From NCBI GenBank assembly GCA_028705565.1, contig JAQWDH010000005.1, positions 5,803-69,802 on the forward strand: DNA of 64,000 bases, in the 5' to 3' direction. Positions within the stretch are counted from its first letter, which is position 1, and each line of letters starts with the position of its first letter. Shown in pieces: positions 1 to 64,000 of the stretch. This stretch comes from Patescibacteria group bacterium (lineage in GTDB: Bacteria > Patescibacteriota > Patescibacteriia > Magasanikbacterales > GWA2-37-8). Position numbers and translations under genes: made by a program. Under the pieces are notes generated by a model that saw only the letters and a program-made list of their open reading frames with translations, did no database searches and was not told the DNA's origin.

Positions 1-518
1 AAGTCCGCCGACTGCAAATGGAGCATGGCTTGGGTTTAGTGGTGATTGATTATTTGCAACTTATGGAAACGCGCGGAAACACTGAAAATCGCGTGCAAGA
101 AGTCGCGGAAATCACTCGCGGTCTCAAAAGCATAGCGCGCGAACTTAATGTTCCGGTAATCGCGCTGTCCCAGCTGTCGCGCGTGGTTGAACAAAGCAAG
201 CCGGCCATTCCGAAATTGTCGCATTTGCGCGAGTCCGGCTCAATTGAGCAGGACGCGGATGTTGTGATTTTTATTTATCGCAAAATGGCAGACCGCAATT
301 ATCGCGTGGAAGATATTCCTCCGGATGAAAAACGCATCGCCGAAATTCATATCGCCAAGCACCGCAATGGTCCGACAGGAATGATAAAACTTATTTTTGA
401 CGAAGAAAAAACGACTTTCAGAAATATGGATACTCGCTACAACGCTCCGCCTTCCGAGCCGGCGCTTAAGCCGAAGTCGGCTTTCGTTAAAACGAGCCCG
501 TCCATTCCGCCGATGTAA
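1..518 (+). CDS. dnaB: Replicative DNA helicase DnaB, C-terminal RecA-like domain (5'-partial, continues upstream of window)
   Basis: ORF track 18..518; motifs GLVVIDYLQLM, SIARELNVPVIALSQLSR, ESGSIEQDADVV, HIAKHRNGPTG typical of DnaB C-terminal ATPase domain. Confidence 0.85.
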   Translation, partial: VRRLQMEHGLGLVVIDYLQLMETRGNTENRVQEVAEITRGLKSIARELNVPVIALSQLSRVVEQSKPAIPKLSHLRESGSIEQDADVVIFIYRKMADRNYRVEDIPPDEKRIAEIHIAKHRNGPTGMIKLIFDEEKTTFRNMDTRYNAPPSEPALKPKSAFVKTSPSIPPM

Positions 519-557
519 ATGATGTAAATATAGCCGAAAACAAATCAATGCAATGCG

Positions 558-679
558 TTGTCATTGCGATCCCGACTTAGTCGGGAGAAGCAATCCCACG
601 GTTCGGTAGTGCCAATAATATATTTCTAAAACAATGGGATTGTTTCGTCGTTCGTTTCACTCACTCCTCGCAATGACAA
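558..679. repeat. GC-rich palindromic MITE-like element (termini ttgtcattgcga...tcgcaatgacaa; inner gcaatccca...tgggattg)
   Basis: Inverted-repeat termini and inner inverted repeat read directly; same family as in-frame copies inside leuS. Confidence 0.75.
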
Positions 680-718
680 CTAAGACAATAACAAAATAAT
701 TAATTAAATTTTTATACT

Positions 719-1021
719 ATGTCCGTATTTTCAAAACTAAAACAATTCAAGGACCTTCGCGAACAAGGCAAAAAACTGCAAGGCGCGATGGAAAAAGAAT
801 CAATAACAGTCAACGCGGCGGGAAATAAAATCGCTTTGACAATGGACGGCAATTTGCAAATCACAGGTCTAGCGATTGACGACGAAATGATGTCTCCGGA
901 TAAAAAAGAAAAATTGCAAAGCGCCATCAAGGACGCGCATTCAGAAGCGATTAAAAAAATACAAAGAATTATGGCCGGAAAAATGCAGGCCATGGGAGAA
1001 TTGCCGTGGCAAAAAAAATAA
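719..1021 (+). CDS. ybaB: Nucleoid-associated protein YbaB/EbfC
   Basis: 100 aa; conserved dnaX-ybaB-recR neighbourhood; sequence LQITGLAIDDEMMSPDKKEKLQSAIKDA typical of YbaB. Confidence 0.8.
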   Translation: MSVFSKLKQFKDLREQGKKLQGAMEKESITVNAAGNKIALTMDGNLQITGLAIDDEMMSPDKKEKLQSAIKDAHSEAIKKIQRIMAGKMQAMGELPWQKK

Positions 1022-1051
1022 TCTGAAAACACTTGATTAAAAAATCATTTC

Positions 1052-1648
1052 ATGTTTTCTCCTTCCATAGATAATTTAATCCGCGCGCTTAAAAACCTGC
1101 CTTCCGTCGGACAAAGAACGGCTGAAAGGTTTGTTTTTTATTGGCTCAAATCCGGAAAGAAAGAAGTGAATGATTTGCGCGAAGCTTTGGACAATCTTTT
1201 AAAAAATATTAAAAGCTGCGAAATTTGCTGGAATTTCGGAGATTCCAATCCTTGCCCGATTTGCCAAGACCAACGGCGAAACGCGGCCATTGTCGCAATT
1301 GTGGAAGACCCGCAAGACATTCCGGTGATAGAACAAACCGGAGAATTTAAAGGCCGCTACCATGTTTTGCGCGGACTTTTGGATTCCGGCGATGAAGAAA
1401 GTTTCAACAAAATAAAAATAAAAGAACTCCGGACGCGTTTGCAAACAGACAAGAACATCAAAGAAATAATTTTATCTTTAAACCCCAACCTGAACGGTGA
1501 AATGACAATGCTGTATCTGGAAAAAGAAATTAAAAAAAACAGGCCTGACATAAAAATCAGCCGGCTCGCGCGAGGATTGCCGATGGGCGCGGATTTGCAA
1601 TACGCGGATGAAATTACTCTTGGCAGCGCGATAAAAAACAGAAAATGA
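1052..1648 (+). CDS. recR: Recombination protein RecR
   Basis: 198 aa; C4 zinc finger CEICWNFGDSNPCPIC, Toprim domain; immediately follows ybaB. Confidence 0.9.
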   Translation: MFSPSIDNLIRALKNLPSVGQRTAERFVFYWLKSGKKEVNDLREALDNLLKNIKSCEICWNFGDSNPCPICQDQRRNAAIVAIVEDPQDIPVIEQTGEFKGRYHVLRGLLDSGDEESFNKIKIKELRTRLQTDKNIKEIILSLNPNLNGEMTMLYLEKEIKKNRPDIKISRLARGLPMGADLQYADEITLGSAIKNRK

Positions 1649-1726
1649 TTGAATTATTGGACAAAGATTCCACGTCTCCCCTCTCCACAGGCAAAGCGAA
1701 CCTCGCTCTCCGCCAAAGACGGATTA

Positions 1727-3055
1727 TCAGGAATGACAATTTGAAATTTGATTTTTGTCCACAATTCCAAGCCCTACAACAGCCCACCAAAATAAAATTC
1801 CAACACACAAACCAAAATAAAAATATTCAAAAAAACCGCCGACAAATAAAGTCGCCAAAACAGGCAGAAATAAAATGTTGCTTTTAAAAACATTTTTGGC
1901 AATCAAAAAAAGAAAGGTCATAAAAATCAAAAATCCGACAATGCCTGTTTCAGCCAAAATCATCAAATACATATTATGAACCGGCTGGTATTGCCACACC
2001 GGTAAATTGGACTTTTTTTGATAAAGAGTCAATGTATAATTACCAAGACCGACACCGAAAAACGGATGATTTTTCCAAATCTCCAACGACTCTTTAACCT
2101 GACTTTCTCTCGTTAAAATAGACATTGACTCAAGCCGATTAGTAAAATCAAAACGGGTAAAAAACAACGGCTTAAAAGCGAAAAAGAAAATAATTACGAT
2201 AAAAGCGTAAAAAATGAATTGTTTGAAAATGTTTTCCTTCACGCAAGGAATTTTTTCTTTTTTTAATAAAACCACTGCCCAAACCGCCGCCGCTCCGACA
2301 AGCGCCGCGAGCCACGCGCCGCGTGAAAAAGATAAAAGAAGACCGCTTAAAATAATCAACTGACCGAAAGAAATTAAAATTTTTATTTTAAAATTATTTT
2401 CACGCAAATACATTGTCAAACCAAGAACAAGCAAAACCGCCAAATAAATTCCCAATGGATTCGCGCCTCCCAAACTTCCATAAGCGCGCAGCCATCTTTC
2501 ATCGCCGAATTCAATCACATTCGCCCCCAAATCTGAAGAAATATGCCCGGAAAGCCCAAGCCACTTTGAAGCGAAAACATCTTGACTGAAAAATTGCCAA
2601 ACAGCCAAAATCCCTTGCGCGACTCCGCCCAACCATAACGCTCGCGCGAAACGCGATTTGTCGTTTAAACCAAAAAGAATGAAAAACAAAAAAATTCCTT
2701 CAATCAACCACATAAAATGCTGAGTGGCGATTTTCCAGTTTAAACTAAACTTAAAAATATAAAAACTTAAAAGTGATAAAATAACCGCGCAAAAAAATAA
2801 CAGAACACTTTTTTTGTTCATTGTCCATTGACGGATATTTCCTTTATTAAATTTTCCGACAGATGATAAAACAATCGCCGACAAAAGCAAAATTTCCGTT
2901 GCGTAAACGCAATAAGATCCGAATTCCCAAAATCCGCCGTTTAATTCTCCATAATGCCAAATCCACCTTGTTTGAAAAGGCAACAAAAAAAAGAAGGATA
3001 AAAAAATATAACCGCGAATTTTGTTTAAATTTAACATAATGCCGAAATTTGACAT
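1727..3055 (-). CDS. O-antigen ligase/Wzy-like polytopic membrane protein
   Basis: 442 aa, many TM helices, Wzy_C-like SFSRGAWLAALVG motif. Confidence 0.55.
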   Translation of the reverse strand: MSNFGIMLNLNKIRGYIFLSFFFLLPFQTRWIWHYGELNGGFWEFGSYCVYATEILLLSAIVLSSVGKFNKGNIRQWTMNKKSVLLFFCAVILSLLSFYIFKFSLNWKIATQHFMWLIEGIFLFFILFGLNDKSRFARALWLGGVAQGILAVWQFFSQDVFASKWLGLSGHISSDLGANVIEFGDERWLRAYGSLGGANPLGIYLAVLLVLGLTMYLRENNFKIKILISFGQLIILSGLLLSFSRGAWLAALVGAAAVWAVVLLKKEKIPCVKENIFKQFIFYAFIVIIFFFAFKPLFFTRFDFTNRLESMSILTRESQVKESLEIWKNHPFFGVGLGNYTLTLYQKKSNLPVWQYQPVHNMYLMILAETGIVGFLIFMTFLFLIAKNVFKSNILFLPVLATLFVGGFFEYFYFGLCVGILFWWAVVGLGIVDKNQISNCHS

Positions 3056-3097
3056 CCTTGTATTTTTTGCTCTTTTTCGGTATTATACAAGAAATTT

Positions 3098-4342
3098 ATG
3101 ACAGACACAAACTCGCGGATTTGGACAAAAATCAACAGCCGACTTGGCAAACATCGGTTTTTTTATGTATGCCGAGATTGGGAAAGAGCGGCGGCGATTT
3201 TAGGCGCGCAAAAATGCTTTATCATTACAAATTACGGACAGGAGGCTAAAAAAATTTCAGCGCGATATAAAAATATAATTTTAATTAAAGAAAAAAAATT
3301 GCTGGACACGAACGAATTGCTCGCGCGCGAAGAAATAAAATCACTCGTTAAAAAAAATGATTTTATAGTTGTATTTAAAAACACTCCTCAAATAGAAAAA
3401 ATATGCGCGCGCAATGGATGGAAATTGCTCAACCCACCGTCGGTTCTCGCTGAAAAAGTGGAGACCAAAATTTCGCAGGTGAAGTGGCTCGGCAATCTGT
3501 CAAGGTTCTTGCCTCCGCATAAAATAATTATTTGTAAAAATATAAAATGGAAACAGGAACGATTTATTTTGCAATTCAACCGAGCGCACACCGGCGGAGG
3601 CACCATACTCGTAAAAACAGAAAAACAACTCAACGAAATAAAAAATAAATTTCCTCTCCGCGAAGCTCGCGTCTCAGATTTTGTGGAAGGGCCAGTTTTT
3701 ACCAACAACAATATCGTTTGGAACGACAATGTTCTTTGCGGCAATATAAATTACCAAATAACCGGTCTCACGCCTTTTACCGACCGCCCTTTTGCCACTA
3801 TTGGCAATGATTGGGCTTTGCCGAATAAAATTTTGTCAAAAAAACAAATCAACGAATATCAAAAAATCGCTAATTTAATCGGAAAAAAACTATCAAGGGA
3901 CGGCTGGAAAGGATTATTCGGAATTGATATTGTAATGGATAAAAAAACCGGCAAACTTTATCTTCTGGAAATAAACGCCCGCCAGCCGGCATCAACGACT
4001 TATGAATCGCAACTGCAAAAAAAAGCGTCATCCGAAAATTATCTCACTACGTTTGAAGCGCATTTGGGAAGTTTGTTAAAAATCAAATACGACAACCCTG
4101 AATTGACAGAAATCAAAAATGGATCGCAGATTGTTCGCAGAATAACTGAAAACAAAAAAATCAATAATACAAAACTTAACGAAGCGAAAAAAAAACTGAT
4201 GAAAAATGGATTTAACGCCATCGCGTACGAAAATACCGAACCGGGCTCGGATTTATTGCGAATACAAATCAAAAACGGAATTATGACCGAACATAACAAA
4301 CTAAACGAAATCGGGAAATTAATAAAAAAATGTTTAAACTGA
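3098..4342 (+). CDS. ATP-grasp domain protein
   Basis: 414 aa; C-terminal ATP-grasp signature GLFGIDIVMDKKTGKLYLLEINARQPAST. Confidence 0.6.
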   Translation: MTDTNSRIWTKINSRLGKHRFFYVCRDWERAAAILGAQKCFIITNYGQEAKKISARYKNIILIKEKKLLDTNELLAREEIKSLVKKNDFIVVFKNTPQIEKICARNGWKLLNPPSVLAEKVETKISQVKWLGNLSRFLPPHKIIICKNIKWKQERFILQFNRAHTGGGTILVKTEKQLNEIKNKFPLREARVSDFVEGPVFTNNNIVWNDNVLCGNINYQITGLTPFTDRPFATIGNDWALPNKILSKKQINEYQKIANLIGKKLSRDGWKGLFGIDIVMDKKTGKLYLLEINARQPASTTYESQLQKKASSENYLTTFEAHLGSLLKIKYDNPELTEIKNGSQIVRRITENKKINNTKLNEAKKKLMKNGFNAIAYENTEPGSDLLRIQIKNGIMTEHNKLNEIGKLIKKCLN

Positions 4343-4345
4343 AAT

Positions 4346-5101
4346 ATGCTCTCTCCGCGAGCCGAACAACTTATAACTGAATATCTTAATCTCCCCTTTC
4401 CTGGCGTTATCGGCGCGCGCTGTCCGTATTTTAACAACATCCGCTCCAAGCAACGCGCCCAACTTGGGGTTTTAATCGGCAAAGGAAGTCCTCTGGAAAT
4501 AATTGAAGAAGCGCAAATTATCGCCACCCAATATCGCGCCAAAGAAATTTTGTCTTCAACCCCTGAAAAAATACGCGAGTTTCTAATCAATAATAATCTC
4601 GGGATTGAATGTTCCGGTTTTGTAACGCGCGTTTTATCCGCGCACTTCCGAGAAACCGCCGGCGTTGATTTAATTAAAAAATTATTTATCGTGTCGCCAA
4701 AATATTTTTTGCGCTGGATCATTACCAAATTAAGGCCGATTGAAAATATCAACGTAAATGTCTACGCGAACGATAAAAACACGAAAAAAATAAAATGGCG
4801 AGACGCGCGCGCCGGAGATGTGATAATATTTCTTGGTACGAACTCGCGTTACAATCGCAATCACATTATTTTAATAACCGAAAAAAACGACCAAACCGCG
4901 AAATATGCCCACGCGCGAGCTTGGGCAAGCGAAGGAAAATACGGACATGGGGTCTGCGAAGGTGAAATCAAAACCGTAAACCCAAACGGAGAAATCATTG
5001 AACAAACATGGGTTGAAAAAAACAAAATCGGATCGGAAAATGAAACTTATTTGGAAGCTGTACAGGCCAAAACCGTGGAAATAAGAAGAATTAAAATTTA
5101 A
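4346..5101 (+). CDS. Hypothetical protein, possible papain-like cysteine peptidase (NlpC/P60/CHAP-like?)
   Basis: 251 aa; candidate catalytic Cys in GIECSGFVTRVL and His in NRNHIILITE; family assignment weak. Confidence 0.3.
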   Translation: MLSPRAEQLITEYLNLPFPGVIGARCPYFNNIRSKQRAQLGVLIGKGSPLEIIEEAQIIATQYRAKEILSSTPEKIREFLINNNLGIECSGFVTRVLSAHFRETAGVDLIKKLFIVSPKYFLRWIITKLRPIENINVNVYANDKNTKKIKWRDARAGDVIIFLGTNSRYNRNHIILITEKNDQTAKYAHARAWASEGKYGHGVCEGEIKTVNPNGEIIEQTWVEKNKIGSENETYLEAVQAKTVEIRRIKI

Positions 5102-5121
5102 TTCTTATTGAATTTTAAACT

Positions 5122-6252
5122 ATGGACATCACGCCGTTTTCATTGGACCTTTTGAAGCTCGCGCTGATTTTTCTTTTTACATCAGCAATCGGGGCTTTTT
5201 TGTGGGCGCCGATTCTGACTAAAATTTTATATAAATACAAACTCGTCCGCGGCGCTGAATATGATTTTACGCTGAAATCCGGCGAACGGAAACAAAAAAT
5301 CGGCACGCCGATTATGGGTGGGCTTTTGGTTATTATCACGGTTACGATTATCACAATACTGTTCAATTGGCAAAGAAAATACACTTATGTTCCAATAGGC
5401 GTTATGGGCATATCTGCTCTTTTGGGCGCCGCTGATGATATCTTAAATATTTACGGTCAAAAAAGAAGAAACCGCGACTGGCAACACACTATTATTTTAA
5501 TCAAGGTGCACAAAAATTATCTGATGAGATTTTGGTATCTGCTTACTTTGCCGTGGACCGCTTTTAAACGCGTTGTTTCCGTATTCGGTTCGCATCCGGG
5601 TAAAGGAATACAAGTTCATGAAAAATTAATTTTTCAATTTATCGCCGGCGCGATTACCGCGTGGTGGATTTATTTCAAACTCGGGCCGTATTGGCATTCT
5701 TTACGCATACCGTTTGACGGACAGATGTTCGTCGGCTGGTGGATTATACCGATTATAATTTTTTTCGTAATATTCACGGCGAACGCGGTTAATATCGCCG
5801 ATGGTTTGGACGGTCTCGCCGGCGGTTCTCTTATCGCAACTTTTCTCGGACTTACAATCATCAGCTGGGCAGAGGGAAGACCGGCTTATACAATTCTTAA
5901 CGCCACGGTTTCTGGAGCGTTGTTGGCTTACACTTATTTCAACGTAAAACCGGCCAGATTTCAAATGGGCGATGTCGGCTCTTTGGGTTTGGGAGCGCTA
6001 TTCGCCATCAATACAATTGCAATCAACCATACGCTTTTGATACCTTTATTCGGATTTATTTTTTATTTGGAAATTTTTTCGGTTATTTTGCAGGTGTTTT
6101 CCAGGCGAATTTTTGGACGCAGATTGTTGAAAATGGCGCCGCTGCATCATCATTTTGAATTCAAGGGCTGGAACGAAGAAAAAATCGTAATGCGATTTTG
6201 GCTCATACATTTGTTTGTTGTTATCGTCGCGATTTGGATGTCTTTAAATTGA
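5122..6252 (+). CDS. mraY: Phospho-N-acetylmuramoyl-pentapeptide transferase MraY
   Basis: 376 aa polytopic; ANAVNIADGLDGLAGG and APLHHHFE motifs of MraY/WecA superfamily. Confidence 0.85.
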   Translation: MDITPFSLDLLKLALIFLFTSAIGAFLWAPILTKILYKYKLVRGAEYDFTLKSGERKQKIGTPIMGGLLVIITVTIITILFNWQRKYTYVPIGVMGISALLGAADDILNIYGQKRRNRDWQHTIILIKVHKNYLMRFWYLLTLPWTAFKRVVSVFGSHPGKGIQVHEKLIFQFIAGAITAWWIYFKLGPYWHSLRIPFDGQMFVGWWIIPIIIFFVIFTANAVNIADGLDGLAGGSLIATFLGLTIISWAEGRPAYTILNATVSGALLAYTYFNVKPARFQMGDVGSLGLGALFAINTIAINHTLLIPLFGFIFYLEIFSVILQVFSRRIFGRRLLKMAPLHHHFEFKGWNEEKIVMRFWLIHLFVVIVAIWMSLN

Positions 6253-6255
6253 TTT

Positions 6256-6903
6256 ATGTCTTCTTATTTGACTTGGGACAGAATTAAAAATACGGATTTT
6301 TCCGAAACAAAAATAAACTCGCTTTACAACGAAGGGTATCTTTTTACGCGAATCGGAAAAGGCATCATGGACCAAACAAGAAGCGCGCGGATTGATTTGA
6401 ATAAATTCAATTTATCAAGCGAAAACAAACGGATATTGAAAAAAATGGAAAACGCGCGAATGGAAATAAAACCGATTCCATTGCTTGATTATGAATGGTC
6501 GGTGCATAAAATGGGAAAAGATTTTTATGAAAAAAAATTCGGGCCCGAAATTTTCAGTGCGCAAAAAATAAAAGAATTGATTACTGACAAAGAAAAAAGC
6601 AATTTTAACCGGCTGTTCGTTTTTTCAATCAATGACAAACCGGCTGGTTATTGCATCACTCTTGAAACCGACGAAATTTTGCATTATTCTTATCCCTTTT
6701 ATCAGCTATCGCTCCACATCGGCATGGGCATGATGACCAAGGCGGTGGCATGGGCAAAAGAAAAAAACAAAAAATATGTTTATCTTGGTTCGGCGCAACG
6801 CCCGACTGACGTTTATAAATTTCAATTTGAAGGCATGGAGTGGTTTGACGGCAAACAATGGATGAATGACATTAAAAAACTTAAAGAAATATTAAAAAAT
6901 TAA
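6256..6903 (+). CDS. Aminoacyl-tRNA-dependent transferase-like protein (ATE_C/Bpt-like GNAT fold; Fem-like alternative)
   Basis: 215 aa; C-terminal YVYLGSAQRPTDVYKFQFEGMEWFDGKQW resembles ATE_C/Bpt signature; sits in peptidoglycan gene context. Confidence 0.4.
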   Translation: MSSYLTWDRIKNTDFSETKINSLYNEGYLFTRIGKGIMDQTRSARIDLNKFNLSSENKRILKKMENARMEIKPIPLLDYEWSVHKMGKDFYEKKFGPEIFSAQKIKELITDKEKSNFNRLFVFSINDKPAGYCITLETDEILHYSYPFYQLSLHIGMGMMTKAVAWAKEKNKKYVYLGSAQRPTDVYKFQFEGMEWFDGKQWMNDIKKLKEILKN

Positions 6904-6928
6904 TGATATAAATTATTTTGCATATAGA

Positions 6929-7017
6929 GCTAAAATATTTTTTTATCTTTTTATTACCAACCGCCCGCAGGCGGCGGTCCTGAAAGGCCGTTTAAAAAGA
7001 TAAAAAAATATTTTAGC
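6929..7017. repeat. Structured intergenic element: about 24-bp AT-rich inverted repeat enclosing GC-rich hairpins
   Basis: gctaaaatatttttttatcttttt ... aaaaagataaaaaaatattttagc are exact reverse complements; inner ccgcc-cgcag-gcggcgg and ggcc hairpins. Confidence 0.7.
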
Positions 7018-7041
7018 GATATCGCGGAATTCTAATAAATT

Positions 7042-8421
7042 ATGAAACACATTCACTTTATCGGAATATGCGGCGTGGGTATGAGCGCGCTGGCTATACT
7101 CTGGCAAAAAAAAGGGTGGAAAGTCACCGGTTCAGATGCCGGATTTTTTCCGCCGATTTCAACTCATCTGAAAAAACACGGGATTGAATTTTACCCGGGA
7201 TGGCATCCGGAAAAAATGACCGGACAAGAAGGGTCTCTGCCCGATTTGGTTGTAGTCGGCAACGTGGCGGCTTCTGAAAATCCGGAATGGAAATTCACGC
7301 TTGAAAATAAAATTCCTTATGTTTCTTATCCTGAACTTATAGCGAAAAACTTGGTTAAAAAAAATTCTATCATCTGCGCCGGAACTTACGGCAAAACTTC
7401 CACAACGGCCATACTCGCTTGGATTTTAAAAAACGCGAATTATAAACCTTCATATATGTTCGGCGGTTTGAGTTTGGATATGGAAGAAAGCGCCGACGAT
7501 TTAGGCGGAGATTGGAGCATATTGGAAGGAGACGAATATAAAGCAAGTAGATGGGACAACCGAGCCAAGTTTTTTTCTTATCAACCGACGCATCTTTTGC
7601 TTACGGCGACTGAATGGGACCACGCGGATATTTACCCGACTGAAAAAGATTATTTTAACGCTTTTCGCGAGTTGATAAAAATAATTCCGGAAAACGGATT
7701 GATTGTCATTTCGGAAAATGTTCCTGAGAGCATAATATCTTTGTCGCGCGCAAAAATTTTAAAATACGGAAAAAAAGAAAATTGCGATTATGGATATTCG
7801 GATGTTAAAATCGATAAAAACGGAATCGCTTTAAAAATAACTTTCGGAAATTCTCATTTTTTCGTTTCATCCAATGTAATTGGAGAATACATGGCTGAAA
7901 ATATCTGCGGAGCGTTCGCTTTGGCGCGCGAAATCGGAATCGCGCCGGAAACGATTATCAAATCGCTCGCCGATTTTAACGGGTTGAAAAGAAGGATGGA
8001 AAAAAGAGGAAAAACTCAATCTGGAGCGGATGTTTTTGACGATATCGCCCACTCGCCAGCGAAAGCCAAGTCGGTTCTGGAAACATTAAAAAAAATATAT
8101 AACGGCAAAATTTACGCGATTTTTGAGCCGAACACCGGAAACCGCCAGCCGCAATCCGCGCCGCAATACGATTACGCTTTTGCCGCGGCCGACGAAGTTA
8201 TAATTCCGCGCCTTACAAAAATAAAATCATCCGAGGAACAAAAACACTTGAATGGCGGCGAATTGGCCAACATTATATTTCGCTCGCATAGCGCGGTAAA
8301 ACACATTGAGGACGACGATTACTTGATAAATTACATAAAACAAAAAACACAGCCGCGAGACGCTGTCGTGTTTCTGGGTAGCCATGGTTTCAGAGGAATG
8401 ATTGAAAAAATATTAGATTGA
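7042..8421 (+). CDS. murC: Mur ligase family: UDP-N-acetylmuramate--L-alanine ligase MurC or murein peptide ligase Mpl
   Basis: 459 aa; N-terminal HFIGICGVGMSALA and central Mur ligase domain GTYGKTSTT. Confidence 0.7.
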   Translation: MKHIHFIGICGVGMSALAILWQKKGWKVTGSDAGFFPPISTHLKKHGIEFYPGWHPEKMTGQEGSLPDLVVVGNVAASENPEWKFTLENKIPYVSYPELIAKNLVKKNSIICAGTYGKTSTTAILAWILKNANYKPSYMFGGLSLDMEESADDLGGDWSILEGDEYKASRWDNRAKFFSYQPTHLLLTATEWDHADIYPTEKDYFNAFRELIKIIPENGLIVISENVPESIISLSRAKILKYGKKENCDYGYSDVKIDKNGIALKITFGNSHFFVSSNVIGEYMAENICGAFALAREIGIAPETIIKSLADFNGLKRRMEKRGKTQSGADVFDDIAHSPAKAKSVLETLKKIYNGKIYAIFEPNTGNRQPQSAPQYDYAFAAADEVIIPRLTKIKSSEEQKHLNGGELANIIFRSHSAVKHIEDDDYLINYIKQKTQPRDAVVFLGSHGFRGMIEKILD

Positions 8422-8435
8422 TGTTGAAGCTGAAT

Positions 8436-8600
8436 TCACTTGCCCTCGTCAACAACTTCTGTTTTTACTTCATCGCCGTCAATTGAAACAATCTGCAAAG
8501 TAATACCGCAAATATCGCATTCAATCACATGACCGGCGGCCAAATTCGGATAATTTGACAAATTGATTTCATTTTTACATTCTAAACAAATAAGTTTCAT
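8436..8600 (-). CDS. Small zinc-ribbon protein, LysW-like (not in ORF track; 54 aa)
   Basis: Own translation: MKLICLECKNEINLSNYPNLAAGHVIECDICGITLQIVSIDGDEVKTEVVDEGK; CxxC...CxxC with acidic tail, pattern like LysW/ArgW carrier proteins but ends in Lys, not Glu. Confidence 0.4.
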   Translation of the reverse strand: MKLICLECKNEINLSNYPNLAAGHVIECDICGITLQIVSIDGDEVKTEVVDEGK

Positions 8601-8662
8601 AAAAAAATGAATTATGAATATCCAACTAAAATAGTATATAATAAAAACGCAAAAAAGTAAAT

Positions 8663-9562
8663 ATGTTAACTCCTCAATTTAAAACTCCCCGACTCGCTAA
8701 AATAATTGGGTTAAAAAACGAATTATATCTTAAACGAGAGGACTTGCATCCTTATGGTTCGCACAAGGGACGCTCAATTCCTTTAATGATTGAAAAATAC
8801 GCCAAAGAAAAGCTGCGCGATTTTGTCGTTTCGTCTTCCGGCAACGCCGCGCTGGCCTCGGCTTTATATATTTCAGAATATAACAAACGGCATCCGCAAA
8901 AATCTCTTACTTTAAAAATATTCGTCGGAAAAAATATTGAAAAAGAAAAAATGAAAAATTTAAAAAGAACAATTCGCGGCAAAAAATTCATAATTCTATC
9001 GCAAACAGCGAACCCGAAACAATCGGCTTTTCAGATGGAAAAAAATAATTTGGCAAAAAACTTGCGGCAGTCAACGGATGATAGCGCTTTAATCGGCTAT
9101 AAAAAATTGGCCGCTGAATTATCAAAAATAAAAAATTTATCCGCCGTGTTCATCCCTACTTCCAGCGGCGCGACCGCGCAGGCGATTTATCTTAGTTTTA
9201 AAAAAATCGGAATCAATCCGCAAATTCACATTGTTCAAACTACCGCCTGTCACCCAATCGCCGATGAAATTAACAAAGACGAAGAACAAACGATTGAAAA
9301 TACAAAAAAATCTTTGGCATCCGCCATCGTTGATAAAATAGCTCACAGAAAAAAAGAGGTGTCGGAAGCGGTAAAAAAAAGCAACGGCGACGGCTGGATA
9401 ATAAATGACCAAGAAATAAAAACCGCGATAAAAATAACTGAAAAAACGACCGGCATTAAAATCTCGCCAAACAGCGCGTTGTCCATGGCCGGCCTATCGC
9501 AAGCCGTAAAACAAGGTCGTCAATTCTCCGGTTCGGTCGTTTGTCTGCTCACTGGAAAATAA
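8663..9562 (+). CDS. PLP-dependent enzyme, fold-type II (ThrC/CysK/TrpB-like)
   Basis: 299 aa; LHPYGSHKGRS with candidate PLP lysine, Gly-rich SSSGNAALA loop. Confidence 0.5.
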   Translation: MLTPQFKTPRLAKIIGLKNELYLKREDLHPYGSHKGRSIPLMIEKYAKEKLRDFVVSSSGNAALASALYISEYNKRHPQKSLTLKIFVGKNIEKEKMKNLKRTIRGKKFIILSQTANPKQSAFQMEKNNLAKNLRQSTDDSALIGYKKLAAELSKIKNLSAVFIPTSSGATAQAIYLSFKKIGINPQIHIVQTTACHPIADEINKDEEQTIENTKKSLASAIVDKIAHRKKEVSEAVKKSNGDGWIINDQEIKTAIKITEKTTGIKISPNSALSMAGLSQAVKQGRQFSGSVVCLLTGK

Positions 9563-9595
9563 TTAAAAAAGGAAGGTTTTGTCCTTCCTATGACT

Positions 9596-9778
9596 TTAAT
9601 TGTATTTTTTTTCTTCTCCTTCTTCCATATCCTCCCCTGCTTCTCCTGCATACTCCCTGAGCAGGGAGTCTTTGTTTTTAATTTTCTTTTCTTTTTCTTC
9701 TTTTTCTTCTTCTTTTTTTTCCGACGACCACGGGTCGTCATTTTCATTCAAAAAAATATTATTGTTGGGTTTGGTCAT
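9596..9778 (-). CDS. Small highly acidic Lys/Glu-rich protein (60 aa)
   Basis: Perfect SD aggagg 6 nt upstream of ATG on minus strand; low-complexity KE-rich product; three short hairpins in region. Confidence 0.4.
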   Translation of the reverse strand: MTKPNNNIFLNENDDPWSSEKKEEEKEEKEKKIKNKDSLLREYAGEAGEDMEEGEEKKYN

Positions 9779-9880
9779 TTTTTTCCTCCTTCCGCCAAAG
9801 GCGGATAAATATAAAATTTTTTATGCAAAGACCGTATAATTTTGTATTAAACTACATTTTTTATTTTTTGTCAATATCGC

Positions 9881-11941
9881 CTATTCTCTTATCATTACTA
9901 TCTCATCCGCGCCGTCAAAATTTACGTCAACGGCTTCCAAATAAATTTTATTCGCTCCGAAAAGCAATGGAGCGCCAAACTCTGATATTTTTTTGCCTTT
10001 TTGATTATAAACCATTATTAAAAAATTCTTGCCTGAATTAAAACCAGCTATTATCTCGTCCTTTCCATCTTTATTAACATCCCCGCTCGCCAACGCGAAA
10101 TTTTTATTGCCGCTTTTCGCTTTTTTCATATCAATCGTAAATTTTATTTTCAAACGCGCCAAAGAATTATCATATATGAAAATTTCGCCAGTGCTTTCTT
10201 TGCCGGCTATGAATTCCGCTGTCCCGTCGCCGTCTATGTCTCCGCTTGCTATTTTCACTGCTCCGACATATTTTTTTCCAACCGGATAAAATCCTTCGTT
10301 TAAAATAGCTCCGCTGTAATCGTATTTAATAATCTTTCCGCCGGTTGGGGAAGCCAAAAAAATTTCGTCAGTTTTTTGTTTTGTTTCCGTGTTCACCGCG
10401 AGCCCGATATCCCCTGCCATATTTCCGCTAAACGGATAATCGCTAAACCAACGTCCTCCAACACTGTTATAAATTTCCACTTTGCCTCCCTTGATGATTA
10501 TTTTTTCTTCCCTTCCGTCTCCGTTCAAATCTCCGCTATAAATTTTTACGCCTCCGGAAAACCCTTCTTCATAAATAAAAAATCCGTTACGCGCGCGTCT
10601 GCCTTTGATATCAAAAAAACTCGCGAATCCTCCATTGATAAATACTGTGTCTCGCGCCGTTTGAAAAGTTTTTAACAAAAGCAGTCCTTCTTTCGCGTTT
10701 AATTTTATTTTACTGACGATGGAACCGTCGTTGGCTTCCGCATCTTGCGAGCCGATTATTTTTTCGTATTCGCCTCCCAAATCCACCTCTGCGGATTTGT
10801 CGGACGAATTTACCAACACTATCCCGTTGGTAAAATCACGCCGCCAAACATCGCGTTGAAAATCCGTTTTACCTGACAAGGATCGCGCTTCGGATACTGC
10901 TTTGCCCAAATTTATCTCGTATTCGTCATACCACCAAACTTGACCGTGGTCCTTGTCGCCATAATCAAAAGAATAATACCCATTTCCCAAAAGCGCGCTC
11001 GCGAGTCCAAAACGCATTTCTTTGTAACTTTCTTTTCCGCCTTTATTGGCAGTATTATTGTTTATGATTAAAACTCTCGGCAATGGCTTTCCATTTTCAA
11101 ATGAAACGTATTTTTCCATGCTCGCCTGCCAATCGCCGGCTGAAAAATTTTCCACCATCAACCCGTTCAAATCATCCTTGTAAATCTCTCCGGCGCCATT
11201 GCCGACGATAATAAAATTATTTCCCGCCGACGCTCGCGTTTCATTAAAAAGAATTTTCATTCCGGCTCGCCAACGCTCATTCGCGTCCGCGTCAACTTTG
11301 CCGTCTTTGTCCAAATCAATTCCGGTAGAAAGCCAATTTACGCTATCCCACGAATTATCGTAAAAAATTCCGTCCCACAAACCGGTTGACAAAATTTCGT
11401 TCACCGCGAATTTCGCGAGATACTCGTTCCATCGCAATCCTCCGGCGCGCGGACAATTATCAGCAGGATTAAGCATCCATGTTTCCGGCCAAAAAACCAA
11501 ACGCTGTCCTTTCGTATCGGTCAAATACCATTTTTCGGAAATTCCGCTCGCCAATTTTCTTCTCATTTGACTGTAAGACGAAACAGCGTCTTGCCGTATT
11601 TCCTCTGTGGTGATATACGCCAAAATTTTTATATTCGGATTCAATTGCCTGATTTTTTTCAAAGTTTCTTTGCTTTTTATCTGCAGTTCCATATCTAAAA
11701 TCAGCAAGTCCCATTTTGCCAAATCCGAAGCGCGCGAAATATCAATCTCCCAAGTCAAATAATAATTCGCCCTTTTTGGAAAATTGTTTTTTTCCGCTGT
11801 AAAAACGCGCGTCGGTAAAAACAAAGACGCCGCGGCGAGAACCGCGAAAAAATAACTTAAAAAATATTTTTTTCGGATAAAAATCATGTTTTTAAATATC
11901 GTATTCTTTTTTAGACAACAAATCGTCATAAATTCTTTCAA
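9881..11941 (-). CDS. Secreted putative glycoside hydrolase (GH114/GHL-like TIM-barrel N-domain) with C-terminal FG-GAP repeats
   Basis: Signal peptide MIFIRKKYFLSYFFAVLAAASLF (true start likely near 11887); repeats GDLNGDGREE, GDIDGDGTAEF, GDVNKDGKDEI, VDVNFDGADEI. Confidence 0.55.
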   Translation of the reverse strand: MKEFMTICCLKKNTIFKNMIFIRKKYFLSYFFAVLAAASLFLPTRVFTAEKNNFPKRANYYLTWEIDISRASDLAKWDLLILDMELQIKSKETLKKIRQLNPNIKILAYITTEEIRQDAVSSYSQMRRKLASGISEKWYLTDTKGQRLVFWPETWMLNPADNCPRAGGLRWNEYLAKFAVNEILSTGLWDGIFYDNSWDSVNWLSTGIDLDKDGKVDADANERWRAGMKILFNETRASAGNNFIIVGNGAGEIYKDDLNGLMVENFSAGDWQASMEKYVSFENGKPLPRVLIINNNTANKGGKESYKEMRFGLASALLGNGYYSFDYGDKDHGQVWWYDEYEINLGKAVSEARSLSGKTDFQRDVWRRDFTNGIVLVNSSDKSAEVDLGGEYEKIIGSQDAEANDGSIVSKIKLNAKEGLLLLKTFQTARDTVFINGGFASFFDIKGRRARNGFFIYEEGFSGGVKIYSGDLNGDGREEKIIIKGGKVEIYNSVGGRWFSDYPFSGNMAGDIGLAVNTETKQKTDEIFLASPTGGKIIKYDYSGAILNEGFYPVGKKYVGAVKIASGDIDGDGTAEFIAGKESTGEIFIYDNSLARLKIKFTIDMKKAKSGNKNFALASGDVNKDGKDEIIAGFNSGKNFLIMVYNQKGKKISEFGAPLLFGANKIYLEAVDVNFDGADEIVMIRE

Positions 11942-13118
11942 TTTCGCGGATGTTTTTCTTTATGTCAAAATTTCCACGCGCGTATTCCCTGGCTTTTTCG
12001 CCCATTCTTTTGCCTTCGTCTTTACGCAAAAACAAAAACCTTACGGCATCTGCGATTTGCACCGCGCTTCCTGCTTTAACCAAAATGCCGGTTTCATCGG
12101 GTTTTATCAATTCTTCTCCTGCCGGAACGGACGCTACAACGCACCTGCCGGATGCCATGGCTTCCATTACAGCCAAACTTAATCCTTCCCACAAAGATGG
12201 CTGAATTACAACATCTATCCATTCGTAAAATCGCGTAATATCGTCAATATTTCCATGCCACGCGATTCTATTTTCAATCCCCAATTTTTTAGCTTCAATC
12301 TTCAATTTATCCCGCAAAGAGCCGTCTCCAAAAATTTCCAATCTCCACCAATCCATATTTTTAAGAGTTGAAAGAGCCCTGAAAAGATATATATGCCCTT
12401 TTTGCTGCTCCAATCTACCGACAATCGCCAAACGCAATGCTTTGTCTTGAAAAAAACATTCGGTCGGAACCGCCAAACATTTTTCCAAATCAATGCCGTT
12501 GCGTATCATTTTTATTTTATTTTCTTTTATATTAAAATTCGCGCGGCAATACACGCCCACTCCGTCTGACACTGCGATTATTTTATCGGCCGAGCGCAAA
12601 ATATATTTCCAAATAAAACGCCGTAAAAAAGAAGTTTGCCATTCAACATTATGCTGTGTGGAAACCCATTTAATTTTGCGTTTTGAAAAAAACAAAAGCA
12701 GGTAAGCGACAAGGTCTCCGCCAAAAAGATGACTGTGTATCAAATCGGGTTTAAATTCCTCAACATATTTTTTCAATGATTTGAAAACCGCCCATCTTCC
12801 GCCTTGTCTTGAACGCGAACCGACAAACAAATTAATGTCCAAACTTTCAAATTGCGGACGCAAACATCCATCTTCAACGGAGCTCGCGACGATTATCTCA
12901 TATTTTTCCTTATCCAAAAAACGCGCGTAATGCCAAACAACGCGTTCCGCTCCTCCGACATTGAACGCCGGTATGATATGCAAAATTTTTTTCTTTTTGA
13001 CTATCATATTTTTGAAACGAATTTCTTTTTTCGCGCGAAATTTATTCTTAAATTCGCGAACAACGTTTCGGAACTGTAAGCGATACTTTGCGCCACTGCC
13101 AAAGCGATGGGCACCCAC
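11892..13118 (-). CDS. Glycosyltransferase family 4 (GT-B fold)
   Basis: EGLSLAVMEAMASGRCVVAS motif; true start probably MIVKKKKILHIIP near 13007. Confidence 0.8.
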   Translation of the reverse strand: MGAHRFGSGAKYRLQFRNVVREFKNKFRAKKEIRFKNMIVKKKKILHIIPAFNVGGAERVVWHYARFLDKEKYEIIVASSVEDGCLRPQFESLDINLFVGSRSRQGGRWAVFKSLKKYVEEFKPDLIHSHLFGGDLVAYLLLFFSKRKIKWVSTQHNVEWQTSFLRRFIWKYILRSADKIIAVSDGVGVYCRANFNIKENKIKMIRNGIDLEKCLAVPTECFFQDKALRLAIVGRLEQQKGHIYLFRALSTLKNMDWWRLEIFGDGSLRDKLKIEAKKLGIENRIAWHGNIDDITRFYEWIDVVIQPSLWEGLSLAVMEAMASGRCVVASVPAGEELIKPDETGILVKAGSAVQIADAVRFLFLRKDEGKRMGEKAREYARGNFDIKKNIREIERIYDDLLSKKEYDI

Positions 13119-14479
13119 ATTTTGCTTGAATAAAACTGCGTGTTAAAAAGCTGAAAAACAAGCGGCGACAAAACCAAAAATAACGAAACGAAATAAGCCA
13201 AACGCGCCTCTTCGGTATAACGTTCGTCTCTATATCTTTTGTAAATAATAAAAACAATCCAACCGATAAACAAACCGAACGTCAAAAGACCGAATATTCC
13301 CTGCTCGGCCAAAAGTTTTTGCGCGATTCCGTGCGCGTCCAACGGGTCGCCGAATTCAAAACGAAACACGCCTATTTCTCCGGCGCGCGACAAAAAACTT
13401 CCTATACCTTGTCCGATAAACGGATGTTCTTTAAATAAAAACCAAGAAATGTTGGCGAGATACCAACGCGCCGCGGTTGAACTGCGGACAATCGGACTTG
13501 CTGTTAAAAAATACACGAGATAAACGAAAAGCGGAACAATAAAAAATGCGATTAAAAATTGAAATTTCCGCGCGTATTTTTTAAAATCTATTTTTTTACG
13601 CATCAAATAAACGAACACAACCGCCTCCACCGCCATTGTAAGCCAACCTGCGCGAGACAAAGTTAAAAGACCGATGATTAAAACAAATATCGTCGCCGCG
13701 CCGTAATATTTCCCACGCGCGGTGTTTTTATTTTTATACCAAAAATACAAAAATATCGGCAAGACGGAAGTTATCGTTTCGGCGAGAAAAATATGTTGGT
13801 CGCCGAAAGGCGCCCATCCGCCGATTGAGAACGGAGCGGCTCGGCGCATTCCGCCGGCTACAGCCCCCCATCCGAAAACGAAAGAAACAAATCCCATTGC
13901 CGCGCCCAAAAAACCGATTGACGCGAAAACAGCCAAACTTTTTTCCCAAATCTTTTTATCGTTCGCTATGTTCGCGCCGAGCATCACATAACCGAAATAA
14001 AATAATAAAAGAAAATGAAAAATATATTTTATTCCTCCAGCGATTTCAACAGACGACAAATTAATGAGCGACACGACAGCTGATAAAATAAAAAGCGCAA
14101 ACAAATGAAAACCCGGCAAGTTCACCTGTTCTGATTCGCCTTTGAAAAATCCACGAAATTTATTTATTACAAACGCGATTAAAAGCAAAATCGCCCAAAA
14201 TTCCACTGCCGGCGCGTTGACTTGTTCCAATCTGTAAAAACCTGAAAAAAAGGAAGGAAATTGTTCAAAACTTATAACCCAGTTGATGAGCGGTGAAATA
14301 AAAACCAAAATATACCAACCGATGTCTAAACGGTAAGAAACAGCCCAAGCCAAAAATAAAATGAAAAACACGGCCAAAGGCAAATATCCAACCCAAATAT
14401 AAAGCAGAACAAAACACAAAAACAGCAAAACAAAGCCAAAAAACTTGAAGGCCGTCTTTTTGTAAGAAATTTCCTTCAT
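13004..14479 (-). CDS. O-antigen ligase/Wzy-like polytopic membrane protein
   Basis: 491 aa, about 12 TM; Wzy_C-like LTLSRAGWLTMAVE motif. Confidence 0.55.
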   Translation of the reverse strand: MKEISYKKTAFKFFGFVLLFLCFVLLYIWVGYLPLAVFFILFLAWAVSYRLDIGWYILVFISPLINWVISFEQFPSFFSGFYRLEQVNAPAVEFWAILLLIAFVINKFRGFFKGESEQVNLPGFHLFALFILSAVVSLINLSSVEIAGGIKYIFHFLLLFYFGYVMLGANIANDKKIWEKSLAVFASIGFLGAAMGFVSFVFGWGAVAGGMRRAAPFSIGGWAPFGDQHIFLAETITSVLPIFLYFWYKNKNTARGKYYGAATIFVLIIGLLTLSRAGWLTMAVEAVVFVYLMRKKIDFKKYARKFQFLIAFFIVPLFVYLVYFLTASPIVRSSTAARWYLANISWFLFKEHPFIGQGIGSFLSRAGEIGVFRFEFGDPLDAHGIAQKLLAEQGIFGLLTFGLFIGWIVFIIYKRYRDERYTEEARLAYFVSLFLVLSPLVFQLFNTQFYSSKMWVPIALAVAQSIAYSSETLFANLRINFARKKKFVSKI

Positions 14480-14523
14480 ATATATCCATTATACCAAAAA
14501 TTTCGCATTTAGAGAAAAAGAAA

Positions 14524-14548
14524 GGGGGTTACACACAGGCAACCCCCA
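14524..14548. terminator. Bidirectional rho-independent terminator hairpin gggggtt-acacacaggc-aaccccc
   Basis: 7-bp GC stem with T-runs on both strands, downstream of the minus-strand gene ending at 14736. Confidence 0.6.
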
Positions 14549-14555
14549 AAAAATT

Positions 14556-14732
14556 TTGTCATTCCGATCCGCCCGGGGCGGAGAGAAATCTCTGCCGGTT
14601 ATTGTAAACCGGACAGAGATCCCTCGTTTCACTCGGGATGACACTTAAGTTTTTGTCATTCCGACGAAGGAGGAATCCCTGTCGGTTATTGTAAACCGGA
14701 CAGAGTTCCCTCGTTTCACTCGGGATGACACT
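14556..14732. repeat. Two tandem copies of palindromic MITE-like element (gtcattccga ... tcgggatgac termini; inner ctctg-ccggtt...aaccgg-acagag)
   Basis: Copy 1 14556-14645, copy 2 14653-14732, about 85% identical; termini and inner palindromes read directly. Confidence 0.8.
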
Positions 14733-14735
14733 TTC

Positions 14736-15875
14736 TTACAACCATCCACACTCCACCTTCCACCCCTCCTCCTCCTGGGGTGTCCATATGCATGGGTCTT
14801 GTTGACCTGTCTCGTCAACAAGACCATCGCAATCATTATCAAATGAATCGCCCGTGGTGTCGTGCATCCACGGGTTGTTCAATATTGACCCGTCGGTCCG
14901 GAAGAAAAAAAACGAACCTTCTGGACACTGGGTCTCTGTTAAAATAAATAATTTTCCAGTATCCTCTAGACACACTGTCCACTCCTCCAAATCGGTGGGG
15001 TCATCGTCGCAATCTCCACCCCACCAGACCTCGCACAACCTATTAACAGAATCAATGCACGGCGCCACCTCGCAGTGGCAATCTCCGTCATCGTCTGTAT
15101 TATCTTCACAATCTTCATCTGTATCATTATTACAATTACTATCAATATCATCTCCGCATATCTCTTCTGCGGCCGGGTTTATATTTGAATTAATATCGTC
15201 GCAATCCGGTCCTAACTCACAATTTTCTCCATAGTTATCGCCGTCGTTGTCTATGCATTCAAGAATAACAATTTCTCTTATACCGGCAAACATGAATGCC
15301 GGTTCATTATGAACTGTGGAGCACCTTGGGTCCACCCCGTCACAATTTTCATCAATTCCATTTCCGCATATTTCTGTTGCACTTGGATTGATAAAAAACG
15401 AAGTATCGTCGCAATCTTCCGGCGACAAAAAATTGTCGCCGTCACGGTCGCAAACATTGAGGTCGTCAACCTCAAGATTGCAATTATCATCAATTCCGTT
15501 ACCACATATTTCTGTTGCGCCGTGATGAATGCGTGGATTTCGCGGAGCACAATCAGTTTCGTTCGGATCTCCGTCATTATCAAAATCATCCGAAGGACAC
15601 GCGGCGACGATTCCGTCGCAGTCCTCGTCAATTCCATTTTCGCAGATTTCTGTTGCGCCAGGATTTATCTCTGAATCATTATCATCACAATCTGGTCCCA
15701 ACTCACAATCTTCACCATAATTATCACCGTCGTTGTCTATACAACTATTATTATCGCAGTTATTAGAGCCATAGCATGGCTCATAGCAGCTATTGATTGA
15801 GATCAATATACTCAACCCTACAAAAAAGAAAAACAAAAAAATAATACTGATAATAATATTTCTTTTTCCTATCAT
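14736..15875 (-). CDS. Membrane-anchored Cys-rich repeat protein, MopE-like putative metal-binding motif repeats
   Basis: N-terminal TM; at least 5 repeats of DNDGDNYGEDCELGPDCDD..INP.A.EICGNGIDE.CDG; codon usage visibly GC-richer than neighbours. Confidence 0.6.
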   Translation of the reverse strand: MIGKRNIIISIIFLFFFFVGLSILISINSCYEPCYGSNNCDNNSCIDNDGDNYGEDCELGPDCDDNDSEINPGATEICENGIDEDCDGIVAACPSDDFDNDGDPNETDCAPRNPRIHHGATEICGNGIDDNCNLEVDDLNVCDRDGDNFLSPEDCDDTSFFINPSATEICGNGIDENCDGVDPRCSTVHNEPAFMFAGIREIVILECIDNDGDNYGENCELGPDCDDINSNINPAAEEICGDDIDSNCNNDTDEDCEDNTDDDGDCHCEVAPCIDSVNRLCEVWWGGDCDDDPTDLEEWTVCLEDTGKLFILTETQCPEGSFFFFRTDGSILNNPWMHDTTGDSFDNDCDGLVDETGQQDPCIWTPQEEEGWKVECGWL

Positions 15876-15970
15876 AAAAAACCTCCCGCCCGTCCGCTTT
15901 TAAGCCGACGATACATTTGTTAAGGGCTAAACAACCCATAGAAAGGATGTGTTTAGCGCGAGCTTTCTTA

Positions 15971-15996
15971 TGTCTATAGTCTATAGACTATAGACT
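15971..15996. promoter_or_regulatory. Three closely spaced palindromic CTATAG hexamers upstream of the Cys-repeat gene
   Basis: t-ctatag-t-ctatag-a-ctatag-acta read directly, about 95 bp upstream of start at 15875. Confidence 0.4.
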
Positions 15997-16008
15997 ATTT
16001 AATTGTCA

Positions 16009-16173
16009 AAGAATACGCAAGTATAGCATATTTTAGCTGTCATCCTGAACACAGTGAAGGAACTCTGTCTGTTGTTGTTTAATCAATTGGACAGAGATTC
16101 TTCGCTTTGCTCAGAATGACAATTAACAAAACTCGCTAAAAGTTCAAAGAATACGCAAGTATAGCATATTTTG
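16009..16173. repeat. MITE-like palindromic element (gtcatcctgaac...tgctcagaatgac) flanked by 28-bp direct repeats caaagaatacgcaagtatagcatatttt
   Basis: Direct repeats at 16009-16036 and 16146-16173; inner element 16037-16131 has ctctgtc/gacagag inner palindrome like the 14556 family. Confidence 0.75.
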
Positions 16174-16289
16174 ACGATTTTGTCAAGTTTTTAAGCGCTT
16201 TTTTCGCTTGTTTTAAGCAAAAAACCGCCTTTTGGGCGGCAAATTTGGATGTTGATTTTACCTTATTTTGGTAAAATTTATTTTTTAAA

Positions 16290-17219
16290 TCAGAAACCGC
16301 GGCAATCAAAAAATTTTTTTCTTATTGCTAAACGACAATCGTTCTCGTGCAACTTAATAATTCCATCGCCAAAAATCACACCTTTGTCGCCGGCTACGGC
16401 TTTTTCTTTCACGGAAAATTTTATTTTTGCCAACTGCCATTCCCGCGCTTGTTTTTCAATCATATTTCCATACGCCACTGCCCACATTTTTTCCCACGCT
16501 TTTTTCCAACAAACGGCAAACAGTGTATCGGACACCGAAACTCTGCTTGTAAAATTCGCTTCTTTAAAGATATACGGCAAAAATTTTTCCACCCAATTAT
16601 TGGCATTTAAAAATTTTTGATAATAATTCAGCGGGTCATACAACGGAATCATTCGCCTCGTCCAATAAGCGAAATGTATATCGTCTTCCTCAATTCTGCA
16701 ACGCGATAAATCCAAATTGTCTTCGTCAATAAAAAACGAAAGACAAATTTTGTCGGCTTGTTTGGAGCCGTAAGTCCTCATTCCGAAAACGCGCAAAATA
16801 AGATTCGCGAAAAATCTCACAATCCAAACTCGCCCACGCGCCGCGACTATCAAAAAATCTATATCACTTTCCTTTGTCGCCTCTTCGGCGCCGACTGAAT
16901 TGCAAACGAACACCGCTCGTAAAAAAGGTATGGAACGAATTTTTTTAATCGCGCGTTTGGCTATTTTAATTTTTATTTCGCTCTCAACCAAAGCCGCCCG
17001 CCTTTTCTCCGTGATTTCATTTCTTCCTGGCAAAAAATAATATCCGCATTTCGTTTCCACCGAATTTTCATTTTTAATTTTTTCCAATTCATTTAAAAAA
17101 TCTTCATAACTTACTCGCGGCGGACGCCACAAAAATTCAAAAAGTTCCTCTTTTGTTAAGGGATAATCAAAAAAATTGAAGTATGACAATGTTTGAATTA
17201 TGGAAGATTTTAAATCCAT
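16290..17219 (-). CDS. Nucleotidyltransferase-domain protein (pol-beta-like minimal NTase)
   Basis: 309 aa; VFVCNSVGAEEATKESDIDFLIVAAR resembles G[SG]x9-13DxD NTase motif. Confidence 0.45.
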   Translation of the reverse strand: MDLKSSIIQTLSYFNFFDYPLTKEELFEFLWRPPRVSYEDFLNELEKIKNENSVETKCGYYFLPGRNEITEKRRAALVESEIKIKIAKRAIKKIRSIPFLRAVFVCNSVGAEEATKESDIDFLIVAARGRVWIVRFFANLILRVFGMRTYGSKQADKICLSFFIDEDNLDLSRCRIEEDDIHFAYWTRRMIPLYDPLNYYQKFLNANNWVEKFLPYIFKEANFTSRVSVSDTLFAVCWKKAWEKMWAVAYGNMIEKQAREWQLAKIKFSVKEKAVAGDKGVIFGDGIIKLHENDCRLAIRKKFFDCRGF

Positions 17220-17220
17220 C

Positions 17221-17571
17221 TTATTCGTTTTTACTCATCATTGCCCCGCCGAACGCGCCAACGGGAGCAGTATCTTTCACCGGCTCTGATTTTTCTTTTT
17301 CTTTTATTATGGCATCTTCAACCACGACTTTATCTGCGGTGATTTCTTTTACTTGGGGTGTTTTAATAAGATAAATCTGTTTGTTTAAAAAACTTTCCCT
17401 AACAGAGTATTCGGAAACCGCGTGCGTATTAACATCCAATTTAATATCAAAAATTTTACCCAGTTTGTCGCCGGATTCCGTGTAAACCGGCAAATCCATA
17501 AGTTTTTTAACATTGATGAACATATCATTTTCTTTTATTATTGGCAAAAATGAAGCCCATACTTTTATCAA
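17221..17571 (-). CDS. PRC-barrel domain protein
   Basis: 116 aa; INVKKLMDLPVYTESGDKLGKIFDIKLD typical of PRC barrel. Confidence 0.45.
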   Translation of the reverse strand: MIKVWASFLPIIKENDMFINVKKLMDLPVYTESGDKLGKIFDIKLDVNTHAVSEYSVRESFLNKQIYLIKTPQVKEITADKVVVEDAIIKEKEKSEPVKDTAPVGAFGGAMMSKNE

Positions 17572-18220
17572 ATTTGGAAGGAAAAACGCTCACTCCAAAT
17601 CCCCAACTTCTCAATTTTATTTCTATCTCTTTATGATTTCTGTTTTTATTGTTATGATATTCCAAAATTAAACAATCCATGGGCGACAAATCATTTTCAG
17701 ACAAACTTTCAAAAATTTCAAATTCCGCGCCTTCAATATCCATTTTCAACAAAGAAATTTTTTTGAGTTTGAATTTTTTAAAAAAATCCGGCAAACAGAA
17801 GACCTTGATTTTTATCTTTTCTCCATCCGTATTTTCGTCTTTTTCGCGCAAACGATGGTTGTGGCTGTCTTCGGAAATAAGCAAATCTCTCGCGCCGGTT
17901 TCATTAGACAAAGCCGCCGCAACGATTTCAACATTTTTTATGTTATTTTCTTTTAAATGTTTTTTCAACAATTCCAGATTGCGCGGCTCGGGCTCTACCG
18001 CGTAAATTTGCGAATTCTCGTTTAAAGCTCGGCAATAAATGGAAAACATCCCCGAATGCGCTCCCGCGTCAATTATCGGAAACAACGCCTCCGCGATTTT
18101 TTCTTCCGCCACCCTATATTCCCTTAATTTAAAAATTTCACGCATCACGCTTCTGTCCGCTTCATCGCGCAACCACAGCGTTATTTTTTTTCCTAAAAAA
18201 TTGATAATGGTTTTTTCCAT
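17525..18220 (-). CDS. FkbM-family SAM-dependent methyltransferase
   Basis: 231 aa; IDAGAHSGMFSIY and KMDIEGAEFEI motifs. Confidence 0.7.
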   Translation of the reverse strand: MEKTIINFLGKKITLWLRDEADRSVMREIFKLREYRVAEEKIAEALFPIIDAGAHSGMFSIYCRALNENSQIYAVEPEPRNLELLKKHLKENNIKNVEIVAAALSNETGARDLLISEDSHNHRLREKDENTDGEKIKIKVFCLPDFFKKFKLKKISLLKMDIEGAEFEIFESLSENDLSPMDCLILEYHNNKNRNHKEIEIKLRSWGFGVSVFPSKFDKSMGFIFANNKRK

Positions 18221-18230
18221 TTTATCAGAT

Positions 18231-18947
18231 TTATTTTTTCTTTCTGAATAAATACAGCTGTTGCAATCCCATTAAAACCGTGCTGAAAAACCAATATAAG
18301 GTTAATCCGGCAGGCAAGCTCAAACCGATAAACACTGTCATAACCGGCATAAAATACAGCATTTGTTTGTTCATTGTCGCCATCATGCCTTCGTCCTTGC
18401 CTCCGGCGCCGGCTTCTTTCGGCGGTTGTTTTTTTATAGTCATCCTCGCCTGCCAATATTGCGCCAACCCGGCCAGCGCTGCCAACGCAACGTTCGCTTT
18501 CGCCATATCAAAATAACCCAAAGAAATCGGATTGATTTGACCCGGATTGGAAACAAACGAGTATAAACTATCGGATAAATTCGCTGATGCCAAACCGTCG
18601 CGCAAAACCGCGTATAAAGCTATAAGTATCGGAAGCTGAACCAAAAGAGGCAAACACGAAGCGAACGGATTTACTTTATTGTTTTTATACATTTCCATTA
18701 TCGCCTGCGTTTGTTTTTGTTTGTCATCCGCGTATTGTTTTTTAATTTCATCCAATTTCGGCTGAATTTCTTGCATTGACTTTTGAGCTTTTATGGATGA
18801 ATTTGTAAGCGGGTAAACCGCCAAACGCACCAAAATCGTAACGACTAAAATTACCGCGCCGACATCGTGCCCCGGAATTAAATTATACAATCCGACAAAA
18901 GCGTTAAATATCGGCTGGTAAAGAATGACGTGAAAAAGATTTAACAT
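18231..18947 (-). CDS. yidC: Membrane protein insertase YidC/Oxa1 (short form)
   Basis: 238 aa; 5 TM core; sequence AVILVVTILVRLAVYPLT typical of YidC. Confidence 0.8.
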   Translation of the reverse strand: MLNLFHVILYQPIFNAFVGLYNLIPGHDVGAVILVVTILVRLAVYPLTNSSIKAQKSMQEIQPKLDEIKKQYADDKQKQTQAIMEMYKNNKVNPFASCLPLLVQLPILIALYAVLRDGLASANLSDSLYSFVSNPGQINPISLGYFDMAKANVALAALAGLAQYWQARMTIKKQPPKEAGAGGKDEGMMATMNKQMLYFMPVMTVFIGLSLPAGLTLYWFFSTVLMGLQQLYLFRKKK

Positions 18948-18961
18948 AGATATTATTTATT

Positions 18962-20266
18962 TTATTTTTCTTTTGTTTCTTTCGCTTTTTTTACTTTTTT
19001 CTTTTTGATCGTTTTTTCTTTGTCGGATTTTTTCAGTTCTTCATTTTTAACAGGAGCCGCTTCTTTATTTTCCGATTCAACAATTTCGTCAGTATTTTCT
19101 TCGCTGTCAATGCTTGAAACTTCGTTGTTCGTTCCGTCTTCTTTTACTTTTATATTCCAGCCGGTAAGCTGAGCCGCTAAGCGTACATTCTGTCCGCTAT
19201 GTCCGATTGCCAAAGAAAATTGATCCGGCGCGACAAACACATCGGCGTTTCTCGTTTTTTCGTTAAGCTCAACTTTCAATACCTTGGCTGGAGACAACGC
19301 GTTGGAAATATATTGTTTGGTGTCTTCGTTATATTGAATTATGTCAATTTTTTCTCCGCCAAGTTCCTCAATAATGGTATTGATTCTCCCTCCGCGCTGA
19401 CCAATACAAGAACCGATTGGGTCAATTGATTCGTCTTTTGAAGCGACAGCGACTTTTGAACGCCATCCGGCGTCTCTCGCGACGCCTTTGATTTCAATTT
19501 TGTCTTCGCCGACTTCGGGAATTTCCTGTTTAAAAATTTCGCGCACCAAACCTTCATTGCTGCGTGATAAAATTATCTCCGGTCCGCGCGGAGTCATATC
19601 CACGAATAAAATTAAAACTTTCACGCGGCTTCCTGGACGAAGCCGTTCTTTCATAATTTGTTCTTCCGGAGGAATAATGCCAGAAATTTTTCCCAAATCA
19701 ATCCGCGCTCTGTTGCCTTCAATCTGTTGAACGATGCCTGTGACAATTTTTCCTTCCTGCGATTTGTAATCGCCAAAAACCATATTTCTCTCCGCTTCTC
19801 TCAATTTTTGTATAACAACCTGTTTCGCTGTTTGCGCCGCCATGCGTCCGAAATCGCCTGGAATTTCAAGGGGAATTTCCAGCACATCGCCAATTTTAAC
19901 TTTTTTATCAATTTCTTTCGCAGCCGCGAACATAATCTCTGTTTTAATGTTGAATCGCGGCAAATCAGCTGTTTCTTCTTCCGTAAGTTCACGATTTTCT
20001 TCGCGGGCTTTTTCTCTTCTTGCTGTTAATTCCTCCTGAGCCGCGAGCAAATTTTCTTCGCTAACGTCATCAACAACAGTTTTTACATCCCAAACCTTAA
20101 TATCGCCCTTCTCGGGGTCAAATTTCGCCTTGATGTTTTGTTGTTTATTGCCAAAATCCTTGCGATAAGCAGCGGCCAAAGCCGTTTCTATGGTTTCAAG
20201 CACGGATTCATAAGATAAATTTTTCTCAGCGCAAATTGACTGAATCGCTTTTGTTATTTCCGACAT
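18962..20266 (-). CDS. nusA: Transcription termination/antitermination factor NusA
   Basis: 434 aa; S1 and tandem KH domains, acidic Lys-rich C-terminal tail. Confidence 0.9.
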   Translation of the reverse strand: MSEITKAIQSICAEKNLSYESVLETIETALAAAYRKDFGNKQQNIKAKFDPEKGDIKVWDVKTVVDDVSEENLLAAQEELTARREKAREENRELTEEETADLPRFNIKTEIMFAAAKEIDKKVKIGDVLEIPLEIPGDFGRMAAQTAKQVVIQKLREAERNMVFGDYKSQEGKIVTGIVQQIEGNRARIDLGKISGIIPPEEQIMKERLRPGSRVKVLILFVDMTPRGPEIILSRSNEGLVREIFKQEIPEVGEDKIEIKGVARDAGWRSKVAVASKDESIDPIGSCIGQRGGRINTIIEELGGEKIDIIQYNEDTKQYISNALSPAKVLKVELNEKTRNADVFVAPDQFSLAIGHSGQNVRLAAQLTGWNIKVKEDGTNNEVSSIDSEENTDEIVESENKEAAPVKNEELKKSDKEKTIKKKKVKKAKETKEK

Positions 20267-20424
20267 ATATTTAAGTTAAAATTATTAATAATATAATAGC
20301 ACAAATGACGTATTTAATGAAGAAAGAGCGTCGTATGAACGCTCTTAATAATATATAGAATAGCAAAAAATAAAATTTTTGTCAATATTGCTTGGGTTGT
20401 CCTACCGGCAAGCAGGTCTCTCCA

Positions 20425-20733
20425 TTACTGTAATTTGAGGAGTTCAGAGAGAGCTACTATTTCTCTTTCTAAAAATAGCTTTTTTTCCACATAATCGCTT
20501 TTTGCCTTTGGATCTTTCTCCTCCTTTATTTTTTCACATAACTCCTCTCGGAGTTTGTAAAGCTTTTCAATTTCTTCTTTATCTTTTTCGCCACTAGACC
20601 AAGAAATTGCTATGTCCAATTTTTCTTCCTCTACTTTATTTTTTGGATTTGGATTTAGCTCATCTAAATAATTTTTAAGTTCATCCTCAATCTCAATAAA
20701 ATCCTCTGTTTCATTTGGTTTTTTATTTGTCAT
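20425..20733 (-). CDS. Hypothetical acidic coiled-coil protein
   Basis: 102 aa ORF, no recognisable domain. Confidence 0.35.
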   Translation of the reverse strand: MTNKKPNETEDFIEIEDELKNYLDELNPNPKNKVEEEKLDIAISWSSGEKDKEEIEKLYKLREELCEKIKEEKDPKAKSDYVEKKLFLEREIVALSELLKLQ

Positions 20734-20862
20734 TTTTTTCTCCCTTTTTTAATCTTTTTTTTATATTTTAAAGGACCGCTTAATTTAAATTAAACCATAT
20801 TTAAAAAATTTGGTCAATCGCCTGTACAATACAGGACTGTCGCCGAATGTGTTTGTCATTCC

Positions 20863-20992
20863 GACCATAGCGAAGCGAAGTGGAGGAATCCCTCTTACGG
20901 TCAATGGACGACTGGCGACAGACGACGGACAGACAAAAGGGATTCCTCCACTCATTTCATTCGGTCGGAATGACAGAATGAAATGATTTTTG
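20863..20992. repeat. Palindromic MITE-like element (gtcattccgacc...ggtcggaatgac; inner gtggaggaatccc...gggattcctccac)
   Basis: Outer and inner inverted repeats read directly; ORF-track ORF 20785..21012 lies inside it. Confidence 0.8.
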
Positions 20993-21031
20993 TTATTCGG
21001 CGACAGCCTCAATACACATTCAGTGAAAGGT

Positions 21032-21877
21032 CTATCTTATCACAACATCCCCTTCTTCGTCTGTCCGCAAAATATCGGCTCCGGCGCGTTCAAGTCGGCG
21101 CATGGCCCTCAAAGAAGGATGACCGAATTTATTTTTACCGACTGAGATAATCGCCGTATCCGGACTTACAACTTCAAGTAAAATTTCGCCTGTTGAACTG
21201 TCGCTTCCGTGATGCCCGACTTTTAAAATCTCCGCTTCAAGTTCCGGACAATCGTCCGCCGACTCGCCGCAATATTTTTCAACCAACGCTTTTTCCAAAA
21301 TTTCTTCCATATCTCCGGCAAACAAAACCGACGTAAAAGAATTCGTAAATTTAAAAACCACCGACCGATTATTATTGTCCGCGTTTTTCAAATCCAAACT
21401 CAACGAATCGTCAGGAGCCAAAAATTCAAATTTATTTCCTTCCAAATTCCAAACTTCCGGCTTTATTATTGTTGTAATTTTTTCAACTTCTTTTTTAGCC
21501 GTATTGTCCCACGCCACCCAAAATTGGTCGTCTTTTTTTTCTGTTCCGTTGGTAACAATATTTTTTACTTCGTATCTTTTTAAAACATCAACGCATCCTC
21601 CGTAATGGTCGGTGTCAGGATGGGAAATTATCAAATAATCAATTTCTCTGTCAAAAAAAGGCAGGTACTTGCCAAGCTTGGATAAAATTTTTCTGTCCTG
21701 TCCGCAGTCAACCAAAATTTTTGTTCCGCTTTCCAAACGAATCAAAGCCGCGTCTCCCTGTCCAACATTAAAAAATACGATGCTGAATTTTTTATCGCCT
21801 GAAAAAAAATGAATATACGTCAAAAGCCCGATTGTGAGTAATAATAAAATCAATAAAACGATAGGTATTTTACGCAT
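21032..21877 (-). CDS. Metallo-beta-lactamase fold protein, ComEC C-terminal-domain-like, with own N-terminal TM anchor
   Basis: 281 aa; HPDTDHYGG and GHHGSDSS MBL motifs; signal/TM MRKIPIVLLILLLLTIGLL. Confidence 0.7.
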   Translation of the reverse strand: MRKIPIVLLILLLLTIGLLTYIHFFSGDKKFSIVFFNVGQGDAALIRLESGTKILVDCGQDRKILSKLGKYLPFFDREIDYLIISHPDTDHYGGCVDVLKRYEVKNIVTNGTEKKDDQFWVAWDNTAKKEVEKITTIIKPEVWNLEGNKFEFLAPDDSLSLDLKNADNNNRSVVFKFTNSFTSVLFAGDMEEILEKALVEKYCGESADDCPELEAEILKVGHHGSDSSTGEILLEVVSPDTAIISVGKNKFGHPSLRAMRRLERAGADILRTDEEGDVVIR

Positions 21878-21892
21878 AATTCATTATAAGTT

Positions 21893-22498
21893 TCACTTTC
21901 TTGCCACTATTATTTGGTTTATCCATACGCCGCTTTCCTTAATAAAAATTTCTTTTTCAATTTTAAAAGCCAACAATTCCAAAATTTCTATAATTCTATC
22001 CGGACGATGATAAAATGATTCAATTTTAATTTTGCCATCTTTTGTATTAATCTCAGGAGGGTCTTTTTGATTGATGTTCGTAATGAGCAGACGACCTCTG
22101 TTTTTTAACACGCGATACGCTTCATCAAAAAATCTTTTTGGATTTTTCAAATGCACGATTAGAAATTCCGCAGCCACCAAATCAAATTCTTCATCCGCAA
22201 AAGGCATGCTCTCCGCACCTCCCAACGCGGTGATGATTTTTTTATTTTTTCTTTGCAAAATTTTAAGCATTTGTTCCGAAACGTCCAAAGCCGTAACTAT
22301 CGCGCCTTTTTTTGCCAATTCAACAGCCAACCTCCCTGTTCCGGCTCCGACATCAAGAATTTTTTTGCCATTAACATCTTCAAACAAAGGAACTGTTTTT
22401 CCTTGTTCAAAACTGTTAAGATATTTTTCTTTTTTATCATAGTTCTCGGCCGCCAAATCATATCCTGCGCGAGAAGATAAAAATTTAATTTTTGACAT
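21893..22498 (-). CDS. Class I SAM-dependent methyltransferase
   Basis: 201 aa; motif I ILDVGAGTGRLAVELAKKGAIVTALDVSEQM. Confidence 0.75.
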   Translation of the reverse strand: MSKIKFLSSRAGYDLAAENYDKKEKYLNSFEQGKTVPLFEDVNGKKILDVGAGTGRLAVELAKKGAIVTALDVSEQMLKILQRKNKKIITALGGAESMPFADEEFDLVAAEFLIVHLKNPKRFFDEAYRVLKNRGRLLITNINQKDPPEINTKDGKIKIESFYHRPDRIIEILELLAFKIEKEIFIKESGVWINQIIVARK

Positions 22499-23999
22499 AT
22501 AATAATTTGTTTACCACCCAAACAATAAACCCGTATATTGCGACCATTCCCCACCACGGAAGAAAAAAATCCATCGCGGATAAATTCCAACCGCCTATTT
22601 TTTCCGCTATCATTATAACATAATTCAAACCGATGCCCACAATCCAGGCGACAACTTGCCCGAAAGGAAACCAAACAAAACTCAAAACAACAGCCAAAAA
22701 ACCGAAAAACATCAAATAAGGAACAATCCACAAAATCAAAACATTGGCTACCGGAGCGATCGCGGATAATCGACCGAATTGAAATAAAATCAGAGGCAAG
22801 GTGGCGATAATGGCGGAAAAAGTCGGAGCTAAAATTTGTTTAAACAACGAGGATTTGTTTTTTCCACCTAAAAACGGACTTAGATAAACGATTCCGGCGG
22901 TTGCCAAAAAAGACAACTGAAATCCCGCGTCCCAAACAAGAACATACGGATTAAACAAAAGCATCAACGCCGCCGCCAAAGCCAAAACATATCCTACGCG
23001 CGATAATCTGCCTAAACGCTCGGCGATTAAAAGCACAACACCCATAATTCCGGCGCGCATAACCGAAGCTGAAGCGCCAGTAAAAATGACAAAAACGCAA
23101 ATACCAAAAATCGCAAGCCAAAAAGCTTGACGCCTGTATAATCCGGCTGAAACCAAAAAAATCATAAAAGCCGCGGCAATAATGTTTATATTATAACCTG
23201 ACACAGCGACAATATGCGAAATGCCGGCTCTATTAAAATTTTCTTTCAAATCATCGGGTATTCCGGAACGCGCGCCGTAAAGCAATCCTGATAAAAGTCC
23301 GCTGTCCGGTTCAGGCCATAATTTTTCTATCTGTTCGTTTATCCTAGTTTTTAACCGTAAAATATTTTTTAAAACAAAATTTCCCTCGTCCGCGCCGATT
23401 TTTTCAATTTTCGCGTTTACGCATATTGACCAAATTCCGTCTTTCGCCAAATATCTGTCGTATCTGAAATTTCCATCAGGACTGTTTCGCGGACTTTTCA
23501 AATCGCACGATATTTTTAACTTATCTCCATATTCGTAGCGTGGATACAACAGGCCTTCAACTAACGCGCGTCCGGAAACTTTTTTATTGGAAGACGCTTC
23601 TAAATCATAAATAAATTCTGTTTTAATAATATATTTAACGCTGTCAGGACGGATGTCCGGCTCGCCCACCACCCAACCTATGATTTTTCCTCTCTCTCCG
23701 TTGTAATATAAAATGTTTTTCGCGTCTCCGGATGGAACGCTAATAAAAAAACGAATAGCTCCCAAAACAAAAAATAAAACGCAAAAAAACAAAAATCTGC
23801 TGTTTATATTTTTCCAAAAAATCGCAATCGCGAAAACCAAACACCAAAAAACAACAAATAAATAAAATAAAATATTTTTTTCAATGTCCGAATAAGAAAA
23901 AATGCCGACTCCTGAAATAAAACAAAAACAGAGCATAAGAAATGCCCCGCTTTTTGAATTGATAATTTTTTCAACAACATTCTCTTTCCGAAATGTCAT
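22485..23999 (-). CDS. comEC: ComEC/Rec2 DNA-uptake channel, membrane domains only (DUF4131 + competence domain)
   Basis: 504 aa polytopic; OB-fold-like N-region and competence-domain helices; MBL domain encoded separately at 21032..21877. Confidence 0.65.
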   Translation of the reverse strand: MTFRKENVVEKIINSKSGAFLMLCFCFISGVGIFSYSDIEKNILFYLFVVFWCLVFAIAIFWKNINSRFLFFCVLFFVLGAIRFFISVPSGDAKNILYYNGERGKIIGWVVGEPDIRPDSVKYIIKTEFIYDLEASSNKKVSGRALVEGLLYPRYEYGDKLKISCDLKSPRNSPDGNFRYDRYLAKDGIWSICVNAKIEKIGADEGNFVLKNILRLKTRINEQIEKLWPEPDSGLLSGLLYGARSGIPDDLKENFNRAGISHIVAVSGYNINIIAAAFMIFLVSAGLYRRQAFWLAIFGICVFVIFTGASASVMRAGIMGVVLLIAERLGRLSRVGYVLALAAALMLLFNPYVLVWDAGFQLSFLATAGIVYLSPFLGGKNKSSLFKQILAPTFSAIIATLPLILFQFGRLSAIAPVANVLILWIVPYLMFFGFLAVVLSFVWFPFGQVVAWIVGIGLNYVIMIAEKIGGWNLSAMDFFLPWWGMVAIYGFIVWVVNKLLYVKN

Positions 24000-26900
24000 A
24001 CCACAATGCTAACCAATTTTCCTTTTACATAAATTATTTTTTTCGGCTCTTTGCCTTCCAGCCATTTTTGAATTTTTTCACTCGCGAGCGCTTGTTTTTT
24101 AGCTTCTTCTTCGCTTATCTCCGCTGGCGCGATTAAACTATCGCGAACCTTGCCGTTCACCTGCACAACCAAAATAATTTCGTTCTCCATTGCCGATTTG
24201 GCGTCATATTCAGGCCATTTTTCAAAAATTACGCTTTTTTTATGCCCCAACAAACTCCAGATTTCTTCGCAAAAATGCGGGGCGAACGGCGATAATATCT
24301 TAATAAATAAAGAATAATGTTCAATTGATATTGTTTCTTGTTTTGATAATTCATTTGCTAACTCCATCATTTTCGCGATAGCCGTGTTAAAGCGCATCGC
24401 TTCAATGTCTTCGGTGACTTTTTTTATTGTTTGATGAAGCACAGATGTTATTTTGTCATTGCGAGGATTCGCCCAGGGCGAAGATGAAGCAATCCCGTCA
24501 TTTTTTTGTTTAGTTTTGCTTTTAACGACACGGTCAAAAAGAAACCACACTTTCTCCAAAAATCTTTTAGTTCCAACCAATCCGTTGGTATTCCAAGCGC
24601 ACGGCTGACTGAAGGGACCCATAAACATTTCATAAACGCGCATCGCGTCAGCTCCAAATTCCTTTACCACATCGTCCGGGTTTATCACGTTTCCCCAACG
24701 TTTGCTCATCTTGCGACCGTCTTCGGCTAAAATCAATCCGACGCTTTGTAATTTTTCAAACGGCTCTTCTTTATTAACAACGCCGATATCATATAAAAAT
24801 TTATGCCAAAAACGAGCGTAAATAAGATGACGCGTGGCGTGCTCGGCTCCACCGACATAAAAATCAACCGGAAGCCACCAATCAAACGCTTTACTGTAAT
24901 TGGAAATTGGAAAATTGCCTGCCTGCCGGTAGGCAGGGAAATTGGAAATTTTTTTCATGATATACGCGAGATAATACCAACACGACCCAGCCCATTGGGG
25001 CATCGTGTTGGTTTCTCGTTTCGCCGGTCCTCCGCATTTAGGACATTTTACGTTCACCCATTTTTGAATTCCGGCAAGCGGCGACTCGCCCGTGCCTGTC
25101 GGAACATAAGATTTCACATTAGGAAGCTTTATCGGCAATTTATCTTCCGGTATCGCCATCCAACCCGGATTTAATCGTTCACCATTGGAAATTGTCTCCT
25201 TTCGGGAGATATCCTGTGGGAGAAAATTTTCCATTGATTTTTTACACGCTGGGCAAAAAATCAATGGTATTGGTTCTCCCCAATAACGTTGTCTGGAAAA
25301 AACCCAATCGCGCAATTTATAATTTATTTTCCGTTCCCCATATTTTTTGTCTTCCAACCATTTGATTATTTTTTCTTTCGCCTCTTTGGTTGATAAACCG
25401 TCCAAAAATGTTGAATTAACCGACAGTCCATCGCCCGTATAAGCGCTATTTTTTACGAATTTTTCAAAAAGATAATGATGCAGAGGGTCTTTTACTTTTT
25501 CATCCGCTTCTTTTTCAGTTATCCATTCCAATTTGAATTTGTCTTTTTCCTTATCTGTTAAATTTTGCCCTCCATTTTTTTCGTCAGACAATTCAAAAAA
25601 CAAACCGACTGCTTCTATTTCACGATTTACATTTTTAGAGGCGGCAAAATAATGATGATGAATTTTTTCCGATTCGGCTATTAATTTTACATTTTTATAT
25701 CCTGTTTCTTCTTCAATTTCCCTTTGAGCGCATTTAACCGCGTCCTCTCCGTCTTTTAATCCTCCGCCGATAAATAAATTTCCTCCAAATTTTTCGCCCC
25801 AATTCAAAGAAAGAAGTTTATTGTTTTTTGGGTCGCGCACCAATGCCACGATACTGCGACGAAATTCCTCATTGTCTTTTTTCTGTCCGGTAATCGGCTC
25901 TACCACGGTTTTAATCGGCAATCCGTATTTTTTCGCGAATTCCATATCTCTGTCGTCATGCGCCGGCACGGCCATAACAGCTCCGGCGCCATAACCTCCG
26001 ATTACATAATCGGCGACAAAAATAGGCAATTCCTCGCCGTTGACCGGATTTATCGCTTTAATACCTTTAATTTCAACGCCGGTTTTGTCTTTTTGCAGTT
26101 CGCTTCGTTCCAAAACCGTTTTGTGTTTTGCTTTTTCAACATACGCGGCTATGTCAGCGAAATTTTCAATTTTCCTGCCTACCGGTTTACATACCGTAGG
26201 TATGTTTACATACCGTAGGTATGCAGGGAGACAATTTTCAATTAAAGAATGCTCAGGGGCGACAACAACATAAGTCGCGCCGAATAAAGTATCCGGACGA
26301 GTGGTAAAAACCTCCAAAATGTCATTGCGAGGAATTCCCGAAGGGGATGACGAAGCAATCCCACTGTTACCATTATAATTGTTATAAGATTGCTTCGCTT
26401 CACTCGCAATGACAAAACGCACTGTCGCTCCTTCGCTTCTGCCAATCCAATTTTTTTGCATTTCCTTAATCGCTTCAGGCCAATTTTTCAATTTATCCAA
26501 ATCATTTAACAGCCGTTCGGCGTAATCGGTAATTTTTAACACCCATTGTCTCATTGGCTTCTGCTCAACAGCGGAACCGCAACGCTCGCATTTTCCATCC
26601 TCCAAATCCTCATTTGCCAAACCTGTCTGGCACGACGGACACCAATTTATCGGAGCGTATGATTCATAAGCCAAACCTTTTTTAAACATTTGCAAAAACA
26701 TCCATTGCGTCCATTTATAATATTCCGGATCCGTTGTATTTATTTCCCTGCTCCAATCATAAGTAAAACCCAAAAGTCCAAGCTGTTTTTTGAATATCTT
26801 GATATTTTTTTCAGTCGCTACGCGTGGATGAACTTTATTTTTAATGGCGTAATTTTCCGCCGGCAAACCGAAAGCGTCCCATCCCATCGGATGCAAAACA

Positions 26901-27115
26901 TTAAACCCCTGCATTTGTTTCATTCTGGCGATGACATCGGTGGCGATATAACCTTTCGGATGCCCGACATGCAAACCGGCTCCGGAAGGATACGGAAACA
27001 TATCCAAAATATAATACTTCGGCTTGTCAAAAGTTTTTTTGGTTTGAAAAAGTTTTTTCTTTTCCCAATATCTCTGCCACTTTTTCTCAATTTTTTCCGG
27101 ATTATAATTTTTCAT
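23996..27115 (-). CDS. leuS: Leucyl-tRNA synthetase with NUDIX-domain insertion and two in-frame palindromic-element insertions
   Basis: HVGHP, NWIGRSEGATVRF, AHDDRDMEFAKKYGLPI, KLRDWVFSRQRYWGEPIP, VGGAEHATRHLIYARFW, KMSKRWGN motifs; 1039 aa vs typical about 820-860. Confidence 0.9.
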   Translation of the reverse strand: MKNYNPEKIEKKWQRYWEKKKLFQTKKTFDKPKYYILDMFPYPSGAGLHVGHPKGYIATDVIARMKQMQGFNVLHPMGWDAFGLPAENYAIKNKVHPRVATEKNIKIFKKQLGLLGFTYDWSREINTTDPEYYKWTQWMFLQMFKKGLAYESYAPINWCPSCQTGLANEDLEDGKCERCGSAVEQKPMRQWVLKITDYAERLLNDLDKLKNWPEAIKEMQKNWIGRSEGATVRFVIASEAKQSYNNYNGNSGIASSSPSGIPRNDILEVFTTRPDTLFGATYVVVAPEHSLIENCLPAYLRYVNIPTVCKPVGRKIENFADIAAYVEKAKHKTVLERSELQKDKTGVEIKGIKAINPVNGEELPIFVADYVIGGYGAGAVMAVPAHDDRDMEFAKKYGLPIKTVVEPITGQKKDNEEFRRSIVALVRDPKNNKLLSLNWGEKFGGNLFIGGGLKDGEDAVKCAQREIEEETGYKNVKLIAESEKIHHHYFAASKNVNREIEAVGLFFELSDEKNGGQNLTDKEKDKFKLEWITEKEADEKVKDPLHHYLFEKFVKNSAYTGDGLSVNSTFLDGLSTKEAKEKIIKWLEDKKYGERKINYKLRDWVFSRQRYWGEPIPLIFCPACKKSMENFLPQDISRKETISNGERLNPGWMAIPEDKLPIKLPNVKSYVPTGTGESPLAGIQKWVNVKCPKCGGPAKRETNTMPQWAGSCWYYLAYIMKKISNFPAYRQAGNFPISNYSKAFDWWLPVDFYVGGAEHATRHLIYARFWHKFLYDIGVVNKEEPFEKLQSVGLILAEDGRKMSKRWGNVINPDDVVKEFGADAMRVYEMFMGPFSQPCAWNTNGLVGTKRFLEKVWFLFDRVVKSKTKQKNDGIASSSPWANPRNDKITSVLHQTIKKVTEDIEAMRFNTAIAKMMELANELSKQETISIEHYSLFIKILSPFAPHFCEEIWSLLGHKKSVIFEKWPEYDAKSAMENEIILVVQVNGKVRDSLIAPAEISEEEAKKQALASEKIQKWLEGKEPKKIIYVKGKLVSIVV
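24455..24496. repeat. Palindromic element inserted in-frame in leuS, 42 bp, encodes GIASSSPWANPRND
   Basis: gtcattgcgagg-attcgcccagggcgaa-gatgaagcaatccc; length divisible by 3; ORF continuous through it. Confidence 0.75.
25440..25860 (-). other. NUDIX hydrolase domain embedded in LeuRS between the editing domain and the KLRDW segment
   Basis: Nudix box GGLKDGEDAVKCAQREIEEETGY fits Gx5Ex7REUxEExGU, at about 25698-25769; preceded by RSIVALVRDPKNNKLLSL. Confidence 0.7.
26321..26413. repeat. Palindromic element inserted in-frame in leuS, 93 bp, encodes ...YNGNSGIASSSPSGIPRNDI
   Basis: gtcattgcgag...cgaagcaatc / gattgcttcg...ctcgcaatgac inverted repeats; 31 codons; sits just after the NWIGRSEGATVRF start of the CP1 domain. 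Confidence 0.8.
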
Positions 27116-27251
27116 GCAATTAATGTTATCTTTTTAATTTTATCCAAAATAAACAAAAAAAGCAACCCTTATATTGACAACGCCCAATTTATATGCCAAA
27201 ATTAAATAGCTCTTTAAAAAAATAAATAGCTTGCCTACCAAGGAGGAAAAA

Positions 27252-27356
27252 ATGAATACAACGACAGCATTACTCTATTTCCTTTTAATCTTAACAATTG
27301 CCGCCCTACTTACATTGGCGACGATTGAAATTTACAACACATATTTTCTTTATTAG
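27252..27356 (+). CDS. Small single-TM peptide 1 (34 aa) MNTTTALLYFLLILTIAALLTLATIEIYNTYFLY
   Basis: Own translation; perfect SD aaggagg 6 nt upstream; below 60-aa ORF-track cutoff. Confidence 0.5.
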   Translation: MNTTTALLYFLLILTIAALLTLATIEIYNTYFLY

Positions 27357-27366
27357 GAGGTAAAAA

Positions 27367-27516
27367 ATGAAAAAGGTGTTAAAAGGAATACTTATTTTTT
27401 TTGCTTTTTTATTATTAACAATTCCGATTGTCCTTATATACTGGGTATTCTGCCCTGTATATAGTAAACGTCTATTGGAAGAATTAGAATTAGACAAGGA
27501 GGAAAGAAATGTTTGA
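27367..27516 (+). CDS. Small single-TM peptide 2 (49 aa) MKKVLKGILIFFAFLLLTIPIVLIYWVFCPVYSKRLLEELELDKEERNV
   Basis: SD taggagg upstream; TM helix plus charged C-terminal tail. Confidence 0.55.
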   Translation: MKKVLKGILIFFAFLLLTIPIVLIYWVFCPVYSKRLLEELELDKEERNV

Positions 27517-27667
27517 TAATATTTACACAAATTTTGTTTTTATTTTAACTGCTGTTAGTATTATTTCTTACATTATTTTCAAAGCCGTATCATATATTGC
27601 GGCTTGGAGAATAAAAAAATTCACTGAAAAAATAATTAAAGAGGAGGAAAAAAATGCCTCCAAATAA
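27509..27667 (+). CDS. Small single-TM peptide 3 (52 aa) MFDNIYTNFVFILTAVSIISYIIFKAVSYIAAWRIKKFTEKIIKEEEKNASK
   Basis: SD aaggagg at 27496-27502; start overlaps stop of peptide 2 (atgtttga), translational coupling. Confidence 0.55.
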   Translation: MFDNIYTNFVFILTAVSIISYIIFKAVSYIAAWRIKKFTEKIIKEEEKNASK

Positions 27668-27797
27668 TAATATAAATTTAATTTTTAATTCTCTAGTAGA
27701 GGTTTCTAAAAACCTCTTAATGGGGATAATCGTAATTATTGCCGCGATTATTGTGATGGTCGCGGTAATAACTATCATGGAAAAAATTAAAAATTAA
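27654..27797 (+). CDS. Small single-TM peptide 4 (47 aa) MPPNNNINLIFNSLVEVSKNLLMGIIVIIAAIIVMVAVITIMEKIKN
   Basis: SD gaggagg at 27641-27647; start overlaps the 3' end of peptide 3. Confidence 0.55.
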   Translation: MPPNNNINLIFNSLVEVSKNLLMGIIVIIAAIIVMVAVITIMEKIKN

Positions 27798-27806
27798 ATA
27801 ACAAAA

Positions 27807-27836
27807 AGCGAGCCAAGGTCGGCTCGCTCTTTTAAT
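27807..27836. terminator. Rho-independent terminator agcgagcc-aaggtc-ggctcgct followed by T-run; bidirectional (gdhA ends at 27843)
   Basis: 8-bp GC-rich stem followed by cttttaatt. Confidence 0.7.
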
Positions 27837-27842
27837 TATATT

Positions 27843-29111
27843 TTAAAATTTTATCGCTTTCGCCACTCTGTCTATCGCCAACGCGAACGCGGCTGTCCGC
27901 ATATCAACACCGTGTTTTTCTTTCATCTCCCAAATTTCAGCGAAAGCTCCTGTCATTTTTTCTTCCAATTTTTTCAAAACTTCCACTTCGGTCCAATGTT
28001 CATTTTTAAGATTTTGTTCCCACTCAAAACAGCTTACGGTAACTCCTCCGGCGTTCGCGAGCACATCCGGAACGACTGTTATGCCTTTGGCTTTTAAAAT
28101 TTCATCGGCTTCCGGAGTCGTCGGACCGTTCGCCATTTCCATAATGGCTTTGGCTTTGACGCGCGGAGCGTTATCCGCCCTGATTTGATTTTCCAAAGCG
28201 GCCGGCACGAGAATATCAACATCCAATTCCAAAATTTCTTCATTGGAAATAAAACGGCACGGACCATCTTTGGAAATTTGATTGAGAGTGCAGACCGAAC
28301 CGAGGCAATAACACCCGAGCATCCCGCCGGCTTTTTTAATTTTTTCCGCTTTATACGGGTCAACTCCGTCTTCATTAAAAACTCCGCCTTGCGAATCGCT
28401 CAAAGCCACAATTTTAAATCCCATTTTATGTAAAATTTTCGCGACATAACCTCCGACATTTCCAAATCCCTGCACCGCGACTGTTATTTGCTTTCCTTCC
28501 CAGCCCATTTTTTTTACAAGCTCGCGCGCGCAATAAGCCCCGCCTTGTCCGGTCGCCGATTCCCTGCCTTCACTCCCGCCGTCCGCTATCGGCTTGCCGG
28601 TGACAACGCCCGGGTCGGAATGGCCTGATAATTTTTCGTATTCGTTTCTCATCCACGCCATTATTTTCGCGTTTGTGTACACATCGGGAGCCGGCACATC
28701 TTTGTCCGAACCGATTTCACGCCAAATTTTTTGGATATAACCGCGCGATAACCTTTCCAATTCGCCCTCTGATAAATCTTTCGGGTTCACAATCACGCCG
28801 CCCTTGCCTCCGCCCATCGGTATCCCGACTGTCGCGCATTTTATCATCATCCAAAATGACAAAGCCATAACCTCGTCCAAACTCACATTCGAATGGTAAC
28901 GAATTCCGCCCTTATACGGCCCCAGCGCGTTATTGTATTGCGAACGATAACCTGTAAAAACTTTTATTTCCCCATCGTCCATTTTTACCGGAATATAAAC
29001 GGTTAAAATCTTATCCGGATTTTTTAAAATTTCATGTATATTTTTATCCAAATTTATGACTTTTGCCGCTTTGTCCAGTTGCGACAAACAATTTACAAAA
29101 AGCGCAGACAT
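27843..29111 (-). CDS. gdhA: Glutamate dehydrogenase (Glu/Leu/Phe/Val DH family)
   Basis: 422 aa; KGGIRYH..., GFGNVGG Rossmann motif. Confidence 0.85.
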   Translation of the reverse strand: MSALFVNCLSQLDKAAKVINLDKNIHEILKNPDKILTVYIPVKMDDGEIKVFTGYRSQYNNALGPYKGGIRYHSNVSLDEVMALSFWMMIKCATVGIPMGGGKGGVIVNPKDLSEGELERLSRGYIQKIWREIGSDKDVPAPDVYTNAKIMAWMRNEYEKLSGHSDPGVVTGKPIADGGSEGRESATGQGGAYCARELVKKMGWEGKQITVAVQGFGNVGGYVAKILHKMGFKIVALSDSQGGVFNEDGVDPYKAEKIKKAGGMLGCYCLGSVCTLNQISKDGPCRFISNEEILELDVDILVPAALENQIRADNAPRVKAKAIMEMANGPTTPEADEILKAKGITVVPDVLANAGGVTVSCFEWEQNLKNEHWTEVEVLKKLEEKMTGAFAEIWEMKEKHGVDMRTAAFALAIDRVAKAIKF

Positions 29112-29144
29112 AAAAAAACAACACTTAAAAATTATAATAAATTT

Positions 29145-29471
29145 TTAACCGTTAATATATTTTTCAATCATCTCTTCCAATTTTTCTTTCGGCACGCCGC
29201 CGACAATTTGGTCAACCGGCTCTCCGTTTTTGAAGATTGTAAAATTCGGAATGCTCATAACATTATACGCCACGGCTGTTTCACCGTTTTCATCCGCGTT
29301 GCATTTTCCAATTTTAATGTTTTTTCCTTCGTATTTTTCCGCCAATTCCGCCACTATCGGTCCCATCATTTGGCATGGTCCGCACCACGTCGCCCAAAAA
29401 TCAACAAAAACCGGAACCGATGAATTTAAAACTTCTTCTTTAAAATTCGCGTCGTTGAATATATACTCCAT
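29145..29471 (-). CDS. trxA: Thioredoxin
   Basis: 108 aa; WATWCGPC active site. Confidence 0.9.
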   Translation of the reverse strand: MEYIFNDANFKEEVLNSSVPVFVDFWATWCGPCQMMGPIVAELAEKYEGKNIKIGKCNADENGETAVAYNVMSIPNFTIFKNGEPVDQIVGGVPKEKLEEMIEKYING

Positions 29472-29493
29472 ATTAAAAAATAATTTATATTGA

Positions 29494-29519
29494 TTGTCAT
29501 TCCTCGGGATGACAATTTT
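29494..29519. repeat. Short palindrome ttgtcattcctcgggatgacaa: minimal copy of the GTCATYSCGA element family, possible terminator
   Basis: Read directly between trxA and infB. Confidence 0.6.
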
Positions 29520-29556
29520 TTGAAAGAATAATTTATATTATTTGTTAATATATTTT

Positions 29557-31617
29557 TTAATTTCGCAACACGAGTTTTTTGAATTTCTTTTCTTCTTTAA
29601 ACGCTTCCAAAACATCGCCAATTTCCAACTTTGTTTTGCCGATAAAATTCGCTCCGCACTCGCTTCCTTCCGGCACTTCGCTCATCGCTTGCTGGCCTAT
29701 TTGCAGTTTGGCTATCTGCCCCTTTCCTATAATTTCTCCGCTTCGTTTCACTCTTGCTTGGCAATCTTTAATCAGTTTCCCGTCTTCCACTCTGCCGCCA
29801 ACTATCATTGAGCCGCTTTCAGCTCGAAAAATGGCGACAATTTTTAAAATGCCAAACTCTGTAACCACCAATTCTGGAATCAACAATTTTTCCAATTCTT
29901 CTTTTACAAAATCCAACAAATCATAAATTATATGAAATTCTTGAAAATTAATTTCTGACTCTTCCATCATTTCTCTCGCATTCGCAGGAGCGATAACATT
30001 AAATCCTAAAATCAGCGCCTTACCCGCAACCGCCGTAGAAACATCGTCGGCGGTTATATTGCCCAAACCTTTACCGACAACTTTTATGCCGACCTCGCCG
30101 TGTTGAATTTTACCCAAAGAACCAACAATCGCTTCCAATGACCCGAGCACATCGGCTTTGACTACAACATTAAGATAAATTTTTTCACTTTCTTTGTCTT
30201 GTTCAATCGCAATAGCCGATTGTTTTTCCGCGCCTGTTTGTTTTATTTTTTTCACTCTAACGTCCACTTGCGTCGCGTTTTCCGCGGAACCCACATCAAG
30301 CACATCGCCGACTTGCGGAGCGACTTTAAATCCGAGAATCCGCGCCGGACAACTTGGAGACGCTGTTCGCAAAACCTCGCCTTTATAATTTTTCATTGCT
30401 CTTACTTTTCCGTAAATTTCTCCGTTTATAACTAACGGGTCGTTAATGTTTAAAGTTCCGGTTTGAACCAAAATCGTGGCAACCGGCCCTTCGCCTTTAT
30501 CAACATGCGCTTCAATAATCGTTCCGGCCGCTGGACGGTCGGCATTAGCTTTTATATTTTCCGCGTTCATATCCCCGACCAAAAGCAGTGTGTCCAAAAG
30601 TTTGTCTATATTTAATTTTTTCAAAGCGGAAATTTCCACCATTGGCGTATCCCCTCCCCAATCATCACTCAAAACATTGTATTGGGACAAATCGGCTTTT
30701 ACTTTTTTAACATCCGCGCCTTCCTTGTCCATTTTATTAATCGCCACGACCATTGGTAATTTGGCGGCTTTTATAATGTTAATCGCTTCCACTGTTTGCG
30801 GTTTAACGCTGTCATCTGCTGCCACAACCAAAATGGCGATGTCCGCGACTTTCGCTCCTCTGCTTCTCATCACAGTGAAGGCCTCGTGTCCCGGAGTGTC
30901 AATAAATGTAAGCGGGGTGATTTCTTTTGTTTTCGGATTAGTCCACATCACCTGATACGCGCCTATATGCTGTGTGATTCCTCCGGCTTCCTGCGCCACG
31001 ACATTCGCGCTGCGGATGGCATCCAATAATTTCGTTTTGCCGTGGTCCACGTGCCCCATTACGACTACAACCGGCGGACGCGAAGATTTTCCTTCGTCGT
31101 CTTCGGACAAAATCTTTTCCAAAGCTTCCGTGTGCGCCGCGAGTTCAATGCTATTTTCTTTTTTGCTTTCGGTTTTAAAACCGAATTCCTGCGCGATAAG
31201 CGCGGCAGTATCGTAATCTATATTTTCATTTTGATTCGCCAGCACTCCGTTTTTGATAAGTTCCATTATAACTTTTGTCACAGGAATTTGCATCAAATCG
31301 GCCAAAACGCGCACGGTTACGGTTTGTGGAATAACAACCGTCGCCCCACTCTCCCCTCTTACTTTTTTTTCAAGCTCTTTTTGTTTTTCTTTTTCAATGA
31401 TTTCCCTTTTATCAAGCGTCGCTTTAATGTTTCTCCACGCGCGCCGTATCTGTTCCGCCACCCTGTCGTCAATTTTTACAGCCCTTGCGCCGACATCATA
31501 ACCGAACTCCGGCAAAATTTGCAGGAGCTTTTGTGGATTTACTTTTAATTGTCTGGCTAATTCCGATACATTCATGTTATTTAAACTTAAAATGATTTGT
31601 AAAATCAATTCAATCAA
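29557..31617 (-). CDS. infB: Translation initiation factor IF-2
   Basis: 686 aa; GHVDHGKT, DTPGH, NKMD G-domain motifs. Confidence 0.9.
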   Translation of the reverse strand: MIELILQIILSLNNMNVSELARQLKVNPQKLLQILPEFGYDVGARAVKIDDRVAEQIRRAWRNIKATLDKREIIEKEKQKELEKKVRGESGATVVIPQTVTVRVLADLMQIPVTKVIMELIKNGVLANQNENIDYDTAALIAQEFGFKTESKKENSIELAAHTEALEKILSEDDEGKSSRPPVVVVMGHVDHGKTKLLDAIRSANVVAQEAGGITQHIGAYQVMWTNPKTKEITPLTFIDTPGHEAFTVMRSRGAKVADIAILVVAADDSVKPQTVEAINIIKAAKLPMVVAINKMDKEGADVKKVKADLSQYNVLSDDWGGDTPMVEISALKKLNIDKLLDTLLLVGDMNAENIKANADRPAAGTIIEAHVDKGEGPVATILVQTGTLNINDPLVINGEIYGKVRAMKNYKGEVLRTASPSCPARILGFKVAPQVGDVLDVGSAENATQVDVRVKKIKQTGAEKQSAIAIEQDKESEKIYLNVVVKADVLGSLEAIVGSLGKIQHGEVGIKVVGKGLGNITADDVSTAVAGKALILGFNVIAPANAREMMEESEINFQEFHIIYDLLDFVKEELEKLLIPELVVTEFGILKIVAIFRAESGSMIVGGRVEDGKLIKDCQARVKRSGEIIGKGQIAKLQIGQQAMSEVPEGSECGANFIGKTKLEIGDVLEAFKEEKKFKKLVLRN

Positions 31618-31713
31618 ATTAAGTATAAATTAAATAAAACGAAAAGTCAATAATTTGTAATGGGTCAAGACATCTGACACGCTTTTCCAACGGCACAAAC
31701 AATTGTCTAAATT

Positions 31714-31742
31714 TGACACAAAAACAAATAGGTGCTACTATT
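31714..31742 (+). promoter_or_regulatory. Candidate sigma70-like promoter (ttgaca-17 nt-tactat) heading an about 280-nt leader before rny
   Basis: Hexamers read directly; no experimental support. Confidence 0.3.
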
Positions 31743-32026
31743 TACATAGTAAATTTTATTATTAACTTGATCTTTGAGGGATTAAGGAAAGCGAAAAACG
31801 CGAAATTTGGCTGAAAATGGTGTTTTTCGGAAGCATTGGCACAGCGTAAACGGCTTAAAAATATGGTTAATTTCGTCTCTAATTTTAAAAAAACATATAC
31901 TTCTTCCGCGCTTGTTATTTTCGGACGATTCGTAAAAATTTTTGAGACAAAGACCCGTTAAAAAGGCCTGTTTTTCGTTATATTATTATTTTGAATTAAA
32001 AGCGTTTTACAGCTTTTTATTCCTTA

Positions 32027-33595
32027 ATGCGCCCTCAAAATCTTTTGAGGTTTTTTATTATGGAAACTATATTTATTACAATCGCGGTGGTCGCCGTTGT
32101 TGCTGGAATGGGCGTTGGCATCGCTTTGGGTTATGTTTTGCGCAAAAAAATAGCTCAGGCGCAGGCCAACTCTATTGAAGCCAAAGCGGAAAAAATACTC
32201 ACTGACGCGAAAAACAAACAACAGGAGTATATTATTGAGGCAAAAGAAAAAGCGAATAAAATCGTTGACGACGCAAAACGCGAAGAAAAACAAACACGCC
32301 AGGAATTACACGGGTTGCAACAACGTTTGGAACGGCGTGAAAATATGTTTGACCAAAAACTTATTGAGTTACAAGACAGGCAGCAAAAAATGCAAGAAAA
32401 AGTTGAACAAATAAACAAGGTGAAACAAGACATAGAACAACTGCGCGAACAGGAATTCGCGAAACTGCAAAATATCGCAGGCTTAAACAAAGAAGAGGCG
32501 CGCAATATTTTAATTAAAAAAGTTGAAGAACAAAGCAAAGAAGATTTGGCGATAAGAACAATGAAATTGGAAAAAGAATCGTCAGAGGTTTTTGAAGAAA
32601 AAGCGCGTGATATTATCGTGACGGCCATTCAACGTTGCGCGTCTTCGCATGCCGCCGAAACGACTTCCACTTTGGTTAATTTAACCAACGAGGAAATGAA
32701 AGGACGCATTATCGGCAAAGAAGGAAGAAACATAAAAACGATTGAAAAACTCACCGGCTGTGAATTGATAATTGATGAAACTCCTGATGTGATAACCGTG
32801 TCCGGCTTCTCCCCTATTCGCAGACAAATCGCGAAATTGGCTTTGGAAAAATTAATGGCCGATGGACGCATCCAACCCGCGCGCATTGAAGAATTCGTTG
32901 AAAAAGCCAAAGAAGATTTATCGCTTGATATAAAAAAATCCGGCGAAGAAGCGTTATACAAAACAGGCATCACGGGAATTGACCCAAAACTCGTAAGCAT
33001 TTTCGGAAGATTAAAATATCGCACAAGTTTCGGTCAAAATATTTTAAACCATTCAATTGAAGTTGGTTTTCTTTCAGCTTTAATAGCAACGGAATTAAAT
33101 TTAGACGCAGGTAAAGCAAAAAGATGCGGTCTTTTTCATGACATCGGAAAATCCGTTGACCACGAAACACAAGGCTCTCATCCTGAAATCGGACACATGA
33201 TTCTCAAAAAATTCAACATGGACGAAGATGCCGCGCAGTCAGCTCTTACCCACCACGCAGACAAACCGTATAATGTCTATGCGTCCATTGTTAAAGCCGC
33301 GGACGCGATTTCCAGCTCGCGCATTGGAGCCCGCAAAGACACCTACGAACAATTTATCGCGCGTTTGGAAGAATTGGAAAAAACAGTCAATTCTTTCCCG
33401 GGTATTGATAAAGTATATGCCATTCAAGCAGGACGAGAGGTGCGCGTTTTCGTAAAACCGAACGAAATTGATGATTACGCCGCGTTTCAAATGGCAAAAG
33501 ATGTGGCTCGCAAAATAGAACAAGAATTGCAATATCCTGGCGAAATCCGCGTCACGATTATCCGCGAAACACGAGTAATTGAATACGCGAAATAA
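32027..33595 (+). CDS. rny: Ribonuclease Y
   Basis: 522 aa; N-terminal TM, coiled coil, KH domain, HD domain with LFHDIGK. Confidence 0.9.
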   Translation: MRPQNLLRFFIMETIFITIAVVAVVAGMGVGIALGYVLRKKIAQAQANSIEAKAEKILTDAKNKQQEYIIEAKEKANKIVDDAKREEKQTRQELHGLQQRLERRENMFDQKLIELQDRQQKMQEKVEQINKVKQDIEQLREQEFAKLQNIAGLNKEEARNILIKKVEEQSKEDLAIRTMKLEKESSEVFEEKARDIIVTAIQRCASSHAAETTSTLVNLTNEEMKGRIIGKEGRNIKTIEKLTGCELIIDETPDVITVSGFSPIRRQIAKLALEKLMADGRIQPARIEEFVEKAKEDLSLDIKKSGEEALYKTGITGIDPKLVSIFGRLKYRTSFGQNILNHSIEVGFLSALIATELNLDAGKAKRCGLFHDIGKSVDHETQGSHPEIGHMILKKFNMDEDAAQSALTHHADKPYNVYASIVKAADAISSSRIGARKDTYEQFIARLEELEKTVNSFPGIDKVYAIQAGREVRVFVKPNEIDDYAAFQMAKDVARKIEQELQYPGEIRVTIIRETRVIEYAK

Positions 33596-33622
33596 TTATT
33601 GTGCTAAAGCCACACAACACTT

Positions 33623-33732
33623 CCAGCAGGGTCGAATGACCCTGCCAGCCAGGTCGCTCAATCCTGCCAGCAGGGTCGAATGATACTGCCAGCAGGGTCG
33701 AATGATACTGCCAGCAGGGTCGAATGACCCTG
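33623..33732. repeat. Five abutting tandem 22-bp units ccagcagggtcgaatgaccctg, each containing a 7-bp stem hairpin
   Basis: Units at 33623, 33645 (degenerate), 33667, 33689, 33711; no spacers. Confidence 0.85.
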
Positions 33733-33835
33733 TGGATAAGTTGTTTTGCCTTATTGTAGCGGAATAATAATAAGTATGGTAAGATAAGAAAGTAAAAGTC
33801 ATTATTTTATCTTTATAAAGAGAGGGGGTGAATTT

Positions 33836-34111
33836 ATGAACAAAGCAGAATTATCACAAGCATTAGCGGAAAAATTAAGCGCTTCCAAAAAAGAAGCCGA
33901 GGATATGATAAATGGTTTTATTGAAATCGTCACATCTTCTTTAAAGAAGGGCGAAGAAGTGGTTTTAACAGGTTTCGGCGCTTTCAGCGCTAAAATGCGC
34001 GCCGCTCGCGTAGGTGTTAACCCACAAAATCCTTCAGTAAAAATTCAGATCCCGGCCGTGAAAGTACCGAAATTTAAAGCAGGAAAGGCGTTAAAAGACG
34101 CTTTGAAATAA
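33836..34111 (+). CDS. hup: DNA-binding protein HU
   Basis: 91 aa; MNKAELSQALAEKLSASKKEAEDMINGF and GFGAFS, RAARVGVNPQNP HU signature; SD agggggtg. Confidence 0.9.
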   Translation: MNKAELSQALAEKLSASKKEAEDMINGFIEIVTSSLKKGEEVVLTGFGAFSAKMRAARVGVNPQNPSVKIQIPAVKVPKFKAGKALKDALK

Positions 34112-34120
34112 TCTTCACCA

Positions 34121-34162
34121 AAAACAAAACATCCCGACCAAATCGGGATGTTTTGTTTTGTG
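34121..34162 (+). terminator. Rho-independent terminator aaaacaaaacatcccga-ccaaa-tcgggatgttttgtttt
   Basis: Long perfect stem plus T-run immediately after hup. Confidence 0.8.
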
Positions 34163-34255
34163 TAGACGCAATGGGGCTAGGGTGGAACACCGTAGTTGAA
34201 ATAATCAAAGCGCGACTATTAAACGCATCCTTGTAAATTGCTGTGAATGTAGAAT

Positions 34256-35251
34256 TTATTTCTTATTTTTCTTTCCATTTAAATATCTCTTCATTGTTTT
34301 ATCAAAATCAGAAATAAGATTTTTGTTCTGTTCTTTTTTGTATTTTTCAAATTCTGCATTAGCCACCAGTACGGCTTGCTCGGCGCTTACTTTACCTGAA
34401 TTAACTAGAAGTTTTTTCTCGCTCAGTTTCAAAAAATCATCAAGTTTACCAATCCAGTCAGTCATTTTCATAAATCGACCGTTTGTTGCTTGTAATTCAG
34501 CAAAATCTAAATAAAGTGAAACAATTAAATTGAGTTGTTTTAGCTCGTTCTCCGACAAATAATTCTTGGCAATTTTTATATCTTGAGCGGTGACGTATTT
34601 ACCCTTGAAATTAGTTAGCCCCATCATCAGTTTTTTGCTATTCGCCCGATTGGCCACAATTTCTGCTGCCGTTTGTCCATGAACAGCAAAATGCATTTTG
34701 TTTTGAACAATAGCAAAAAAATCTTTTGTTAGTTCGTCGTCCTTTTTATAATCAATGCTAGTGGCGTAAATGTCGGTTACTTTTTGATAAAAATTGCGTT
34801 CACTACTCCGGATATCTCTAATTCTTTGGAGCAGTTCTTCAAAATAACGCGATTTATTATCGCCCTGTTTTAATCGTTCATCGTCTAACACAAACCCTTT
34901 TATAATATATTCCTTAAGCCGCTGTGTTGCCCAAATTCTAAACTGTGTTCCACGCAATGATTTAACTCGATAGCCGACGGAAATAATGATATCAAGATTA
35001 TAATAATTTGTCGGTTTAGTAGAAAATTCGGAATTTCCGAATTTTCTCATTGTTTGTGCTAAAACAAGCTCTTTTTCATCATAAATATTCTGAATGTGCT
35101 CATTTACCGTAGATTTTGATTTATCAAAAAGAACAGTCATTTCATCTTGGGTAAGCCAAACAGTTCCATCTTCCATTTTCACTTGCAGTTTTGCTTCCCC
35201 GTCATCAGTGGTGTAAATAATTATTTGTGACTTATGGTTGTTTTTTTTCAT
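34256..35251 (-). CDS. RhuM-family (virulence protein RhuM-like) protein
   Basis: 331 aa; N-terminus IIIYTTDDGEAKLQVKMEDGTVWLTQDEMTVLFDKSKSTVNEHIQNIYDEKEL matches the conserved RhuM-family N-region. Confidence 0.6.
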   Translation of the reverse strand: MKKNNHKSQIIIYTTDDGEAKLQVKMEDGTVWLTQDEMTVLFDKSKSTVNEHIQNIYDEKELVLAQTMRKFGNSEFSTKPTNYYNLDIIISVGYRVKSLRGTQFRIWATQRLKEYIIKGFVLDDERLKQGDNKSRYFEELLQRIRDIRSSERNFYQKVTDIYATSIDYKKDDELTKDFFAIVQNKMHFAVHGQTAAEIVANRANSKKLMMGLTNFKGKYVTAQDIKIAKNYLSENELKQLNLIVSLYLDFAELQATNGRFMKMTDWIGKLDDFLKLSEKKLLVNSGKVSAEQAVLVANAEFEKYKKEQNKNLISDFDKTMKRYLNGKKNKK

Positions 35252-35380
35252 ACATTCATGAGAATTCAGGCATTATTTTGGTCATGCGCAGATATTGGAT
35301 AATGTTTATTATAATATACTTTTTTCGTTGTTTGTACATCAATTCAAAGTAAGTGCATCAATGGAACATAAAATCCGCTA

Positions 35381-35455
35381 TGGTAGCCCCAACGGGAATC
35401 GAACCCGTATTACCACATTGAAAGCGTGGTGTCCTAGCCATTAGACGATGGGGCC
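35381..35455 (-). tRNA. tRNA-Glu (anticodon UUC), CCA encoded
   Basis: Cloverleaf folded by hand: acceptor GGCCCCA/TGGGGCT, anticodon stem CCACG/TGTGG, loop CTTTCAA, T-loop GGTTCGATTCC. Confidence 0.85.
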
Positions 35456-35557
35456 AGAAAAAATTTAAAAGCGTAATTATTATATGTTATTTTTAATCAA
35501 AAGTCAAGGGATAACATTGACATTTGCTGAATTTTTTGATAAAATTATTTTAACTTT

Positions 35558-35631
35558 GTCAGGGTAGCTCAGATGGTTAGAGCACGGGATTCATAACCCC
35601 GAGGTCGGGAGTTCGATTCTCCCCCCTGACA
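35558..35631 (+). tRNA. tRNA-Met (anticodon CAU; elongator or Ile-lysidine type, 1-72 paired)
   Basis: Acceptor GTCAGGG/CCCTGAC, D-arm GCTCAGATGGTTAGAGC, anticodon loop TTCATAA, T-arm GGGAGTTCGATTCTCCC. Confidence 0.85.
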
Positions 35632-35676
35632 CTAAAAATCGTTCTTTAAAATCTGCCGATTGGCGGAAGGAGGAAA

Positions 35677-36261
35677 ATGATGGAAGGAGAACTTATACGT
35701 GTTGGAGACGAAGTTATCATTACAATTCCGAAGGAGAATCGGGATTGGGGCTGCAACCCATGCCCTGATGGTTCAAAAGCGACCGTCCTCGGCTTCTCAG
35801 AAATCCACTATGGACGGCTCACAAATTGTGACATCAAACCCGGGGTGTACACCAACTACTATTGGGTGAAGCTACGTATAGAAGACGGCCGTGAGCTCAC
35901 GGTACCGGACCGCTTCCTTGAACTCTCTGACAAGTCCGTGTACGAACAACGGCTGGAGGCATTCCAAAAATACCAACGGGAAAATCCCGACAACTGGTAT
36001 AAAAACGAGGAATTTATTCGGGAACTTCCAGATACTCCATTCTGTGAAGGCGATCTCGTTTGCGTCCGTGACAGTTACTTAATCAGGAGCGCACGACGAA
36101 ACAACTTCCAAGTTATGGGGATTGACTATGACAGTAGAGAAAAAATAATGTATTGGCTCGCTTCCGACATATCGCATGTGAAGTCCTTAATTGTATATGA
36201 AGACGATATAGAGCTCGTCGAACACGGCTCTGTGTGGAAGAAGCTCCATAATAAAGAATAA
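35677..36261 (+). CDS. Hypothetical protein, GC-richer than surroundings (likely horizontally acquired)
   Basis: 194 aa ORF with SD ggaaggagg; codon usage visibly higher GC; adjacent to tRNA genes. Confidence 0.5.
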   Translation: MMEGELIRVGDEVIITIPKENRDWGCNPCPDGSKATVLGFSEIHYGRLTNCDIKPGVYTNYYWVKLRIEDGRELTVPDRFLELSDKSVYEQRLEAFQKYQRENPDNWYKNEEFIRELPDTPFCEGDLVCVRDSYLIRSARRNNFQVMGIDYDSREKIMYWLASDISHVKSLIVYEDDIELVEHGSVWKKLHNKE

Positions 36262-36275
36262 AAAATTTTTAACAT

Positions 36276-36310
36276 ATTCGCCGATGATATCATCGGCGAA
36301 TATTTAATTT
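36276..36310 (+). terminator. Rho-independent terminator attcgccgatgat-atcatcggcgaat + T-run
   Basis: Perfect 26-bp palindrome then atttaattt. Confidence 0.75.
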
Positions 36311-36414
36311 AATGTCAAAAATCATTTTCTTGAAAAAAATTCTACAATAAGTTATGATTCATTTAATAAACTCGCCACACGGTATTCGCGAGATTCTAAT
36401 AAACAAACTTTGCT

Positions 36415-37503
36415 ATGTTAGTTCTCGGTGTTGAAAGCTCTTGCGACGATACTTCCGTGGCCCTTTTGGAATGTTCCAAACAGGGCTGTTTTGTTGTAAA
36501 CGAACTTACGGCTTCTCAAATTGAAATCCACAAAAAATACGGGGGCGTTGTTCCTGAAATTGCAGGCAGGATGCATGCGGAAAAAATCATTCCTTTGATT
36601 GAAGAAGTTTTAAAAGACGGCGCAAAACCGGACGCCATCGCCGTGACTGCCGGACCTGGACTTATGACAGGACTTATTATTGGTGTGGAAGCGGCAAAAA
36701 CTTTATCCTATGCTTTAAATGTTCCGCTGATTGCGGTGAACCATATTGAGGGACACATTCATTCTGTTGAAATTTCCAAACAAACTCCAAATTCCAATAG
36801 CCAAATTACAAAAACCGACGACAAAATTTTGCCCATTCGGAAAAGTCCAAAAATAATTTATCCGGCGTTGGCGCTTGTTGCGAGCGGAGGACACACGGAA
36901 TTGATCTTGGCAAAAAAACAAGGCCGATACAAAAAAATCGGCGCCACGCGCGATGATGCCGCCGGCGAATGTTTTGATAAAGTTGCCAAGATATTGGACC
37001 TCCCATATCCGGGCGGACCGCAAATTTCCAAGCTCGCGATTGAAGGCGACCCGAAAGCGATAAATTTTCCCAGACCGATGTTGAAAAATAAAAATTCTTC
37101 ATCTAAAAACGGACTATCTTGGGATTTCAGTTTCGCCGGATTAAAAACCGCCGCGCTTTATTGGTTGCGCGACCATAAAAAAATAAATAAAAATGACTTT
37201 TGCTCTTCTTTTGAACAGGCGATTATAGATGTGTTGGTCGGAAAAACAATGAAAGCCGTTGAAAAATTCAAACCGAAAACCATAATCTTGGCAGGCGGCG
37301 TTTCAGCAAATAAAAAACTTCGCGAAACTTTAATTAAAGAGGTAAAAAACCAAGCTCTAAAATACTCGGTCCTGCTGCCAAAATCCGAATACTGTATGGA
37401 CAACGCGGCGATGATTGCCACGGCCGGTTATCACCACGCCTTGAAAAAAGATTATGTTTTATGGCAAAATATAAAGGCGGACCCGAATTGGGAAATCGCT
37501 TAA
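36415..37503 (+). CDS. tsaD: tRNA N6-adenosine threonylcarbamoyltransferase TsaD (Kae1/YgjD)
   Basis: 362 aa; MLVLGVESSCDDTSVAL N-terminus, HIEGH metal site, GGVSAN. Confidence 0.9.
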   Translation: MLVLGVESSCDDTSVALLECSKQGCFVVNELTASQIEIHKKYGGVVPEIAGRMHAEKIIPLIEEVLKDGAKPDAIAVTAGPGLMTGLIIGVEAAKTLSYALNVPLIAVNHIEGHIHSVEISKQTPNSNSQITKTDDKILPIRKSPKIIYPALALVASGGHTELILAKKQGRYKKIGATRDDAAGECFDKVAKILDLPYPGGPQISKLAIEGDPKAINFPRPMLKNKNSSSKNGLSWDFSFAGLKTAALYWLRDHKKINKNDFCSSFEQAIIDVLVGKTMKAVEKFKPKTIILAGGVSANKKLRETLIKEVKNQALKYSVLLPKSEYCMDNAAMIATAGYHHALKKDYVLWQNIKADPNWEIA

Positions 37504-37530
37504 TTTAACTAATTTATAACATATCTTTTT

Positions 37531-37998
37531 ATGACATTTTTAAAAGAACTTTGGGCTGAAAAATCAAGCGGGGAAAAAACAGGAAAAACAATTGAGGAAA
37601 ATAAAACTGCGCATGAATTATTAATTTGGAATAAATTGGAAAGAGAAATTAAAGAAATAATCAGTAACGCTGAATCGCAAAAAAATAAAGAACAATCAGA
37701 AACACTGTTTGAAGATTTAAAAAAATCAATTATATATTACGCGAATCTGGTAAAAAATACCCCGAATAATAAATTGATAGGAGTGGAGTCGCGAGAAGAA
37801 TATGAAAAAATAATAAAGGATAACGACAAAAGACGTTTAGCGCACAACGCGCTGATTGACAATCTGAATATACTTTCCCGTTTGTGCAAAAAATACGGCT
37901 ATGATAATAATTGGAGAGAAGAAATGGGAAATGATAGAGAAAGAATTACCGAATGGGCGCTGGCGATATGCGAAACAATAAAAAATAATCCCGTTTAA
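37531..37998 (+). CDS. Hypothetical protein
   Basis: 155 aa ORF, no recognisable domain. Confidence 0.35.
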   Translation: MTFLKELWAEKSSGEKTGKTIEENKTAHELLIWNKLEREIKEIISNAESQKNKEQSETLFEDLKKSIIYYANLVKNTPNNKLIGVESREEYEKIIKDNDKRRLAHNALIDNLNILSRLCKKYGYDNNWREEMGNDRERITEWALAICETIKNNPV

Positions 37999-40900
37999 TC
38001 CGGGATTATTTTTTTTAATTCTTCTTTAATCTCTTTTCCTTCTCCTATTGTATACGAAGTTTTAATTTTTTTGTCTCCGACTACCAAATACACTGGCTTT
38101 GAACCCTGATATTTTTTTAACACTGTTTTTATTTCGTCCGCTTTGGATTTTACAACCGAGGCCGGAATTTTAATTTCTATTCTGTCGGTGAAAACTTCAA
38201 AAAAATTTTTATCATCGCCGGTTTGCGGCTTTTGACTATTCAGTCCGAGCTGTCTCGCGATTGAAACCGCGTTTTCTTTCGTCAAAATATACGCCTTTTC
38301 AACAAAAAATTTGTCATCATTTTCTTCTTCCGATGTTTTTCCGAGCACGCACACTGTTTTGCCTTCTTGCCACACGTCTTTCGTGGTTTCATAAGTGCGA
38401 GGAAAAACCAAAAGTTCCAGCAAACCGGTTGTGTCTTCCAATGTAGCAAACATCATCGGCTTGCCGTTTCTGGTTATTTTCTTTTGAATTGAATCAATCA
38501 CTCCGCCCACCGCGACCCAGCGCCCGCGCGGTTGCGCCGGAAGGTCGTTTATTGAAGTCAAACAACCTGCCATCAATTTTTCAAAAATCGTAAAAGGGTG
38601 CGCTGTCACGAACAAACCCAACAGCTCTTTTTCCCATTTTAATTTTTCTTCCTCAACGGCTTGCGCCGCCGGTTCCAATCTTATTTTGCTTGACATATCC
38701 ATTTTCGTGCCGATAAAAAGAGAATTTTGTTTCGTGTTTTTCGCTTCCTGCGTTTGTCTGGTGAATGAAAGTAAATTTTCTATATTGGCAAGCAAAATTC
38801 CCCTGTCTTGATTAAAGCTATCCAACGCGCCGCATTTTATCAAACTTTCCAATGATTTTTTGTTTAAATCTTTGTCTTGCACGCGCGCCAAAAAATCTTC
38901 CAGATTTTTATATTCGCCTCTTTCTTTTCTTTCACGATAAATAACATCCGCGATATGTTCGCCTAAATTTTTAACGCCGTTTAACCCGAAACGAATATGC
39001 TGTTCGTTATTTTCCCATCCTACCATGGCGAAATTTTTAAAACTTTCATTGATATCCGGCGGTAAAACACGAATACCCATTTTTTCGCATTCGCGTATAA
39101 TTTCAGGCACTTTTTCTATATCCCCGCTTTCCGCTATAAGCACGGCTGTCATAAATTGCACCGGAAAATTCGCTTTCATAAACGCGGTTTGATAAGCCAC
39201 TACAGCATAACTCGCCGCGTGCGCCTTGTTAAAACCATACGCCGCGAACGGTTCAATCCTTTCCCAAAGCTGATTGATTTTAGTTTCCGACAATTTACCA
39301 AACTCTTTGCAACCTTTATAAAATTTGTCCTTTTGCTTCGCCATCACTTCAGGAATTTTTTTGCCCATGGCTTTTCTGAATTTGTCCGCTTCTTCCCAAT
39401 TATACCCAGCTAAATTTATCGCAGTAAGCAAAACATCATCCTGATATACAATTAAACCAAGCGACTGATCCAAATAATCTTGCATGCGAGAATCTAAATA
39501 TTCCACGTTTTCAAGATGATTTTTACGACGAATATAATCCGGAATTGAATCCATCGGACCGGGCCTGAAAAGCGCAACCATTGCCATAATATCAAGGATT
39601 GATTCCGGCTTAAGTTCTTTCAAATATCTCGTCATGCCTGAACCGGATAGTTGAAACACTCCAACTGTTTCTCCGCGCGCCAACATCTCATAAGTTTTTT
39701 TATCGTCCCACGGATATAAATTATAAATATCAACTTTTTTACCTGTCGTTTTTTCAACGATTTCTACAGCATGCCCCAAAATTGATAAATTGCGTATACC
39801 GAGAAAATCCATTTTTAAAACACCCGATGCTTCAACCGCGTGCATCTCGTATTGAGTGATAATTTTATCTCCTCCAACTTCGTATTGCACCGGCGTAAAG
39901 TCAGTGAGGGGGGTCGGTGAAATAACCACACCGGCCGCGTGAATGGAAGTGTGTCGCCCGCAACCCTCAATTTTTTGCGCCAAATCCAAAAGTCTCTTCA
40001 CTTGAGAATTTTTTTCATAAAGCGATTTTAACTCCGGTTCCAATTCCAACGCTCTGGCGAGTGTCATTTGAAAACCTTGCGCTCCGAAAGGAATAAGCTT
40101 GGCGACATGGTCGCAAAAAGAATAAGTATAACCAAGCGCCCGCCCGACATCGCGCACAGCTCCGCGAGCCATCATCGTGCCGAAAGTTATAATCTGCGCA
40201 ACTTTATCCGCTCCATATTTCCGCGTTACATAAGCAATCATATCGTCTCTGCGGTCATCGGCAAAATCCGCGTCAATATCCGGCGGACTTGGACGAAAAG
40301 GATTTAAAAACCTTTCAAAAGGAAGTTTGAAAAACAAAGGATTTACAGTGGTAATGCCCATCGCGTAAGCAACGAGTGAACCGGCTGCCGAACCCCTGGT
40401 AGTTTCCACGATGCCGTTCTCGCGCGCGTAATTCACATAATCCGCGACAACAATAAAATACGGAGAATATCCTTTTTTTGCGATAATTTCCAGTTCATAA
40501 TCCAATCTCTTTTTTTCTTCTTCCCCCACTTTTATCAAATCGGGCAAACGTTTATATGCCTGCTCTTTCAGATATTCATCGGCAGTAACGCCGGGCGGTA
40601 TTTCAATCGGAGGAAAATTCCATTTATTAAGCTCTATTTTTAAATCAACTCGTTCGGCGATTTTCACCGTATTTTCCATAACTTCCGGAATGTGTTTGAA
40701 CCTTTTGGCTATTTCTTCTCCTGTGGCGAGCGAGCAGTCAATTCCTGCCATCGTTTGTCTGTCCTGTTCTTCAATCGTGCGTCCGTCGCGAATGCAAGTT
40801 AAAATATCTTGAGCTTCAGAGTCTTCGGGATTCAAATAATGCGCGTCGCGCGTCACGACCAAAGGCGCTCCGGTGTCTTTAGACAATTGAACTAATTTTG

Positions 40901-41483
40901 TGTTCAATTCCATTTGCCCTTCCAAAGCCGGCAAATCCATCAGCTCCAAATAAAAATTTTCCTTTCCAAAAATGTCCTGATATTCTTTAACAGCCGATTC
41001 GGCTTTTTTTATATCGTTTTCTTTATTCAAAATCCAAGGAATTTCTCCCCGCAGGCACGCGGATAAAGCGATTATACCTTCATGATATTGCCGCAATAAT
41101 TCTTTATCCAAACGAGGCTTATAATAAAATCCTTCCAAATGCGCCAAAGAGGATAATTTCATCAAATTTTTATAACCTGTATAATCCAACGCCAATAAAA
41201 CCAAATGAAAATATTTCTGGTCATGCGCATTTTTTTCAAACCTGTTGTTCGGCGCCAAATACGCTTCCATTCCGATTATCGGTTTGATTCCTTCTTTCAG
41301 GCACTCCTGATAAAATTCAATCGCCCCATACATATTGCCGTGGTCGGTCAAAGCGAGCGCGCTAAAACCTCTCGCTTTGGCGGCTTTCACAAGTTCGGGA
41401 ATTTTTGGCAAACCATCCAACAAAGAATAGTGGCTATGAACATGAAGATGAACAAATTTTGACATATTGTCGTTATAACTCAT
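37995..41483 (-). CDS. dnaE: DNA polymerase III alpha subunit
   Basis: 1162 aa; N-terminal PHP domain HLHVHSHYSLLDG, polymerase core, OB fold. Confidence 0.9.
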   Translation of the reverse strand: MSYNDNMSKFVHLHVHSHYSLLDGLPKIPELVKAAKARGFSALALTDHGNMYGAIEFYQECLKEGIKPIIGMEAYLAPNNRFEKNAHDQKYFHLVLLALDYTGYKNLMKLSSLAHLEGFYYKPRLDKELLRQYHEGIIALSACLRGEIPWILNKENDIKKAESAVKEYQDIFGKENFYLELMDLPALEGQMELNTKLVQLSKDTGAPLVVTRDAHYLNPEDSEAQDILTCIRDGRTIEEQDRQTMAGIDCSLATGEEIAKRFKHIPEVMENTVKIAERVDLKIELNKWNFPPIEIPPGVTADEYLKEQAYKRLPDLIKVGEEEKKRLDYELEIIAKKGYSPYFIVVADYVNYARENGIVETTRGSAAGSLVAYAMGITTVNPLFFKLPFERFLNPFRPSPPDIDADFADDRRDDMIAYVTRKYGADKVAQIITFGTMMARGAVRDVGRALGYTYSFCDHVAKLIPFGAQGFQMTLARALELEPELKSLYEKNSQVKRLLDLAQKIEGCGRHTSIHAAGVVISPTPLTDFTPVQYEVGGDKIITQYEMHAVEASGVLKMDFLGIRNLSILGHAVEIVEKTTGKKVDIYNLYPWDDKKTYEMLARGETVGVFQLSGSGMTRYLKELKPESILDIMAMVALFRPGPMDSIPDYIRRKNHLENVEYLDSRMQDYLDQSLGLIVYQDDVLLTAINLAGYNWEEADKFRKAMGKKIPEVMAKQKDKFYKGCKEFGKLSETKINQLWERIEPFAAYGFNKAHAASYAVVAYQTAFMKANFPVQFMTAVLIAESGDIEKVPEIIRECEKMGIRVLPPDINESFKNFAMVGWENNEQHIRFGLNGVKNLGEHIADVIYRERKERGEYKNLEDFLARVQDKDLNKKSLESLIKCGALDSFNQDRGILLANIENLLSFTRQTQEAKNTKQNSLFIGTKMDMSSKIRLEPAAQAVEEEKLKWEKELLGLFVTAHPFTIFEKLMAGCLTSINDLPAQPRGRWVAVGGVIDSIQKKITRNGKPMMFATLEDTTGLLELLVFPRTYETTKDVWQEGKTVCVLGKTSEEENDDKFFVEKAYILTKENAVSIARQLGLNSQKPQTGDDKNFFEVFTDRIEIKIPASVVKSKADEIKTVLKKYQGSKPVYLVVGDKKIKTSYTIGEGKEIKEELKKIIPD

Positions 41484-41527
41484 TAAAAGGCAATGTATTT
41501 TAACCTAAAATAACAAAAAAAAGCAAA

Positions 41528-41557
41528 CAAAAATCCCGACTGTATGTCGGGATTTTT
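41528..41557 (-). terminator. Rho-independent terminator aaaaatcccgac-tgtatg-tcgggattttt
   Basis: Stem-loop followed by T-run on minus strand, just downstream of the 41569 stop. Confidence 0.7.
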
Positions 41558-41568
41558 GCTTTAATTTT

Positions 41569-41952
41569 CTATTTCGCGGAATCTGTTATCTTCTTTATTT
41601 TCTTTGCCGCGGATTCAACCGCTTTATTCACTGCTTCCTTGGCGGTTTTATTCGCGCTTTCCGCGCCTCTGTCCAGCCACTCCTCGGCTTTGCGCGAAAC
41701 CACTTTCTTTACCAGTCCGGTCGCGCCCTCAGCCGCGAATGTCATTAAATTTGATATTTGTTCAACTCTGTTTTTCACATGATTGATTGATTCAGTGAGA
41801 GACTGCAAACGCACCCTGAATTCTTCAGCGATTTTGCTGGCATTTTTTAAAATTCTAATCGCGTAAAAAAACATCCAACATAAAAATACGGTCACCCATA
41901 AAATACAAAAAGAAATAACTATATATAAAATGTCTTTTGAAGTGAATAGCAT
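41569..41952 (-). CDS. DUF948-like membrane protein (N-terminal TM + helical Ala/Lys-rich domain)
   Basis: 127 aa; TM ILYIVISFCILWVTVFLCWMFFYAI followed by amphipathic helical region. Confidence 0.45.
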   Translation of the reverse strand: MLFTSKDILYIVISFCILWVTVFLCWMFFYAIRILKNASKIAEEFRVRLQSLTESINHVKNRVEQISNLMTFAAEGATGLVKKVVSRKAEEWLDRGAESANKTAKEAVNKAVESAAKKIKKITDSAK

Positions 41953-42042
41953 GTTTTTCCTCCTACTTTCAATCTCGACTGAATGCCGAAATTGAAATTA
42001 ATTAATAAGCGAGCTTATTTATTTTTGTTATTGGTCACTTGT

Positions 42043-42098
42043 CATTGGACATTGGACATTGGACATTGGACATTGGACATTGGACATTGGACATTGGA
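42043..42098. repeat. Heptanucleotide tandem repeat (cattgga) x 8
   Basis: Read directly; between pheT stop and the start of the 41952 gene. Confidence 0.9.
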
Positions 42099-42146
42099 AT
42101 TTATACGGAAGTATTATATCACTTTTAACGAAAATACTGAAATTTT

Positions 42147-44606
42147 TTAACGCCTGACTTCCGCCCCAAATGTTTCTTCCAAAATTCGCGATGCTTTATT
42201 ACGCGCTTCGTCAACTTCTCCGGCTGTTAATGTTTTGGAAATATCTCCAAAAACAAATCTGTAGGCCATACTTTTGTATCCTTGTCCTATCTTTTCCCCT
42301 TCATAAACATCAAACAATTTTATTTCTTTTAACAAATGAACATTGCCTGAAATCGCGGAAAAAATTTCAGCGTGCGATATTTCTTTTTTTACGATAAACG
42401 CTATGTCTCTTACTGCTTCCGGATATTCGGAGATCGTTGAATAGGTTTTTGCCTTAATGCCTTTTTCCGACAATTTATTAAGATTCAACTCCAAAACACC
42501 GATTCTCACTTCCAAACCGAATTTTTCTCCGGTCAAAGGATTAATTTCATAAACGCATCCAATTTCTTCTCCGTCTTTTTTAACAACGGCCGCGCGTTCC
42601 GGATGTTGCCACTTCTTCGGAGATGGCTCCGCGGAAATTTCAAAATCGCAACCAAGACAATCATCAATGGTTTCCAACGCTTTTCTCGCTTGCGTAAACG
42701 GCATTTTGTCTTTTTTGGAAGCGTAAACCAAAGTTAACCATGTGTCCTGCCTTGGTAAAAGCTCATCGTCTTTTGCCGAAGTTCTGGCTCCCGGTTCTTC
42801 CATAAGATAAGTTTTGCCGGTTTCAAATAATCTTATCTCGTCGCAATATTCAATGTTTTTTTTCAAATTCCCCAACAAATTTATTACCAAATTTCTGCGT
42901 ACGAACGGACGATCTTTGGAAAGCGGGCTGTCTAATTCTATATATTTTTCCACTTCATCTTCAATTTCTTCAATATCACGCAAACTCACAAACGAATAAT
43001 TATACGCTTCAGTAAAATTAAGCCGACCGACCAATGTATTTTTAATTTCTCGTTCCAATTTTCCGATTCCGCTAATTTCCGGCGGAATGATTGAAAAAAA
43101 CGGAGACTGCGAAGGCGCTCTGTGATAACCGTAAATTCTCAAAACCTCTTCAACCAAATCTTCCGCCACCGAAATGTCTTTTGTCGCTCTCCAAGTTGGA
43201 ATTTTAACTGAAAGAATGTCTTTATTTGTTTTTACTTCAAACCCCAGTCTCTGCAAAATATCAATTATAATTTTTGCAGGAATTTCAACTCCAATTTTTT
43301 TGCCGAAAACATCTAGAGGAATTTTAATCGGCCCGACTGGCAATATAAAATCCGACACATCTTCAACCGCGCTCGCCACTTTCGCGCCCGGGCACAAATC
43401 AAGCGCAAGCTCAACAGCGCGTCGTAAAGCCGTTTCGCATAAATTCGGGTCCAAACTTTTTTCAAATCTCATTGAAGCGTCAGTGCGTAAACCGAGTTTA
43501 ACGGAAGTTTTGCGAATCACTGACGCGTCAAAATTCGCTGATTCAAAAACAACTGTTTCCGTTGTTTCGTTCACTTCGCTGTTTTTGCCTCCCATCACAC
43601 CGGCCAAAGCCAATGGTTTGTTTTCGTCCGCGATTACAAGCATGCTTGAATAAATTTTGTGTTCATTGCCATCTATCATTTTTAAAACCTCTTCGTCTTT
43701 CGCTCGTCTCACTATTATTTTCAGTCGTCCACCGTCAATCAATTTTTTCGCGTCAAACGCGTGCATCGGTTGTCCCAAATCCAACATCACATAATTTGTA
43801 ATATCCACTATATTGTTAATCGGACGCATACCGACGGAAATTAAACTTTTTTTCAGCCAATCAGGCGACTCCACGATTTTTACTCCGGAAATAGCCACTG
43901 CCATATAACGCGGACATAATTTTTGGTCTTCAACTTTAATTTCCAATTTTATATCCTTGCCTTTTATAATTTTCGGCGCGGCGTAAGGAACTAATTTTTT
44001 TTCAAACAAAACAGCGACTTCGCGCGCGATTCCGTAATGCCCCCATAAATCAGGTCTGTGCGAAAGCGACTTGTTGTCAATTTCCAAAATCGCGTCATCT
44101 AAATTCAAAGCTTTCGCCAACGGCAATCCAATGAAAGAATTTTTATCTTTCCGCAAAAAACTCAAATCCAAAATTTCTTTTTCCTCCTTCGGAGGGAACA
44201 TTTCTCCCAATCCGATTTCAATGGAAGAGCAAATCATACCGCGCGATTCAACGCCGCGAATCTTAGTCGGTTGCAGCTCAATCAAGTCCCCTTCCCCGTG
44301 CCAACGCACATTCGCGCCGATTTTTGCCAAAGCCACCAACATACCTTCGGACAAATTAGACCCACCGCATACAACAGTTATTTTTTCATTACTTACATCA
44401 ACTTCACAAACTTTCAACTTATCCGCGTTCGGATGTTTTTCAACTTTAATTATTTTTCCAACCGCGATATTTTCCAAATCCTTCGCTTTATTTTCTATTT
44501 TTTCAACCTCAACGGTGCTCATTTTCAATTTTTCGGCTATTTCTTCCGGAGTTATGGAATCCGGCAAGTCCGCGTATTTTTTTAACCAAGATAAAGATAT
44601 CAACAT
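42147..44606 (-). CDS. pheT: Phenylalanyl-tRNA synthetase beta subunit
   Basis: 819 aa; tRNA-binding, B3/B4, B5, FDX-ACB domains. Confidence 0.9.
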   Translation of the reverse strand: MLISLSWLKKYADLPDSITPEEIAEKLKMSTVEVEKIENKAKDLENIAVGKIIKVEKHPNADKLKVCEVDVSNEKITVVCGGSNLSEGMLVALAKIGANVRWHGEGDLIELQPTKIRGVESRGMICSSIEIGLGEMFPPKEEKEILDLSFLRKDKNSFIGLPLAKALNLDDAILEIDNKSLSHRPDLWGHYGIAREVAVLFEKKLVPYAAPKIIKGKDIKLEIKVEDQKLCPRYMAVAISGVKIVESPDWLKKSLISVGMRPINNIVDITNYVMLDLGQPMHAFDAKKLIDGGRLKIIVRRAKDEEVLKMIDGNEHKIYSSMLVIADENKPLALAGVMGGKNSEVNETTETVVFESANFDASVIRKTSVKLGLRTDASMRFEKSLDPNLCETALRRAVELALDLCPGAKVASAVEDVSDFILPVGPIKIPLDVFGKKIGVEIPAKIIIDILQRLGFEVKTNKDILSVKIPTWRATKDISVAEDLVEEVLRIYGYHRAPSQSPFFSIIPPEISGIGKLEREIKNTLVGRLNFTEAYNYSFVSLRDIEEIEDEVEKYIELDSPLSKDRPFVRRNLVINLLGNLKKNIEYCDEIRLFETGKTYLMEEPGARTSAKDDELLPRQDTWLTLVYASKKDKMPFTQARKALETIDDCLGCDFEISAEPSPKKWQHPERAAVVKKDGEEIGCVYEINPLTGEKFGLEVRIGVLELNLNKLSEKGIKAKTYSTISEYPEAVRDIAFIVKKEISHAEIFSAISGNVHLLKEIKLFDVYEGEKIGQGYKSMAYRFVFGDISKTLTAGEVDEARNKASRILEETFGAEVRR

Positions 44607-44609
44607 ATG

Positions 44610-45641
44610 TTAAAATTGTTTCAAAAATCTTATGTCTCCGCTTTCCAACAAACGAATGTCATCTATGCCGTATTTAAGCATTGCCAAACGAGTGAGTCCG
44701 AAACCGAAAGCGAATCCCTGATATTTTTTCGAGTCAACATCGCCCTCGCGCAATACATTCGGATGAATCATGCCGGCGCCCAAAATTTCCAGCCATCCTG
44801 TTTCTTTGCACAATCGGCACCCTTTGCCTTTGCACAAAAAGCAAGTTACTTCGCCATTCACGCCCGGTTCAACAAAAGGATAAAACTTTGGCCTCAACCG
44901 AACTTCTGTGTCTTTTCCATATAAATGTTTGGCGACTATTTCCAAAACGCCTTTCATATGTCCGAAGTTTATATTTTCATCAATTACAACACCTTCCAGC
45001 TGATAAAATGTGTGCTCGTGCCGCACGTCGGTTGCCTCATTGCGAAAACATTTCCCCGGCGATATCATGCGCAAAGGCGCGCCGTATTTTTGCATCGCGC
45101 GAACTTGCACCGAGGATGTCTGCGTGCGCATAAGCCAATTCGGATGATTTTTAATATAAAAAGAATCCTGCGAATCGCGAGCCGGATGGTCAACCGGTAT
45201 GTTGACGGCCGTAAAATTATAATATTCGCTTTCAAGCTCCGGACCGTCCAAAATCAAAAAACCCATTGAAGAAAATAAATCTTCCAGGTCGCGCTGAACA
45301 ATCGTATTCGGATGAAAATGCCCTCTCTCAAACGGAGGCAGGGATGGAGCCGTAATGTCAATTTTTTCTTTTGCCAAAGATTTTTGCCAATCAGATTCCG
45401 ACAATTCGCGTTTTTTTTGTTCCAACGCGGACTCTATTTCCTTTTTCACTTCATTGGCAATTTGTCCGACGGCTTTTTTAGCTTCCGCGTTCATATCTTT
45501 AAGTTCCTTCATCAAATCGGTAAGCTCTCCGCTTTTGCGTCCCAAAATTTTATTTTCCAAACTTTCCAAATCAATTTTGTCTTTAACAGCCTTCAACGCC
45601 ATTATCGCCTCTTCTTTAAGTTTTTTAAATTTTGATTCCAT
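44610..45641 (-). CDS. pheS: Phenylalanyl-tRNA synthetase alpha subunit
   Basis: 343 aa; class II motifs, FRNE..., GFAFGFGLTRLAML. Confidence 0.9.
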   Translation of the reverse strand: MESKFKKLKEEAIMALKAVKDKIDLESLENKILGRKSGELTDLMKELKDMNAEAKKAVGQIANEVKKEIESALEQKKRELSESDWQKSLAKEKIDITAPSLPPFERGHFHPNTIVQRDLEDLFSSMGFLILDGPELESEYYNFTAVNIPVDHPARDSQDSFYIKNHPNWLMRTQTSSVQVRAMQKYGAPLRMISPGKCFRNEATDVRHEHTFYQLEGVVIDENINFGHMKGVLEIVAKHLYGKDTEVRLRPKFYPFVEPGVNGEVTCFLCKGKGCRLCKETGWLEILGAGMIHPNVLREGDVDSKKYQGFAFGFGLTRLAMLKYGIDDIRLLESGDIRFLKQF

Positions 45642-45649
45642 ATTTTTAT

Positions 45650-45755
45650 GGTATGTAACGAATTACGAAAATAAAATATATGACGAACTACGAAAGGTAC
45701 GAAAATACGAAATGAGAGTGAGAATATGTAACGAACTGCGGAAGGTATAAAAAAT
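45650..45755. repeat. Repeat copy A (cgaactacgaaaggtacgaaaatacgaaatgagagtgagaatatgt) plus degenerate acgaa-type partial repeats
   Basis: Matches copies at 47764-47800 (direct) and 48227-48291 (inverted). Confidence 0.75.
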
Positions 45756-45761
45756 TATTTT

Positions 45762-47060
45762 TTAAAATATCCTTCCTAAAAATCCAATGATTGTTGATTT
45801 GAACACGCTTACGTCTCTCACTGTGATAAAAATCGCGAACGCCATTATCAAAGCGAATCCTACAGTATGCACCCATTGTTCAACTCTTGTGGAAACCGGC
45901 CGTCTGGTTATTTTATTTATAAACAGGAAAAACAATCGTCCGCCGTCTAAAGATGGAAAAGGCAAAATGTTAAAAATCGCGAGGTTTAAAGAAAGAAGCG
46001 CGGCAAACTGCATTAAATAAGCGAAGCCGAGTCGCGCGAACCTGCCTGTCATTACAGCTATTCCGACAGGTCCGGAAACCGCGCCCCCAACGCCGGCGCC
46101 CGTTATTAATCCTTTAATAAGAAAATAAAAAGCTAAAAATATTTCTTTCAAATAAATAAACGCTTCAATAAACCCGTGGTAAAAAGCTTCGTACCAAGGG
46201 TAACTCACAATGCCGGTTTCGGCGATTGACACGCCCAAACCGCCCTTTCCGCTGTCTTGATAAACCATCGGATGAATTTTTTTCTCAAATGTTTCATTAC
46301 CGCGTTTTACGCTCACGGCTAATTCCTTATCTTTGTTTTCATTTACATAATTTTGTATTTCTTTAAGTCGCGGGTTTTCCAAAACGTCAATTTTTATTAT
46401 CGCGTCACCGGCCATAAGTTCGGATTTTTCAGCCGGAGAATCGGCTATGACTTGCATTATCTCAACCCGCCAATCGCGCACTTTGCTCACATCATTCAAA
46501 TTTTCCGTCGTCTGCGGCAAACCGAACATAAAACCGATTGAAAGCAAAATTATCGCGACAAAAATATTCATTATCACGCCGGCTGACATAAATATGGCGC
46601 GACGCCACGGAGCCTTGTTCGCCAAACTGTCCGCTTCTTCAGAGTTATCGCCTGTTTCTCCTTTTATTTTTACAAAACCGCCAAGAGGAATAAAATTCAA
46701 CGAATAAACCGTGCCACCGCCCTCAATCGGCTCTATTTCTTTATTGCCAAAAATAAAACGATATTTTTTAATCGGCGCGACAATATCAATTTCTTTTTTT
46801 ACATCTGTAATCGTTTCTTGTATTATCTCTCGCCCGTCTTGCGATTTAATATCAGATGTTTGAACACTAATCGTTTCTTTTTCCGCGATTTTTTCCAATT
46901 TATTTCCGCGCAAAATTTGCACGCCGAAAATTCTCGGAGGAAATCCGAAACCGAATTCATCCACTCTTACTCCATTTTTACGCGCGGCGATAAAATGCCC
47001 GTATTCGTGCGAGATAACAAGCAAGGCGAGAATTGCGATAAAAGTGATGATTGTAAACAT
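45762..47060 (-). CDS. rseP: RseP-like site-2 protease (M50 family) with PDZ domain
   Basis: 432 aa; HEYGHFIAARKNGV HExxH motif in TM1, PDZ, LDGG. Confidence 0.75.
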   Translation of the reverse strand: MFTIITFIAILALLVISHEYGHFIAARKNGVRVDEFGFGFPPRIFGVQILRGNKLEKIAEKETISVQTSDIKSQDGREIIQETITDVKKEIDIVAPIKKYRFIFGNKEIEPIEGGGTVYSLNFIPLGGFVKIKGETGDNSEEADSLANKAPWRRAIFMSAGVIMNIFVAIILLSIGFMFGLPQTTENLNDVSKVRDWRVEIMQVIADSPAEKSELMAGDAIIKIDVLENPRLKEIQNYVNENKDKELAVSVKRGNETFEKKIHPMVYQDSGKGGLGVSIAETGIVSYPWYEAFYHGFIEAFIYLKEIFLAFYFLIKGLITGAGVGGAVSGPVGIAVMTGRFARLGFAYLMQFAALLSLNLAIFNILPFPSLDGGRLFFLFINKITRRPVSTRVEQWVHTVGFALIMAFAIFITVRDVSVFKSTIIGFLGRIF

Positions 47061-47196
47061 AATTCAATAAAAATTATAATTCGCGCGATAACCTTGTCTT
47101 TTCTCCATTATTTGTTCTATAATAACACAACAAACCCGATATAATCTCCAAAGATATTTATCGGACAAACTTTAATTCTTAAATCATATCAATTAT

Positions 47197-47763
47197 ATGA
47201 TAATAGTTTATATCATTTTAGGCGCAGTGGCAATAGGAGCTTTATGGATTATCGCCACATACAACGGTTTAATACGATCAAAAAACAGGGTGGATGAATC
47301 TTATAGCGACATTGATGTCCAACTCAAACGCAGGTATGATTTGATACCGAATTTGGTGGAAACCGTGAGAGGATATATGACACACGAAAGAGAAACATTG
47401 GTAAAACTCACCGAAGCGCGAACCGCGGCGATGTCAACGCGCGAAAACAAAACCGCTTCTTTGGCTGAAAAAGAAAACGCGGAAAACGCGTTGAGCCAAA
47501 CATTGAAAAGTTTGTTCGCGGTTACGGAAAATTATCCGGCGTTGCGGGCAAGCGAAAATTTTTTACAGCTGCAAAATGAGCTGTCAGACACGGAAAACAA
47601 GATTCAAGCCGCGCGCCGATTTTACAACGGCAATGTCCGCGATTTCAATATAAAAATTCAAATCTTTCCGACAAACATTATCGCCAACATGCTAAAATTC
47701 AACAAATACGATTTTTTTCAAGCCAATGATGGTGAACGACAAAATATACAGGTAAAATTATAA
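47197..47763 (+). CDS. lemA: LemA family protein
   Basis: 188 aa; N-terminal TM then LemA helical domain; canonical partner htpX downstream. Confidence 0.8.
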   Translation: MIIVYIILGAVAIGALWIIATYNGLIRSKNRVDESYSDIDVQLKRRYDLIPNLVETVRGYMTHERETLVKLTEARTAAMSTRENKTASLAEKENAENALSQTLKSLFAVTENYPALRASENFLQLQNELSDTENKIQAARRFYNGNVRDFNIKIQIFPTNIIANMLKFNKYDFFQANDGERQNIQVKL

Positions 47764-47800
47764 TTACGTACGAACTACGAAAGGTACGAAAATACGAAAA
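47764..47800. repeat. Repeat copy B (cgaactacgaaaggtacgaaaatacgaaa), left flank of GxxExxY cassette
   Basis: Direct match to copy A. Confidence 0.75.
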
Positions 47801-47815
47801 AAATTAATTACAAAT

Positions 47816-48214
47816 ATGGAACGGCGCCAATTAAAACGTACTGACCTTTTATATCCTGATTTATCTTATAAAATTAATGGTATTTTATTTGATGTTTTTA
47901 AAGAACTTGGCGGCGGACATCTAGAAAGATACTACCAAAAAGCTACTGCCTTGGGATTTCGGAACAACGGATTAAAATTTATTGAACAATACCACGTTCC
48001 TTTAGTATACTCCGGGGAAAAAATTGGAAAATACTTCATCGATTTTCTTGTTGAGGATAAAATCGTTTTGGAATTAAAACGAGGAGTATTTATTCCGGCT
48101 AACATTCTGCATCAAGTTAAAAAATATCTGATTTCAACTAATTTAAAACTGGCTCTTATCGCTTGTTTTACAAATAAAGGCGTGGTGGTAAAAAGAATAC
48201 TTAATATATATTAA
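47816..48214 (+). CDS. GxxExxY family protein (PD-(D/E)xK-like)
   Basis: 132 aa; GGHLERYY matches the GxxExxY signature; flanked by inverted repeats. Confidence 0.7.
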   Translation: MERRQLKRTDLLYPDLSYKINGILFDVFKELGGGHLERYYQKATALGFRNNGLKFIEQYHVPLVYSGEKIGKYFIDFLVEDKIVLELKRGVFIPANILHQVKKYLISTNLKLALIACFTNKGVVVKRILNIY

Positions 48215-48226
48215 CTGTATAATAAA

Positions 48227-48291
48227 TTTCGTACTTTCGCATTTCATCACATATTCTCATTTCGTACTTTCGTACCTTTCGTAGTTCGTAC
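48227..48291. repeat. Repeat copy C, inverted orientation (reverse complement of copy A), right flank of GxxExxY cassette
   Basis: Reverse complement gtacgaactacgaaaggtacgaaagtacgaaatgagaatatgt matches copy A. Confidence 0.8.
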
Positions 48292-48298
48292 ATAAATT

Positions 48299-49192
48299 AT
48301 GTATTCTCAAATTTCTTCCAATAAACGCAATTCGGTTTTGCTGATGATGGCAGCGATCGCGATACTCATCTCTTTAGGTTATGTTTTTGATTTGGCATCA
48401 GGACGACAGAATTACGGAGGCGTGGCAATCGCCGTATTTTTTTCTTTTATAATGACTGCTGTGTCATATTTTCAAGGCGATAAAATCGCGCTTTGGTCAA
48501 CTGGCGCTAAACCTGTTTTACACGATGAAAATCAATATCTTTACCACTTGGTGGAAAATCTTTGCATAACTTCCGGTTCTCCGATGCCGAAAATTTATGT
48601 TATTAACGACCCGGCAATCAACGCTTTCGCAACCGGCAGAAAACCAGAACTCGCTTCAGTGGCGATAACACGTGGGGCAATGGAAAAATTAAACAAAGAA
48701 GAATTGGAAGGCGTGCTCGCGCACGAACTTTCGCATATCAAAAATTATGATATCCGTTTTATGACGCTTGTTGCCGTAATAGTCGGCGCAGTGTCTATTC
48801 TTTCAAATATATTTTTGCGTTCCAGATGGTTTTCAGGAGGACGCGACAGCGACCGCGACAACGGAGGCGGACAATTGGCGGCGATTTTTATGATTATAGG
48901 AATTATTTTCGCCATACTTTCCCCTCTTATCGCGGAACTTATCAAACTCGCCGTTTCTCGCCGACGCGAATATCTCGCGGACGCGTCCGGCGCGCTGTTG
49001 ACCCGATATCCGGAAGGGCTCGCTCGAGCGTTGAAAAAAATCGCGTCTGAAAATCTACCTTTGCGTTCCGCTTCTTCAGCAACGGCGCACTTATTCATCG
49101 CCAACCCGTTCAACGGAAAAAAACTATCAGCAATGTTTTCCACTCATCCGCCAGTTGAAGACAGAATAAAAAAATTAAGAGAAATGGCGTAA
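48299..49192 (+). CDS. htpX: Protease HtpX (M48 family)
   Basis: 297 aa; HELSHIKNYD HExxH, 4 TM. Confidence 0.85.
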   Translation: MYSQISSNKRNSVLLMMAAIAILISLGYVFDLASGRQNYGGVAIAVFFSFIMTAVSYFQGDKIALWSTGAKPVLHDENQYLYHLVENLCITSGSPMPKIYVINDPAINAFATGRKPELASVAITRGAMEKLNKEELEGVLAHELSHIKNYDIRFMTLVAVIVGAVSILSNIFLRSRWFSGGRDSDRDNGGGQLAAIFMIIGIIFAILSPLIAELIKLAVSRRREYLADASGALLTRYPEGLARALKKIASENLPLRSASSATAHLFIANPFNGKKLSAMFSTHPPVEDRIKKLREMA

Positions 49193-49214
49193 AAATTCAA
49201 AATTTGTTTGTCGT

Positions 49215-50585
49215 CTATCGTCCATTGACCGGCTCAATCAAATCTGAAACTTCTTTAACTTTTTCATCCATTATTTCTTTTTTTCTCGCTTCCAAATTCA
49301 AACGCAAAAGCGATTCTGTGTTGGACGCGCGAACATTAAACCAAAAATCCGGATAAGTGAAAGTCAAACCGTCCAAATCGTTTATTTCCGCGTCCGCGTA
49401 TTTTTCTTTGAGCGCGGACAAAACATTTTCTTTGTTTTCCACGCGAAAATTTATTTCGCCGGAATGAAAATATCTTTTCAGCGGTTTTATGTAATCCGAC
49501 AAACTTTGGTTTGTTTCCGACAATTCCTGCAATAATTTCAAAATTACGACCATCGGCGCCTCATAAACTCCATGCGGAAATTTGACGAAAAAATGTCCTG
49601 ACGATTCACCTCCGAAAACCGCGCCGGTTTCCAACATTTGTTTTTTGATAAGAGAATGCCCGACGCGCGTAACCGACGGCGCTCCCCCATTTTCCAAAAT
49701 CATATCTTCGGTGATTTTTCCCGGACGAATATCATAACAAATCACGGCGCCTGGATTTTCGCGTAAAAACAATTTTGCCATAATTCCCCTGAGCATCGCA
49801 GGTTCCAATACCTCGCCTTTATCGTCAATAAAAAAAATCCTGTCGCCATCGCCATCCGTTGAAATTCCCAAATCGGCTTTTTCGCTTAAAACTTTTTCTT
49901 TCAAATCTTTCACATTTTTTTCTTGAAACGGGTCCGGCTGATGCGCTGGAAACGAACCGTCCAAATCAAAATTCATTTTTACAAAATCCACTTGCGGCAA
50001 ATCCGCGAATAATTTTTCCAAATACAAAGCGCCCATTGAATTGGCAGCGTCCGCAATAATTTTAAATTGTTTGATTTTGGCGATGTCCGCGTATTTTTCG
50101 CAAAAATTTTTTTCTTCTTCCAACGCCGTGTCAATGCTGATTATCATTTCTTTTTTTTCACTCGCCGGCGAAAAATTATCAGCCGAAACCGTCTCTCGTA
50201 ATTCCTCCATCCCGGTTCCCTGTCCGAACGGAATCGCTCGGTCGCGAATTATTTTTATTCCATTGTATTCTTTCGGGTTATGCGATGCTGAAATTAAAAG
50301 CCCTCCGTCATAACCGTAATATGAAACCGCGAAATAAAAAGTTGGGGTTGAAGCCAAACCGATATCAATAATCTCCGCGCCTGCGTCTATCAAACCGCGT
50401 TTTACGGCCTCAAACAAAGACGGGGAAGAAATCCGCATATCGCGTCCGATAACCAATTTGATTCCAATTTTTCCTGTTTCTTTTTTACGCGTTTCAGCGA
50501 ACGCGCGAGCGATTTTGTACGCCAAATCCTCATTTAATTCCTCGGGATAAACCCCGCGCACATCGTATGCCTTGAAAATTGACAT
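49215..50585 (-). CDS. Phosphoglucomutase/phosphomannomutase family protein
   Basis: 456 aa; ASHNPKEYNGIK phosphoserine loop, DGDGDR metal loop. Confidence 0.8.
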   Translation of the reverse strand: MSIFKAYDVRGVYPEELNEDLAYKIARAFAETRKKETGKIGIKLVIGRDMRISSPSLFEAVKRGLIDAGAEIIDIGLASTPTFYFAVSYYGYDGGLLISASHNPKEYNGIKIIRDRAIPFGQGTGMEELRETVSADNFSPASEKKEMIISIDTALEEEKNFCEKYADIAKIKQFKIIADAANSMGALYLEKLFADLPQVDFVKMNFDLDGSFPAHQPDPFQEKNVKDLKEKVLSEKADLGISTDGDGDRIFFIDDKGEVLEPAMLRGIMAKLFLRENPGAVICYDIRPGKITEDMILENGGAPSVTRVGHSLIKKQMLETGAVFGGESSGHFFVKFPHGVYEAPMVVILKLLQELSETNQSLSDYIKPLKRYFHSGEINFRVENKENVLSALKEKYADAEINDLDGLTFTYPDFWFNVRASNTESLLRLNLEARKKEIMDEKVKEVSDLIEPVNGR

Positions 50586-50635
50586 AAAATATTAAATTAC
50601 AAATTACAAATCAAGCCAAAAATCCAAATGTCAAA

Positions 50636-50745
50636 TTGTCATTGCGCTTCGCTCGTAATGACAATATTGTCCATTATCCGTTAATGTCACAAGACAGGGA
50701 TCCCTCTCCGCCCTTGGCGGATCGGGATGACAGCATCGTCCGTAA
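50636..50745. repeat. Two partial palindromic element copies (ttgtcattgcg...taatgacaa; inverted left end of the 14556-family element)
   Basis: Reverse complement of 50716-50745 equals gctgtcatcccgatccgccaagggcggaga, matching the start of copy 14556. Confidence 0.65.
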
Positions 50746-50894
50746 TCCATAGCCCATAGTCCGCCATCGTCCGCTTTGACTCTTTGCTGTAAATATCATA
50801 TAATATAACCGTAAATTAAAGCAAATTTTTATTTCGCCTTAACCTGTCAGTTTATCGTAAACGGATAAACAAAAAGGCCTAAATTTTTAATTTT

Positions 50895-53429
50895 ATGGAC
50901 ATTCTTGACCGTTTTTCAACTCATTTGCGGGAGACGCTTACGCGGGGAATCGGGACGGCAACCGAATTGTATAATTCGGAAGTGGAGCCAATCCACCTTT
51001 TTTTTGCTTTACTCGCGCAAAAAGGTTCAATCGCGTCAGAAATAATGAATCGCCTGAAAATAGACAAAAAAAAAGTTGAACAAATAATTGTAAATTTGCC
51101 GAAAAATTTTCAAGAAAAAATAATTCCAACCGGCAAACACAACCAAACCGCGGAGAATGTATTGCCCGCTATGTCGGTCGCGAGCCGTTTCGCTTTGGAA
51201 AAAGCCATGTCAATCGCGCATAAAAATCAACATAATTATATAGGAACCGAACACCTTTTGGCCGCGCTTGTTCAATCGGACGACGCTTTAATAAAACAAG
51301 CTCTCAAGGAAAGCGGAGTTAAAGCCGATAATTTGGAAAAACAATTGGAAACGGTTTTAAACAACGCCACTCAATTTCCAAAAATAGCCGAGATGACCGA
51401 AGCGCTGGAAAAAATTCAAGGACAGTTAATCGGCGACTCTTTGCTCTCCGGATTATCGGAAAACGAAGAAAAACAACCGCGCAAAACATCTCACAAAAAA
51501 AAGCAGGAATCGGCTTTGGATTATTTTGCCACCAATCTCACAAGTACGGAAAACCAAAAAAATATTGACCCTGTCATAGGACGCGAGATGGAAATTGAAC
51601 GGCTCGTGCAAATACTTTGCAGACGGACAAAAAATAATCCCGTGCTTTTGGGAGAGCCAGGTGTCGGTAAGACAGCCATAGTGGAAGGTTTGGCGAAAAA
51701 AATTTTTGAAAACAAGGAACCGGCTCTCGCCGGCAAAAAAATTTACGCTTTGGATATGGGGCTTCTCATTGCCGGCACCATTTATAGAGGCGAATTTGAA
51801 GCGCGTCTGAAACAAGTGATAGATGAGATTTCAGAAGATAAAAGCATTATTCTTTTCATAGACGAAATTCACAACATCGTCGGCGCGGGTTCAAATCAAG
51901 GAACAATGGACGCGGCGAACATCTTAAAACCCGCTCTAGCGCGCGGTCTCATTCATTGCATCGGCGCCACTACTCCGACCGAATTCAAAAAACACATTGA
52001 AAACGACCCGGCCCTTGAAAGACGTTTTCAGCCGATATTTACGCGCGAATCCGGAATTGAAGAATCAATAAAAATTTTAAACGGCATAAAAGAAAATTAC
52101 GAAAAATTCCACAATGTAAAAATTACAAACGAGGCCGTGGAAGCCGCGGTTAAACTTTCTGAACGTTATATTCCAAATAAATTTTTACCGGATAAAGCCA
52201 TTGATATTTTGGACGAAACCGCCTCAGCTTTGCGTTTGCGAAAAAAACCGACCCTGAATGAAAATAAACTTTTACGGCTTAAACAAAAACTTGAACAAGT
52301 TTTGATTTCCAAGGAAAAATCCGCCGCGTCTGATAATTTTTCAGAAGCCGCAAAATGGAAAGACGAAGAAAAAAAACTCGCGGAAGAAATCAAAATAACG
52401 GAAAACATAATTTCTAAAAACAAAAAAATCATCGGCGAAATAGGCGCGTTGGAAATCGCGGAACAAGTTGCTAAAATCTGCGGGACAAAACCCCAAGAAC
52501 TTCTGATGGGAGAAAAAGAACGAATGAATGGTTTAAAAAACGATTTAAAAAAATACATTTTGGGACAAGACGAGGTTTTGGAAGAAGTAAGCCAAGGCAT
52601 AATTCGCTCTCAATTAGGCATCGCGGACGCGAACAAACCGACCGCTTCGTTCTTTTTTGTCGGAGAAAGCGGCTCGGGCAAAACCGAACTGGCGAAATCA
52701 ATCACCAAGGCGCTCTATCCCGCGCACGACGCTCTCATACGTCTTGACATGAGCGAATTCAATGAAAGTTTCGGTGTGTCAAAACTTTTAGGTTCGCCTG
52801 CCGGATATATCGGCTACAAAGAAAGCAACCAATTCACGGACAGGGTGAAAATGAATCCTCACAGCGTTATACTTTTTGATGAAATAGACAAGGCGCATCG
52901 CGATGTCGTCAAACTTTTATTGCAAATTCTGGAAAGCGGCGAGATTACGGATTCAACCGGTAAAAAAATTTCTTTGCGTCAATCAATTATAATCCTTACT
53001 GCCACAACCGGAGTTGAAGAAACAAAAAACGGATGCATCGGTTTCGGAAACTCCTCACAAAAAAAAGAAGACCGCGTAAAAATCGCGGTAGAAAAATTAA
53101 AAGAACATTTTTCCGCCGAACTTATCAATCGTATTGATAAAATTTGTTTATTTAACCATATTTCTCCGGAAATTCTTTCGGAAATAGCAGATTTGGAAAT
53201 AAAACAAATCAACGAACGGCTGAAAAAATATAAAACCGCCGTGCAAACCGACAAACAAATTTTGGATTGGCTCGCTCGGCAATTGCCCGCGTCGGAAACA
53301 AACGCGCGTTCCATTCGCCGGCTCGCGCGCGAAGAAATAGAAAAAATAATGTCTGAAATAATATTGAAAGGAAAAATAAAATCCAATTTCAAATTAACCG
53401 TTGAAAAAGAAAAATTAATGGCGAGGTAA
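50895..53429 (+). CDS. clpC: ATP-dependent Clp protease ATP-binding subunit ClpC-like (class I AAA+)
   Basis: 844 aa; Clp_N repeats, two Walker A sites [15 protein letters not shown] and [13 protein letters not shown], middle UVR-like segment. Confidence 0.8.
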
Positions 53430-53475
53430 GTTAGCAAGAACCGCTTTTAATTTCCAATTTATATTTTAACAATTA

Positions 53476-53573
53476 ACAACACAAAATTTTTAATTTTATA
53501 ATTTTTAAATAAATCTTGATGCTTAAATTTTTAAACATTAAAAATTATAAAATTAAAAATTGATACTTGTGTT
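53476..53573. repeat. AT-rich inverted repeat (about 28-bp arms) upstream of the 53580 gene
   Basis: acacaaaatttttaattttataattttt vs reverse complement of aaaaattataaaattaaaaattgatacttgtgt. Confidence 0.7.
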
Positions 53574-53579
53574 TTATAT

Positions 53580-54314
53580 ATGTCTCCATTTGAAAAACAA
53601 AATTTTAGCTCACCTCCTCCGCAGCTGCCAGAAAACGAACAACATTCCGCGGCTGACGAATTGGCGAGCGCGAGATCCGCAAAACCCGCCGGGGTTGACC
53701 CTTCCGGATTTTTAAATCAACGCCCGCGAGAAGAATTCGCGTCTCTTGTTCCGTCTGAAGAAATCGGAGCGGCAGAAGAAATGGAAAACGAAAAAGCGCA
53801 AGCGAGAATGGAAAAAGAAAACGAAGAAAGCGCTCCGAATGAAGTTAATGAATATCTGGAAGAAATGGGAGGTATGGCGAATTTTGGAGGGCAAGGACAA
53901 GAACGCGGATGGACAAATCAGATAAACAACGCTCTGAAAGAAATAGGCGGCATGAAGTCAGACCAAAATAAACTGGAAAAAATGAACAGATTGGTTACTA
54001 AATTGAAAAAACTTGAAAAAGCGGCGCGCGCAGTTGATGCCATCTCCACCATCAAAAATTACCTAGCCATAATGGTTGAAATATGGTGGTGGACGATAAT
54101 TGGAGCTATAATAGATATAGTAATTGTCATCCCTGCGATTTTTCTCGCTTACTGGCTCGGTTTTGTCAAAGGCAAATTCGCGAAACAAATGGAGGCGCTG
54201 AGAAAAACCGCGGAAAAAGCGAAAAACAAAATATCCGCGATTATAAAAATAAAAAATTTGCAAAAAATCAGCCTTGCGGAAGCGGCGACTTTATATGGAA
54301 AAAATAAATTATAA
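53580..54314 (+). CDS. Hypothetical membrane protein (acidic N-region, C-terminal TM)
   Basis: 244 aa; TM IMVEIWWWTIIGAIIDIVIVIPAIFLAYWLGFV. Confidence 0.4.
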   Translation: MSPFEKQNFSSPPPQLPENEQHSAADELASARSAKPAGVDPSGFLNQRPREEFASLVPSEEIGAAEEMENEKAQARMEKENEESAPNEVNEYLEEMGGMANFGGQGQERGWTNQINNALKEIGGMKSDQNKLEKMNRLVTKLKKLEKAARAVDAISTIKNYLAIMVEIWWWTIIGAIIDIVIVIPAIFLAYWLGFVKGKFAKQMEALRKTAEKAKNKISAIIKIKNLQKISLAEAATLYGKNKL

Positions 54315-54324
54315 ATTTTAATCT

Positions 54325-55563
54325 ATGTTTTTCAATTTCAAAAAAATAATTTTAATCGTCATCGTCGTCATAATCGCCGGTCTTATCGGTTTCGCTCTTT
54401 ATTATATGTTTACCAAAACGGCCCCAATTCAAAAAACAACAGAAACAGGGGAAGTCACGCCGTCAGGACAACTCCCATCGTCCGGAGAAATGCCGGCCGG
54501 CGCGACAGGGGCTGAAACCGAAGGAGAAATACCGTCAGGACAACTGCCGTCGGGAATATCCGTTCCGGGCGCGGGAAGCGCGTCCTATTATCAGCCGAAA
54601 GCCGTAATAAAAATCAGCGACGATTACGCGGTCCATTCTTCTTTAAATTCAAAAAATGGAAATTATCGCTACTACAATTCAGGCAACGGAAAATTTTACC
54701 GCGTTCAAGCCGACGGAACGATAAAAGAATTAACCGACCAAGTTTTTTACAATGTCAAAAATGTAACTTGGGCGAAAAACAACGATAAGGCGGTTTTGGA
54801 GTATCCGGACGGCTCAAAAATAATTTATAATTTTGAAATCAAAAAACAAGTCACTTTGCCAAAACATTGGGAAGAATTTTCCTTTTCCTCGGATGGAACG
54901 CAGGTCGCCGCCAAAAGCATCGGATTGTCGCCGGAAAATCGATGGCTCGTGACGATAAACGACGACGGAACCGGAACGAAACTTGTGGAGCCGATGGGAA
55001 ATAACGCCGACCGCGTGCAAATCGCATGGTCTCCGAGCAACCAAACAGTCGCTTTTTCGCAAACCGGCGAACCGCTTGGAGCCGAACGACGCGAAGTGCT
55101 TTTTGTCGGATTAAACAATGAAAATTTCAAATCAACGATTGTTGAAGGCATGGGGTTTACTCCGCAATGGTCAAATACGGGAAAAAAGTTGCTATACAGC
55201 GTTTACAGCTCACGCACCGATTACAAACCGGAAATTTGGGTTGTTAATTCTTATGGAGATGAAATCGGCTCGGACAGACAAGAGCTAAAAATAAATACAT
55301 GGGCTGATAAATGCGCTTTCGGAGACGACAACACTCTTTTTTGCGCTATACCGCAAAACCTTCCCCGCGGAGCTGGAATGTCGCGTGAAATAGCGAACAG
55401 CTCGTATGATACGCTTTATAAAATTGACTTAAAAACAGGCCTCAAAACCAATATACCATTGGAGGAAAACTATAACATTCAAAACATTTCTTACGACCAA
55501 TCCAACAATAAACTTTTTTTTAACGACTTAAATAAAAACGGAATTTTTGAAGCGCAATTATAA
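54325..55563 (+). CDS. Membrane-anchored TolB-like beta-propeller protein
   Basis: 412 aa; N-terminal TM; repeats resembling PD40/WD40-like beta-propeller blades (LEYPDGSKIIY, IAWSPSNQTVAFS, QWSNTGKKLLYS). Confidence 0.5.
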   Translation: MFFNFKKIILIVIVVIIAGLIGFALYYMFTKTAPIQKTTETGEVTPSGQLPSSGEMPAGATGAETEGEIPSGQLPSGISVPGAGSASYYQPKAVIKISDDYAVHSSLNSKNGNYRYYNSGNGKFYRVQADGTIKELTDQVFYNVKNVTWAKNNDKAVLEYPDGSKIIYNFEIKKQVTLPKHWEEFSFSSDGTQVAAKSIGLSPENRWLVTINDDGTGTKLVEPMGNNADRVQIAWSPSNQTVAFSQTGEPLGAERREVLFVGLNNENFKSTIVEGMGFTPQWSNTGKKLLYSVYSSRTDYKPEIWVVNSYGDEIGSDRQELKINTWADKCAFGDDNTLFCAIPQNLPRGAGMSREIANSSYDTLYKIDLKTGLKTNIPLEENYNIQNISYDQSNNKLFFNDLNKNGIFEAQL

Positions 55564-56209
55564 TATGAAAAAATTATATTTGATTCTTTTTATTACAGCG
55601 GCTTTGGCAGGAGTTTTCTTTTTTACGCAATACAAAAAAATGCGCGGCATCACAATCACGCATAAAACCACCGATATCATTAGCCAACAAATTTATAACA
55701 TTCCAATTTCCAACAGCGAAGAACCATACGGAAACCCGGGCGCGCCTATGACGATTGTTGAATTTATTGATTTGAACAATCGCGACAGTCGCGATATTCA
55801 TCTCGCTCTGGTTGCTTTTATAAATAAAAACACTCAATCGGCAAGATTATTTTGGAAAGACGCTCCATATAAAGGGATTATTTTTCAAAATGATATAATT
55901 GCTCATAAAGCGGTCTTTTGCGCCGCTAAACAAAAAAAAGGATGGGAGTTCGCGAATAAAATAGCGACTGAGAAAAAAATAAATGAAGCGATTTTACAAA
56001 AAGTAGGACAGAGTGTTGATTTCAACATTGGCAACTGGTGGCTATGCGCCAATTCGCAAGAAGCGAAAGATTATATTGACGCGTCAGCTGCTTTAAGCAA
56101 AGCTCTCGGCGTAAATTCCGCTCCGGCGATTTTTGTAAACAATCGCCGTTTGAATTTGGACACCGAAATCCCATTGGAAGAAATTTTAAATAAATTCATT
56201 GTCAAATAA
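55547..56209 (+). CDS. DsbA-like thioredoxin-fold protein lacking a CxxC motif
   Basis: 220 aa; N-terminal TM; GNPGAPMTIVEFIDL resembles DsbA N-region but no CxxC follows. Confidence 0.4.
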   Translation: MKRNYNMKKLYLILFITAALAGVFFFTQYKKMRGITITHKTTDIISQQIYNIPISNSEEPYGNPGAPMTIVEFIDLNNRDSRDIHLALVAFINKNTQSARLFWKDAPYKGIIFQNDIIAHKAVFCAAKQKKGWEFANKIATEKKINEAILQKVGQSVDFNIGNWWLCANSQEAKDYIDASAALSKALGVNSAPAIFVNNRRLNLDTEIPLEEILNKFIVK

Positions 56210-56211
56210 TT

Positions 56212-58119
56212 ATGCGTGAAATTAAAAAACTCGGAATATCCTGCGTATTAAGCTTGTTTTTGCTGTTATTTTTTTGCGCGCCGGTTTACGCCGGATCGTG
56301 TAAATGCCTGCAAACAAGCGATACTGGTTCGGAAGAAATGTGTTATGAAGAAAAAAACAGCGCCAGCGATTGTCCTTCTGGAACTTTGGGAAATCTCACT
56401 ATCGCTTCATGCAATTTTTTTTCAGGAGCCAATTGTCAAACCGCGTCCACTGAAACAACTCCAGCCGTTACGGATGTCACGGAAGATTTACAAATTAACA
56501 AGCCCATATTGGAAATAAACATTCCGCAACTTCAATTGAGCGACGTTGGCGCCGAGCTGGATGAAGAGGGCTACATGCATTTGCCGTGGATAGGAGAATA
56601 TCTGTCCGCGATTTATAAATTCGGACTTATAGCCATAAGCATTGTCGCGGTGGTTTTGATTATTTTAACAGGAGCAAAAATAATCGTTTCTGACGAAAAA
56701 GAAAAAAATGAAGGACTAAAACGCGTCGGACAAATTGTTATCGGCCTTTTCATCGCCTGGGGTTCCTACGCCATTCTTTACAACATCAATCCCGATTTGG
56801 TGACTTTTAAACCGTTAAAAGTAAGGTATATACCGCGCACAAGTTTTGACCAACTGATATTTGATAAGGGAAATGAAAACGAATCCTTTGCAACTTCCAA
56901 CCTTTCGCCATCCGAGCTAGACGGTCTGTTCCGATCATATGCGTCTTGCTATGGCATGGATTGGAAAATTTTAAAAGTTATAGCTCAAACAGAAAGTAAC
57001 CTAAATCCGAATGTGGTTAACAGGTTTGGTTTTCAAGGCCTGTTTCAAATGAAAAGGGCGTATTGCGAAGGTTCCATGGAAATTGAACCGAGATTACAAT
57101 CTTCGGGTTTAAATATAAATTGCGAAAATTTATTGGATCCTGAAACAAATACCGCTCTTGCGGCTGCCGGCATCAACCATGATCTTGGTAGAATTATAAA
57201 TAAATGCGGACAAAATATCAACGGCGCCGATGCGGTAAGATTAATATATATAGGGCATAACAATGGCGCCGGAGTTTTAAGAAGCATATTAAACAGAGTG
57301 ACAAGCGGTCAATGCCAAGGAAATAATATAAGAGCCATTGTTGAACAAGTTTATAGAAGCGGGGAATTCCATAGTAATATCACAGTGGAAGAAGCATTGC
57401 GAAGATTTGATAATGCCATAACCAGAACAGCTCAAAGAGCCCAATCAGCCGGAATTTCCAATGTCTATCCTAACGGTCCAGATACGAACACTTGCCCGCT
57501 TTCAACAGGCAGAAGATACGCCGGTATAACAAATAATATAACCACAAATAATATTTTAGCTATCGGCGATTCTATCACAGCCGATTCTTCTTCATACGCG
57601 CGTGTTTTGACAATACCTGAATCAAATATAAAAGCGCAAGTTGGCAGAAAAGTTGATATCCCGGGCGAAGGCAGCTGCCCGGGAGAAACATGCGATATGC
57701 GCGCTTCAATAAAAAATCTTAATTTATCCGGTTTTACTTCAGTAATCGTTTTAGGAGGAATTAATGATCTGGCCTCTGTAAAAAATGCCCAAACCGTAAT
57801 TAACAGATTAACCAGTTTATATAATGATATAAAAAATAAAAACAACAATATTAAAATAATAGGTATTACAATACCTCCGTGGGGAAATTGGACTGGCAAC
57901 AGTGACGCCGCAAATTTACAAGACGAAACGCAAACAATAAATAATTGGATTAAATCAAACGCGGACATAGCTGTTGATTTTTACAGTTTGATACTTGAAC
58001 CGAATAGCGCCCCTCCAGCGCAACAACAAAGATATAAAGGCGACGGTTTGCACCCGAATTCCGCGGCTCACCAAGTTCTGGCAAACGAAATAAGACAGCG
58101 AGCTTTTCCAAACCAATAA
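56212..58119 (+). CDS. Secreted/membrane-anchored fusion: Cys-rich N-domain + 2 TM + lytic transglycosylase (SLT) + SGNH/GDSL hydrolase
   Basis: Signal peptide; SLT motif VIAQTESNLNPNVVNRFGFQGLFQM; SGNH blocks ILAIGDSITADS, VLGGINDL, DGLHPN. Confidence 0.65.
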   Translation: MREIKKLGISCVLSLFLLLFFCAPVYAGSCKCLQTSDTGSEEMCYEEKNSASDCPSGTLGNLTIASCNFFSGANCQTASTETTPAVTDVTEDLQINKPILEINIPQLQLSDVGAELDEEGYMHLPWIGEYLSAIYKFGLIAISIVAVVLIILTGAKIIVSDEKEKNEGLKRVGQIVIGLFIAWGSYAILYNINPDLVTFKPLKVRYIPRTSFDQLIFDKGNENESFATSNLSPSELDGLFRSYASCYGMDWKILKVIAQTESNLNPNVVNRFGFQGLFQMKRAYCEGSMEIEPRLQSSGLNINCENLLDPETNTALAAAGINHDLGRIINKCGQNINGADAVRLIYIGHNNGAGVLRSILNRVTSGQCQGNNIRAIVEQVYRSGEFHSNITVEEALRRFDNAITRTAQRAQSAGISNVYPNGPDTNTCPLSTGRRYAGITNNITTNNILAIGDSITADSSSYARVLTIPESNIKAQVGRKVDIPGEGSCPGETCDMRASIKNLNLSGFTSVIVLGGINDLASVKNAQTVINRLTSLYNDIKNKNNNIKIIGITIPPWGNWTGNSDAANLQDETQTINNWIKSNADIAVDFYSLILEPNSAPPAQQQRYKGDGLHPNSAAHQVLANEIRQRAFPNQ

Positions 58120-58149
58120 TTTTATACCAAAAAACGATTTAAAACAGCT

Positions 58150-59508
58150 ATGAGCAAACAAGCTGCGATGTTTATTTGTTCCAATTGCGACGCTCAATAT
58201 ACCAAATGGGTTGGGCGGTGTTTGGAATGCGGAAAATGGGGAACTGTTGAATCCGCCAGAGGCGGATTCGCCTTAAGCGAAAAATCACAAAAGGAAACGG
58301 CTGAATTTTCCCCGATAAAAACATTAACTTTAAACGAAATTGAAGGTAAAAACGCGATAAGAATTAAAACAAATATAAATGAACTGGATAGGGTTTTGGG
58401 TGGCGGCATCGTGCCTGGAAGTTTAATACTTTTGGGCGGAGAACCGGGCGTTGGAAAATCCACTTTAGCGATTCAACTCTCGTCAATTCTCCCGAATTCA
58501 TTATATATTTCAGGGGAGGAGTCAACGGAACAGATAAAATTACGAGCGGAAAGGTTGGATATAAAAGCGCCGAATTTGCGTTTGGCGAATGAAACGAATG
58601 TTGAAAATATCTCCGCGACCATAAAACAAAAATTTTCGCTTGCCGTGATTGATTCAATCCAAACAATTTATTCCGAAGAAATTGATAGCGAGCCGGGCAA
58701 TCCGAACCAGCTCCGCGCCTGCGCCGTAAAACTTATGGAAACCGCGAAATCATCAAACACTGCGGTAATCATTATTGGACATGTCACAAAAGAAGGAGTT
58801 GTGGCAGGTCCAAAAACTTTGGAGCATTTGGTTGACACGGTGCTCTACTTGGAAGGCGATCAGCGCCATCAGTATAGAATTTTGCGCGCGGTAAAAAATC
58901 GTTTCGGCCCGACAAATGAAGTAGGAATTTTTTCAATGGAAGAAAACGGACTCGCGGAAGTAAAAAATCCTTCGGCGAGTTTTCTTTCAGAAAGAGCCAA
59001 CGACCTCGCCGGAAATGTAATCACTTGCTTGATGGAAGGGACGCGCCCGATTCTTGTTGAAATACAAGCGCTCGTGACCAAAACCGCTTTCGGATATCCG
59101 ACGCGCAAAGCCAATGGTTTTGACATAAATCGCCTGCATATGATTATCGCGGTTTTGCAAAAACGAGCAGGTTTGCGTTTGGAACAATACGATATACATT
59201 TGAATGTAGCCGGCGGATTGCGCGCGGAAGAACCGGCGGCCGACCTCGCGGTTGCTTTGGCGATTGCGAGCGCCTGCAAAGATAAGGTGCTGGGATTTGA
59301 CATCGCGGCTTTCGGTGAAATCGGATTGGGCGGAGAAATCAGAACGGTTGCCAACGCGGAAAAAAGAATCAAAGAATGCGAACAATTGGGACTCAAAAAA
59401 ATAATCATGGCGCGCGGAACAAATCCAAACAAAAAATCGTCTGAAAAACAAAAAATCGCCGATATTAAAATTATGGAAATTAAAACCATCGGCGAAGTTT
59501 TCAAATGA
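58150..59508 (+). CDS. radA: DNA repair protein RadA/Sms
   Basis: 452 aa; Zn finger CSNCDAQYTKWVGRCLECGKW, Walker A GEPGVGKST, KNRFG, Lon-like C-domain. Confidence 0.9.
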   Translation: MSKQAAMFICSNCDAQYTKWVGRCLECGKWGTVESARGGFALSEKSQKETAEFSPIKTLTLNEIEGKNAIRIKTNINELDRVLGGGIVPGSLILLGGEPGVGKSTLAIQLSSILPNSLYISGEESTEQIKLRAERLDIKAPNLRLANETNVENISATIKQKFSLAVIDSIQTIYSEEIDSEPGNPNQLRACAVKLMETAKSSNTAVIIIGHVTKEGVVAGPKTLEHLVDTVLYLEGDQRHQYRILRAVKNRFGPTNEVGIFSMEENGLAEVKNPSASFLSERANDLAGNVITCLMEGTRPILVEIQALVTKTAFGYPTRKANGFDINRLHMIIAVLQKRAGLRLEQYDIHLNVAGGLRAEEPAADLAVALAIASACKDKVLGFDIAAFGEIGLGGEIRTVANAEKRIKECEQLGLKKIIMARGTNPNKKSSEKQKIADIKIMEIKTIGEVFK

Positions 59509-59523
59509 AAAACAACTGTTCTA

Positions 59524-61947
59524 TTATTTTTTCTTCAAATTTTTAAAGGCCGCGTCGTGAATCGGTTTTCCGTAAATTCCGACTGGAAAAAGAAGCTCAA
59601 TCAAAGACCTTAATCCTTTTGTTTTATAAAGACGGTCGTCTCCGTATCTTTTGTCGTCTTCTTTTTTTTGCCGTTCAAAATAAAAACCGCTGTGTCCATC
59701 TTCGCTCGGAGCGAACACCTGTATTTCTTCGTAATAAACATTGTTTCCGCCAGTATATTGAATATAAAATTTCGCGAACCGTATATCGCCTCCGCTTCCG
59801 ACGCTTCTTTTTTTCGCCTGATTTCCATTTCCGCCGGTTGGCTTGTAATCAAAAATTTTTATTCCATGATGTTTGGCTATCTCTGAAATCAATTCCAAAA
59901 TTGCCGGAACCTCTTCTCCATCTTTTTGTTTTATTTCTTTTTCAATCAAAATCGGAAAACCGCCGTTCATTTCCAGCTTACCTTCTTTGTCCCTTTTCGC
60001 TTCAAAAATTTTAATGTCTGAAAAATCTTTTTTTAAATCCGCGAATTTTTTCATTTCACCCATCTTTTTCAAATCCGCGTCCAAAGGATGTAAAACGATT
60101 TCTCTTCTAAAAATATCTATTATGTTTTTCGGGTCGTCCAGTCCCCTTTCAACCGCTTTGCGATAAACCGATTCAATTTTTTTCGTGTCGGTTTCAATTG
60201 ACGCCAAATAATTTTTATTTTTAAATTTTCGCAATTCCGCTTTTTGTCTTCCTAATAATACGTCGTCTTTCACTTCCACATCTTCCAAAATTTCATTGTC
60301 TTTTTTGTAATCCAAAAATTTATTGACGGTCGCGCCTTTAAAAACATCGGAAAACACTTTTTCAATCGGCGCGTTGCCAAGATTTTTACGTTCTTCATAA
60401 TGTTTGTCCGTTTCCGCGAAAAGATATAAAAGAACTAGCTGTCTTCTCGCCTCAAAAACCACTTCCTTGATTTTTCTTTTCAATTCTTCTTTACTGAAAT
60501 TTTCGTCCTTAAATCTTTCTTTCCATTCTTCGTCTCCGGCCGGAAAAGCCATTTTGATAATACCCTCCAAATCAAAATTTCTCACTTCATTTAAAGTTTT
60601 AACCAGCGAATGGTGAAAATCAATATCAATTTTCGGGCTGATGGCGCTATCAACCAAATAATCCAAAAACGAATTTATCCTGTCAAATTTTGAAAAAAGC
60701 GCGTCTTTTTCCACGCCAAAAGATTCCATAAAATCTTCCTCTATTTGTTTCGCCGTGTCCATATCGCGCGTTAATTCTCCTATTTTTTTAATCTTTCCAA
60801 AAAAACTTTTTTCAGAAGAAGAAATTTTATTGGCAAACATTTCCAATTTACCGATAAATTTGGAAAGTTTTTTGTTCTTTTTGGCGATTTCTAGATATTT
60901 ATCGGATAAATACGAAGTTTCCAAAAGCGCGTAAATACAACGCAAAACCGCTTCTATCTCGGATTTTCCCGCGCGTTCTCCGCCGACTTCTTCTTCAAAA
61001 TTACTCAAGTCCGCCGCCTCGCAAAACAAACCACGAGCGTTTTTTCCGTCTTTATTTTTAAAATCGCCATATTTTTTCCAAAAATCTTTTATCACTGTTT
61101 GCGTTCCCCATAAACCCTCACCTAATCCTTTTTTATCAACGGATGACGCGAGACGGCGCTTCCATTTATTTTTTTCTTCTTCATGCGCGCCCGACAAATC
61201 AAGAAAATGCGTTAAAACATTTATTTTTTTATTTGCTTCCTTTTCTTCCATAATTGACAGAAGTTCTCCTGAAATTTCACTCGCCGAATCGGAATCCGCG
61301 TCCAACAAATTTTCTTCTTTCTTGCCTTCCGCTGTAATATTCAGACTGTCCAACAAAAAAACTGTCTTTTTTTCCGGCTCAATTTCAAATTTTCCTTTCG
61401 TAAAAAGTTCAGCTGTTTGTTTTAAATCCAAGTGATGAAAATCTTCAACTTTATCTTCCGCCGGATTCAATGGATACGCTTCGTCCAGCGGCGGAACATT
61501 GCCGACAAAAAAAGACGCTTCTATCGGTATTTTTTCTTTTTTTCGGCTGTGAAAAATTTTATAATCCATTTTTCCGATAAATTTTAAATCAACATCAAGC
61601 GGACGCAGGTGCGTTTCTTCCAACATTTCCCTTTGCGCGGTTTCTTCTATTTTTTCCCAATCTTTCTTTTTTCCGCCGACAGGCATAACCTGCCCCGGAT
61701 TTACGCTTTCACTATTTTTTTCCATCCACATCGCGGTCGTAAAAAAAACATCCGATGGCTCGGCTCCTGATTCAATTTCTTTTTTAATTTCGTTTGTCGG
61801 ACGCGAACGCAAAATGAACACTCTGGCGACTTCACGCTTTTTTTCCGACTCTTTTTCTAAATTTAAACCTTCCTTGAACATAAACGATAATGAATTATAA
61901 ATATTAAGCCATAGTCCGTAGTACAAAGTCCGTAGTCCGTAGTCCAC
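59524..61947 (-). CDS. Large hypothetical protein with N-terminal Nudix-like domain
   Basis: 807 aa; GGKKKDWEKIEETAQREMLEETHL fits Gx5Ex7REUxEExGU except G to H at the penultimate position; remainder has no recognised domain. Confidence 0.4.
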   Translation of the reverse strand: MDYGLRTLYYGLWLNIYNSLSFMFKEGLNLEKESEKKREVARVFILRSRPTNEIKKEIESGAEPSDVFFTTAMWMEKNSESVNPGQVMPVGGKKKDWEKIEETAQREMLEETHLRPLDVDLKFIGKMDYKIFHSRKKEKIPIEASFFVGNVPPLDEAYPLNPAEDKVEDFHHLDLKQTAELFTKGKFEIEPEKKTVFLLDSLNITAEGKKEENLLDADSDSASEISGELLSIMEEKEANKKINVLTHFLDLSGAHEEEKNKWKRRLASSVDKKGLGEGLWGTQTVIKDFWKKYGDFKNKDGKNARGLFCEAADLSNFEEEVGGERAGKSEIEAVLRCIYALLETSYLSDKYLEIAKKNKKLSKFIGKLEMFANKISSSEKSFFGKIKKIGELTRDMDTAKQIEEDFMESFGVEKDALFSKFDRINSFLDYLVDSAISPKIDIDFHHSLVKTLNEVRNFDLEGIIKMAFPAGDEEWKERFKDENFSKEELKRKIKEVVFEARRQLVLLYLFAETDKHYEERKNLGNAPIEKVFSDVFKGATVNKFLDYKKDNEILEDVEVKDDVLLGRQKAELRKFKNKNYLASIETDTKKIESVYRKAVERGLDDPKNIIDIFRREIVLHPLDADLKKMGEMKKFADLKKDFSDIKIFEAKRDKEGKLEMNGGFPILIEKEIKQKDGEEVPAILELISEIAKHHGIKIFDYKPTGGNGNQAKKRSVGSGGDIRFAKFYIQYTGGNNVYYEEIQVFAPSEDGHSGFYFERQKKEDDKRYGDDRLYKTKGLRSLIELLFPVGIYGKPIHDAAFKNLKKK

Positions 61948-61957
61948 GCAACATCTT

Positions 61958-63991
61958 TCATTCCAAATGCGCGGTTTCCAATTCTTTCATCTTTTTCGCC
62001 AAAATCGGATATTTTTCCGCTTCAGGCGCCAAAAGCCGCGCCGCTTCTTTCGCTTTCTTTATTATACCAATATCCGTAAGTTTTGCCAGCCGCAGGTTCA
62101 TCATCCCGCTTTGCTCGGTTCCATACACTTCTCCAGGCCCGCGCATCTCCAAATCCTTGTCAGCCAATTTAAACCCGTTATTTTCTTTTTCAAAATATCG
62201 CAAACGCTCCGTTGCTTTCACCGCGTCCGATTCAGTAAAAAGCAAACAATAAGATTGATGCTCGGCGCGTCCGACCCGTCCGCGAAATTGATGCAATTGC
62301 GCCAAACCGAATCTGTCGGCGTTTTCAATCATCATTACCGAGGCGTTGGATATATCAACGCCGACCTCAACTACGGAAGTTGAAACGAGTATATCAATTT
62401 CCTTGTTTTTAAATTTTGCCATCGTATCTTCTTTTTCTTTCGCCTTTTGTTTGCCATGCAAATATCCGATTTTTAAATCCGTAAAAATTTTTTTGGACAA
62501 TTTTTCATATTCCGCCATCACTGATTTTTTTTCTTCCGCGCCAACGGCTCGCGGCTCCAAATTCAAATTGCAAGTTTCTGATTCGGAATCGCAAAAAATT
62601 AGCGGACAAATAACAAATGCCTGCCTGCCTGCTTTTATTTGTTCGCGGATGAATTGATACGCTTTTTCACGTTTTACCGGCTCCACCAAACGAGTCAAAA
62701 CTTTTTTCCTGCCAAGAGGCAATTCGTCAATGATTGAAACATCCAAATCGCCATAAATCGTGAGCGCCAAAGAACGCGGAATCGGTGTCGCGGTCATGCT
62801 TAAAAAATGTATTCCTTTCTTATTTGATGAAGCGCCGCCTTTTTCTTTTATTATTTTCCTTTGTTCAACTCCAAACCTGTGCTGTTCGTCAACAACCACC
62901 AAACCCAATTTTTCAAATTCAACTTTCTCACTCAAAAGCGCGTGCGTTCCGATAATAATGCTAACTTTTTTGTTTCTAATTTCTTTTAATAATACATTCT
63001 TTGATATTTTGATTTTGTCATTGATTGGAAATTGTAAATTGGAAATTTGACATTGCGAGCGTGTTAATAAACATAAACGCGCTTTATCTCCCAGCAATCC
63101 AACCATTGTATTGTAATGCTGTGTCGCCAAAATTTCAGTCGGCGCCATTATCGCCGCCTGATATCCGTTCAAAAAAGCGCTATATGCCGCCATCGCCGCC
63201 ACCACTGTTTTACCCGAACCGACATCTCCTGAAAGCAAACGATTCATTGGTTTGCCCTTCGTGATGTCTTGTAAAATTTCCCACGCGGATATTTTTTGCG
63301 ATTTGGTAAGCGTAAAAGGCAACGCTTTCACGAAATCTTGAATTTCTTTTTCTTTAAATTTCAAAATCGGAGCTGATTCAAAATTTCTTTTCATTCTCGC
63401 CGTTTCCGCCTTAAACTGCAATAAAAACCATTCATTGAATTTAAGCCGCTCAACGCTTTGCTTTAAATCATTGTCATCCTCTGGAAAATGTATTCCTCGC
63501 AACGCTTCGGAAATCGGAGCTAAGTCAAACTTTTCCAAAATAATTTCCGGTATCCATTCGGAAATATTTTGAGACAAACCGACAATTTGACTCTCAAGAA
63601 AACGAGTCTGTTTTTGAGTAAGCCCTGCTGTCAAAGGATAAATCGGAACAAGCCGCGCGGTATGCGTGGTCGCGTCTTTATTGGCTTTTTCGTAAACAGG
63701 ACTTACAAATTGCAACCCGAGCATGTCCGCCTGTGTTTTTCCTGATAAAAAAACAACATCGCCAATTTTCAAAATTTTAGTCAAAAACGGCTGATTAAAC
63801 CATACGACGCGAACGCTTCCGCTTTCGTCCGAAATCAGCGCCTCAGTGATGATTTTTCTTTTCTTAAAACTTCGCTTGTTGGCTATAAGTTCAACTCGCC
63901 CGCGAATTGTGATTGTTTCCCCGTCTTTTAGTTCGCTAATTGGAACCAAACGGCGAAAATCTTCATAACGGAATGGAAAAAAATACAACAA
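61958..63991 (-). CDS. recG: ATP-dependent DNA helicase RecG
   Basis: 677 aa; wedge domain, GDVGSGKT, DEQHRFG, QLHQFRGRVGR. Confidence 0.9.
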   Translation of the reverse strand: MLYFFPFRYEDFRRLVPISELKDGETITIRGRVELIANKRSFKKRKIITEALISDESGSVRVVWFNQPFLTKILKIGDVVFLSGKTQADMLGLQFVSPVYEKANKDATTHTARLVPIYPLTAGLTQKQTRFLESQIVGLSQNISEWIPEIILEKFDLAPISEALRGIHFPEDDNDLKQSVERLKFNEWFLLQFKAETARMKRNFESAPILKFKEKEIQDFVKALPFTLTKSQKISAWEILQDITKGKPMNRLLSGDVGSGKTVVAAMAAYSAFLNGYQAAIMAPTEILATQHYNTMVGLLGDKARLCLLTRSQCQISNLQFPINDKIKISKNVLLKEIRNKKVSIIIGTHALLSEKVEFEKLGLVVVDEQHRFGVEQRKIIKEKGGASSNKKGIHFLSMTATPIPRSLALTIYGDLDVSIIDELPLGRKKVLTRLVEPVKREKAYQFIREQIKAGRQAFVICPLIFCDSESETCNLNLEPRAVGAEEKKSVMAEYEKLSKKIFTDLKIGYLHGKQKAKEKEDTMAKFKNKEIDILVSTSVVEVGVDISNASVMMIENADRFGLAQLHQFRGRVGRAEHQSYCLLFTESDAVKATERLRYFEKENNGFKLADKDLEMRGPGEVYGTEQSGMMNLRLAKLTDIGIIKKAKEAARLLAPEAEKYPILAKKMKELETAHLE

Positions 63992-64000
63992 ATCAAGCGC

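Follow-up and report, generated by a model that had tools for sequence, protein, structure and literature searches.

Repeat loci and genes of the window

The window, the whole 64,000-nt stretch analysed here, derives from a Patescibacteria group bacterium MAG (GCA_028705565.1 JAQWDH010000005.1:5803-69802) and contains ten repeat loci: six inverted dimers (77-122 bp, tags outward), two single units and two collapsed mini-palindromes. Coordinates are collected in Table 1. All palindromes listed in a prior sequence-only reading were found where it placed them, and the dispersed family with GTCATYSCGA termini that it proposed was borne out by 13 exact matches on both strands against 0.40 expected, a count attained in none of 100 dinucleotide shuffles. 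A covariance model (R1) based on 47 units, of which 46 were taken from other sequences, was run on the window with filters off. It returned 12 half-units at E<0.2, every one within the loci already listed, and no convincing additional locus. The complete elements fold as long branched hairpins with z-scores of -3.5 to -8.5 relative to shuffles. They are richer in GC (49%) than the window (40%) or their flanks (37%), although the sequence-only description of this excess as "much higher" was overstated. Rfam at gathering threshold identified two tRNAs only and no repeat match, and an E-value search of positions 14400-30000 yielded only spurious miRNA-precursor-like hairpins, all far under thresholds.

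Table 1 Repeat loci, associated direct repeat and leuS in the window, with match scores (bits) and z-scores.
Feature	Position	Strand	Units, stems and sequence	Bits	z
Dimer A	559-678		units 559-595 (+), 638-678 (-); stem ATTGC/GCAAT	36.5, 28.1	-5.15
Dimer B	14557-14643		units 14557-14590 (+), 14618-14643 (-); right-unit stem ATCCC/GGGAT		-6.82
Dimer C	14654-14730		units 14654-14677 (+, ATTCC/GGAAT), 14703-14730 (-, ATCCC/GGGAT)		-3.75
Direct repeat, left copy	16007-16035	+	29 nt, TCAAAGAATACGCAAGTATAGCATATTTT
Dimer D, degenerate	16038-16121		right unit 16096-16121 (-), stem ATTCT/AGAAT; left unit decayed	19.3	-3.5
Direct repeat, right copy	16144-16172	+	29 nt, TCAAAGAATACGCAAGTATAGCATATTTT
Dimer E	20854-20975		units 20854-20890 (+), 20941-20975 (-); both ATTCC/GGAAT	31.8, 43.6	-7.78
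leuS	23996-27115	-	1039 aa, intact ORF; carries F and G, each in its own variable loop
Single unit F, inside leuS	24454-24497	+		36.5
Dimer G, inside leuS	26320-26414		units 26320-26360 (+), 26388-26414 (-)	36.7, 34.2	-8.48
Mini-palindrome H	29495-29514		TGTCATTCC-TCGGGATGACA; between trx and infB	7.5 (weak)
Mini-palindrome I, collapsed dimer	50637-50663		TGTCATTGCG-CTTCGC-TCGTAATGACA
Single unit J	50686-50732	-	unit proper 50699-50732 (-), stem ATCCC/GGGAT	22.5	-2.82

As the sequence-only reading had noted, the repeats lie at gene ends. At five of the six sites outside genes, the repeat follows a stop codon at a distance of 4-160 nt, and the flanking genes are co-directional. Dimer A occupies the dnaB-ybaB intergenic region 40 nt past the dnaB stop, and dimer E starts 56 nt past the stop of a metallo-beta-lactamase-fold gene. 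Dimers B and C form the expected tandem pair (14557-14730) with a 10-nt spacer between them, and only 5 nt separate dimer C from the stop of an ORF at 14736-15875 (-). Unit J is located in the divergent intergenic region between genes for a PGM-type mutase and a clpB-like protein. The central palindrome of dimer B, CTCTGCCGGTTATTGTAAACCGGACAGAG, is common to dimers C and D, and mini-palindrome H was interpreted as a collapsed dimer since only the tag and outer stem arm of each unit are left. The direct repeats reported around dimer D are real, with a length of 29 nt. They remain unexplained because the family overall lacks target-site duplication, and the explanation preferred below does not account for them either.

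Both copies said to lie inside leuS do so, and both are read in frame. Unit F is translated from the minus strand as DGIASSSPWANPRND and dimer G as VIASEAKQSYNNYNGNSGIASSSPSGIPRND, within a LeuS protein that is 100% identical to a Patescibacteria MAG protein. Most LeuS homologues lack the inserts, both among 17 that were aligned and among 120 that were scanned; unit-derived peptides occur in loop 1 of 12 and in loop 2 of 5 of the 120, and the others are without them. One criterion for RPE-type elements, an in-frame palindrome within an intact housekeeping ORF that is absent from orthologues, is therefore satisfied.

A Pfam scan of 49 ORFs detected no transposase or integrase, in agreement with the sequence-only reading. 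Together, these results support the view that the loci are a dispersed family of non-autonomous palindromes whose mobilising gene is absent from the window. The likeness to REP and RPE repeats suggested at the outset was retained, while that to Correia or ERIC elements was not.

Architecture, polarity and spread of the repeat unit

On the tag strand, each unit consists of an unpaired YGTC tag, ATTSC (the 5' arm of stem P1), GA, a variable and co-varying distal stem-loop (P2), GAA, GSAAT (the 3' arm of P1) and a C-rich tail, with GA and GAA forming a purine internal loop. Units of the window measure 24-41 nt, and those found outside it 23-67 nt. The 77-122-bp REPIN-like dimer is made up of two such units that face opposite ways, tags outward, across a 25-50-nt spacer. 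Across 47 distinct 35-nt units, 88% of pairing cells are paired compared to 73% in shuffles, and the covariation score is 0.265 compared to 0.077, a value equalled in none of 500 shuffles; pairing registers shifted by 1-3 columns gave 17-51%. P1 co-varies within the window (ATTGC/GCAAT, ATTCC/GGAAT, ATCCC/GGGAT and ATTCT/AGAAT), and outside it the P1 pair is G..C in 623 cases, C..G in 12 and G..G in 3.

The non-Watson-Crick cells of P2 comprise 499 purine-purine and 127 pyrimidine-pyrimidine oppositions, tandem G.A/A.G occurs in approximately one third of units, and G:T (123) exceeds A:C (76). These biases indicate that selection for the hairpin operates on the tag strand. A dimer carries one tag on its top strand and the other tag, at the opposite end, on its bottom strand, which points to action on DNA.

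The tag is TGTC in all window units. Conservation ends sharply at position -1, occupied by T in 77% and C in 17% of 925 termini, and target-site duplication was not found in 187 paired elements, whose flanking direct-repeat matches of 1-8 nt did not exceed chance. Tails following GSAAT in the window are CCC or CC(A/T), for example GCAATCCCAC and GGAATCCCT, and CTC or CCC elsewhere. The elements fall into two size classes, 60-200 bp and 340-420 bp. The repeat is a dimer of tagged hairpin units, with the two units as its terminal inverted repeats, and not a classic MITE.

Confinement of the copies to this window, which would have refuted the proposed family, is contradicted by the occurrence of the bulged unit in more than 120 GTDB genome stretches from most phyla and in more than 120 IMG/VR stretches, both lower bounds. 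The sequence is near-identical across phyla of widely differing GC and in viral contigs.

The GIY-YIG gene inside dimers and the origin of the repeats

A RAYT or IS200-like gene had been suggested as the partner of the repeat. None was found near it; instead, the gene that recurs inside such dimers encodes a 95-aa stand-alone GIY-YIG nuclease. In 80 metagenome loci picked by protein alone, representing one GIY-YIG subfamily seeded with a repeat-adjacent gene, a unit lies on each side of the gene in about 90%. A unit was present within 250 nt to the left of the gene at 69 of 76 loci and within 250 nt to its right at 72 of 78, compared to 30 of 1600 in the shuffled control; the median gaps were 24 nt upstream of the ATG and 6 nt downstream of the stop. 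At one locus (L180) the ORF fits exactly between two units, and over-long calls of the gene carry translated units at their N-termini. The product is a bare catalytic domain (PF01541 over residues 4-77) whose nearest solved structure is 1ZG2. Its identity of 70-80% across phyla suggests horizontal spread and not a vertically kept single-copy gene.

Stem sequence differs by GIY-YIG protein lineage, with one stem per lineage. Classical CGTC REPs flank a homologous gene in S. meliloti, Rhizobium, Shinella, N. aromaticivorans and Aeromonas, and in A. lipoferum one full CGTC REP dimer lies on either side of it. An internally deleted S. meliloti copy keeps the last ~27 codons of the ORF between its units, which indicates that at least some ORF-less forms descend from ORF-bearing ones. 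Neither target-site duplication nor a RAYT was observed with the GIY-YIG-bearing repeats. The window itself contains no GIY-YIG gene (top profile match E 0.1 over 26 residues), so its copies are considered non-autonomous. An ORF-bearing dimer was present in none of seven Patescibacteria loci; one of these (L130) has only a distant GIY-YIG pseudogene, not situated between units.

The explanation we favour, with somewhat better than even confidence, is that the window copies are REP-type hairpin units of a bulged-stem CGTC/TGTC branch, that the dimer is the spreading form, and that the nuclease acts on the tag-hairpin, the window copies being served in trans or left as relics. Nuclease-driven mobilisation is inferred here and has not been shown. 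The enzyme would recognise the tag together with the hairpin that each strand extrudes, either in single-stranded DNA or in a cruciform, and cut there, and host replication or repair would finish the copying or excision. A master copy at another place in the genome would serve ORF-less dimers of the window type in trans; alternatively, these dimers may be relics of a past invasion. As non-autonomous selfish copies they would persist where least harmful, past stop codons and in two permissive LeuS loops. GIY-YIG enzymes are hydrolytic nucleases that are not known to form covalent intermediates; strand transfer is beyond such a protein alone, so the integration step is unexplained.

The same association could arise if the nuclease were a free-standing homing endonuclease that parasitises existing REP dimers, cutting an ORF-less dimer so that repair copies the ORF with the units as homology arms. 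The dimers would then have spread by an unknown enzyme, host recombination or replication slippage, and the nuclease would be irrelevant to the window copies. The ORF always lies in the dimer spacer with variable junctions, and in Rhizobium (L326) an ORF-less and an ORF-bearing dimer share both junction segments and differ only by 22 nt in the ORF's place, the presence/absence pattern typical of a homing gene. At four loci (L254, L265, L271, L323) the ORF is situated between two complete dimers and not within one, and ORF-less dimers are far commoner, the gene occurring in just 3 of 240 repeat-picked loci. Homing leaves unexplained, however, how dimers arrived at unrelated sites, coding loops included, and the S. 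meliloti deletion shows the opposite direction of descent for at least some ORF-less copies. Homing GIY-YIG enzymes such as I-TevI carry a DNA-binding domain, whereas the 95-aa protein has none of that kind. The co-variation of protein lineage with stem sequence is expected if the enzyme recognises the unit but is also compatible with homing. We regard homing as a serious possibility that is nonetheless unlikely.

The units could also be host-serving structures, such as terminators, mRNA-stabilising hairpins or nucleoid-protein sites, that are selected intergenically, with the GIY-YIG association incidental. Their stable hairpins and their position soon after stop codons of co-directional genes at five of six intergenic sites would fit, and REPs in general show the same post-stop placement (Di Nocera et al., PMC3733652). 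This explanation is improbable in view of the near-identity of the units across phyla of very different GC and viral contigs, the in-frame LeuS-loop copies present in some lineages and missing in others, and the lack of a T-run after most window copies. Two-fold symmetric dimers found in both orientations, yet with hairpin selection on one strand, and the flanking of GIY-YIG genes far above chance also argue against it. Even less credible, and in our estimate barely tenable, is that these are strict REPINs moved by a RAYT or other IS200/IS605-type enzyme encoded elsewhere in the genome. The 5' tetranucleotide tag, imperfect hairpin, inverted dimers and absence of target duplication are analogous, but the tag is YGTC and not GTAG, and the window has no Y1 or IS200/IS605-type gene. 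Unbiased clustering (not a Y1 profile) of 1890 ORFs within 400 nt of termini at 240 loci revealed no recurrent transposase family, and no tyrosine transposase flanked by CGTC units was reported in the earlier survey (Di Nocera et al. 2013, PMC3733652).

The favoured reading, action of the nuclease on the tag-hairpin, can be extended to a broader proposal that is put forward only tentatively, at rather less than even confidence: the 95-aa GIY-YIG protein is the missing dedicated enzyme of the whole CGTC/TGTC REP superfamily, including dRS3 and RPE-4/-6, and the window copies are its ORF-less dependants. The pairing may be a GIY-YIG counterpart of RAYT-REPIN and, among bacterial DNA elements, the first to owe its mobilisation or maintenance to a GIY-YIG enzyme acting on tagged hairpins.

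Few non-coding features of bacterial genomes are as abundant as REP-type repeats, and we know of a proposed mobilising enzyme only for the GTAG class (RAYT). The bulged-stem CGTC branch is abundant in a reduced Patescibacteria genome and is written into the sequence of an essential enzyme, and the repeat now has a concrete candidate partner, unit-flanked in many phyla. If the nuclease does act on the tag-hairpin, the origin of dRS3, RPE-4/-6 and their relatives would be explained, the widespread UPF0213-like GIY-YIG proteins would gain a function, and mobile DNA would have a new enzymatic basis. In practice, the units also mislead gene calling, which yields spurious extensions at N-termini and "hypothetical proteins".

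Comparison with known systems

Classical MITEs (Correia, ERIC, Nezha) are likewise short, non-autonomous and palindromic, with a bimodal size distribution that includes an ORF-bearing form. Internal deletion from an ORF-bearing parent, one criterion for a MITE, is satisfied by the bimodal sizes and the S. meliloti copy, although the parent here encodes a nuclease and not a transposase. Classical MITE identity was rejected on the missing target-site duplication in the 187 paired elements; there is also no DDE-transposase parent, and the ends are structured hairpin units and not plain inverted repeats. The REPIN/RAYT system shares tagged hairpins, inverted doublets that replicate, singletons as decay products, absence of target duplication and a unit-flanked gene. 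It differs in its tag (GTAG compared to YGTC) and in its enzyme, an HUH/Y1 transposase in place of a hydrolytic GIY-YIG nuclease. Membership was excluded because the GTAG tag is absent and no unit-flanked Y1 (HUH) transposase was found in the 240 loci by clustering or in the window.

Like RPE repeats, the leuS copies are in-frame palindromes in a housekeeping gene that add ~15-30 residues in tolerated loops, here LeuS loops 1 and 2. The host in this case is a Patescibacteria MAG, and the link to RPE rests only on the literature placing RPE-4 and RPE-6 in the CGTC class. The dimer ORF resembles UPF0213/YhbQ-type stand-alone GIY-YIG proteins (BH0048, PDB 1ZG2) in being a bare catalytic domain; no function and no repeat link for that family was found in the literature searched.

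Of the classes described so far, the CGTC/TGTC-tagged REP superfamily comes closest, and the window unit is a bulged-stem variant of it. The superfamily was defined in 2013 (Di Nocera, De Gregorio & Rocco, BMC Genomics 14:522, PMC3733652) from five phyla, mostly Alphaproteobacteria, with Neisseria dRS3 (CGTC-1) and Rickettsia conorii RPE-6 and RPE-4 among its members, and was stated to be a class that "apparently lacks a dedicated transposase". In its families the stem is perfect, is 8-9 bp long and opens with A-T and T-A pairs, the loop has 4-5 nt and the tail consensus is CCA, and the tag variants TGTC and CCTC are allowed (PMC3733652). Shared with the window units are the unpaired 5' CGTC tag, often TGTC, an AT-starting stem, a short C-rich 3' tail, a predominance of inverted dimers, intragenic in-frame copies and the lack of an associated transposase. 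The tails of the bulged units resemble the CCA consensus without being identical to it. The tag criterion is satisfied, as is that of dimers and intragenic copies (six of ten loci are dimers and two more are collapsed), whereas the 8-9-bp criterion is unmet: the stem of the window units has only 5 bp and is followed by a conserved GA/GAA internal loop and a distal stem-loop that varies freely. The bulged variant also occurs in most phyla, including Patescibacteria, and bulged-stem repeats are among those that the 2013 survey could miss (Di Nocera et al. 2013, PMC3733652). Neisseria dRS3, CGTCATTCCCGCGCAGGCGGGAATCC, has TCATTCC...GGAATCC in common with the ATTCC units of the window and scores ~15 bits (E 0.013) against the bulged-unit model.

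Palindromic repeats in the window and beyond

All of the palindromes listed in the sequence-only reading were confirmed one by one in the window sequence, and their interpretation as a dispersed, REP-like mobile family proved essentially right. The terminal motif GTCATYSCGA has 13 matches on the two strands (0.40 expected), a count reached by none of 100 dinucleotide-preserving shuffles. A covariance model, R1, based on 47 distinct units, 46 of which lie outside the window, was applied unfiltered to the full window and returned 12 half-units at E < 0.2, every one within the loci already listed, and no convincing additional locus. On folding, complete elements form long branched hairpins (z −3.5 to −8.5 versus shuffles). 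Their GC content, previously described as much higher than the background, is raised, but only moderately (49%, compared with 40% for the window and 37% for the flanks). The gene neighbourhood is housekeeping (dnaB, ybaB, recR, nusA, infB, trx, pheST, dnaE, clpB, recG), and a Pfam scan of 49 ORFs revealed neither a transposase nor an integrase, in agreement with the earlier statement that the window has no transposase.

Copies restricted to this window would have refuted a mobile family. That outcome was clearly not met: the pattern TGTCATTGCGA-N8-38-GAAGCAATC was found in at least 120 stretches in IMG/VR and at least 120 in GTDB species genomes. Hosts among the matches listed include Alpha- and Deltaproteobacteria, Chloroflexota, Cyanobacteria, Bacteroidota, Planctomycetota, Omnitrophota, Patescibacteria, Helicobacter, Firmicutes, Spirochaetes, Ignavibacteria, Verrucomicrobia, Gemmatimonadota, Atribacterota and a Rickettsiales endosymbiont. 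The ATTCC variant is less common (11 stretches in IMG/VR). No match in IMG/VR was obtained for the central loop (GGTTATTGTAAACCGGACAG) that only dimers B, C and D have, Rfam gave no genuine family match to the palindromes under gathering and E-value thresholds, and the literal motif was matched in papers by primers only.

Repeats and associated features in the window
Feature	Position (nt)	Strand	Description
A	559-678		Dimer
B	14557-14643		Dimer
C	14654-14730		Dimer
D	16038-16121		Dimer
Direct repeat around D	16007-16035 and 16144-16172		29 nt; encloses D plus 3 nt and 22 nt extra
E	20854-20975		Dimer
leuS	23996-27115	-	Intact ORF reading through G and F
F	24454-24497		Single unit, inside leuS
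G	26320-26414		Dimer, inside leuS
Further in-frame leuS insertions (three)	26165-26230, 25170-25250, 24925-24955		Palindromic DNA of other kinds
H	29495-29514		Collapsed dimer
I	50637-50663		Collapsed dimer
J	50686-50732		Single unit
Tandem array	33623-33735		22-nt unit CTGCCAGCAGGGTCGAATGAYA, 4-5 copies, partly palindromic
RhuM-family gene	34256-35632		PF13310, E 4e-106
Tandem repeat	42040-42098		7-nt GGACATT, ~8 copies, between pheT stop and small-ORF start (- strand)
Copies of PD-(D/E)XK-flanking repeat	45682-45750		One solo, one degenerate
Inverted repeat	47768-47800	+	32 nt, GTACGAACTACGAAAGGTACGAAA(A/G)TACGAAA
PD-(D/E)XK nuclease gene	47816-48214	+	132 aa; PF13366 PDDEXK_3, E 1.4e-24
Inverted repeat	48258-48290	-	As at 47768-47800

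Repeats of other types were also observed. The 22-nt array lies between the genes for RNase Y and HU, directly downstream of the former and upstream of the latter. The RhuM-family gene adjoins divergent tRNA-Glu and tRNA-Met genes and may be the remnant of a small integrated element.

Unit structure, dimers and insertion sites

Unit anatomy was established on 240 loci from elsewhere (326 exact pattern matches, 470 distinct units). The order is 5'-YGTC, ATTGC, GA, a variable stem-loop, GAA, GCAAT and C, with a length of 23-67 nt (mode 33 nt). Among 47 distinct 35-nt units, 88% of cells hold standard pairs versus 73% for shuffles, the covariation score is 0.265 versus 0.077 (equalled by 0 of 500 shuffles), pairing drops to 17-51% when partners are shifted by 1-3 columns, and all six distal pairs show compensatory changes. 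The proximal stem covaries inside the window as well (ATTGC/GCAAT, ATTCC/GGAAT, ATCCC/GGGAT, ATTCT/AGAAT); outside it the counts for the variable position are 623 G..C, 12 C..G and 3 G..G. Distal-stem mismatches are 499 purine-purine versus 127 pyrimidine-pyrimidine, about one third of units carry tandem G.A/A.G, and G:T (123) exceeds A:C (76), which together indicate that the hairpin is under structural selection on one strand, the one bearing the tag.

Six loci (A, B, C, D, E and G) are dimers of inverted units with outward tags and a 25-50-nt spacer, and two, F and J, are single units. In H and I each side is reduced to the tag and the outer stem arm, so these are collapsed dimers. At one end of a dimer it is the top strand that folds correctly, at the other the bottom strand, and this two-fold symmetry favours action on DNA over action on a single transcript. 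B, C and D have the spacer palindrome CTCTGYC-GGTTATTGTAAACC-GGACAGAG in common; entire dimers, beyond units alone, were thus copied within the genome.

The elements have sharp ends: in 925 termini, sequence conservation breaks off a single base beyond GTCAT (T 77%, C 17%), and further out there is no more than a slight G-poor bias. In 187 paired elements, target-site duplications of 1-8 nt are lacking at every length, and sizes are bimodal at 60-200 bp (mode 80-100) and 340-420 bp, corresponding to ORF-less and ORF-bearing classes. The direct repeats reported to flank locus D are present and perfect but measure 29 nt, not 28; as paired elements elsewhere show no target duplication, they remain an exception without explanation. 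An extended -10-like TGCTATACT occurs in this repeat on the - strand.

The two copies placed inside leuS by the sequence-only reading are indeed there, and both are translated (G as VIASEAKQSYNNYNGNSGIASSSPSGIPRND, F as DGIASSSPWANPRND). Alignment with 17 homologues (59-65% identity) demonstrated that both are insertions in variable loops flanked by invariant blocks. The 120 best LeuS homologues all belong to CPR-type lineages. Unit-derived peptides are present in the first loop of 12 of them and in the second loop of 5, and the other homologues have none; where the insert retains both ends, the frame path is VIA..KQS...IAS..PRND. The LeuS inserts are an insertion polymorphism at permissive sites, of the kind described for Rickettsia palindromic elements.

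LeuS carries other insertions. A NUDIX domain (PF00293; GGGLKDGEDAVKCAQREIEEETGY) is inserted in the body at residues ~420-560, as in most Patescibacteria homologues, and alpha/beta-hydrolase domains are present in some homologues. The three further in-frame insertions are missing from the 17 aligned homologues; at the third site, homologue P0013 has a related segment of lesser length. Two are of the CCTGCCTACCGG...CCGGTAGGCAGG type, one with a 19-nt internal tandem duplication, and the third is an inverted duplication of neighbouring coding sequence with 26-nt arms (81% complementary).

A GIY-YIG gene nested between units

A RAYT (REP-associated tyrosine transposase) or IS200-like partner had been suggested. 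Clustering without prior assumptions of 1890 ORFs within 400 nt of termini yielded no transposase family, and neither a RAYT nor any other transposase was seen beside units. The viral set was dominated by phage structural genes; in the genome set, a 95-aa GIY-YIG protein adjoins the unit. At locus L180, from another genome, its gene takes the place of the window dimers' spacer, in the order TGTCATTGCGAG..GAAGCAATC, 12 nt, ATG...TAA, 9 nt, GATTGCTTCG..CTCGCAATGACA. The protein consists of a GIY-YIG catalytic domain alone (PF01541, residues 4-77) and has at least 8000 homologues, and its closest solved structure is 1ZG2, 'UPF0213 protein BH0048'. Top homologues are ~70-80% identical and derive from Firmicutes, Dehalococcoidia, Cyanobacteria, Desulfobacterota, WOR-3 and KSB1. 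Over-long gene calls start with translated units (SLRG..RRSNL, SRSEATKQS, VIATKCSEAIS).

In 80 metagenome loci picked solely by protein similarity, a unit lies within 250 nt of the gene on the left in 69/76 and on the right in 72/78, compared with 30/1600 for shuffled flanks. The median gap is 24 nt from unit to ATG and 6 nt from stop to unit; a few of these ORFs are flanked by a complete dimer on both sides. Profile search revealed no GIY-YIG gene in the 64-kb window; a match beside D (16139-16321, - strand; 26 residues, E = 0.1) was judged to be chance. No ORF-bearing dimer was found in CPR, where seven Patescibacteria loci were inspected. At L130 (Candidatus Doudnabacteria, PFAJ01000064.1), a distant GIY-YIG pseudogene, carrying an in-frame TAG, lies ~360 nt from the dimer and outside the units, and was not counted as support; the same-family dimer there (4590-4880) is internally expanded by a ~30-nt tandem array (TTCTCGACT(A/C)GGCTCGAAATCTGCGAC).

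REPs have been split into GTAG-tagged and CGTC-tagged superfamilies, the latter 'not associated to transposase genes' and said to 'apparently lack a dedicated transposase' (Di Nocera et al. 2013, PMC3733652). A tblastn search of PLSDB with the GIY-YIG protein returned 32 records, mainly from Rhizobium, Sinorhizobium, Shinella, Sphingobium, Novosphingobium, Azospirillum and Neisseria, several of which are CGTC hosts according to that survey (PMC3733652). Eleven of the 32 were inspected. The gene lies between forward and reverse perfect-stem CGTC units in S. meliloti, Rhizobium CIAT894, Shinella, N. aromaticivorans and Aeromonas caviae, with lineage-specific stems (ATCCTCGGG, ATCCCAGGG, GCCCCGTG, and ATTCCCGC/ATCCCCGC), and the left unit ends 23 nt upstream of the annotated start in all three rhizobia. 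The gene is physically nested, and protein lineage covaries with stem type. On A. lipoferum 4B plasmid AZO_p3 (255106-256190), the gene is inserted into the Fe-S cluster assembly operon, between sufB and sufC, and is flanked left and right by complete CGTC REP dimers. In N. gonorrhoeae a dRS3 unit begins 4 nt past the stop, and dimers lie within ~200 nt of the gene in Planktothrix, Spirosoma, Photobacterium and R. tumorigenes. Next to the full copy, S. meliloti has another with an internal deletion, in which the left junction and the final ~27 codons are retained between the two units. In the searchable literature, which excludes subscription-only papers, none was found with both 'GIY-YIG' and 'repetitive extragenic palindromic', and combinations of GIY-YIG with RAYT, MITE, palindromic/selfish, COG2827 or UPF0213/YhbQ gave no description of a repeat association.

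Possible mechanism and relation to known repeats

The nuclease may recognise the tag and hairpin, as single-stranded DNA or cruciform, at both ends and cut there, with host replication or repair then completing the copying; this is an inference, without experimental evidence that connects the nuclease with the repeat. The window dimers would rely on a master copy elsewhere, or be relics. GIY-YIG enzymes are hydrolytic and not known to form covalent intermediates, so integration would require host functions, which is the weak point of this mechanism.

The main rival explanation is that the ORF is a homing gene invading pre-existing dimers. Rhizobium has an ORF-less dimer 140 nt from the ORF-bearing one, with both junction segments in common and 22 unrelated nt replacing the ORF, a pair that fits homing, as does the scarcity of ORF-bearing copies (3 of 240 repeat-selected loci). 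Homing would, however, leave the spread of the dimers themselves unexplained. Units may also serve the host as terminators or mRNA stabilisers, a secondary role for which there are no functional data. The wider interest of the element is as a lead: a tiny GIY-YIG nuclease is a candidate partner for a REP superfamily that lacked one.

The PD-(D/E)XK locus of the window is arranged in the same way as the GIY-YIG/REP pair, with a tiny nuclease gene enclosed by inverted repeats and with ORF-less copies besides. The CGTC class has 4-5-nt loops, a CCA tail, mostly dimers and intragenic copies, and takes in Neisseria dRS3 and R. conorii RPE-6 and RPE-4; bulged-stem repeats are among the types the survey might overlook (PMC3733652). 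R1, modelled on bulged units, scores dRS3 at ~15 bits (E 0.013). The window unit shares with this superfamily the tag, AT-initial stem, C-rich tail, dimer habit and intragenic copies, and differs in its short stem, purine internal loop and free distal stem-loop. It is therefore filed as a variant of the superfamily outside its four families: the window element is a new bulged-stem variant, in a CPR genome, of the known CGTC/TGTC-tagged REP dimers.

Follow-up and report, generated by a model that had tools for sequence, protein, structure and literature searches.

Judged from its sequence, the minus strand of the window (the whole 64-kb stretch of DNA analysed here) carries between 16186 and 14524 a self-contained transcription unit with predicted promoter, ribosome binding site and terminators. 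The gene within this unit is real; its product is a strongly acidic, cysteine-knotted protein of the cell surface, and the uncultured bacterium that carries it belongs to the Patescibacteria (Magasanikbacteria-like). We give a probability of roughly 55% to the reading that this product is the form taken locally by a fast-changing surface lipoprotein specific to Magasanikbacteria, which is neither a MopE/CorA-type copper protein nor a recent import from outside the lineage. The open reading frame of the 379-aa product, which had been correctly called in the original prediction, runs from 15875 to 14736 on the minus strand with an ATG start, and a ribosome binding site GGGAGG (15882..15887, minus strand) can be read directly 6 nt 5' of the ATG. 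The coding sequence (14736..15875, 379 aa plus stop) rests on the open reading frame, on a match to PF11617 and on the identity of its Cys-rich acidic product to the NCBI entry 'MAG: putative metal-binding motif-containing protein [Patescibacteria group bacterium]'. Further upstream, the 309-aa gene (16290-17219) is closed by its own intrinsic terminator, a GCCGCC-CAAAA-GGCGG stem-loop followed by a T run at 16224..16240 (minus strand), behind which a separate transcription unit begins; this unit itself ends in an intrinsic terminator at 14524..14547 (minus strand; GGGGGTTGC...GTAACCCCC, then TTTCTTTTTC; fold -16.4 kcal/mol, z -4.5).

An N-terminal anchor had been proposed and is borne out, as residues 1-27 are hydrophobic and followed by SINSC30. 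According to the sequence and the structure model, residues 1-30 (15786..15875, minus strand) would form a signal or anchor helix ending in this lipobox-like motif. Compared with the lipobox [LVI][ASTVI][GAS]C, the Ile at -3 and the Ser at -1 of ...LISINSC30 fit, whereas the Asn at -2 is non-canonical; among the 14 family members retrieved, eight carry a lipobox-like signal (e.g. AVLGC, VAAGC, ALGAC, LATGC). A surface or secreted location is very likely for a PF11617 Cys-repeat protein with such an N-terminus. The repeats, assigned beforehand to the MopE type, were recovered with the Pfam HMM in five stretches (110.7 bits at E 3.7e-32, gathering score 27), whereas no NCBIfam model, including the Myxococcus cysteine-rich repeat, was matched at E up to 1. 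Of the five PF11617 units four are complete, and about 45 inserted residues interrupt the remaining one. Match, alignment and model place the complete units at residues 45-93, 93-142, 142-185 and 207-256 (15108..15743, minus strand, for residues 45-256), with a 21-aa linker of low confidence (186-206) between the third and the fourth. Units 1 and 4 share 79% nucleotide identity over 116 nt and are read as a recent internal duplicate. When 48 homologous sequences are aligned, each Asp and Cys of the four full units proves to be either invariant or conserved to 90% or more, and the pattern D-x-D-G-D ... D-C-D-D ... P-x-A-x-E-x-C ... D-x-x-C is in register with the homologues. The protein contains 33 Cys (1 + 32), 63 Asp (16.6%), 34 Glu and 5 His and has a net charge of about -88. 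AlphaFold models the repeats with a pLDDT above 90, but without helices, strands or other regular secondary structure. PF11617 looks here like a disulfide-knotted, probably Ca2+-binding, stalk repeat.

Close parallels of the repeat region are multi-repeat PF11617 proteins of Myxococcota, Desulfobacterota and Bacteroidota ('MopE-related protein'), which have the same invariant Asp and Cys residues, are 35-47% identical over the repeats and are all secreted like the 379-aa protein. Their C-terminal ends are T9SS, fibronectin type III, LTD or other domains, often with T9SS or MYXO-CTERM sorting, whereas the protein described here combines a lipobox-type N-terminus with a Magasanikbacteria-specific C-terminal module, for which no counterpart was found in 14 retrieved multi-repeat proteins. 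Thrombospondin/COMP type-3 repeats are likewise Asp-rich, disulfide-stapled and free of regular secondary structure (here according to the model), and thrombospondin/COMP was among the only PDB entries that surfaced in a Foldseek search, although at non-significant values (E 3-8, TM about 0.1). As Cys spacing and motif differ and Ca2+ binding is only presumed here, this is an analogy and not a membership. A further parallel comes from CPR genomes, which encode large, strain-variable extracellular Cys-rich proteins proposed to serve in attachment (PMC4736985). Those of Ca. Peribacteria share with the 379-aa protein the CPR origin, a signal peptide, many Cys and strain variation and are weakly similar to Myxococcus Cys-rich repeats, but they are much longer, with an average of about 1,655 aa, and belong to a different phylum, Peregrinibacteria (PMC4736985).

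It is the C-terminal module and not the MopE repeats that defines the family. The module covers residues 258-379 (14739..15104, minus strand) according to homologue search, alignment and model; it is 115-120 aa long, lies at the extreme C-terminus and consists of the split PF11617 unit with a beta-hairpin insert, so that the protein ends in ...CxW...V.C.WL. Modelled alone, it reaches a pLDDT of 85.6 and a pTM of 0.77, and no Pfam, PDB or fold match was obtained for it. A search with the module among 1.84 billion representative proteins returned 26 matches; about 12 of those listed align over most of its length, and in these it lies within 12 residues of the C-terminus except in P0123 (59 residues from the end). 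Identity to 12 members is 36-50%, with 15 invariant columns that include five Cys. All named module-bearing members are Ca. Magasanikbacteria. Their N-terminal parts vary (Dicty_CTDC, DUF7151 or peptidase M23), and one member of the module cluster carries the source name 'Glycosyl hydrolases family 16'. By its sequence the 379-aa protein belongs to this group of Magasanikbacteria C-terminal-module surface proteins, a family delineated here.

The gene order around the module-bearing genes provides the second line of evidence. In the window and in the relatives' loci L031, L032/L033, L036 and L038 the family gene is followed by Wzy_C, in some cases a methyltransferase, GT4 and GHL15, which means that it lies directly upstream of a Wzy_C-GT4-GHL15/FG-GAP block of envelope-glycan genes in five genomes, the window and four others; L032 even continues with PALP and Mur ligase genes as in the window. 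Three module-bearing genes are located beside the same Wzy_C-GT4-GHL15 block in L028/L029, and the family members of L034, L037 and L039 are found elsewhere, two of them adjoining resolvase genes. Furthermore, pairwise identity of the module tracks the identities of Wzy and GHL15, with the highest values for both module and GHL15 within the trio L031, L036 and L038. The module is thus lineage-specific, its position is syntenic in five genomes and it co-diverges with its neighbours, and for these reasons we read the 379-aa protein as a resident, fast-changing surface lipoprotein and not as a recent import. The proposal of a horizontally acquired gene is not supported in that form, given that the named relatives of the module are confined to Ca. 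Magasanikbacteria and that the position is kept in four other genomes. In 20 relatives with the NusA-YidC-PRC-p309 block the gene is absent at the p309 junction, where the whole Wzy block is absent too, but the four other genomes have it in the same position.

On this basis we propose that the protein would be exported and anchored at its N-terminus, most likely via lipidation of Cys30, since the lipobox-like SINSC, the odd Cys count and the lipobox-like signals of relatives point to this residue. The other 32 Cys would form about 16 disulfides, and the Asp-rich loops (DxDGDxY...E) would bind Ca2+. By analogy with the thrombospondin type-3 'wire', the four PF11617 units could build a rigid, highly negatively charged stalk. 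Position and gene neighbourhood suggest that this stalk presents the conserved C-terminal module as a functional head, which would either bind the glycan made by the genes next to it or attach the bacterium to another cell. Surface variation would arise as the passenger region is freely swapped or re-expanded.

Composition gives a more complex picture than the original prediction, according to which the codons are clearly GC-richer than those of the neighbours. The gene has a GC content of 0.432 against 0.398 in the window and a GC3 of 0.405, but its synonymous-site GC3 of 0.390 ranks 23rd among 43 genes (window mean 0.386, sd 0.048) and thus lies at the window median. The extra GC is due to the amino-acid composition, which together with the codon usage of the neighbours leads to an expected GC of 0.443 compared with the observed 0.432. 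Only the last third is mildly rich: GC3 is 0.54 in codons 256-379 (0.455 expected, z +2.1) versus 0.34 in codons 1-255 (0.418 expected, z -2.7), a difference with a Fisher p of 3e-4. For Glu and Ala the choice of codons is atypical, and only one of the 43 genes has a lower log-likelihood z than the -4.3 obtained here; Glu is encoded by GAG in 53% of cases in the gene and 15% in the neighbours (p = 1e-8), and in the C-terminal part in 11 of 13 cases. Some history of recombination or import is likely because of this Glu codon use and the intragenic GC3 heterogeneity. In addition, the repeats cannot be aligned with any part of the orthologous genes, and together with the different GC3 and Glu codons of the 5' two-thirds and the 3' third this identifies the gene as a mosaic whose passenger part turns over, so that a weaker form of the import idea survives. 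In relatives, the versions of the gene appear as sharp GC-rich islands. Orthologous genes and the secreted-protein gene just upstream have a GC3 of 0.60-0.87 in the midst of neighbouring genes at 0.27-0.43 (about 0.3 in L031, L034 and L036).

It is possible, although clearly less probable than a resident surface lipoprotein, that the mosaic goes back to an exchange of cassettes at a hot spot upstream of Wzy_C, where whole or partial cassettes would be replaced, perhaps from high-GC relatives, and where here a GC-richer C-terminal segment would have been joined to re-expanded AT-rich repeats. The contrast between the two parts of the gene, the GAG-encoded Glu residues of the C-terminal part and the islands formed by the orthologous genes are in line with such exchange, and one relative whose locus is GC-rich overall (0.62) has the same locus. 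Moreover, passenger domains are entirely different between orthologous positions, and the gap between family gene and Wzy_C holds selfish elements, namely MITEs in the window, GIY-YIG in L032 and HicAB in L036. However, the parallel identities of module, Wzy and GHL15 fit vertical descent of the module without recent transfer, the signal within the window gene is modest (z about 2-2.7), and selection or biased gene conversion could also hold GC3 high. A tentative extension, to which we likewise assign well under an even chance, is a Magasanikbacteria 'display cassette' directly upstream of Wzy_C-GT4-GHL15, in which a module of apparently new fold is kept, the Cys-rich passenger is replaced and, in several AT-rich genomes, the GC-rich island persists despite co-divergence; the window gene would then be a decayed or re-expanded member whose expression was rewired by MITEs and a duplicated promoter. 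If true, the island pattern (GC3 0.6-0.9 versus about 0.3 in the neighbouring genes) would suggest that the principal protein of host contact or of the envelope in these episymbionts is subject to a force specific to its gene, for which recombination-driven biased gene conversion or repeated import of alleles from high-GC relatives would be candidates.

The Wzy_C domain (PF04932) is common to O-antigen ligases, O-antigen polymerases and protein O-oligosaccharyltransferases. The tight and repeated adjacency of the family gene to Wzy_C-GT4-GHL15 in five genomes could therefore also mean that the lipoprotein is not an adhesin, but either receives a glycan from the Wzy_C protein next to it, which would act like the O-oligosaccharyltransferases PglL/PilO, or has a structural or assembly role in the polysaccharide machinery. 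We regard this as rather unlikely: the Wzy_C protein could be placed in no subfamily, Ser and Thr account for 4.7% of the residues each with no acceptor stretch rich in Ser, Thr, Ala and Pro to be seen, and the gene has its own predicted promoter and terminator.

The protein had also been put forward as a metal-binding protein of the MopE type, of which the PF11617 repeats stand and the copper part is not supported. MopE/CorA of methanotrophs (PDB 2VOV), from which the name Cu-binding_MopE derives, share the PF11617 motif and are secreted or surface-associated like the 379-aa protein, but in the latter five copies of the motif account for most of the sequence. In a PDB sequence search, residues 2-49 of MopE* align to residues 139-186 (E 9.5e-5), whereas no match to the beta domain with the copper site was found in the 379-aa protein. 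The Cu(I) ligands Kyn130, His132 and His203 are located in this beta domain, and the first 46 residues of MopE* are unseen in the crystal, the PF11617 segment being disordered or cleaved (PMC3423442); PF11617 has also been described to 'lack specificity' for MopE/CorA (PMC6189053). A copper protein of the MopE/CorA type is not supported, as the only aligned part lies outside the Cu(I) site. A broader role, with the very acidic repeats and their many Cys and Asp residues trapping divalent metals such as Cu(II) or Zn outside the cell, on its surface, agrees with the strong negative charge and with affinity chromatography that pointed to weak Cu(II) binding by the N-terminal region of MopE*, which includes PF11617 (PMC3423442). 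Nevertheless, we consider it improbable, because EPR did not support Cys coordination in MopE* (PMC3423442), the even number of Cys past the lipobox suggests disulfides instead of free thiols, there are few His residues, and no metal transporter or metal regulator was present among the neighbouring genes examined.

Equally improbable is that a MopE-type copper protein or an adhesion protein was recently acquired by horizontal transfer from a different phylum, perhaps with the flanking MITEs as vehicle, and is controlled by a regulator that binds CTATAG: the strong PF11617 match, full-length best matches from many phyla (at most 41% identity over the repeats), the absence at the p309 junction, the atypical Glu and Ala codons and the clustering of similar MITEs around the gene would suit it, but synteny and co-divergence speak strongly against it, as do the lineage-specific module, the unmatched copper domain, a GC3 at the median with the GC excess explained by amino acids, and the spread of the MITE family over unrelated positions in relatives.

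For a resident surface lipoprotein, expression would start from a predicted strong sigma70-type promoter. The best promoter-like site within 14300-16400 is the putative promoter P1 (16158..16186, minus strand), with TTGACA, a 17-nt spacer and TG-n-TATACT, i.e. 11 of 12 consensus positions and an extended -10 element; this sequence implies a start at about 16151 and a leader of about 276 nt. A 29-bp direct repeat, whose distal copy (16144..16172) contains the -10 region of P1, recurs with 100% identity as a proximal copy (16006..16034) that carries a second TG-n-TATACT; the window contains no further copy, and the chance expectation for such a pair is 0. The extended -10 element of the proximal copy (hexamer 16025..16020) is a possible second promoter P2, which has only a weak -35 element located within a MITE.

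Downstream of the candidate P2 lies a perfect 24-bp palindrome (GTCTATAGTCTATAGACTATAGAC, 15972..15995; fold -14.0 kcal/mol, z -4.7) with three heptamers (T/A)CTATAG, at about +18 to +41 from the presumed P2 start and 97-120 nt 5' of the ATG. The three CTATAG hexamers noted earlier upstream of the gene (15974, 15981 and 15988; 99-118 bp 5' of the ATG) all form part of this single palindrome. They are the only ones in 64 kb, where about 2.6 are expected, which makes their clustering unusual, but not their number. The palindrome occurs once in the window; its looser core CTATAGNCTATAG was not found in 23 loci from other genomes, nor the full 24-mer in viral contigs. We regard it as a candidate operator or 5'-UTR/leader hairpin, although a search for a matching regulator gave none.

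Three MITE-like elements surround the coding sequence. The two tandem copies announced for the 3' end are indeed present, element A at 14553..14647 (nhmmer 71 bits, hairpin -49.1 kcal/mol) and element B at 14648..14735 (73 bits, hairpin -38.7 kcal/mol), the latter in the 3' UTR 2-3 nt past the stop codon; their right arms are 94% identical. Element C (TGTCAT...ATGACA, 16038..16121; nhmmer 67 bits, hairpin -37.6 kcal/mol) lies within the P1 leader, again as anticipated, but the direct repeats on either side measure 29 bp and not 28 bp. These three, the most similar copies in the window, all flank the 379-aa gene, and weaker or more diverged copies are added by nhmmer (three) or by a hairpin scan (four). 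The elements are imperfect palindromes of 85-110 bp with the termini TGTCATYCYGA...TCRGRATGACA, multi-copy, intergenic and co-transcribed with genes; about 28 sites were found in the relatives' loci, in unrelated positions. Being short, bounded by terminal inverted repeats and present in many copies, they are MITE-like, and they belong to a lineage-wide repeat family. No Rfam family corresponds to them.

Palindromic UTR repeats of a comparable kind are the Correia elements of Neisseria, ERIC and REP/BIME. The elements described here differ in that neither a clear target-site duplication nor a partner transposase is evident in the sequence examined: no consistent flanking duplication is visible among 20 copies, and no transposase was detected with Pfam among about 20 window genes scanned. 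The perfect 29-bp repeats around copy C are too long for a classical target duplication, and on one side the repeat does not abut the element but is separated from it by 22 nt. We assume that the insertion or duplication of a MITE may have divided the leader in two and given rise to the second -10 region. The RNA hairpins of the elements are very stable, and in the 5' and 3' UTR they would, together with the 24-bp palindrome, probably influence the lifetime of the mRNA or make repression possible; for element C the folding z-score is -6.4.

According to the best-supported reading of the sequence, the Cys-rich gene at 15875..14736 on the minus strand would encode a resident, variable surface lipoprotein. 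The open reading frame stands as in the original prediction, with an ATG start, 379 amino acids and a GGGAGG six bases 5' of the start codon. NCBI already holds an identical protein, annotated as "putative metal-binding motif-containing protein", and window positions 4736-16113 are matched without a difference in an independent Logan assembly (SRR22315502), whose contig ends within the upstream repeat element. Residues 1-27 form a hydrophobic helix followed by SINSC30, which confirms the N-terminal anchor proposed before, and the protein contains 33 cysteines (one plus 32), 16.6% Asp and 9.0% Glu, with a net charge of -88 past residue 29. The MopE-type repeat, likewise proposed from the sequence, was recovered by the Pfam model PF11617 (Cu-binding_MopE) in five stretches with an E-value of 3.7e-32 and 110.7 bits (cut-off 27), and no NCBIfam model matches the protein. 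Taken alone, the gene does not stand out within a known class of repeat proteins and is already annotated as belonging to it. What is new is the family defined by its C-terminal module, the conserved locus, the anomalous GC islands in relatives and the rewired, hairpin-rich leader.

The four complete PF11617 units (45-93, 93-142, 142-185 and 207-256) each consist of a D-x-D-G-D-x-Y/F loop followed by DCDD...INPxAxEICxNGIDxxC, and across 47 aligned homologues the Asp and Cys residues vary little or not at all. Units 1 and 4 share 79% nucleotide identity over 116 nt and are a recent internal duplicate. In the AlphaFold model the repeats reach a pLDDT above 90 without helices or strands, the look that would be expected of a disulfide- and ion-stapled "wire", and the 21-residue linker between units 3 and 4 is modelled with low confidence. 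A Foldseek comparison of the full-length model with PDB and BFVD gave no significant fold match; among the few PDB matches that surfaced were the type-3 repeats of thrombospondin-2, thrombospondin-1 and COMP, which at E-values of 3-8 are non-significant and serve as an analogy only. We infer that the PF11617 units are disulfide-knotted, putatively Ca2+-stabilised stalk repeats.

Residues 258-379 make up a fifth unit, which is split by an insertion of about 45 residues, and the protein terminates in ...C-x-W...V-x-C-x-W-L. Searched exhaustively with residues 265-379, a set of 1.84 billion representative proteins yielded only 26 matches. About a dozen of the listed matches cover most of this C-terminal module, which lies at most 12 residues from the C-terminus in all of them except one (P0123, 59 residues), and all named matches are from Ca. 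Magasanikbacteria. The remainder of the module-bearing proteins is wholly different and carries Dicty_CTDC repeats, DUF7151, an M23 peptidase or nothing recognisable; one cluster member bears the source name "Glycosyl hydrolases family 16". A lipobox-like start (e.g., AVLGC, VAAGC, ALGAC, LATGC) is present in 8 of the 14 retrieved members. The module alignment has 15 invariant columns, five of them Cys, and the module modelled alone is confident (pLDDT 85.6, pTM 0.77). Pfam has no separate model for it, PDB sequences searched with its profile gave no match, and Foldseek found no significant structural neighbour in PDB or the BFVD viral library. The family is united by an undescribed C-terminal domain and not by the MopE motif. 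It came to light through the exhaustive search and not through the word-indexed protein search, in which the module alone gave no candidate and its alignment only two proteins. A metagenome scan with the peptide pattern DN[DN]C[DN]GxxDE, which was derived from the module alignment and is generic, found no family members and led to three loci of 68-71% GC with ordinary MopE repeats. A diversity-generating retroelement was considered for the module and dropped, because no reverse-transcriptase domain occurs among the Pfam calls of the locus genes and because the module is the conserved and not the variable part of the protein.

The original prediction had also asked for presence or absence of the locus in relatives, and the answer depends on the probe. 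Using the product of the upstream 309-aa gene (p309) as probe, we found the order NusA-YidC-(PRC)-p309 in 20 Magasanikbacteria-like genomes, and in all 20 the Cys-rich gene, Wzy_C, GT4 and GHL15 are absent downstream of p309, which taken alone looks like an insertion. Several of the assemblies with this block (L005, L009-L014, L016, L018 and L019) are titled 'uncultured Gammaproteobacteria bacterium'; as their NusA proteins are 60-69% identical to that of the window and they carry the same MITE family, these taxonomic labels look wrong. When module-bearing proteins served as the entry point, however, the module gene was seen to lie directly upstream of Wzy_C-(methyltransferase)-GT4-GHL15/FG-GAP in the loci L031 (GCA_018652595.1) and L032/L033, all from Ca. 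Magasanikbacteria, and in L036 and L038. The block of L032 runs on into PALP and a Mur ligase as in the window, the neighbour proteins of the relatives' loci are 40-59% identical to those of the window, and in L028/L029 three module-bearing genes adjoin the Wzy_C-GT4-GHL15 block. The pairwise identities of the module parallel those of Wzy_C and GHL15, with the highest values for module and GHL15 in the trio L031, L036 and L038. From the shared synteny and the parallel identities we conclude that the module has descended with the locus and that the changing part is the passenger region, so that the proposed horizontal acquisition is not sustained. In the window genome the Wzy block happens to lie next to the NusA block. 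A further three family members are placed elsewhere, two of them adjoining resolvase genes. The two largest module-bearing proteins (L037:1803-12452 and L039:1740-7782, 1483 and 1579 aa) are encoded beside serine-recombinase (resolvase) and defence-type genes (SduA_C/U49 peptidase; CD-NTase/Cap15-like), and therefore some family members may travel on mobile elements.

Between the family gene and Wzy_C lie a GIY-YIG gene in L032 (10491-10883), a HicAB toxin-antitoxin pair in L036 (10435-10913) and two MITE-like hairpins in the window (14553-14735). Since a different selfish element occupies this short gap in each genome, it appears to be an insertion hot spot. An exchange of cassettes at a hot spot is a possible but less likely origin of the gene; the dissimilar passenger regions of the module-bearing proteins are consistent with it, and the parallel identities of module, Wzy_C and GHL15 speak against a recent transfer. 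The neighbourhood of Wzy_C also raises the idea that the protein is the glycosylation acceptor of the Wzy_C protein, which we consider unlikely; NCBIfam and PDB gave nothing usable on whether this neighbour belongs to the ligase, polymerase or O-oligosaccharyltransferase subfamily.

Regarding copper, the sole solved structure matched is MopE* (2VOV), aligned over its residues 2-49 only (E 9.5e-5). The N-terminal 46 residues of MopE* are invisible in the crystal, its high-affinity Cu(I) site is formed by Kyn130, His132 and His203, Cys ligation is not supported by EPR, and its first 24 residues have been linked only to weak Cu(II) retention (PMC3423442). PF11617 has been noted to cover a small part of MopE/CorA and to have no specificity for them (PMC6189053). 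A structural Ca2+ site is present in CorA and MopE* (PMC3912023). Because the match is confined to residues 2-49 and the Cu(I) ligands lie elsewhere, the window protein can be placed in the PF11617 repeat class, as predicted, and would not belong to the MopE/CorA copper-protein family. "Cu-binding_MopE" annotations should accordingly be taken with caution as evidence of copper biology. A recent foreign import of a copper protein is highly improbable, as the insertion-like absence downstream of p309 is outweighed by the co-divergence of the module with Wzy_C and GHL15 and by the missing match to the copper-site region of MopE. True metal sequestration is just as improbable in our view.

In the reading as a resident surface lipoprotein, an N-terminal lipid or helix anchor would hold a stiff, acidic stalk built from PF11617 units that are knotted by disulfides and probably bind Ca2+, and the stalk would carry a C-terminal head that is conserved, specific to the lineage and linked in function to the envelope-glycan genes beside it. 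Such a protein would be in keeping with the extracellular Cys-rich proteins with strain variation encoded by CPR genomes, for which a role in attachment has been proposed (PMC4736985). A literature search gave nothing on Magasanikbacteria and Cys-rich proteins. An attached life on other cells is assumed for Patescibacteria, and the surface proteins they use are largely unknown; the gene annotated as encoding a "putative metal-binding motif-containing protein" is the variable member of a conserved envelope locus, and as a determinant of the surface or of attachment in Magasanikbacteria it is a concrete, testable candidate.

The statement that the codon composition is clearly GC-richer than that of the neighbours fails for the whole gene. 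Its total GC of 0.432 exceeds that of the window (0.398) only through codon positions 1 and 2 and is slightly below the 0.443 expected from its amino acids and the codon usage of the neighbours, and with a synonymous-site GC3 of 0.390 it ranks 23rd among 43 genes (window mean 0.386, sd 0.048). Individual codons deviate, with 53% GAG for Glu versus 15% (p = 1e-8) and 45% GCA for Ala versus 10%, and GC3 differs within the gene (Fisher p = 3e-4) between codons 1-255 (0.34, expected 0.418, z -2.7) and codons 256-379 (0.54, expected 0.455, z +2.1; Glu as GAG in 11/13). Sharp GC-rich islands are found in the relatives (L031:745-3636, L032:6723-10172, L034:6915-8963 and L036:5806-10028), where the family gene and a secreted coiled-coil or collagen-like gene just upstream have a GC of 0.56-0.67 and a GC3 of 0.60-0.87, compared with a GC3 of 0.27-0.43 in the neighbouring Wzy_C, GT4 and GHL15 genes (about 0.3 in L031, L034 and L036). 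L038 has the same locus at overall high GC (0.62), with a GC3 of 0.93 in the family gene. The impression of GC-richness therefore touches something real at the level of the family, and the window gene, itself no compositional outlier, shows the pattern only faintly and only in its 3' third. The islands could stem from import from high-GC relatives, from biased gene conversion at a recombination hot spot or from selection, and the co-divergence of the module with its neighbours argues against recent transfer. GC-rich islands at a fixed locus of AT-rich, reduced genomes could inform how surface variation arises.

Read on the minus strand, the upstream 309-aa gene (end at 16290) is followed by its terminator (16240..16224) and a predicted near-consensus promoter (16186..16158; TTGACA, 17 nt, TG-n-TATACT), whose -10 region is included in the distal copy of a 29-bp repeat. 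After 22 nt of filler comes the MITE-like element C (16121..16038; RNA hairpin of -37.6 kcal/mol, z -6.4) and, 3 nt further, the proximal repeat, which brings a second TG-n-TATACT with a weak -35 partner that would fall inside the MITE. A palindrome (RNA fold -14 kcal/mol, z -4.7) lies about 18-41 nt downstream of the predicted start of this second promoter. The coding sequence is followed by elements B (14648-14735; -38.7 kcal/mol) and A (14553-14647; -49.1 kcal/mol) and a clean intrinsic terminator (14547..14524). This order makes the gene a monocistronic unit with hairpins crowding both UTRs, in which the use of the predicted promoters and any effect of the hairpins are putative. Rfam at the gathering threshold detected two tRNAs only in the whole window, and when 14400-16400 was scanned permissively, nothing came up apart from miRNA-like chance matches to the MITE hairpin, so that these scans found no riboswitch or known leader RNA at the gene. 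In L031 and L032, unrelated long palindromes are found in the leaders of the orthologous genes.

The predicted triple CTATAG site was verified: the hexamers at 15974, 15981 and 15988 are the sole three in 64 kb (expected count 2.6) and are packed in one perfect 24-bp palindrome, GTCTATAGTCTATAGACTATAGAC (15972-15995). A mismatch-tolerant search with its 17-nt core found no second copy in the window, the looser core CTATAGNCTATAG is absent among the 23 other-genome loci examined, and viral contigs contain no exact match to the 24-bp palindrome; a regulon is therefore not definable and we propose no regulator. Like the (T/A)CTATAG heptamers, about ten tandem copies of ATTGGAC at 42030-42105 form an array in a leader or promoter region; they follow each other between PheT and DnaE, in the upstream region of the latter gene.

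The prediction of two tandem elements 3' of the stop codon and of one more upstream is borne out, the direct repeats around element C being perfect, found nowhere else in the window and 29 instead of 28 bp long. An HMM built from the three copies recovers them at 67-73 bits and adds weaker copies at 20850-20979, 50647-50736 and 26317-26418, and a hairpin scan adds 560-677. The hairpins at 560-677, 20855-20974, 26321-26413 and 50638-50731 are diverged GTCAT...ATGAC subfamilies of 93-120 bp (-33 to -58 kcal/mol), which brings the density of MITE-like elements to about one per 8-9 kb of the window. The relatives' loci contain about 28 sites of the family, with termini TGTCATYCYGA...TCRGRATGACA and the conserved core GAGGAATCTCTGTC, in unrelated positions and often just beyond the p309 homologue, and the family is therefore lineage-wide and not particular to this gene. 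A composite transposon, in which the MITEs mobilise the gene, was rejected, since the gene keeps its place from genome to genome and the MITE family occurs at scattered other sites in the relatives. Mobility of the elements themselves is not proven, because no consistent target duplication or empty site was seen around the copies examined and no transposase among the window genes scanned with Pfam; viral contigs contain no exact match to the MITE arm, and a literature search found nothing on MITEs in Patescibacteria. With its 29 bp the repeat exceeds the length of a classical target duplication, and on one side a gap separates it from element C; it more likely arose through repair or duplication, in an event that copied the -10 region.

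Further repeats and outliers were observed in the window. ACGAA-rich inverted repeats of 35-36 nt with 94-97% complementarity (45683-45717, 47764-47799 and 48255-48295) flank the LemA gene and sit just upstream of the M48 peptidase gene, and a similar palindrome, likewise rich in ACGAA, is located in the leader of the orthologous surface-protein gene of L032 (7805-7892). Six tandem 22-bp units (33615-33746; consensus about CTGCCAGCAGGGTCGAATGAYM) directly follow the RNase Y gene. A small atypical islet at the tRNA-Glu and tRNA-Met genes (34256-36261) comprises a RhuM-family gene (34256-35251; GC3 0.27, codon-usage z -4.1) and a 194-aa ORF (35677-36261; GC3 0.49) that has no Pfam match and with a z of -7.8 is the strongest codon outlier of the window. 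Finally, the leucyl-tRNA synthetase (23996-27115, minus strand, 1039 aa) carries an unusual insertion, a NUDIX domain at residues 418-544 right after the editing domain.

Follow-up and report, generated by a model that had tools for sequence, protein, structure and literature searches.

The leuS gene studied here raises the question of what kind of DNA can lie within the coding sequence of a large essential enzyme without breaking it, and how it came to be there. The gene lies in a window of 64,000 nucleotides (the whole stretch of Patescibacteria DNA that was analysed). Our results make it likely that copies of a widespread repeat, the CGTC/TGTC-tagged REP, have recurrently colonised two tolerant linkers of the leucyl-tRNA synthetase (LeuRS), where they are translated as loops. 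The features on which this reading is built are listed in Table 1.

Table 1. Repeat copies and coding features in the 64-kb window
Feature	Position	Strand	Remarks
leuS, leucyl-tRNA synthetase	23996..27115	minus	intact ORF, 1039 aa
NUDIX domain inside LeuRS editing-domain region	25484..25864	minus	aa 418-544; PF00293, 3.1e-13
Site-1 insert, head-to-head dimer of TGTC-tagged hairpins	26321..26413, 93 bp		between catalytic core and editing domain
Site-2 insert, single half-element	24455..24496, 42 bp		+ strand reads GTCATTGCGAGGATTCGCCCAGGGCGAAGATGAAGCAATCCC
Second family, in frame in leuS	24902..24952		SNFPAYRQAGNFPISN, aa about 722-738
Second family, inverted copy, in frame in leuS	26162..26240		PAYLRYVNIPTVCKPVGRKIENF, aa about 296-318
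Third palindrome, second-family-like, in frame in leuS	25187..25231		NFLPQDISRKETISN, aa 629-643
Intergenic full dimer, same sub-family as leuS copies	560..677 (about 558-679)		fold z = -6.4
Two adjoining intergenic dimers, ATTCC/ATCCC stem variants	14558-14642, 14655-14729		z = -6.7
Intergenic dimer, ATTCC/GGAAT stem variant	20855..20974		z = -7.7
Minimal intergenic element, single short palindrome	29496..29513		GTCATTCCTCGGGATGAC
Intergenic copy: minimal element 50638-50662 and inverted half-element ending at 50731	about 50636-50733		

The reading frame of leuS runs unbroken through both palindromic copies, as the earlier note on this DNA had claimed, and its product is identical to the Patescibacteria MAG protein MDD4476997.1 (NCBI). 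This LeuRS matched the solved T. thermophilus structure 1H3N with E = 1.7e-206, contains the Pfam domains tRNA-synt_1, tRNA-synt_1_2, Anticodon_1 and NUDIX, and has intact HIGH (HVGH, residues 49-52), KMSKS-type (KMSKR, residues 802-806) and editing-domain TTRPDT motifs. The site-1 element has 12-nt perfect terminal inverted repeats (TGTCATTGCGAG/CTCGCAATGACA), its DNA was predicted to fold at -27.5 kcal/mol (z = -7.5), and in the leuS frame it reads VIASEAKQSYNNYNGNSGIASSSPSGIPRND (residues 236-266). The site-2 half-element, composed of the tag, an ATTGC/GCAAT stem, an inner hairpin and a CCC tail, reads GIASSSPWANPRND (residues 874-887). The shared orientation and common peptide noted before were borne out: the + strand halves of site 1 (26320-26362) and site 2 are 81% identical, and both translations hold the motif GIASSSP-x3-PRND. 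In the leuS copies the predicted fold has an outer stem of 5 bp and, beyond an internal loop, an inner hairpin; their tail, like that of the copy at 558-679, is CCC, with the exception of the VIASEAKQS half of the site-1 dimer, where it is CTT.

Site 1 directly follows the conserved NWIGRSEGATVRF segment, at the start of the Pfam editing-domain match (221-414), which is where it had been placed before, and in the alignment it is a plain insertion absent from the T. thermophilus enzyme. Site 2 falls between the helices 843-872 and 887-905; it had been described as just before RFNTAIA, and it does lie upstream of that segment, but one helix (887-905), about 20 residues, stands between them. In the AlphaFold model of the LeuRS (pTM 0.79) pLDDT dropped below 50 only at residues 240-262, 298-309, 727-739 and 876-882, that is, at the site-1 and site-2 inserts and at two inserts of a second palindromic family. 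Together, the model and the alignment agree with the surface location suggested earlier, the repeat peptides being predicted to form disordered surface loops; in-frame insertion into a functional gene with the peptide on the protein surface is also a trait of the Rickettsia palindromic elements (RPE). An intein or intron was discarded as an explanation, as the inserts are 14-31 residues long, multiples of three, stop-free and devoid of a splicing domain.

The second family is likewise found in frame. Its copy at 24902-24952, with the core CCTGCCTGCCGGTAGGCAGG and GGAAATTGGAAA on its flanks, was present only in the lineage of the window among 120 LeuRS homologues, and the inverted copy contains a 19-bp tandem duplication (26185-26222). 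The sole indel with respect to a 98%-identical relative (P0241) sits in the third palindrome, where the relative reads ISNFPTSPAGRQFSISN, altering the entire peptide of that insert; this change was counted in favour of the translated repeat peptide not being under selection. The NUDIX domain is a different kind of addition, since it is confidently folded (pLDDT about 90) and common to most close homologues. Translated selfish DNA, together with the NUDIX domain, accounts for the roughly 100 additional residues of this LeuRS, so that the protein need not be counted as an unusual enzyme.

The elements in leuS fit the CGTC/TGTC-tagged REP superfamily, rather than a new kind of element. The families CGTC-1 to -4 were described by Di Nocera, De Gregorio and Rocco (2013, BMC Genomics 14:522, PMC3733652). 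In each half-element an unpaired [C/T]GTC tag is followed by a stem that starts with AT and encloses either a variable loop or an inner hairpin, and a short pyrimidine tail of CCA, CCC or CTC stands unpaired at the 3' end; two head-to-head halves make the usual dimer of 70-120 bp. The published tag is CGTC, with TGTC or CCTC allowed. In the window the pattern matched 16 times, and in 14 of these matches, all genuine copies among them, the base preceding GTCAT was T; the two matches without it are not elements. Among 288 hairpin-confirmed copies from 129 sequences this base was C in 143 and T in 127. The tails, of which 115 were CCA, 65 CTC and 40 CCC, are CCA-like as in the published families. 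The stems are maintained by compensatory change, ATTGC being found with GCAAT in 76%, ATTCC with GGAAT in 40% and ATCCC with GGGAT in 26% of the copies, and mismatched combinations in at most 10% (16% in low-count rows), with further pairing between ATTCCCGC and GCGGGAAT. Head-to-head dimers were the rule, 102 of 129 paired elements measuring 70-129 bp.

The 20 specified bases of the half-element pattern were found across more than 10 phyla, and the exact pattern is present as a dimer in a Rickettsiales MAG (L079). CGTC-tagged REPs are far more widespread than described, occurring with near-identical boxes in Patescibacteria and at least ten other phyla. The oddly conserved peptides VIASEAKQS, PRND, VIPAKAGIQ and AGMT, which recur in numerous housekeeping and hypothetical proteins, derive from these repeats too. 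The term MITE-like used in the earlier note holds in that the copies are palindromic, multi-copy and in frame. In the classical DDE sense it is unfit, because the inverted ends come without target-site duplication: in 140 dimers, flanking direct repeats of 2-8 nt were no commoner than in shifted controls. No flank motif beyond the tag base was detected in the same 140 dimers, and REP dimer is the better term.

Recurrence elsewhere in the genome was confirmed within the window, where GTCATTGCGAG at no more than one mismatch occurred 7 times against 0.78 expected, a count reached in 0 of 100 shuffles. Of the eight repeat loci, six are intergenic; those previously reported at 558-679 and about 50636 are real, and four further intergenic copies were added (Table 1). 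The dimers in the window are 85-122 bp long and fold as long hairpins (z -6.4 to -7.7), and the minimal element at 29496-29513 carries GTC/GAC ends on both sides, flanked by T at 29495 and A at 29514. Three candidates of a loose hairpin detector (16635, 28838 and 34461) were discarded as false positives on inspection. No Rfam family reached the gathering score anywhere in the window or, with two copies as queries, E <= 1, and in the literature the strings of the DNA boxes and peptides matched nothing but primers, by coincidence.

The two extra peptides had been expected to be lineage-specific indels, and this expectation did not hold, since such elements occupy these two positions in numerous LeuRS from other Patescibacteria. 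Among 120 homologues (about 45-70% identical) a repeat was present at site 1 in 19, from about 15 clades, and at site 2 in 8, from 8 clades; the number of gains is approximate, because the tree is a neighbour-joining one without support values. The carriers are interleaved with LeuRS keeping native F-KIKDSEE-ILK loops, the junctions differ by 0-2 codons, and the sub-families differ between carriers, each matching the intergenic copies of its own genome. The same peptides at the same sites in LeuRS of unrelated lineages had been named as grounds against the insertion of MITE-like elements; such elements do occur there, yet mobility is not refuted, given the scatter of carriers among native-loop lineages and the different sub-families. 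Unrelated low-complexity repeats and domains of 134-219 residues also occupy site 1. Together, these results indicate that two permissive LeuRS linkers were colonised recurrently. Beyond LeuRS, the scan of loci from other phyla revealed in-frame copies in UvrA, GuaA and ClpB, as well as radical-SAM and HrpB ORFs that contain half-elements; a peptide search with a 45-residue concatenated query yielded no candidates for other host proteins.

We propose that repeat copies would land mostly between genes and occasionally inside one, where a copy would survive only if its length keeps the frame, the frame is stop-free and the extra peptide is tolerated. LeuRS would offer two such tolerant places: a hairpin that immediately follows the strand running into the editing domain, and a loop that precedes helix one of the anticodon-binding domain. 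Translation of the repeat in the VIA...RND frame would give a hydrophilic disordered loop at either place and leave LeuRS functional. Both linkers have probably been colonised repeatedly and independently across numerous Patescibacteria lineages, each time by the sub-family that the genome itself harbours. Once inserted, a copy and the native loop residues around it would erode by deletion, from dimer to half-element to remnant.

Some of the data could be read as a preference for the site itself, in which the repeats or a nuclease recognise a DNA sequence, a GTCATT/AATGAC microhomology or a local hairpin in leuS, so that recurrence and phase would reflect targeted insertion, like that of homing endonuclease genes, instead of selection after insertion. 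All clear inserts at the two sites start in one phase (V-I-x), in about 26 of 26 independent-looking cases, even though all three phases are open at that element end and others are used elsewhere (CHSR... at site 3 of P0114, RHPREGG... in published cases); this constancy is not obviously predicted by a pure model of random insertion plus filtering. REP inserts are also confined to two or three LeuRS sites, despite other positions that accept insertions of at least 7 residues; the native loop is replaced and not merely interrupted, with the ND of the element at the native D/N-K position of site 2 and its VI at the native x-I of site 1, and hairpins of the same kind accompany a gene for a putative nuclease of the GIY-YIG fold, a fold that homing endonucleases use. 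Against this, the 140 dimers lack both target duplication and flank conservation beyond the tag base, the left junction at site 1 shifts by 0-2 codons between carriers, the same sites also hold unrelated repeats and whole domains, as expected of generally permissive linkers, and erosion of unconstrained native residues would make junctions converge. We consider targeted insertion unlikely. Colonisation of tolerant linkers also fares better than a single ancient insertion per site followed by vertical inheritance, repeated loss and gene conversion by resident repeats. The latter would account for the same sites and phase everywhere and for the resemblance of each leuS copy to the intergenic copies of its genome, as conversion would produce, and one pair of relatives (L001 and L005) demonstrably inherited its element. 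Nevertheless, carriers are interleaved with lineages that keep the native loop F-x-I-K-D/N-S-E-E-x-L-x, lost in carriers, which simple repeat deletion cannot regenerate; E. coli and T. thermophilus are also short-looped at site 1, and the junction offsets differ, all of which makes this history improbable, with the gain count itself approximate.

Marginally less credible still is that the hairpins are kept for a function, as a ribosome pause that would aid folding at domain boundaries, as an RNase site that would tune the leuS mRNA, or through contact of the loop with tRNA or a partner. Both sites are exact domain boundaries, the predicted hairpins are strong, and the boxes of the element stay near-identical even where two genomes share no more than 55-70% LeuRS identity. 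Moreover, in the inherited pair L001/L005 (87% amino acid identity) third-codon identity was 0.885 within the element and 0.689 over the remainder of leuS, a figure resting on only 26 codons, which weakens strict neutrality and hints at constraint or gene conversion acting on the DNA itself. However, most LeuRS of the same clade lack inserts and keep the native loop, the copies decay to halves and remnants (VIARSEERATRQSS, VIPSRAEES, VISNEGEKS), and the peptides are predicted to be disordered. Intergenic copies and copies from other phyla show the same degree of box conservation, which therefore belongs to the repeat family and not to leuS.

As to what moves the repeats, a gene of roughly 100 codons for a putative GIY-YIG nuclease (PF01541, 5.9e-18) was found bracketed by the same hairpins at other loci. 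A hairpin lay within 200 nt of the GIY-YIG gene in 71 of 80 metagenomic loci, a 14-fold local enrichment, and the ORF was strictly bracketed in 21 of 67. The unit measures about 400 bp, and over 34 nt its ends match the half-element of CPR leuS genes without a difference; it occurs within or beside conserved housekeeping genes (pheT in L071). It is a candidate for a longer relative of the leuS copies with shared ends, and the ORF that it carries is not a DDE transposase. Because CGTC REPs were reported to "apparently lack a dedicated transposase" (PMC3733652), we regard the nuclease as the best candidate for the mobilising enzyme. Whether it generates, maintains or moves CGTC REPs throughout bacteria, including those of the RPE-4/-6 type and dRS3, is a tentative extension that we hold to be somewhat doubtful. 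If true, the copies of 42-120 bp, those within LeuRS included, would be ORF-less derivatives of the GIY-YIG unit, and the constant phase and repeated use of LeuRS linkers could reflect structure- or microhomology-guided insertion by the nuclease. In any case, the question posed in 2013 of what mobilises CGTC REPs can now be tested with a concrete candidate. The scanned ORFs of the window contain no RAYT or GIY-YIG gene, the leuS loci of relatives (L001-L008) no mobilising enzyme or GIY-YIG homologue, and NCBIfam no name for the subfamily; across 129 sequences, ORFs clustered near the elements included no Y1 RAYT gene, and no neighbour gene family recurred apart from the leuS neighbourhood. Other leads were rejected: ValRS as a recurrent neighbour (L035) had clustered through class-I homology, its repeat being upstream and not internal; widely spaced inverted pairs (170-2560 bp) were almost all separate repeats around ordinary genes and not autonomous elements; and a Mutator-type transposase between halves (L055) was a single case judged coincidental.

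These findings imply that two inter-domain linkers of LeuRS have served as repeated landing or survival sites across the whole radiation, a natural experiment showing at which places a large essential enzyme can accommodate 14-30 additional residues and in what way repeats give rise to new protein loops.

Several known systems share part of this picture. GIY-YIG homing endonuclease genes are also small genes in mobile-looking units beside housekeeping genes, but the candidate unit has no intron, intein or DNA-binding extension, is bounded by REP hairpins, and has a short derivative that stays in the mRNA and is translated. In the REPIN/RAYT system two inverted hairpins likewise form a non-autonomous unit without target duplication, and a presumed enzyme gene bracketed by hairpins (the 'REPtron') has the same layout as the GIY-YIG unit; the tag there is GTAG instead of [C/T]GTC, and the gene is an IS200-like Y1 HUH tyrosine transposase instead of a nuclease of roughly 100 residues. 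Neisseria dRS3, which PMC3733652 assigns to CGTC-1, and the small Coxiella QMITE2 copies, considered REP-like (PMC5896051), are short palindromes of the ATTCCC...GGGAAT type, and CGTC-1 copies in C. burnetii genes are listed in the supplement of PMC3733652. The canonical variant, GTCATTCCCGCGAAAGCGGGAATCCA, with an 8-9 bp stem and a 4-5 nt loop, occurs in related CPR loci (L004 and L007); dRS3 and QMITE2, in contrast, are known as intergenic repeats or phage integration sites, not for repeated in-frame use of one protein site.

The likeness to RPE (Ogata et al. 2000, 2002), which are palindromic, lie in frame in essential genes and are translated as surface peptides, proved closer than the analogy drawn in the earlier note, since RPE-6 and RPE-4 belong to CGTC-1 and CGTC-4 of the same superfamily (PMC3733652). 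RPE-1, the best known, is about 100-150 bp long and restricted to Rickettsia, whereas the leuS copies are 42 and 93 bp long and come from a free-standing CPR lineage, with most window copies between genes. The CGTC REPs themselves share the unpaired tag, the A-T start of the stem, the CCA-like tail, the head-to-head dimers with spacers of 20-100 bp and the mainly intergenic location with occasional in-frame copies of about 20-30 residues; the published VVPAKAGTS...IPASAGMT peptides of GlyRS-beta and IleRS are those found in P0081 and P0087. They were described in five phyla, mainly in Alphaproteobacteria, and our scan extends them to Patescibacteria. Their canonical stem and loop differ from the leuS copies (loops of other lengths are known from Bradyrhizobium CGTC-1, PMC3733652), and no repeated occupation of one pair of LeuRS sites was reported for them. 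Because in-frame copies in synthetases were already published for Alphaproteobacteria (PMC3733652), the novelty that had been surmised for a CPR-like genome is that of the host phylum and the recurrence, and not of the in-frame phenomenon.

The leuS gene is an intact ORF (see table), and its product, identical to the deposited protein MDD4476997.1 from a Patescibacteria MAG, carries two palindromic repeats translated in the gene frame, as the earlier note had claimed. The copy at site 1 is a 93-bp unit with perfect 12-nt inverted repeats at its ends (TGTCATTGCGAG/CTCGCAATGACA) and encodes VIASEAKQSYNNYNGNSGIASSSPSGIPRND (aa 236-266); the 42-bp copy at site 2 reads GTCATTGCGAGGATTCGCCCAGGGCGAAGATGAAGCAATCCC on the + strand and encodes GIASSSPWANPRND (aa 874-887). 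Re-reading of the copies and comparison with shuffled sequence bore out the coordinates, orientation and peptides reported for them, as well as the intergenic copies. The box GTCATTGCGAG, with at most one mismatch, occurred 7 times against 0.78 expected, a number reached in 0 of 100 shuffles, and a relaxed search located eight loci in the 64 kb, six of which are intergenic. The finding is real, and its first description was right in essentials.

Each half-element comprises four parts, namely a tag base followed by GTC, a stem starting with AT, a variable inner hairpin and a CCC, CTC or CCA tail; two half-elements placed head-to-head make up the full unit, which folds into a long hairpin (z -6.4 to -7.7 vs shuffles). 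The leuS copies have the stem ATTGC...GCAAT. Among the eight loci the variants ATTGC/GCAAT, ATTCC/GGAAT and ATCCC/GGGAT were found, the base before GTC being T in every copy, and the stems named overall are ATTGC, ATTCC, ATCCC and ATTCCCGC. No Rfam family matched these copies; two divergent tRNA genes were the sole Rfam matches in the window. In recG, about 12 residues (QCQISNLQFPIND) are extra with respect to the T. maritima RecG 1GM5, and the underlying DNA consists of a degenerate CTCGCAATGTC...AATGAC end plus GGAAATTG repeats, which may represent another decayed in-frame repeat.

Palindromic repeats and associated features, in window positions
Feature	Position	Strand	Remark
leuS, leucyl-tRNA synthetase	23996-27115	minus	intact ORF, 1039 aa
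NUDIX hydrolase domain in leuS	25484-25864	minus	aa 418-544; intact Nudix box GGGLKDGEDAVKCAQREIEEETGY
REP locus	560-677		
REP locus	14558-14642		
REP locus	14655-14729		
REP locus	20855-20974		
REP locus	24455-24496		in leuS, site 2
REP locus	26321-26413		in leuS, site 1
REP locus	29496-29513		
REP locus	50638-50731		
Second-family copy in leuS	24902-24952		
Second-family copy in leuS	26162-26240		
Third second-family palindromic patch in leuS	25187-25231		aa 629-643
recG	61958-63991	minus	extra residues at ~63020-63110
tRNA gene	35384-35455	minus	
tRNA gene	35558-35631	plus	

A second palindromic family, missed in the earlier note, lies in frame three times in leuS; it has the core CCTGCCTGCCGGTAGGCAGG with GGAAATTGGAAA flanks and encodes peptides such as NFPAYRQAGNFPISN. 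Its 20-nt palindrome is intergenic in related CPR loci (L003, 6356-6375; L007, 2396-2415 and 15197-15216), and one recurrence sits within a REP half-element. A perfect 19-bp tandem duplication (GTTTACATACCGTAGGTAT twice, 26185-26222) was also observed in the coding sequence within a second-family insert.

In LeuRS, Pfam recognized a class I catalytic domain as well as the editing (aa 221-414) and anticodon-binding (888-999) domains; a NUDIX domain was also found, which was not expected. This NUDIX domain follows KYGLPIKTVVEP as an insertion into the editing-domain region, is common to most homologues listed and is predicted to be well folded. The LeuRS of other relatives hold alpha/beta-hydrolase, Ham1 or DUF559-type domains, and a Pseudomonadota MAG (L063, 1767-4322) encodes a LeuRS with an in-frame VIPAVVSGEPASFPLQNAGGQALKTAGMT repeat directly after KYDLPIKQV, the place of the NUDIX domain in the CPR enzymes. 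Of eight related loci, five (L001, L003, L005, L007 and L008) keep the gene order gdh-leuS-comEC. With intact HIGH, KMSKS-type and TTRPDT motifs, the enzyme is probably active. An AlphaFold2 model built from a 60-sequence alignment (mean pLDDT 84.5, pTM 0.79) fell below pLDDT 50 only at residues 240-244, 246-262 and 876-882, which are the two REP inserts, and at 298-309 and 727-739, which are in-frame second-family copies. According to this model, site 1 lengthens a hairpin formed by strands 226-237 and 266-271 where the chain enters the editing domain, and site 2 is a loop joining helices 843-872 and 887-905. Against the T. thermophilus structure 1H3N, site 1, both second-family inserts and the NUDIX domain all aligned as insertions; the surface-loop location proposed earlier for both REP inserts is thus supported by the low-pLDDT segments and, for site 1, by this alignment too.

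In their features the leuS repeats fit the CGTC-tagged REPs described by Di Nocera et al. 2013 (PMC3733652), which are defined by a CGTC or TGTC tag, an A-T stem start and a CCA-like tail, and mostly form head-to-head dimers. In 288 hairpin-confirmed copies the preceding base was C in 143 and T in 127, the tails were CCA (115), CTC (65) and CCC (40), and the stem halves covaried (matched 0.76, 0.40 and 0.26; mismatched at most 0.10, or 0.16 in low-count rows). Related CPR loci contain the canonical form with an 8-bp stem and a 4-nt loop, GTCATTCCCGCGAAAGCGGGAATCCA; the copies in leuS represent a variant with a long loop. Rickettsia RPE-6 and RPE-4 and Neisseria dRS3 were placed in this same family (PMC3733652), so the comparison with Rickettsia elements made in the earlier note amounts to a shared published superfamily. 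In the supplement of that paper, GlyRS-beta and IleRS are also listed with in-frame copies, whose peptides, VVPAKAGTS...IPASAGMT, are shown by the LeuRS proteins P0081 and P0087 as well; both the element and its behaviour are therefore of a kind already known. In the literature searched, we found no paper linking CGTC-tagged REPs with Patescibacteria.

A scan for half-elements with the pattern GTCATTGCGAG-N(4-24)-GAAGCAATC, using one genome per species, matched at least 120 loci among Alpha- and Gammaproteobacteria, Chloroflexota, Bacteroidota, Cyanobacteria, Planctomycetota, Desulfobacterota, Zixibacteria, Firmicutes, Campylobacterota, Melainabacteria, Patescibacteria and others; in all the DNA examined the paired form was typically 70-120 bp long. 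In other phyla the family was seen inside the reading frames of UvrA (dimer), GMP synthase (dimer), ClpB, a radical-SAM protein (dimer) and, as a putative half-element taken directly from a loose detector, HrpB (loci L118, L095, L098, L010 and L037).

The earlier note expected the inserts to appear as lineage-specific indels on alignment, which was not the case. By a conservative signature, 19 of the 120 best homologues carry REP-derived peptides at site 1 and 8 at site 2, the closest LeuRS beyond the 90% cluster being 67% identical. One or two sequences (P0114, possibly P0105) have an insert at a third site, following residue 297, and the signature was found nowhere else in these 120 proteins. 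The same boxes recur in the DNA of eight relatives (GTCATTGCGAGCGAAGCGAAGCAATC, for instance, is present in the window and in L001, L002, L004 and L005), and the LeuRS of genomes sharing them are only 55-70% identical. The sub-families vary by genome, including VIASEAKQS, VIARSEATKQS, VIPTKSAQGG...LRSARND and VIPAKAGIQ...FRGND, and in each case the leuS copy belongs to the sub-family of the intergenic copies of the same genome. Left junctions at site 1 vary by 0-2 codons, and a decay series from dimer through half-element to remnant is visible among homologues. A neighbour-joining tree split the site-1 carriers into about 15 groups and the site-2 carriers into 8, with sequences interspersed among them that retain the conserved native loop F-KIKDSEE-ILK-VFTT, which is largely lost in carriers. 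As deletion of a repeat cannot regenerate this loop, repeated independent gain is the better reading of the scattered carriers. In other lineages both sites are also occupied by low-complexity repeats of no relation to the REPs (ISNFKFQI, KSQIQNSK...) and by insertions of 134-219-aa domains, and because of this we regard them as generally permissive linkers.

The 98%-identical protein P0241 keeps all four inserts unchanged, and its sole indel relative to our LeuRS falls in the third second-family patch. The peptide encoded by this patch differs completely between the two (NFLPQDISRKETISN vs ISNFPTSPAGRQFSISN), so it is under no selection. In L001 and L005, which inherited a site-1 dimer in common, third-codon identity was 0.885 in the element vs 0.689 elsewhere, over only 26 codons; this excess is only suggestive of constraint or conversion acting on the DNA. 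Every clear insert at sites 1 and 2 starts in the V-I-x phase, although that end is open in all three phases and phases other than V-I-x occur elsewhere, at different sites and in different proteins.

With respect to movement, a DDE-type MITE is argued against by the lack, in 140 dimers, of both a target-site duplication and a flank motif beyond the tag base. The CGTC-tagged family "apparently lacks a dedicated transposase" (PMC3733652). In a Planctomycetota locus, L071, two inverted half-elements exactly bracket a 96-aa GIY-YIG ORF (PF01541, 5.9e-18). This REP / GIY-YIG / REP unit (4960-5551) sits at the pheT 5' end, flanked by a duplication of about 130 bp of the pheT start (MNVSYNWLKELVEFDL... 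twice) that leaves one gene copy intact, and that is either an unusually long target duplication or a repair footprint. We examined 80 metagenomic loci encoding relatives of this protein, chosen by protein motifs only: a tagged hairpin lay within 200 nt of the ORF in 71 and on both sides in 45, and hairpin density was 6.0 per kb adjoining the gene and 0.42 per kb at distances beyond 250 nt. Of 67 evaluable loci, 21 had a simple bracket when a strict criterion was applied, with a median unit length of 397 bp. In a Chryseobacterium-like contig, L206, the left end upstream of the ORF, GTCATTGCGAGGAGCGAAGCGACGAAGCAATCTC, matches the site-1 half-element of the CPR loci L002 and L006 without a single difference in 34 nt, and is far more conserved between them than any neighbouring gene. 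The GIY-YIG gene is thus associated with REP hairpins, and we infer that it encodes a candidate enzyme behind the CGTC-tagged REPs. As neither the window nor the leuS loci of the relatives L001-L008 contain such a gene, the window copies would be non-autonomous or relics.

In summary, the kind of element and its in-frame behaviour were already known (PMC3733652). What our analysis adds is a new host phylum, the Patescibacteria, the spread of near-identical boxes over a far wider phylogenetic range, the observation that one pair of LeuRS linkers was colonised time and again across a radiation, and a concrete candidate enzyme for the family. In the literature searched, we found no paper linking GIY-YIG proteins with REPs; the bracketed layout is the same as that which led others to tie RAYT transposases to GTAG REPs.
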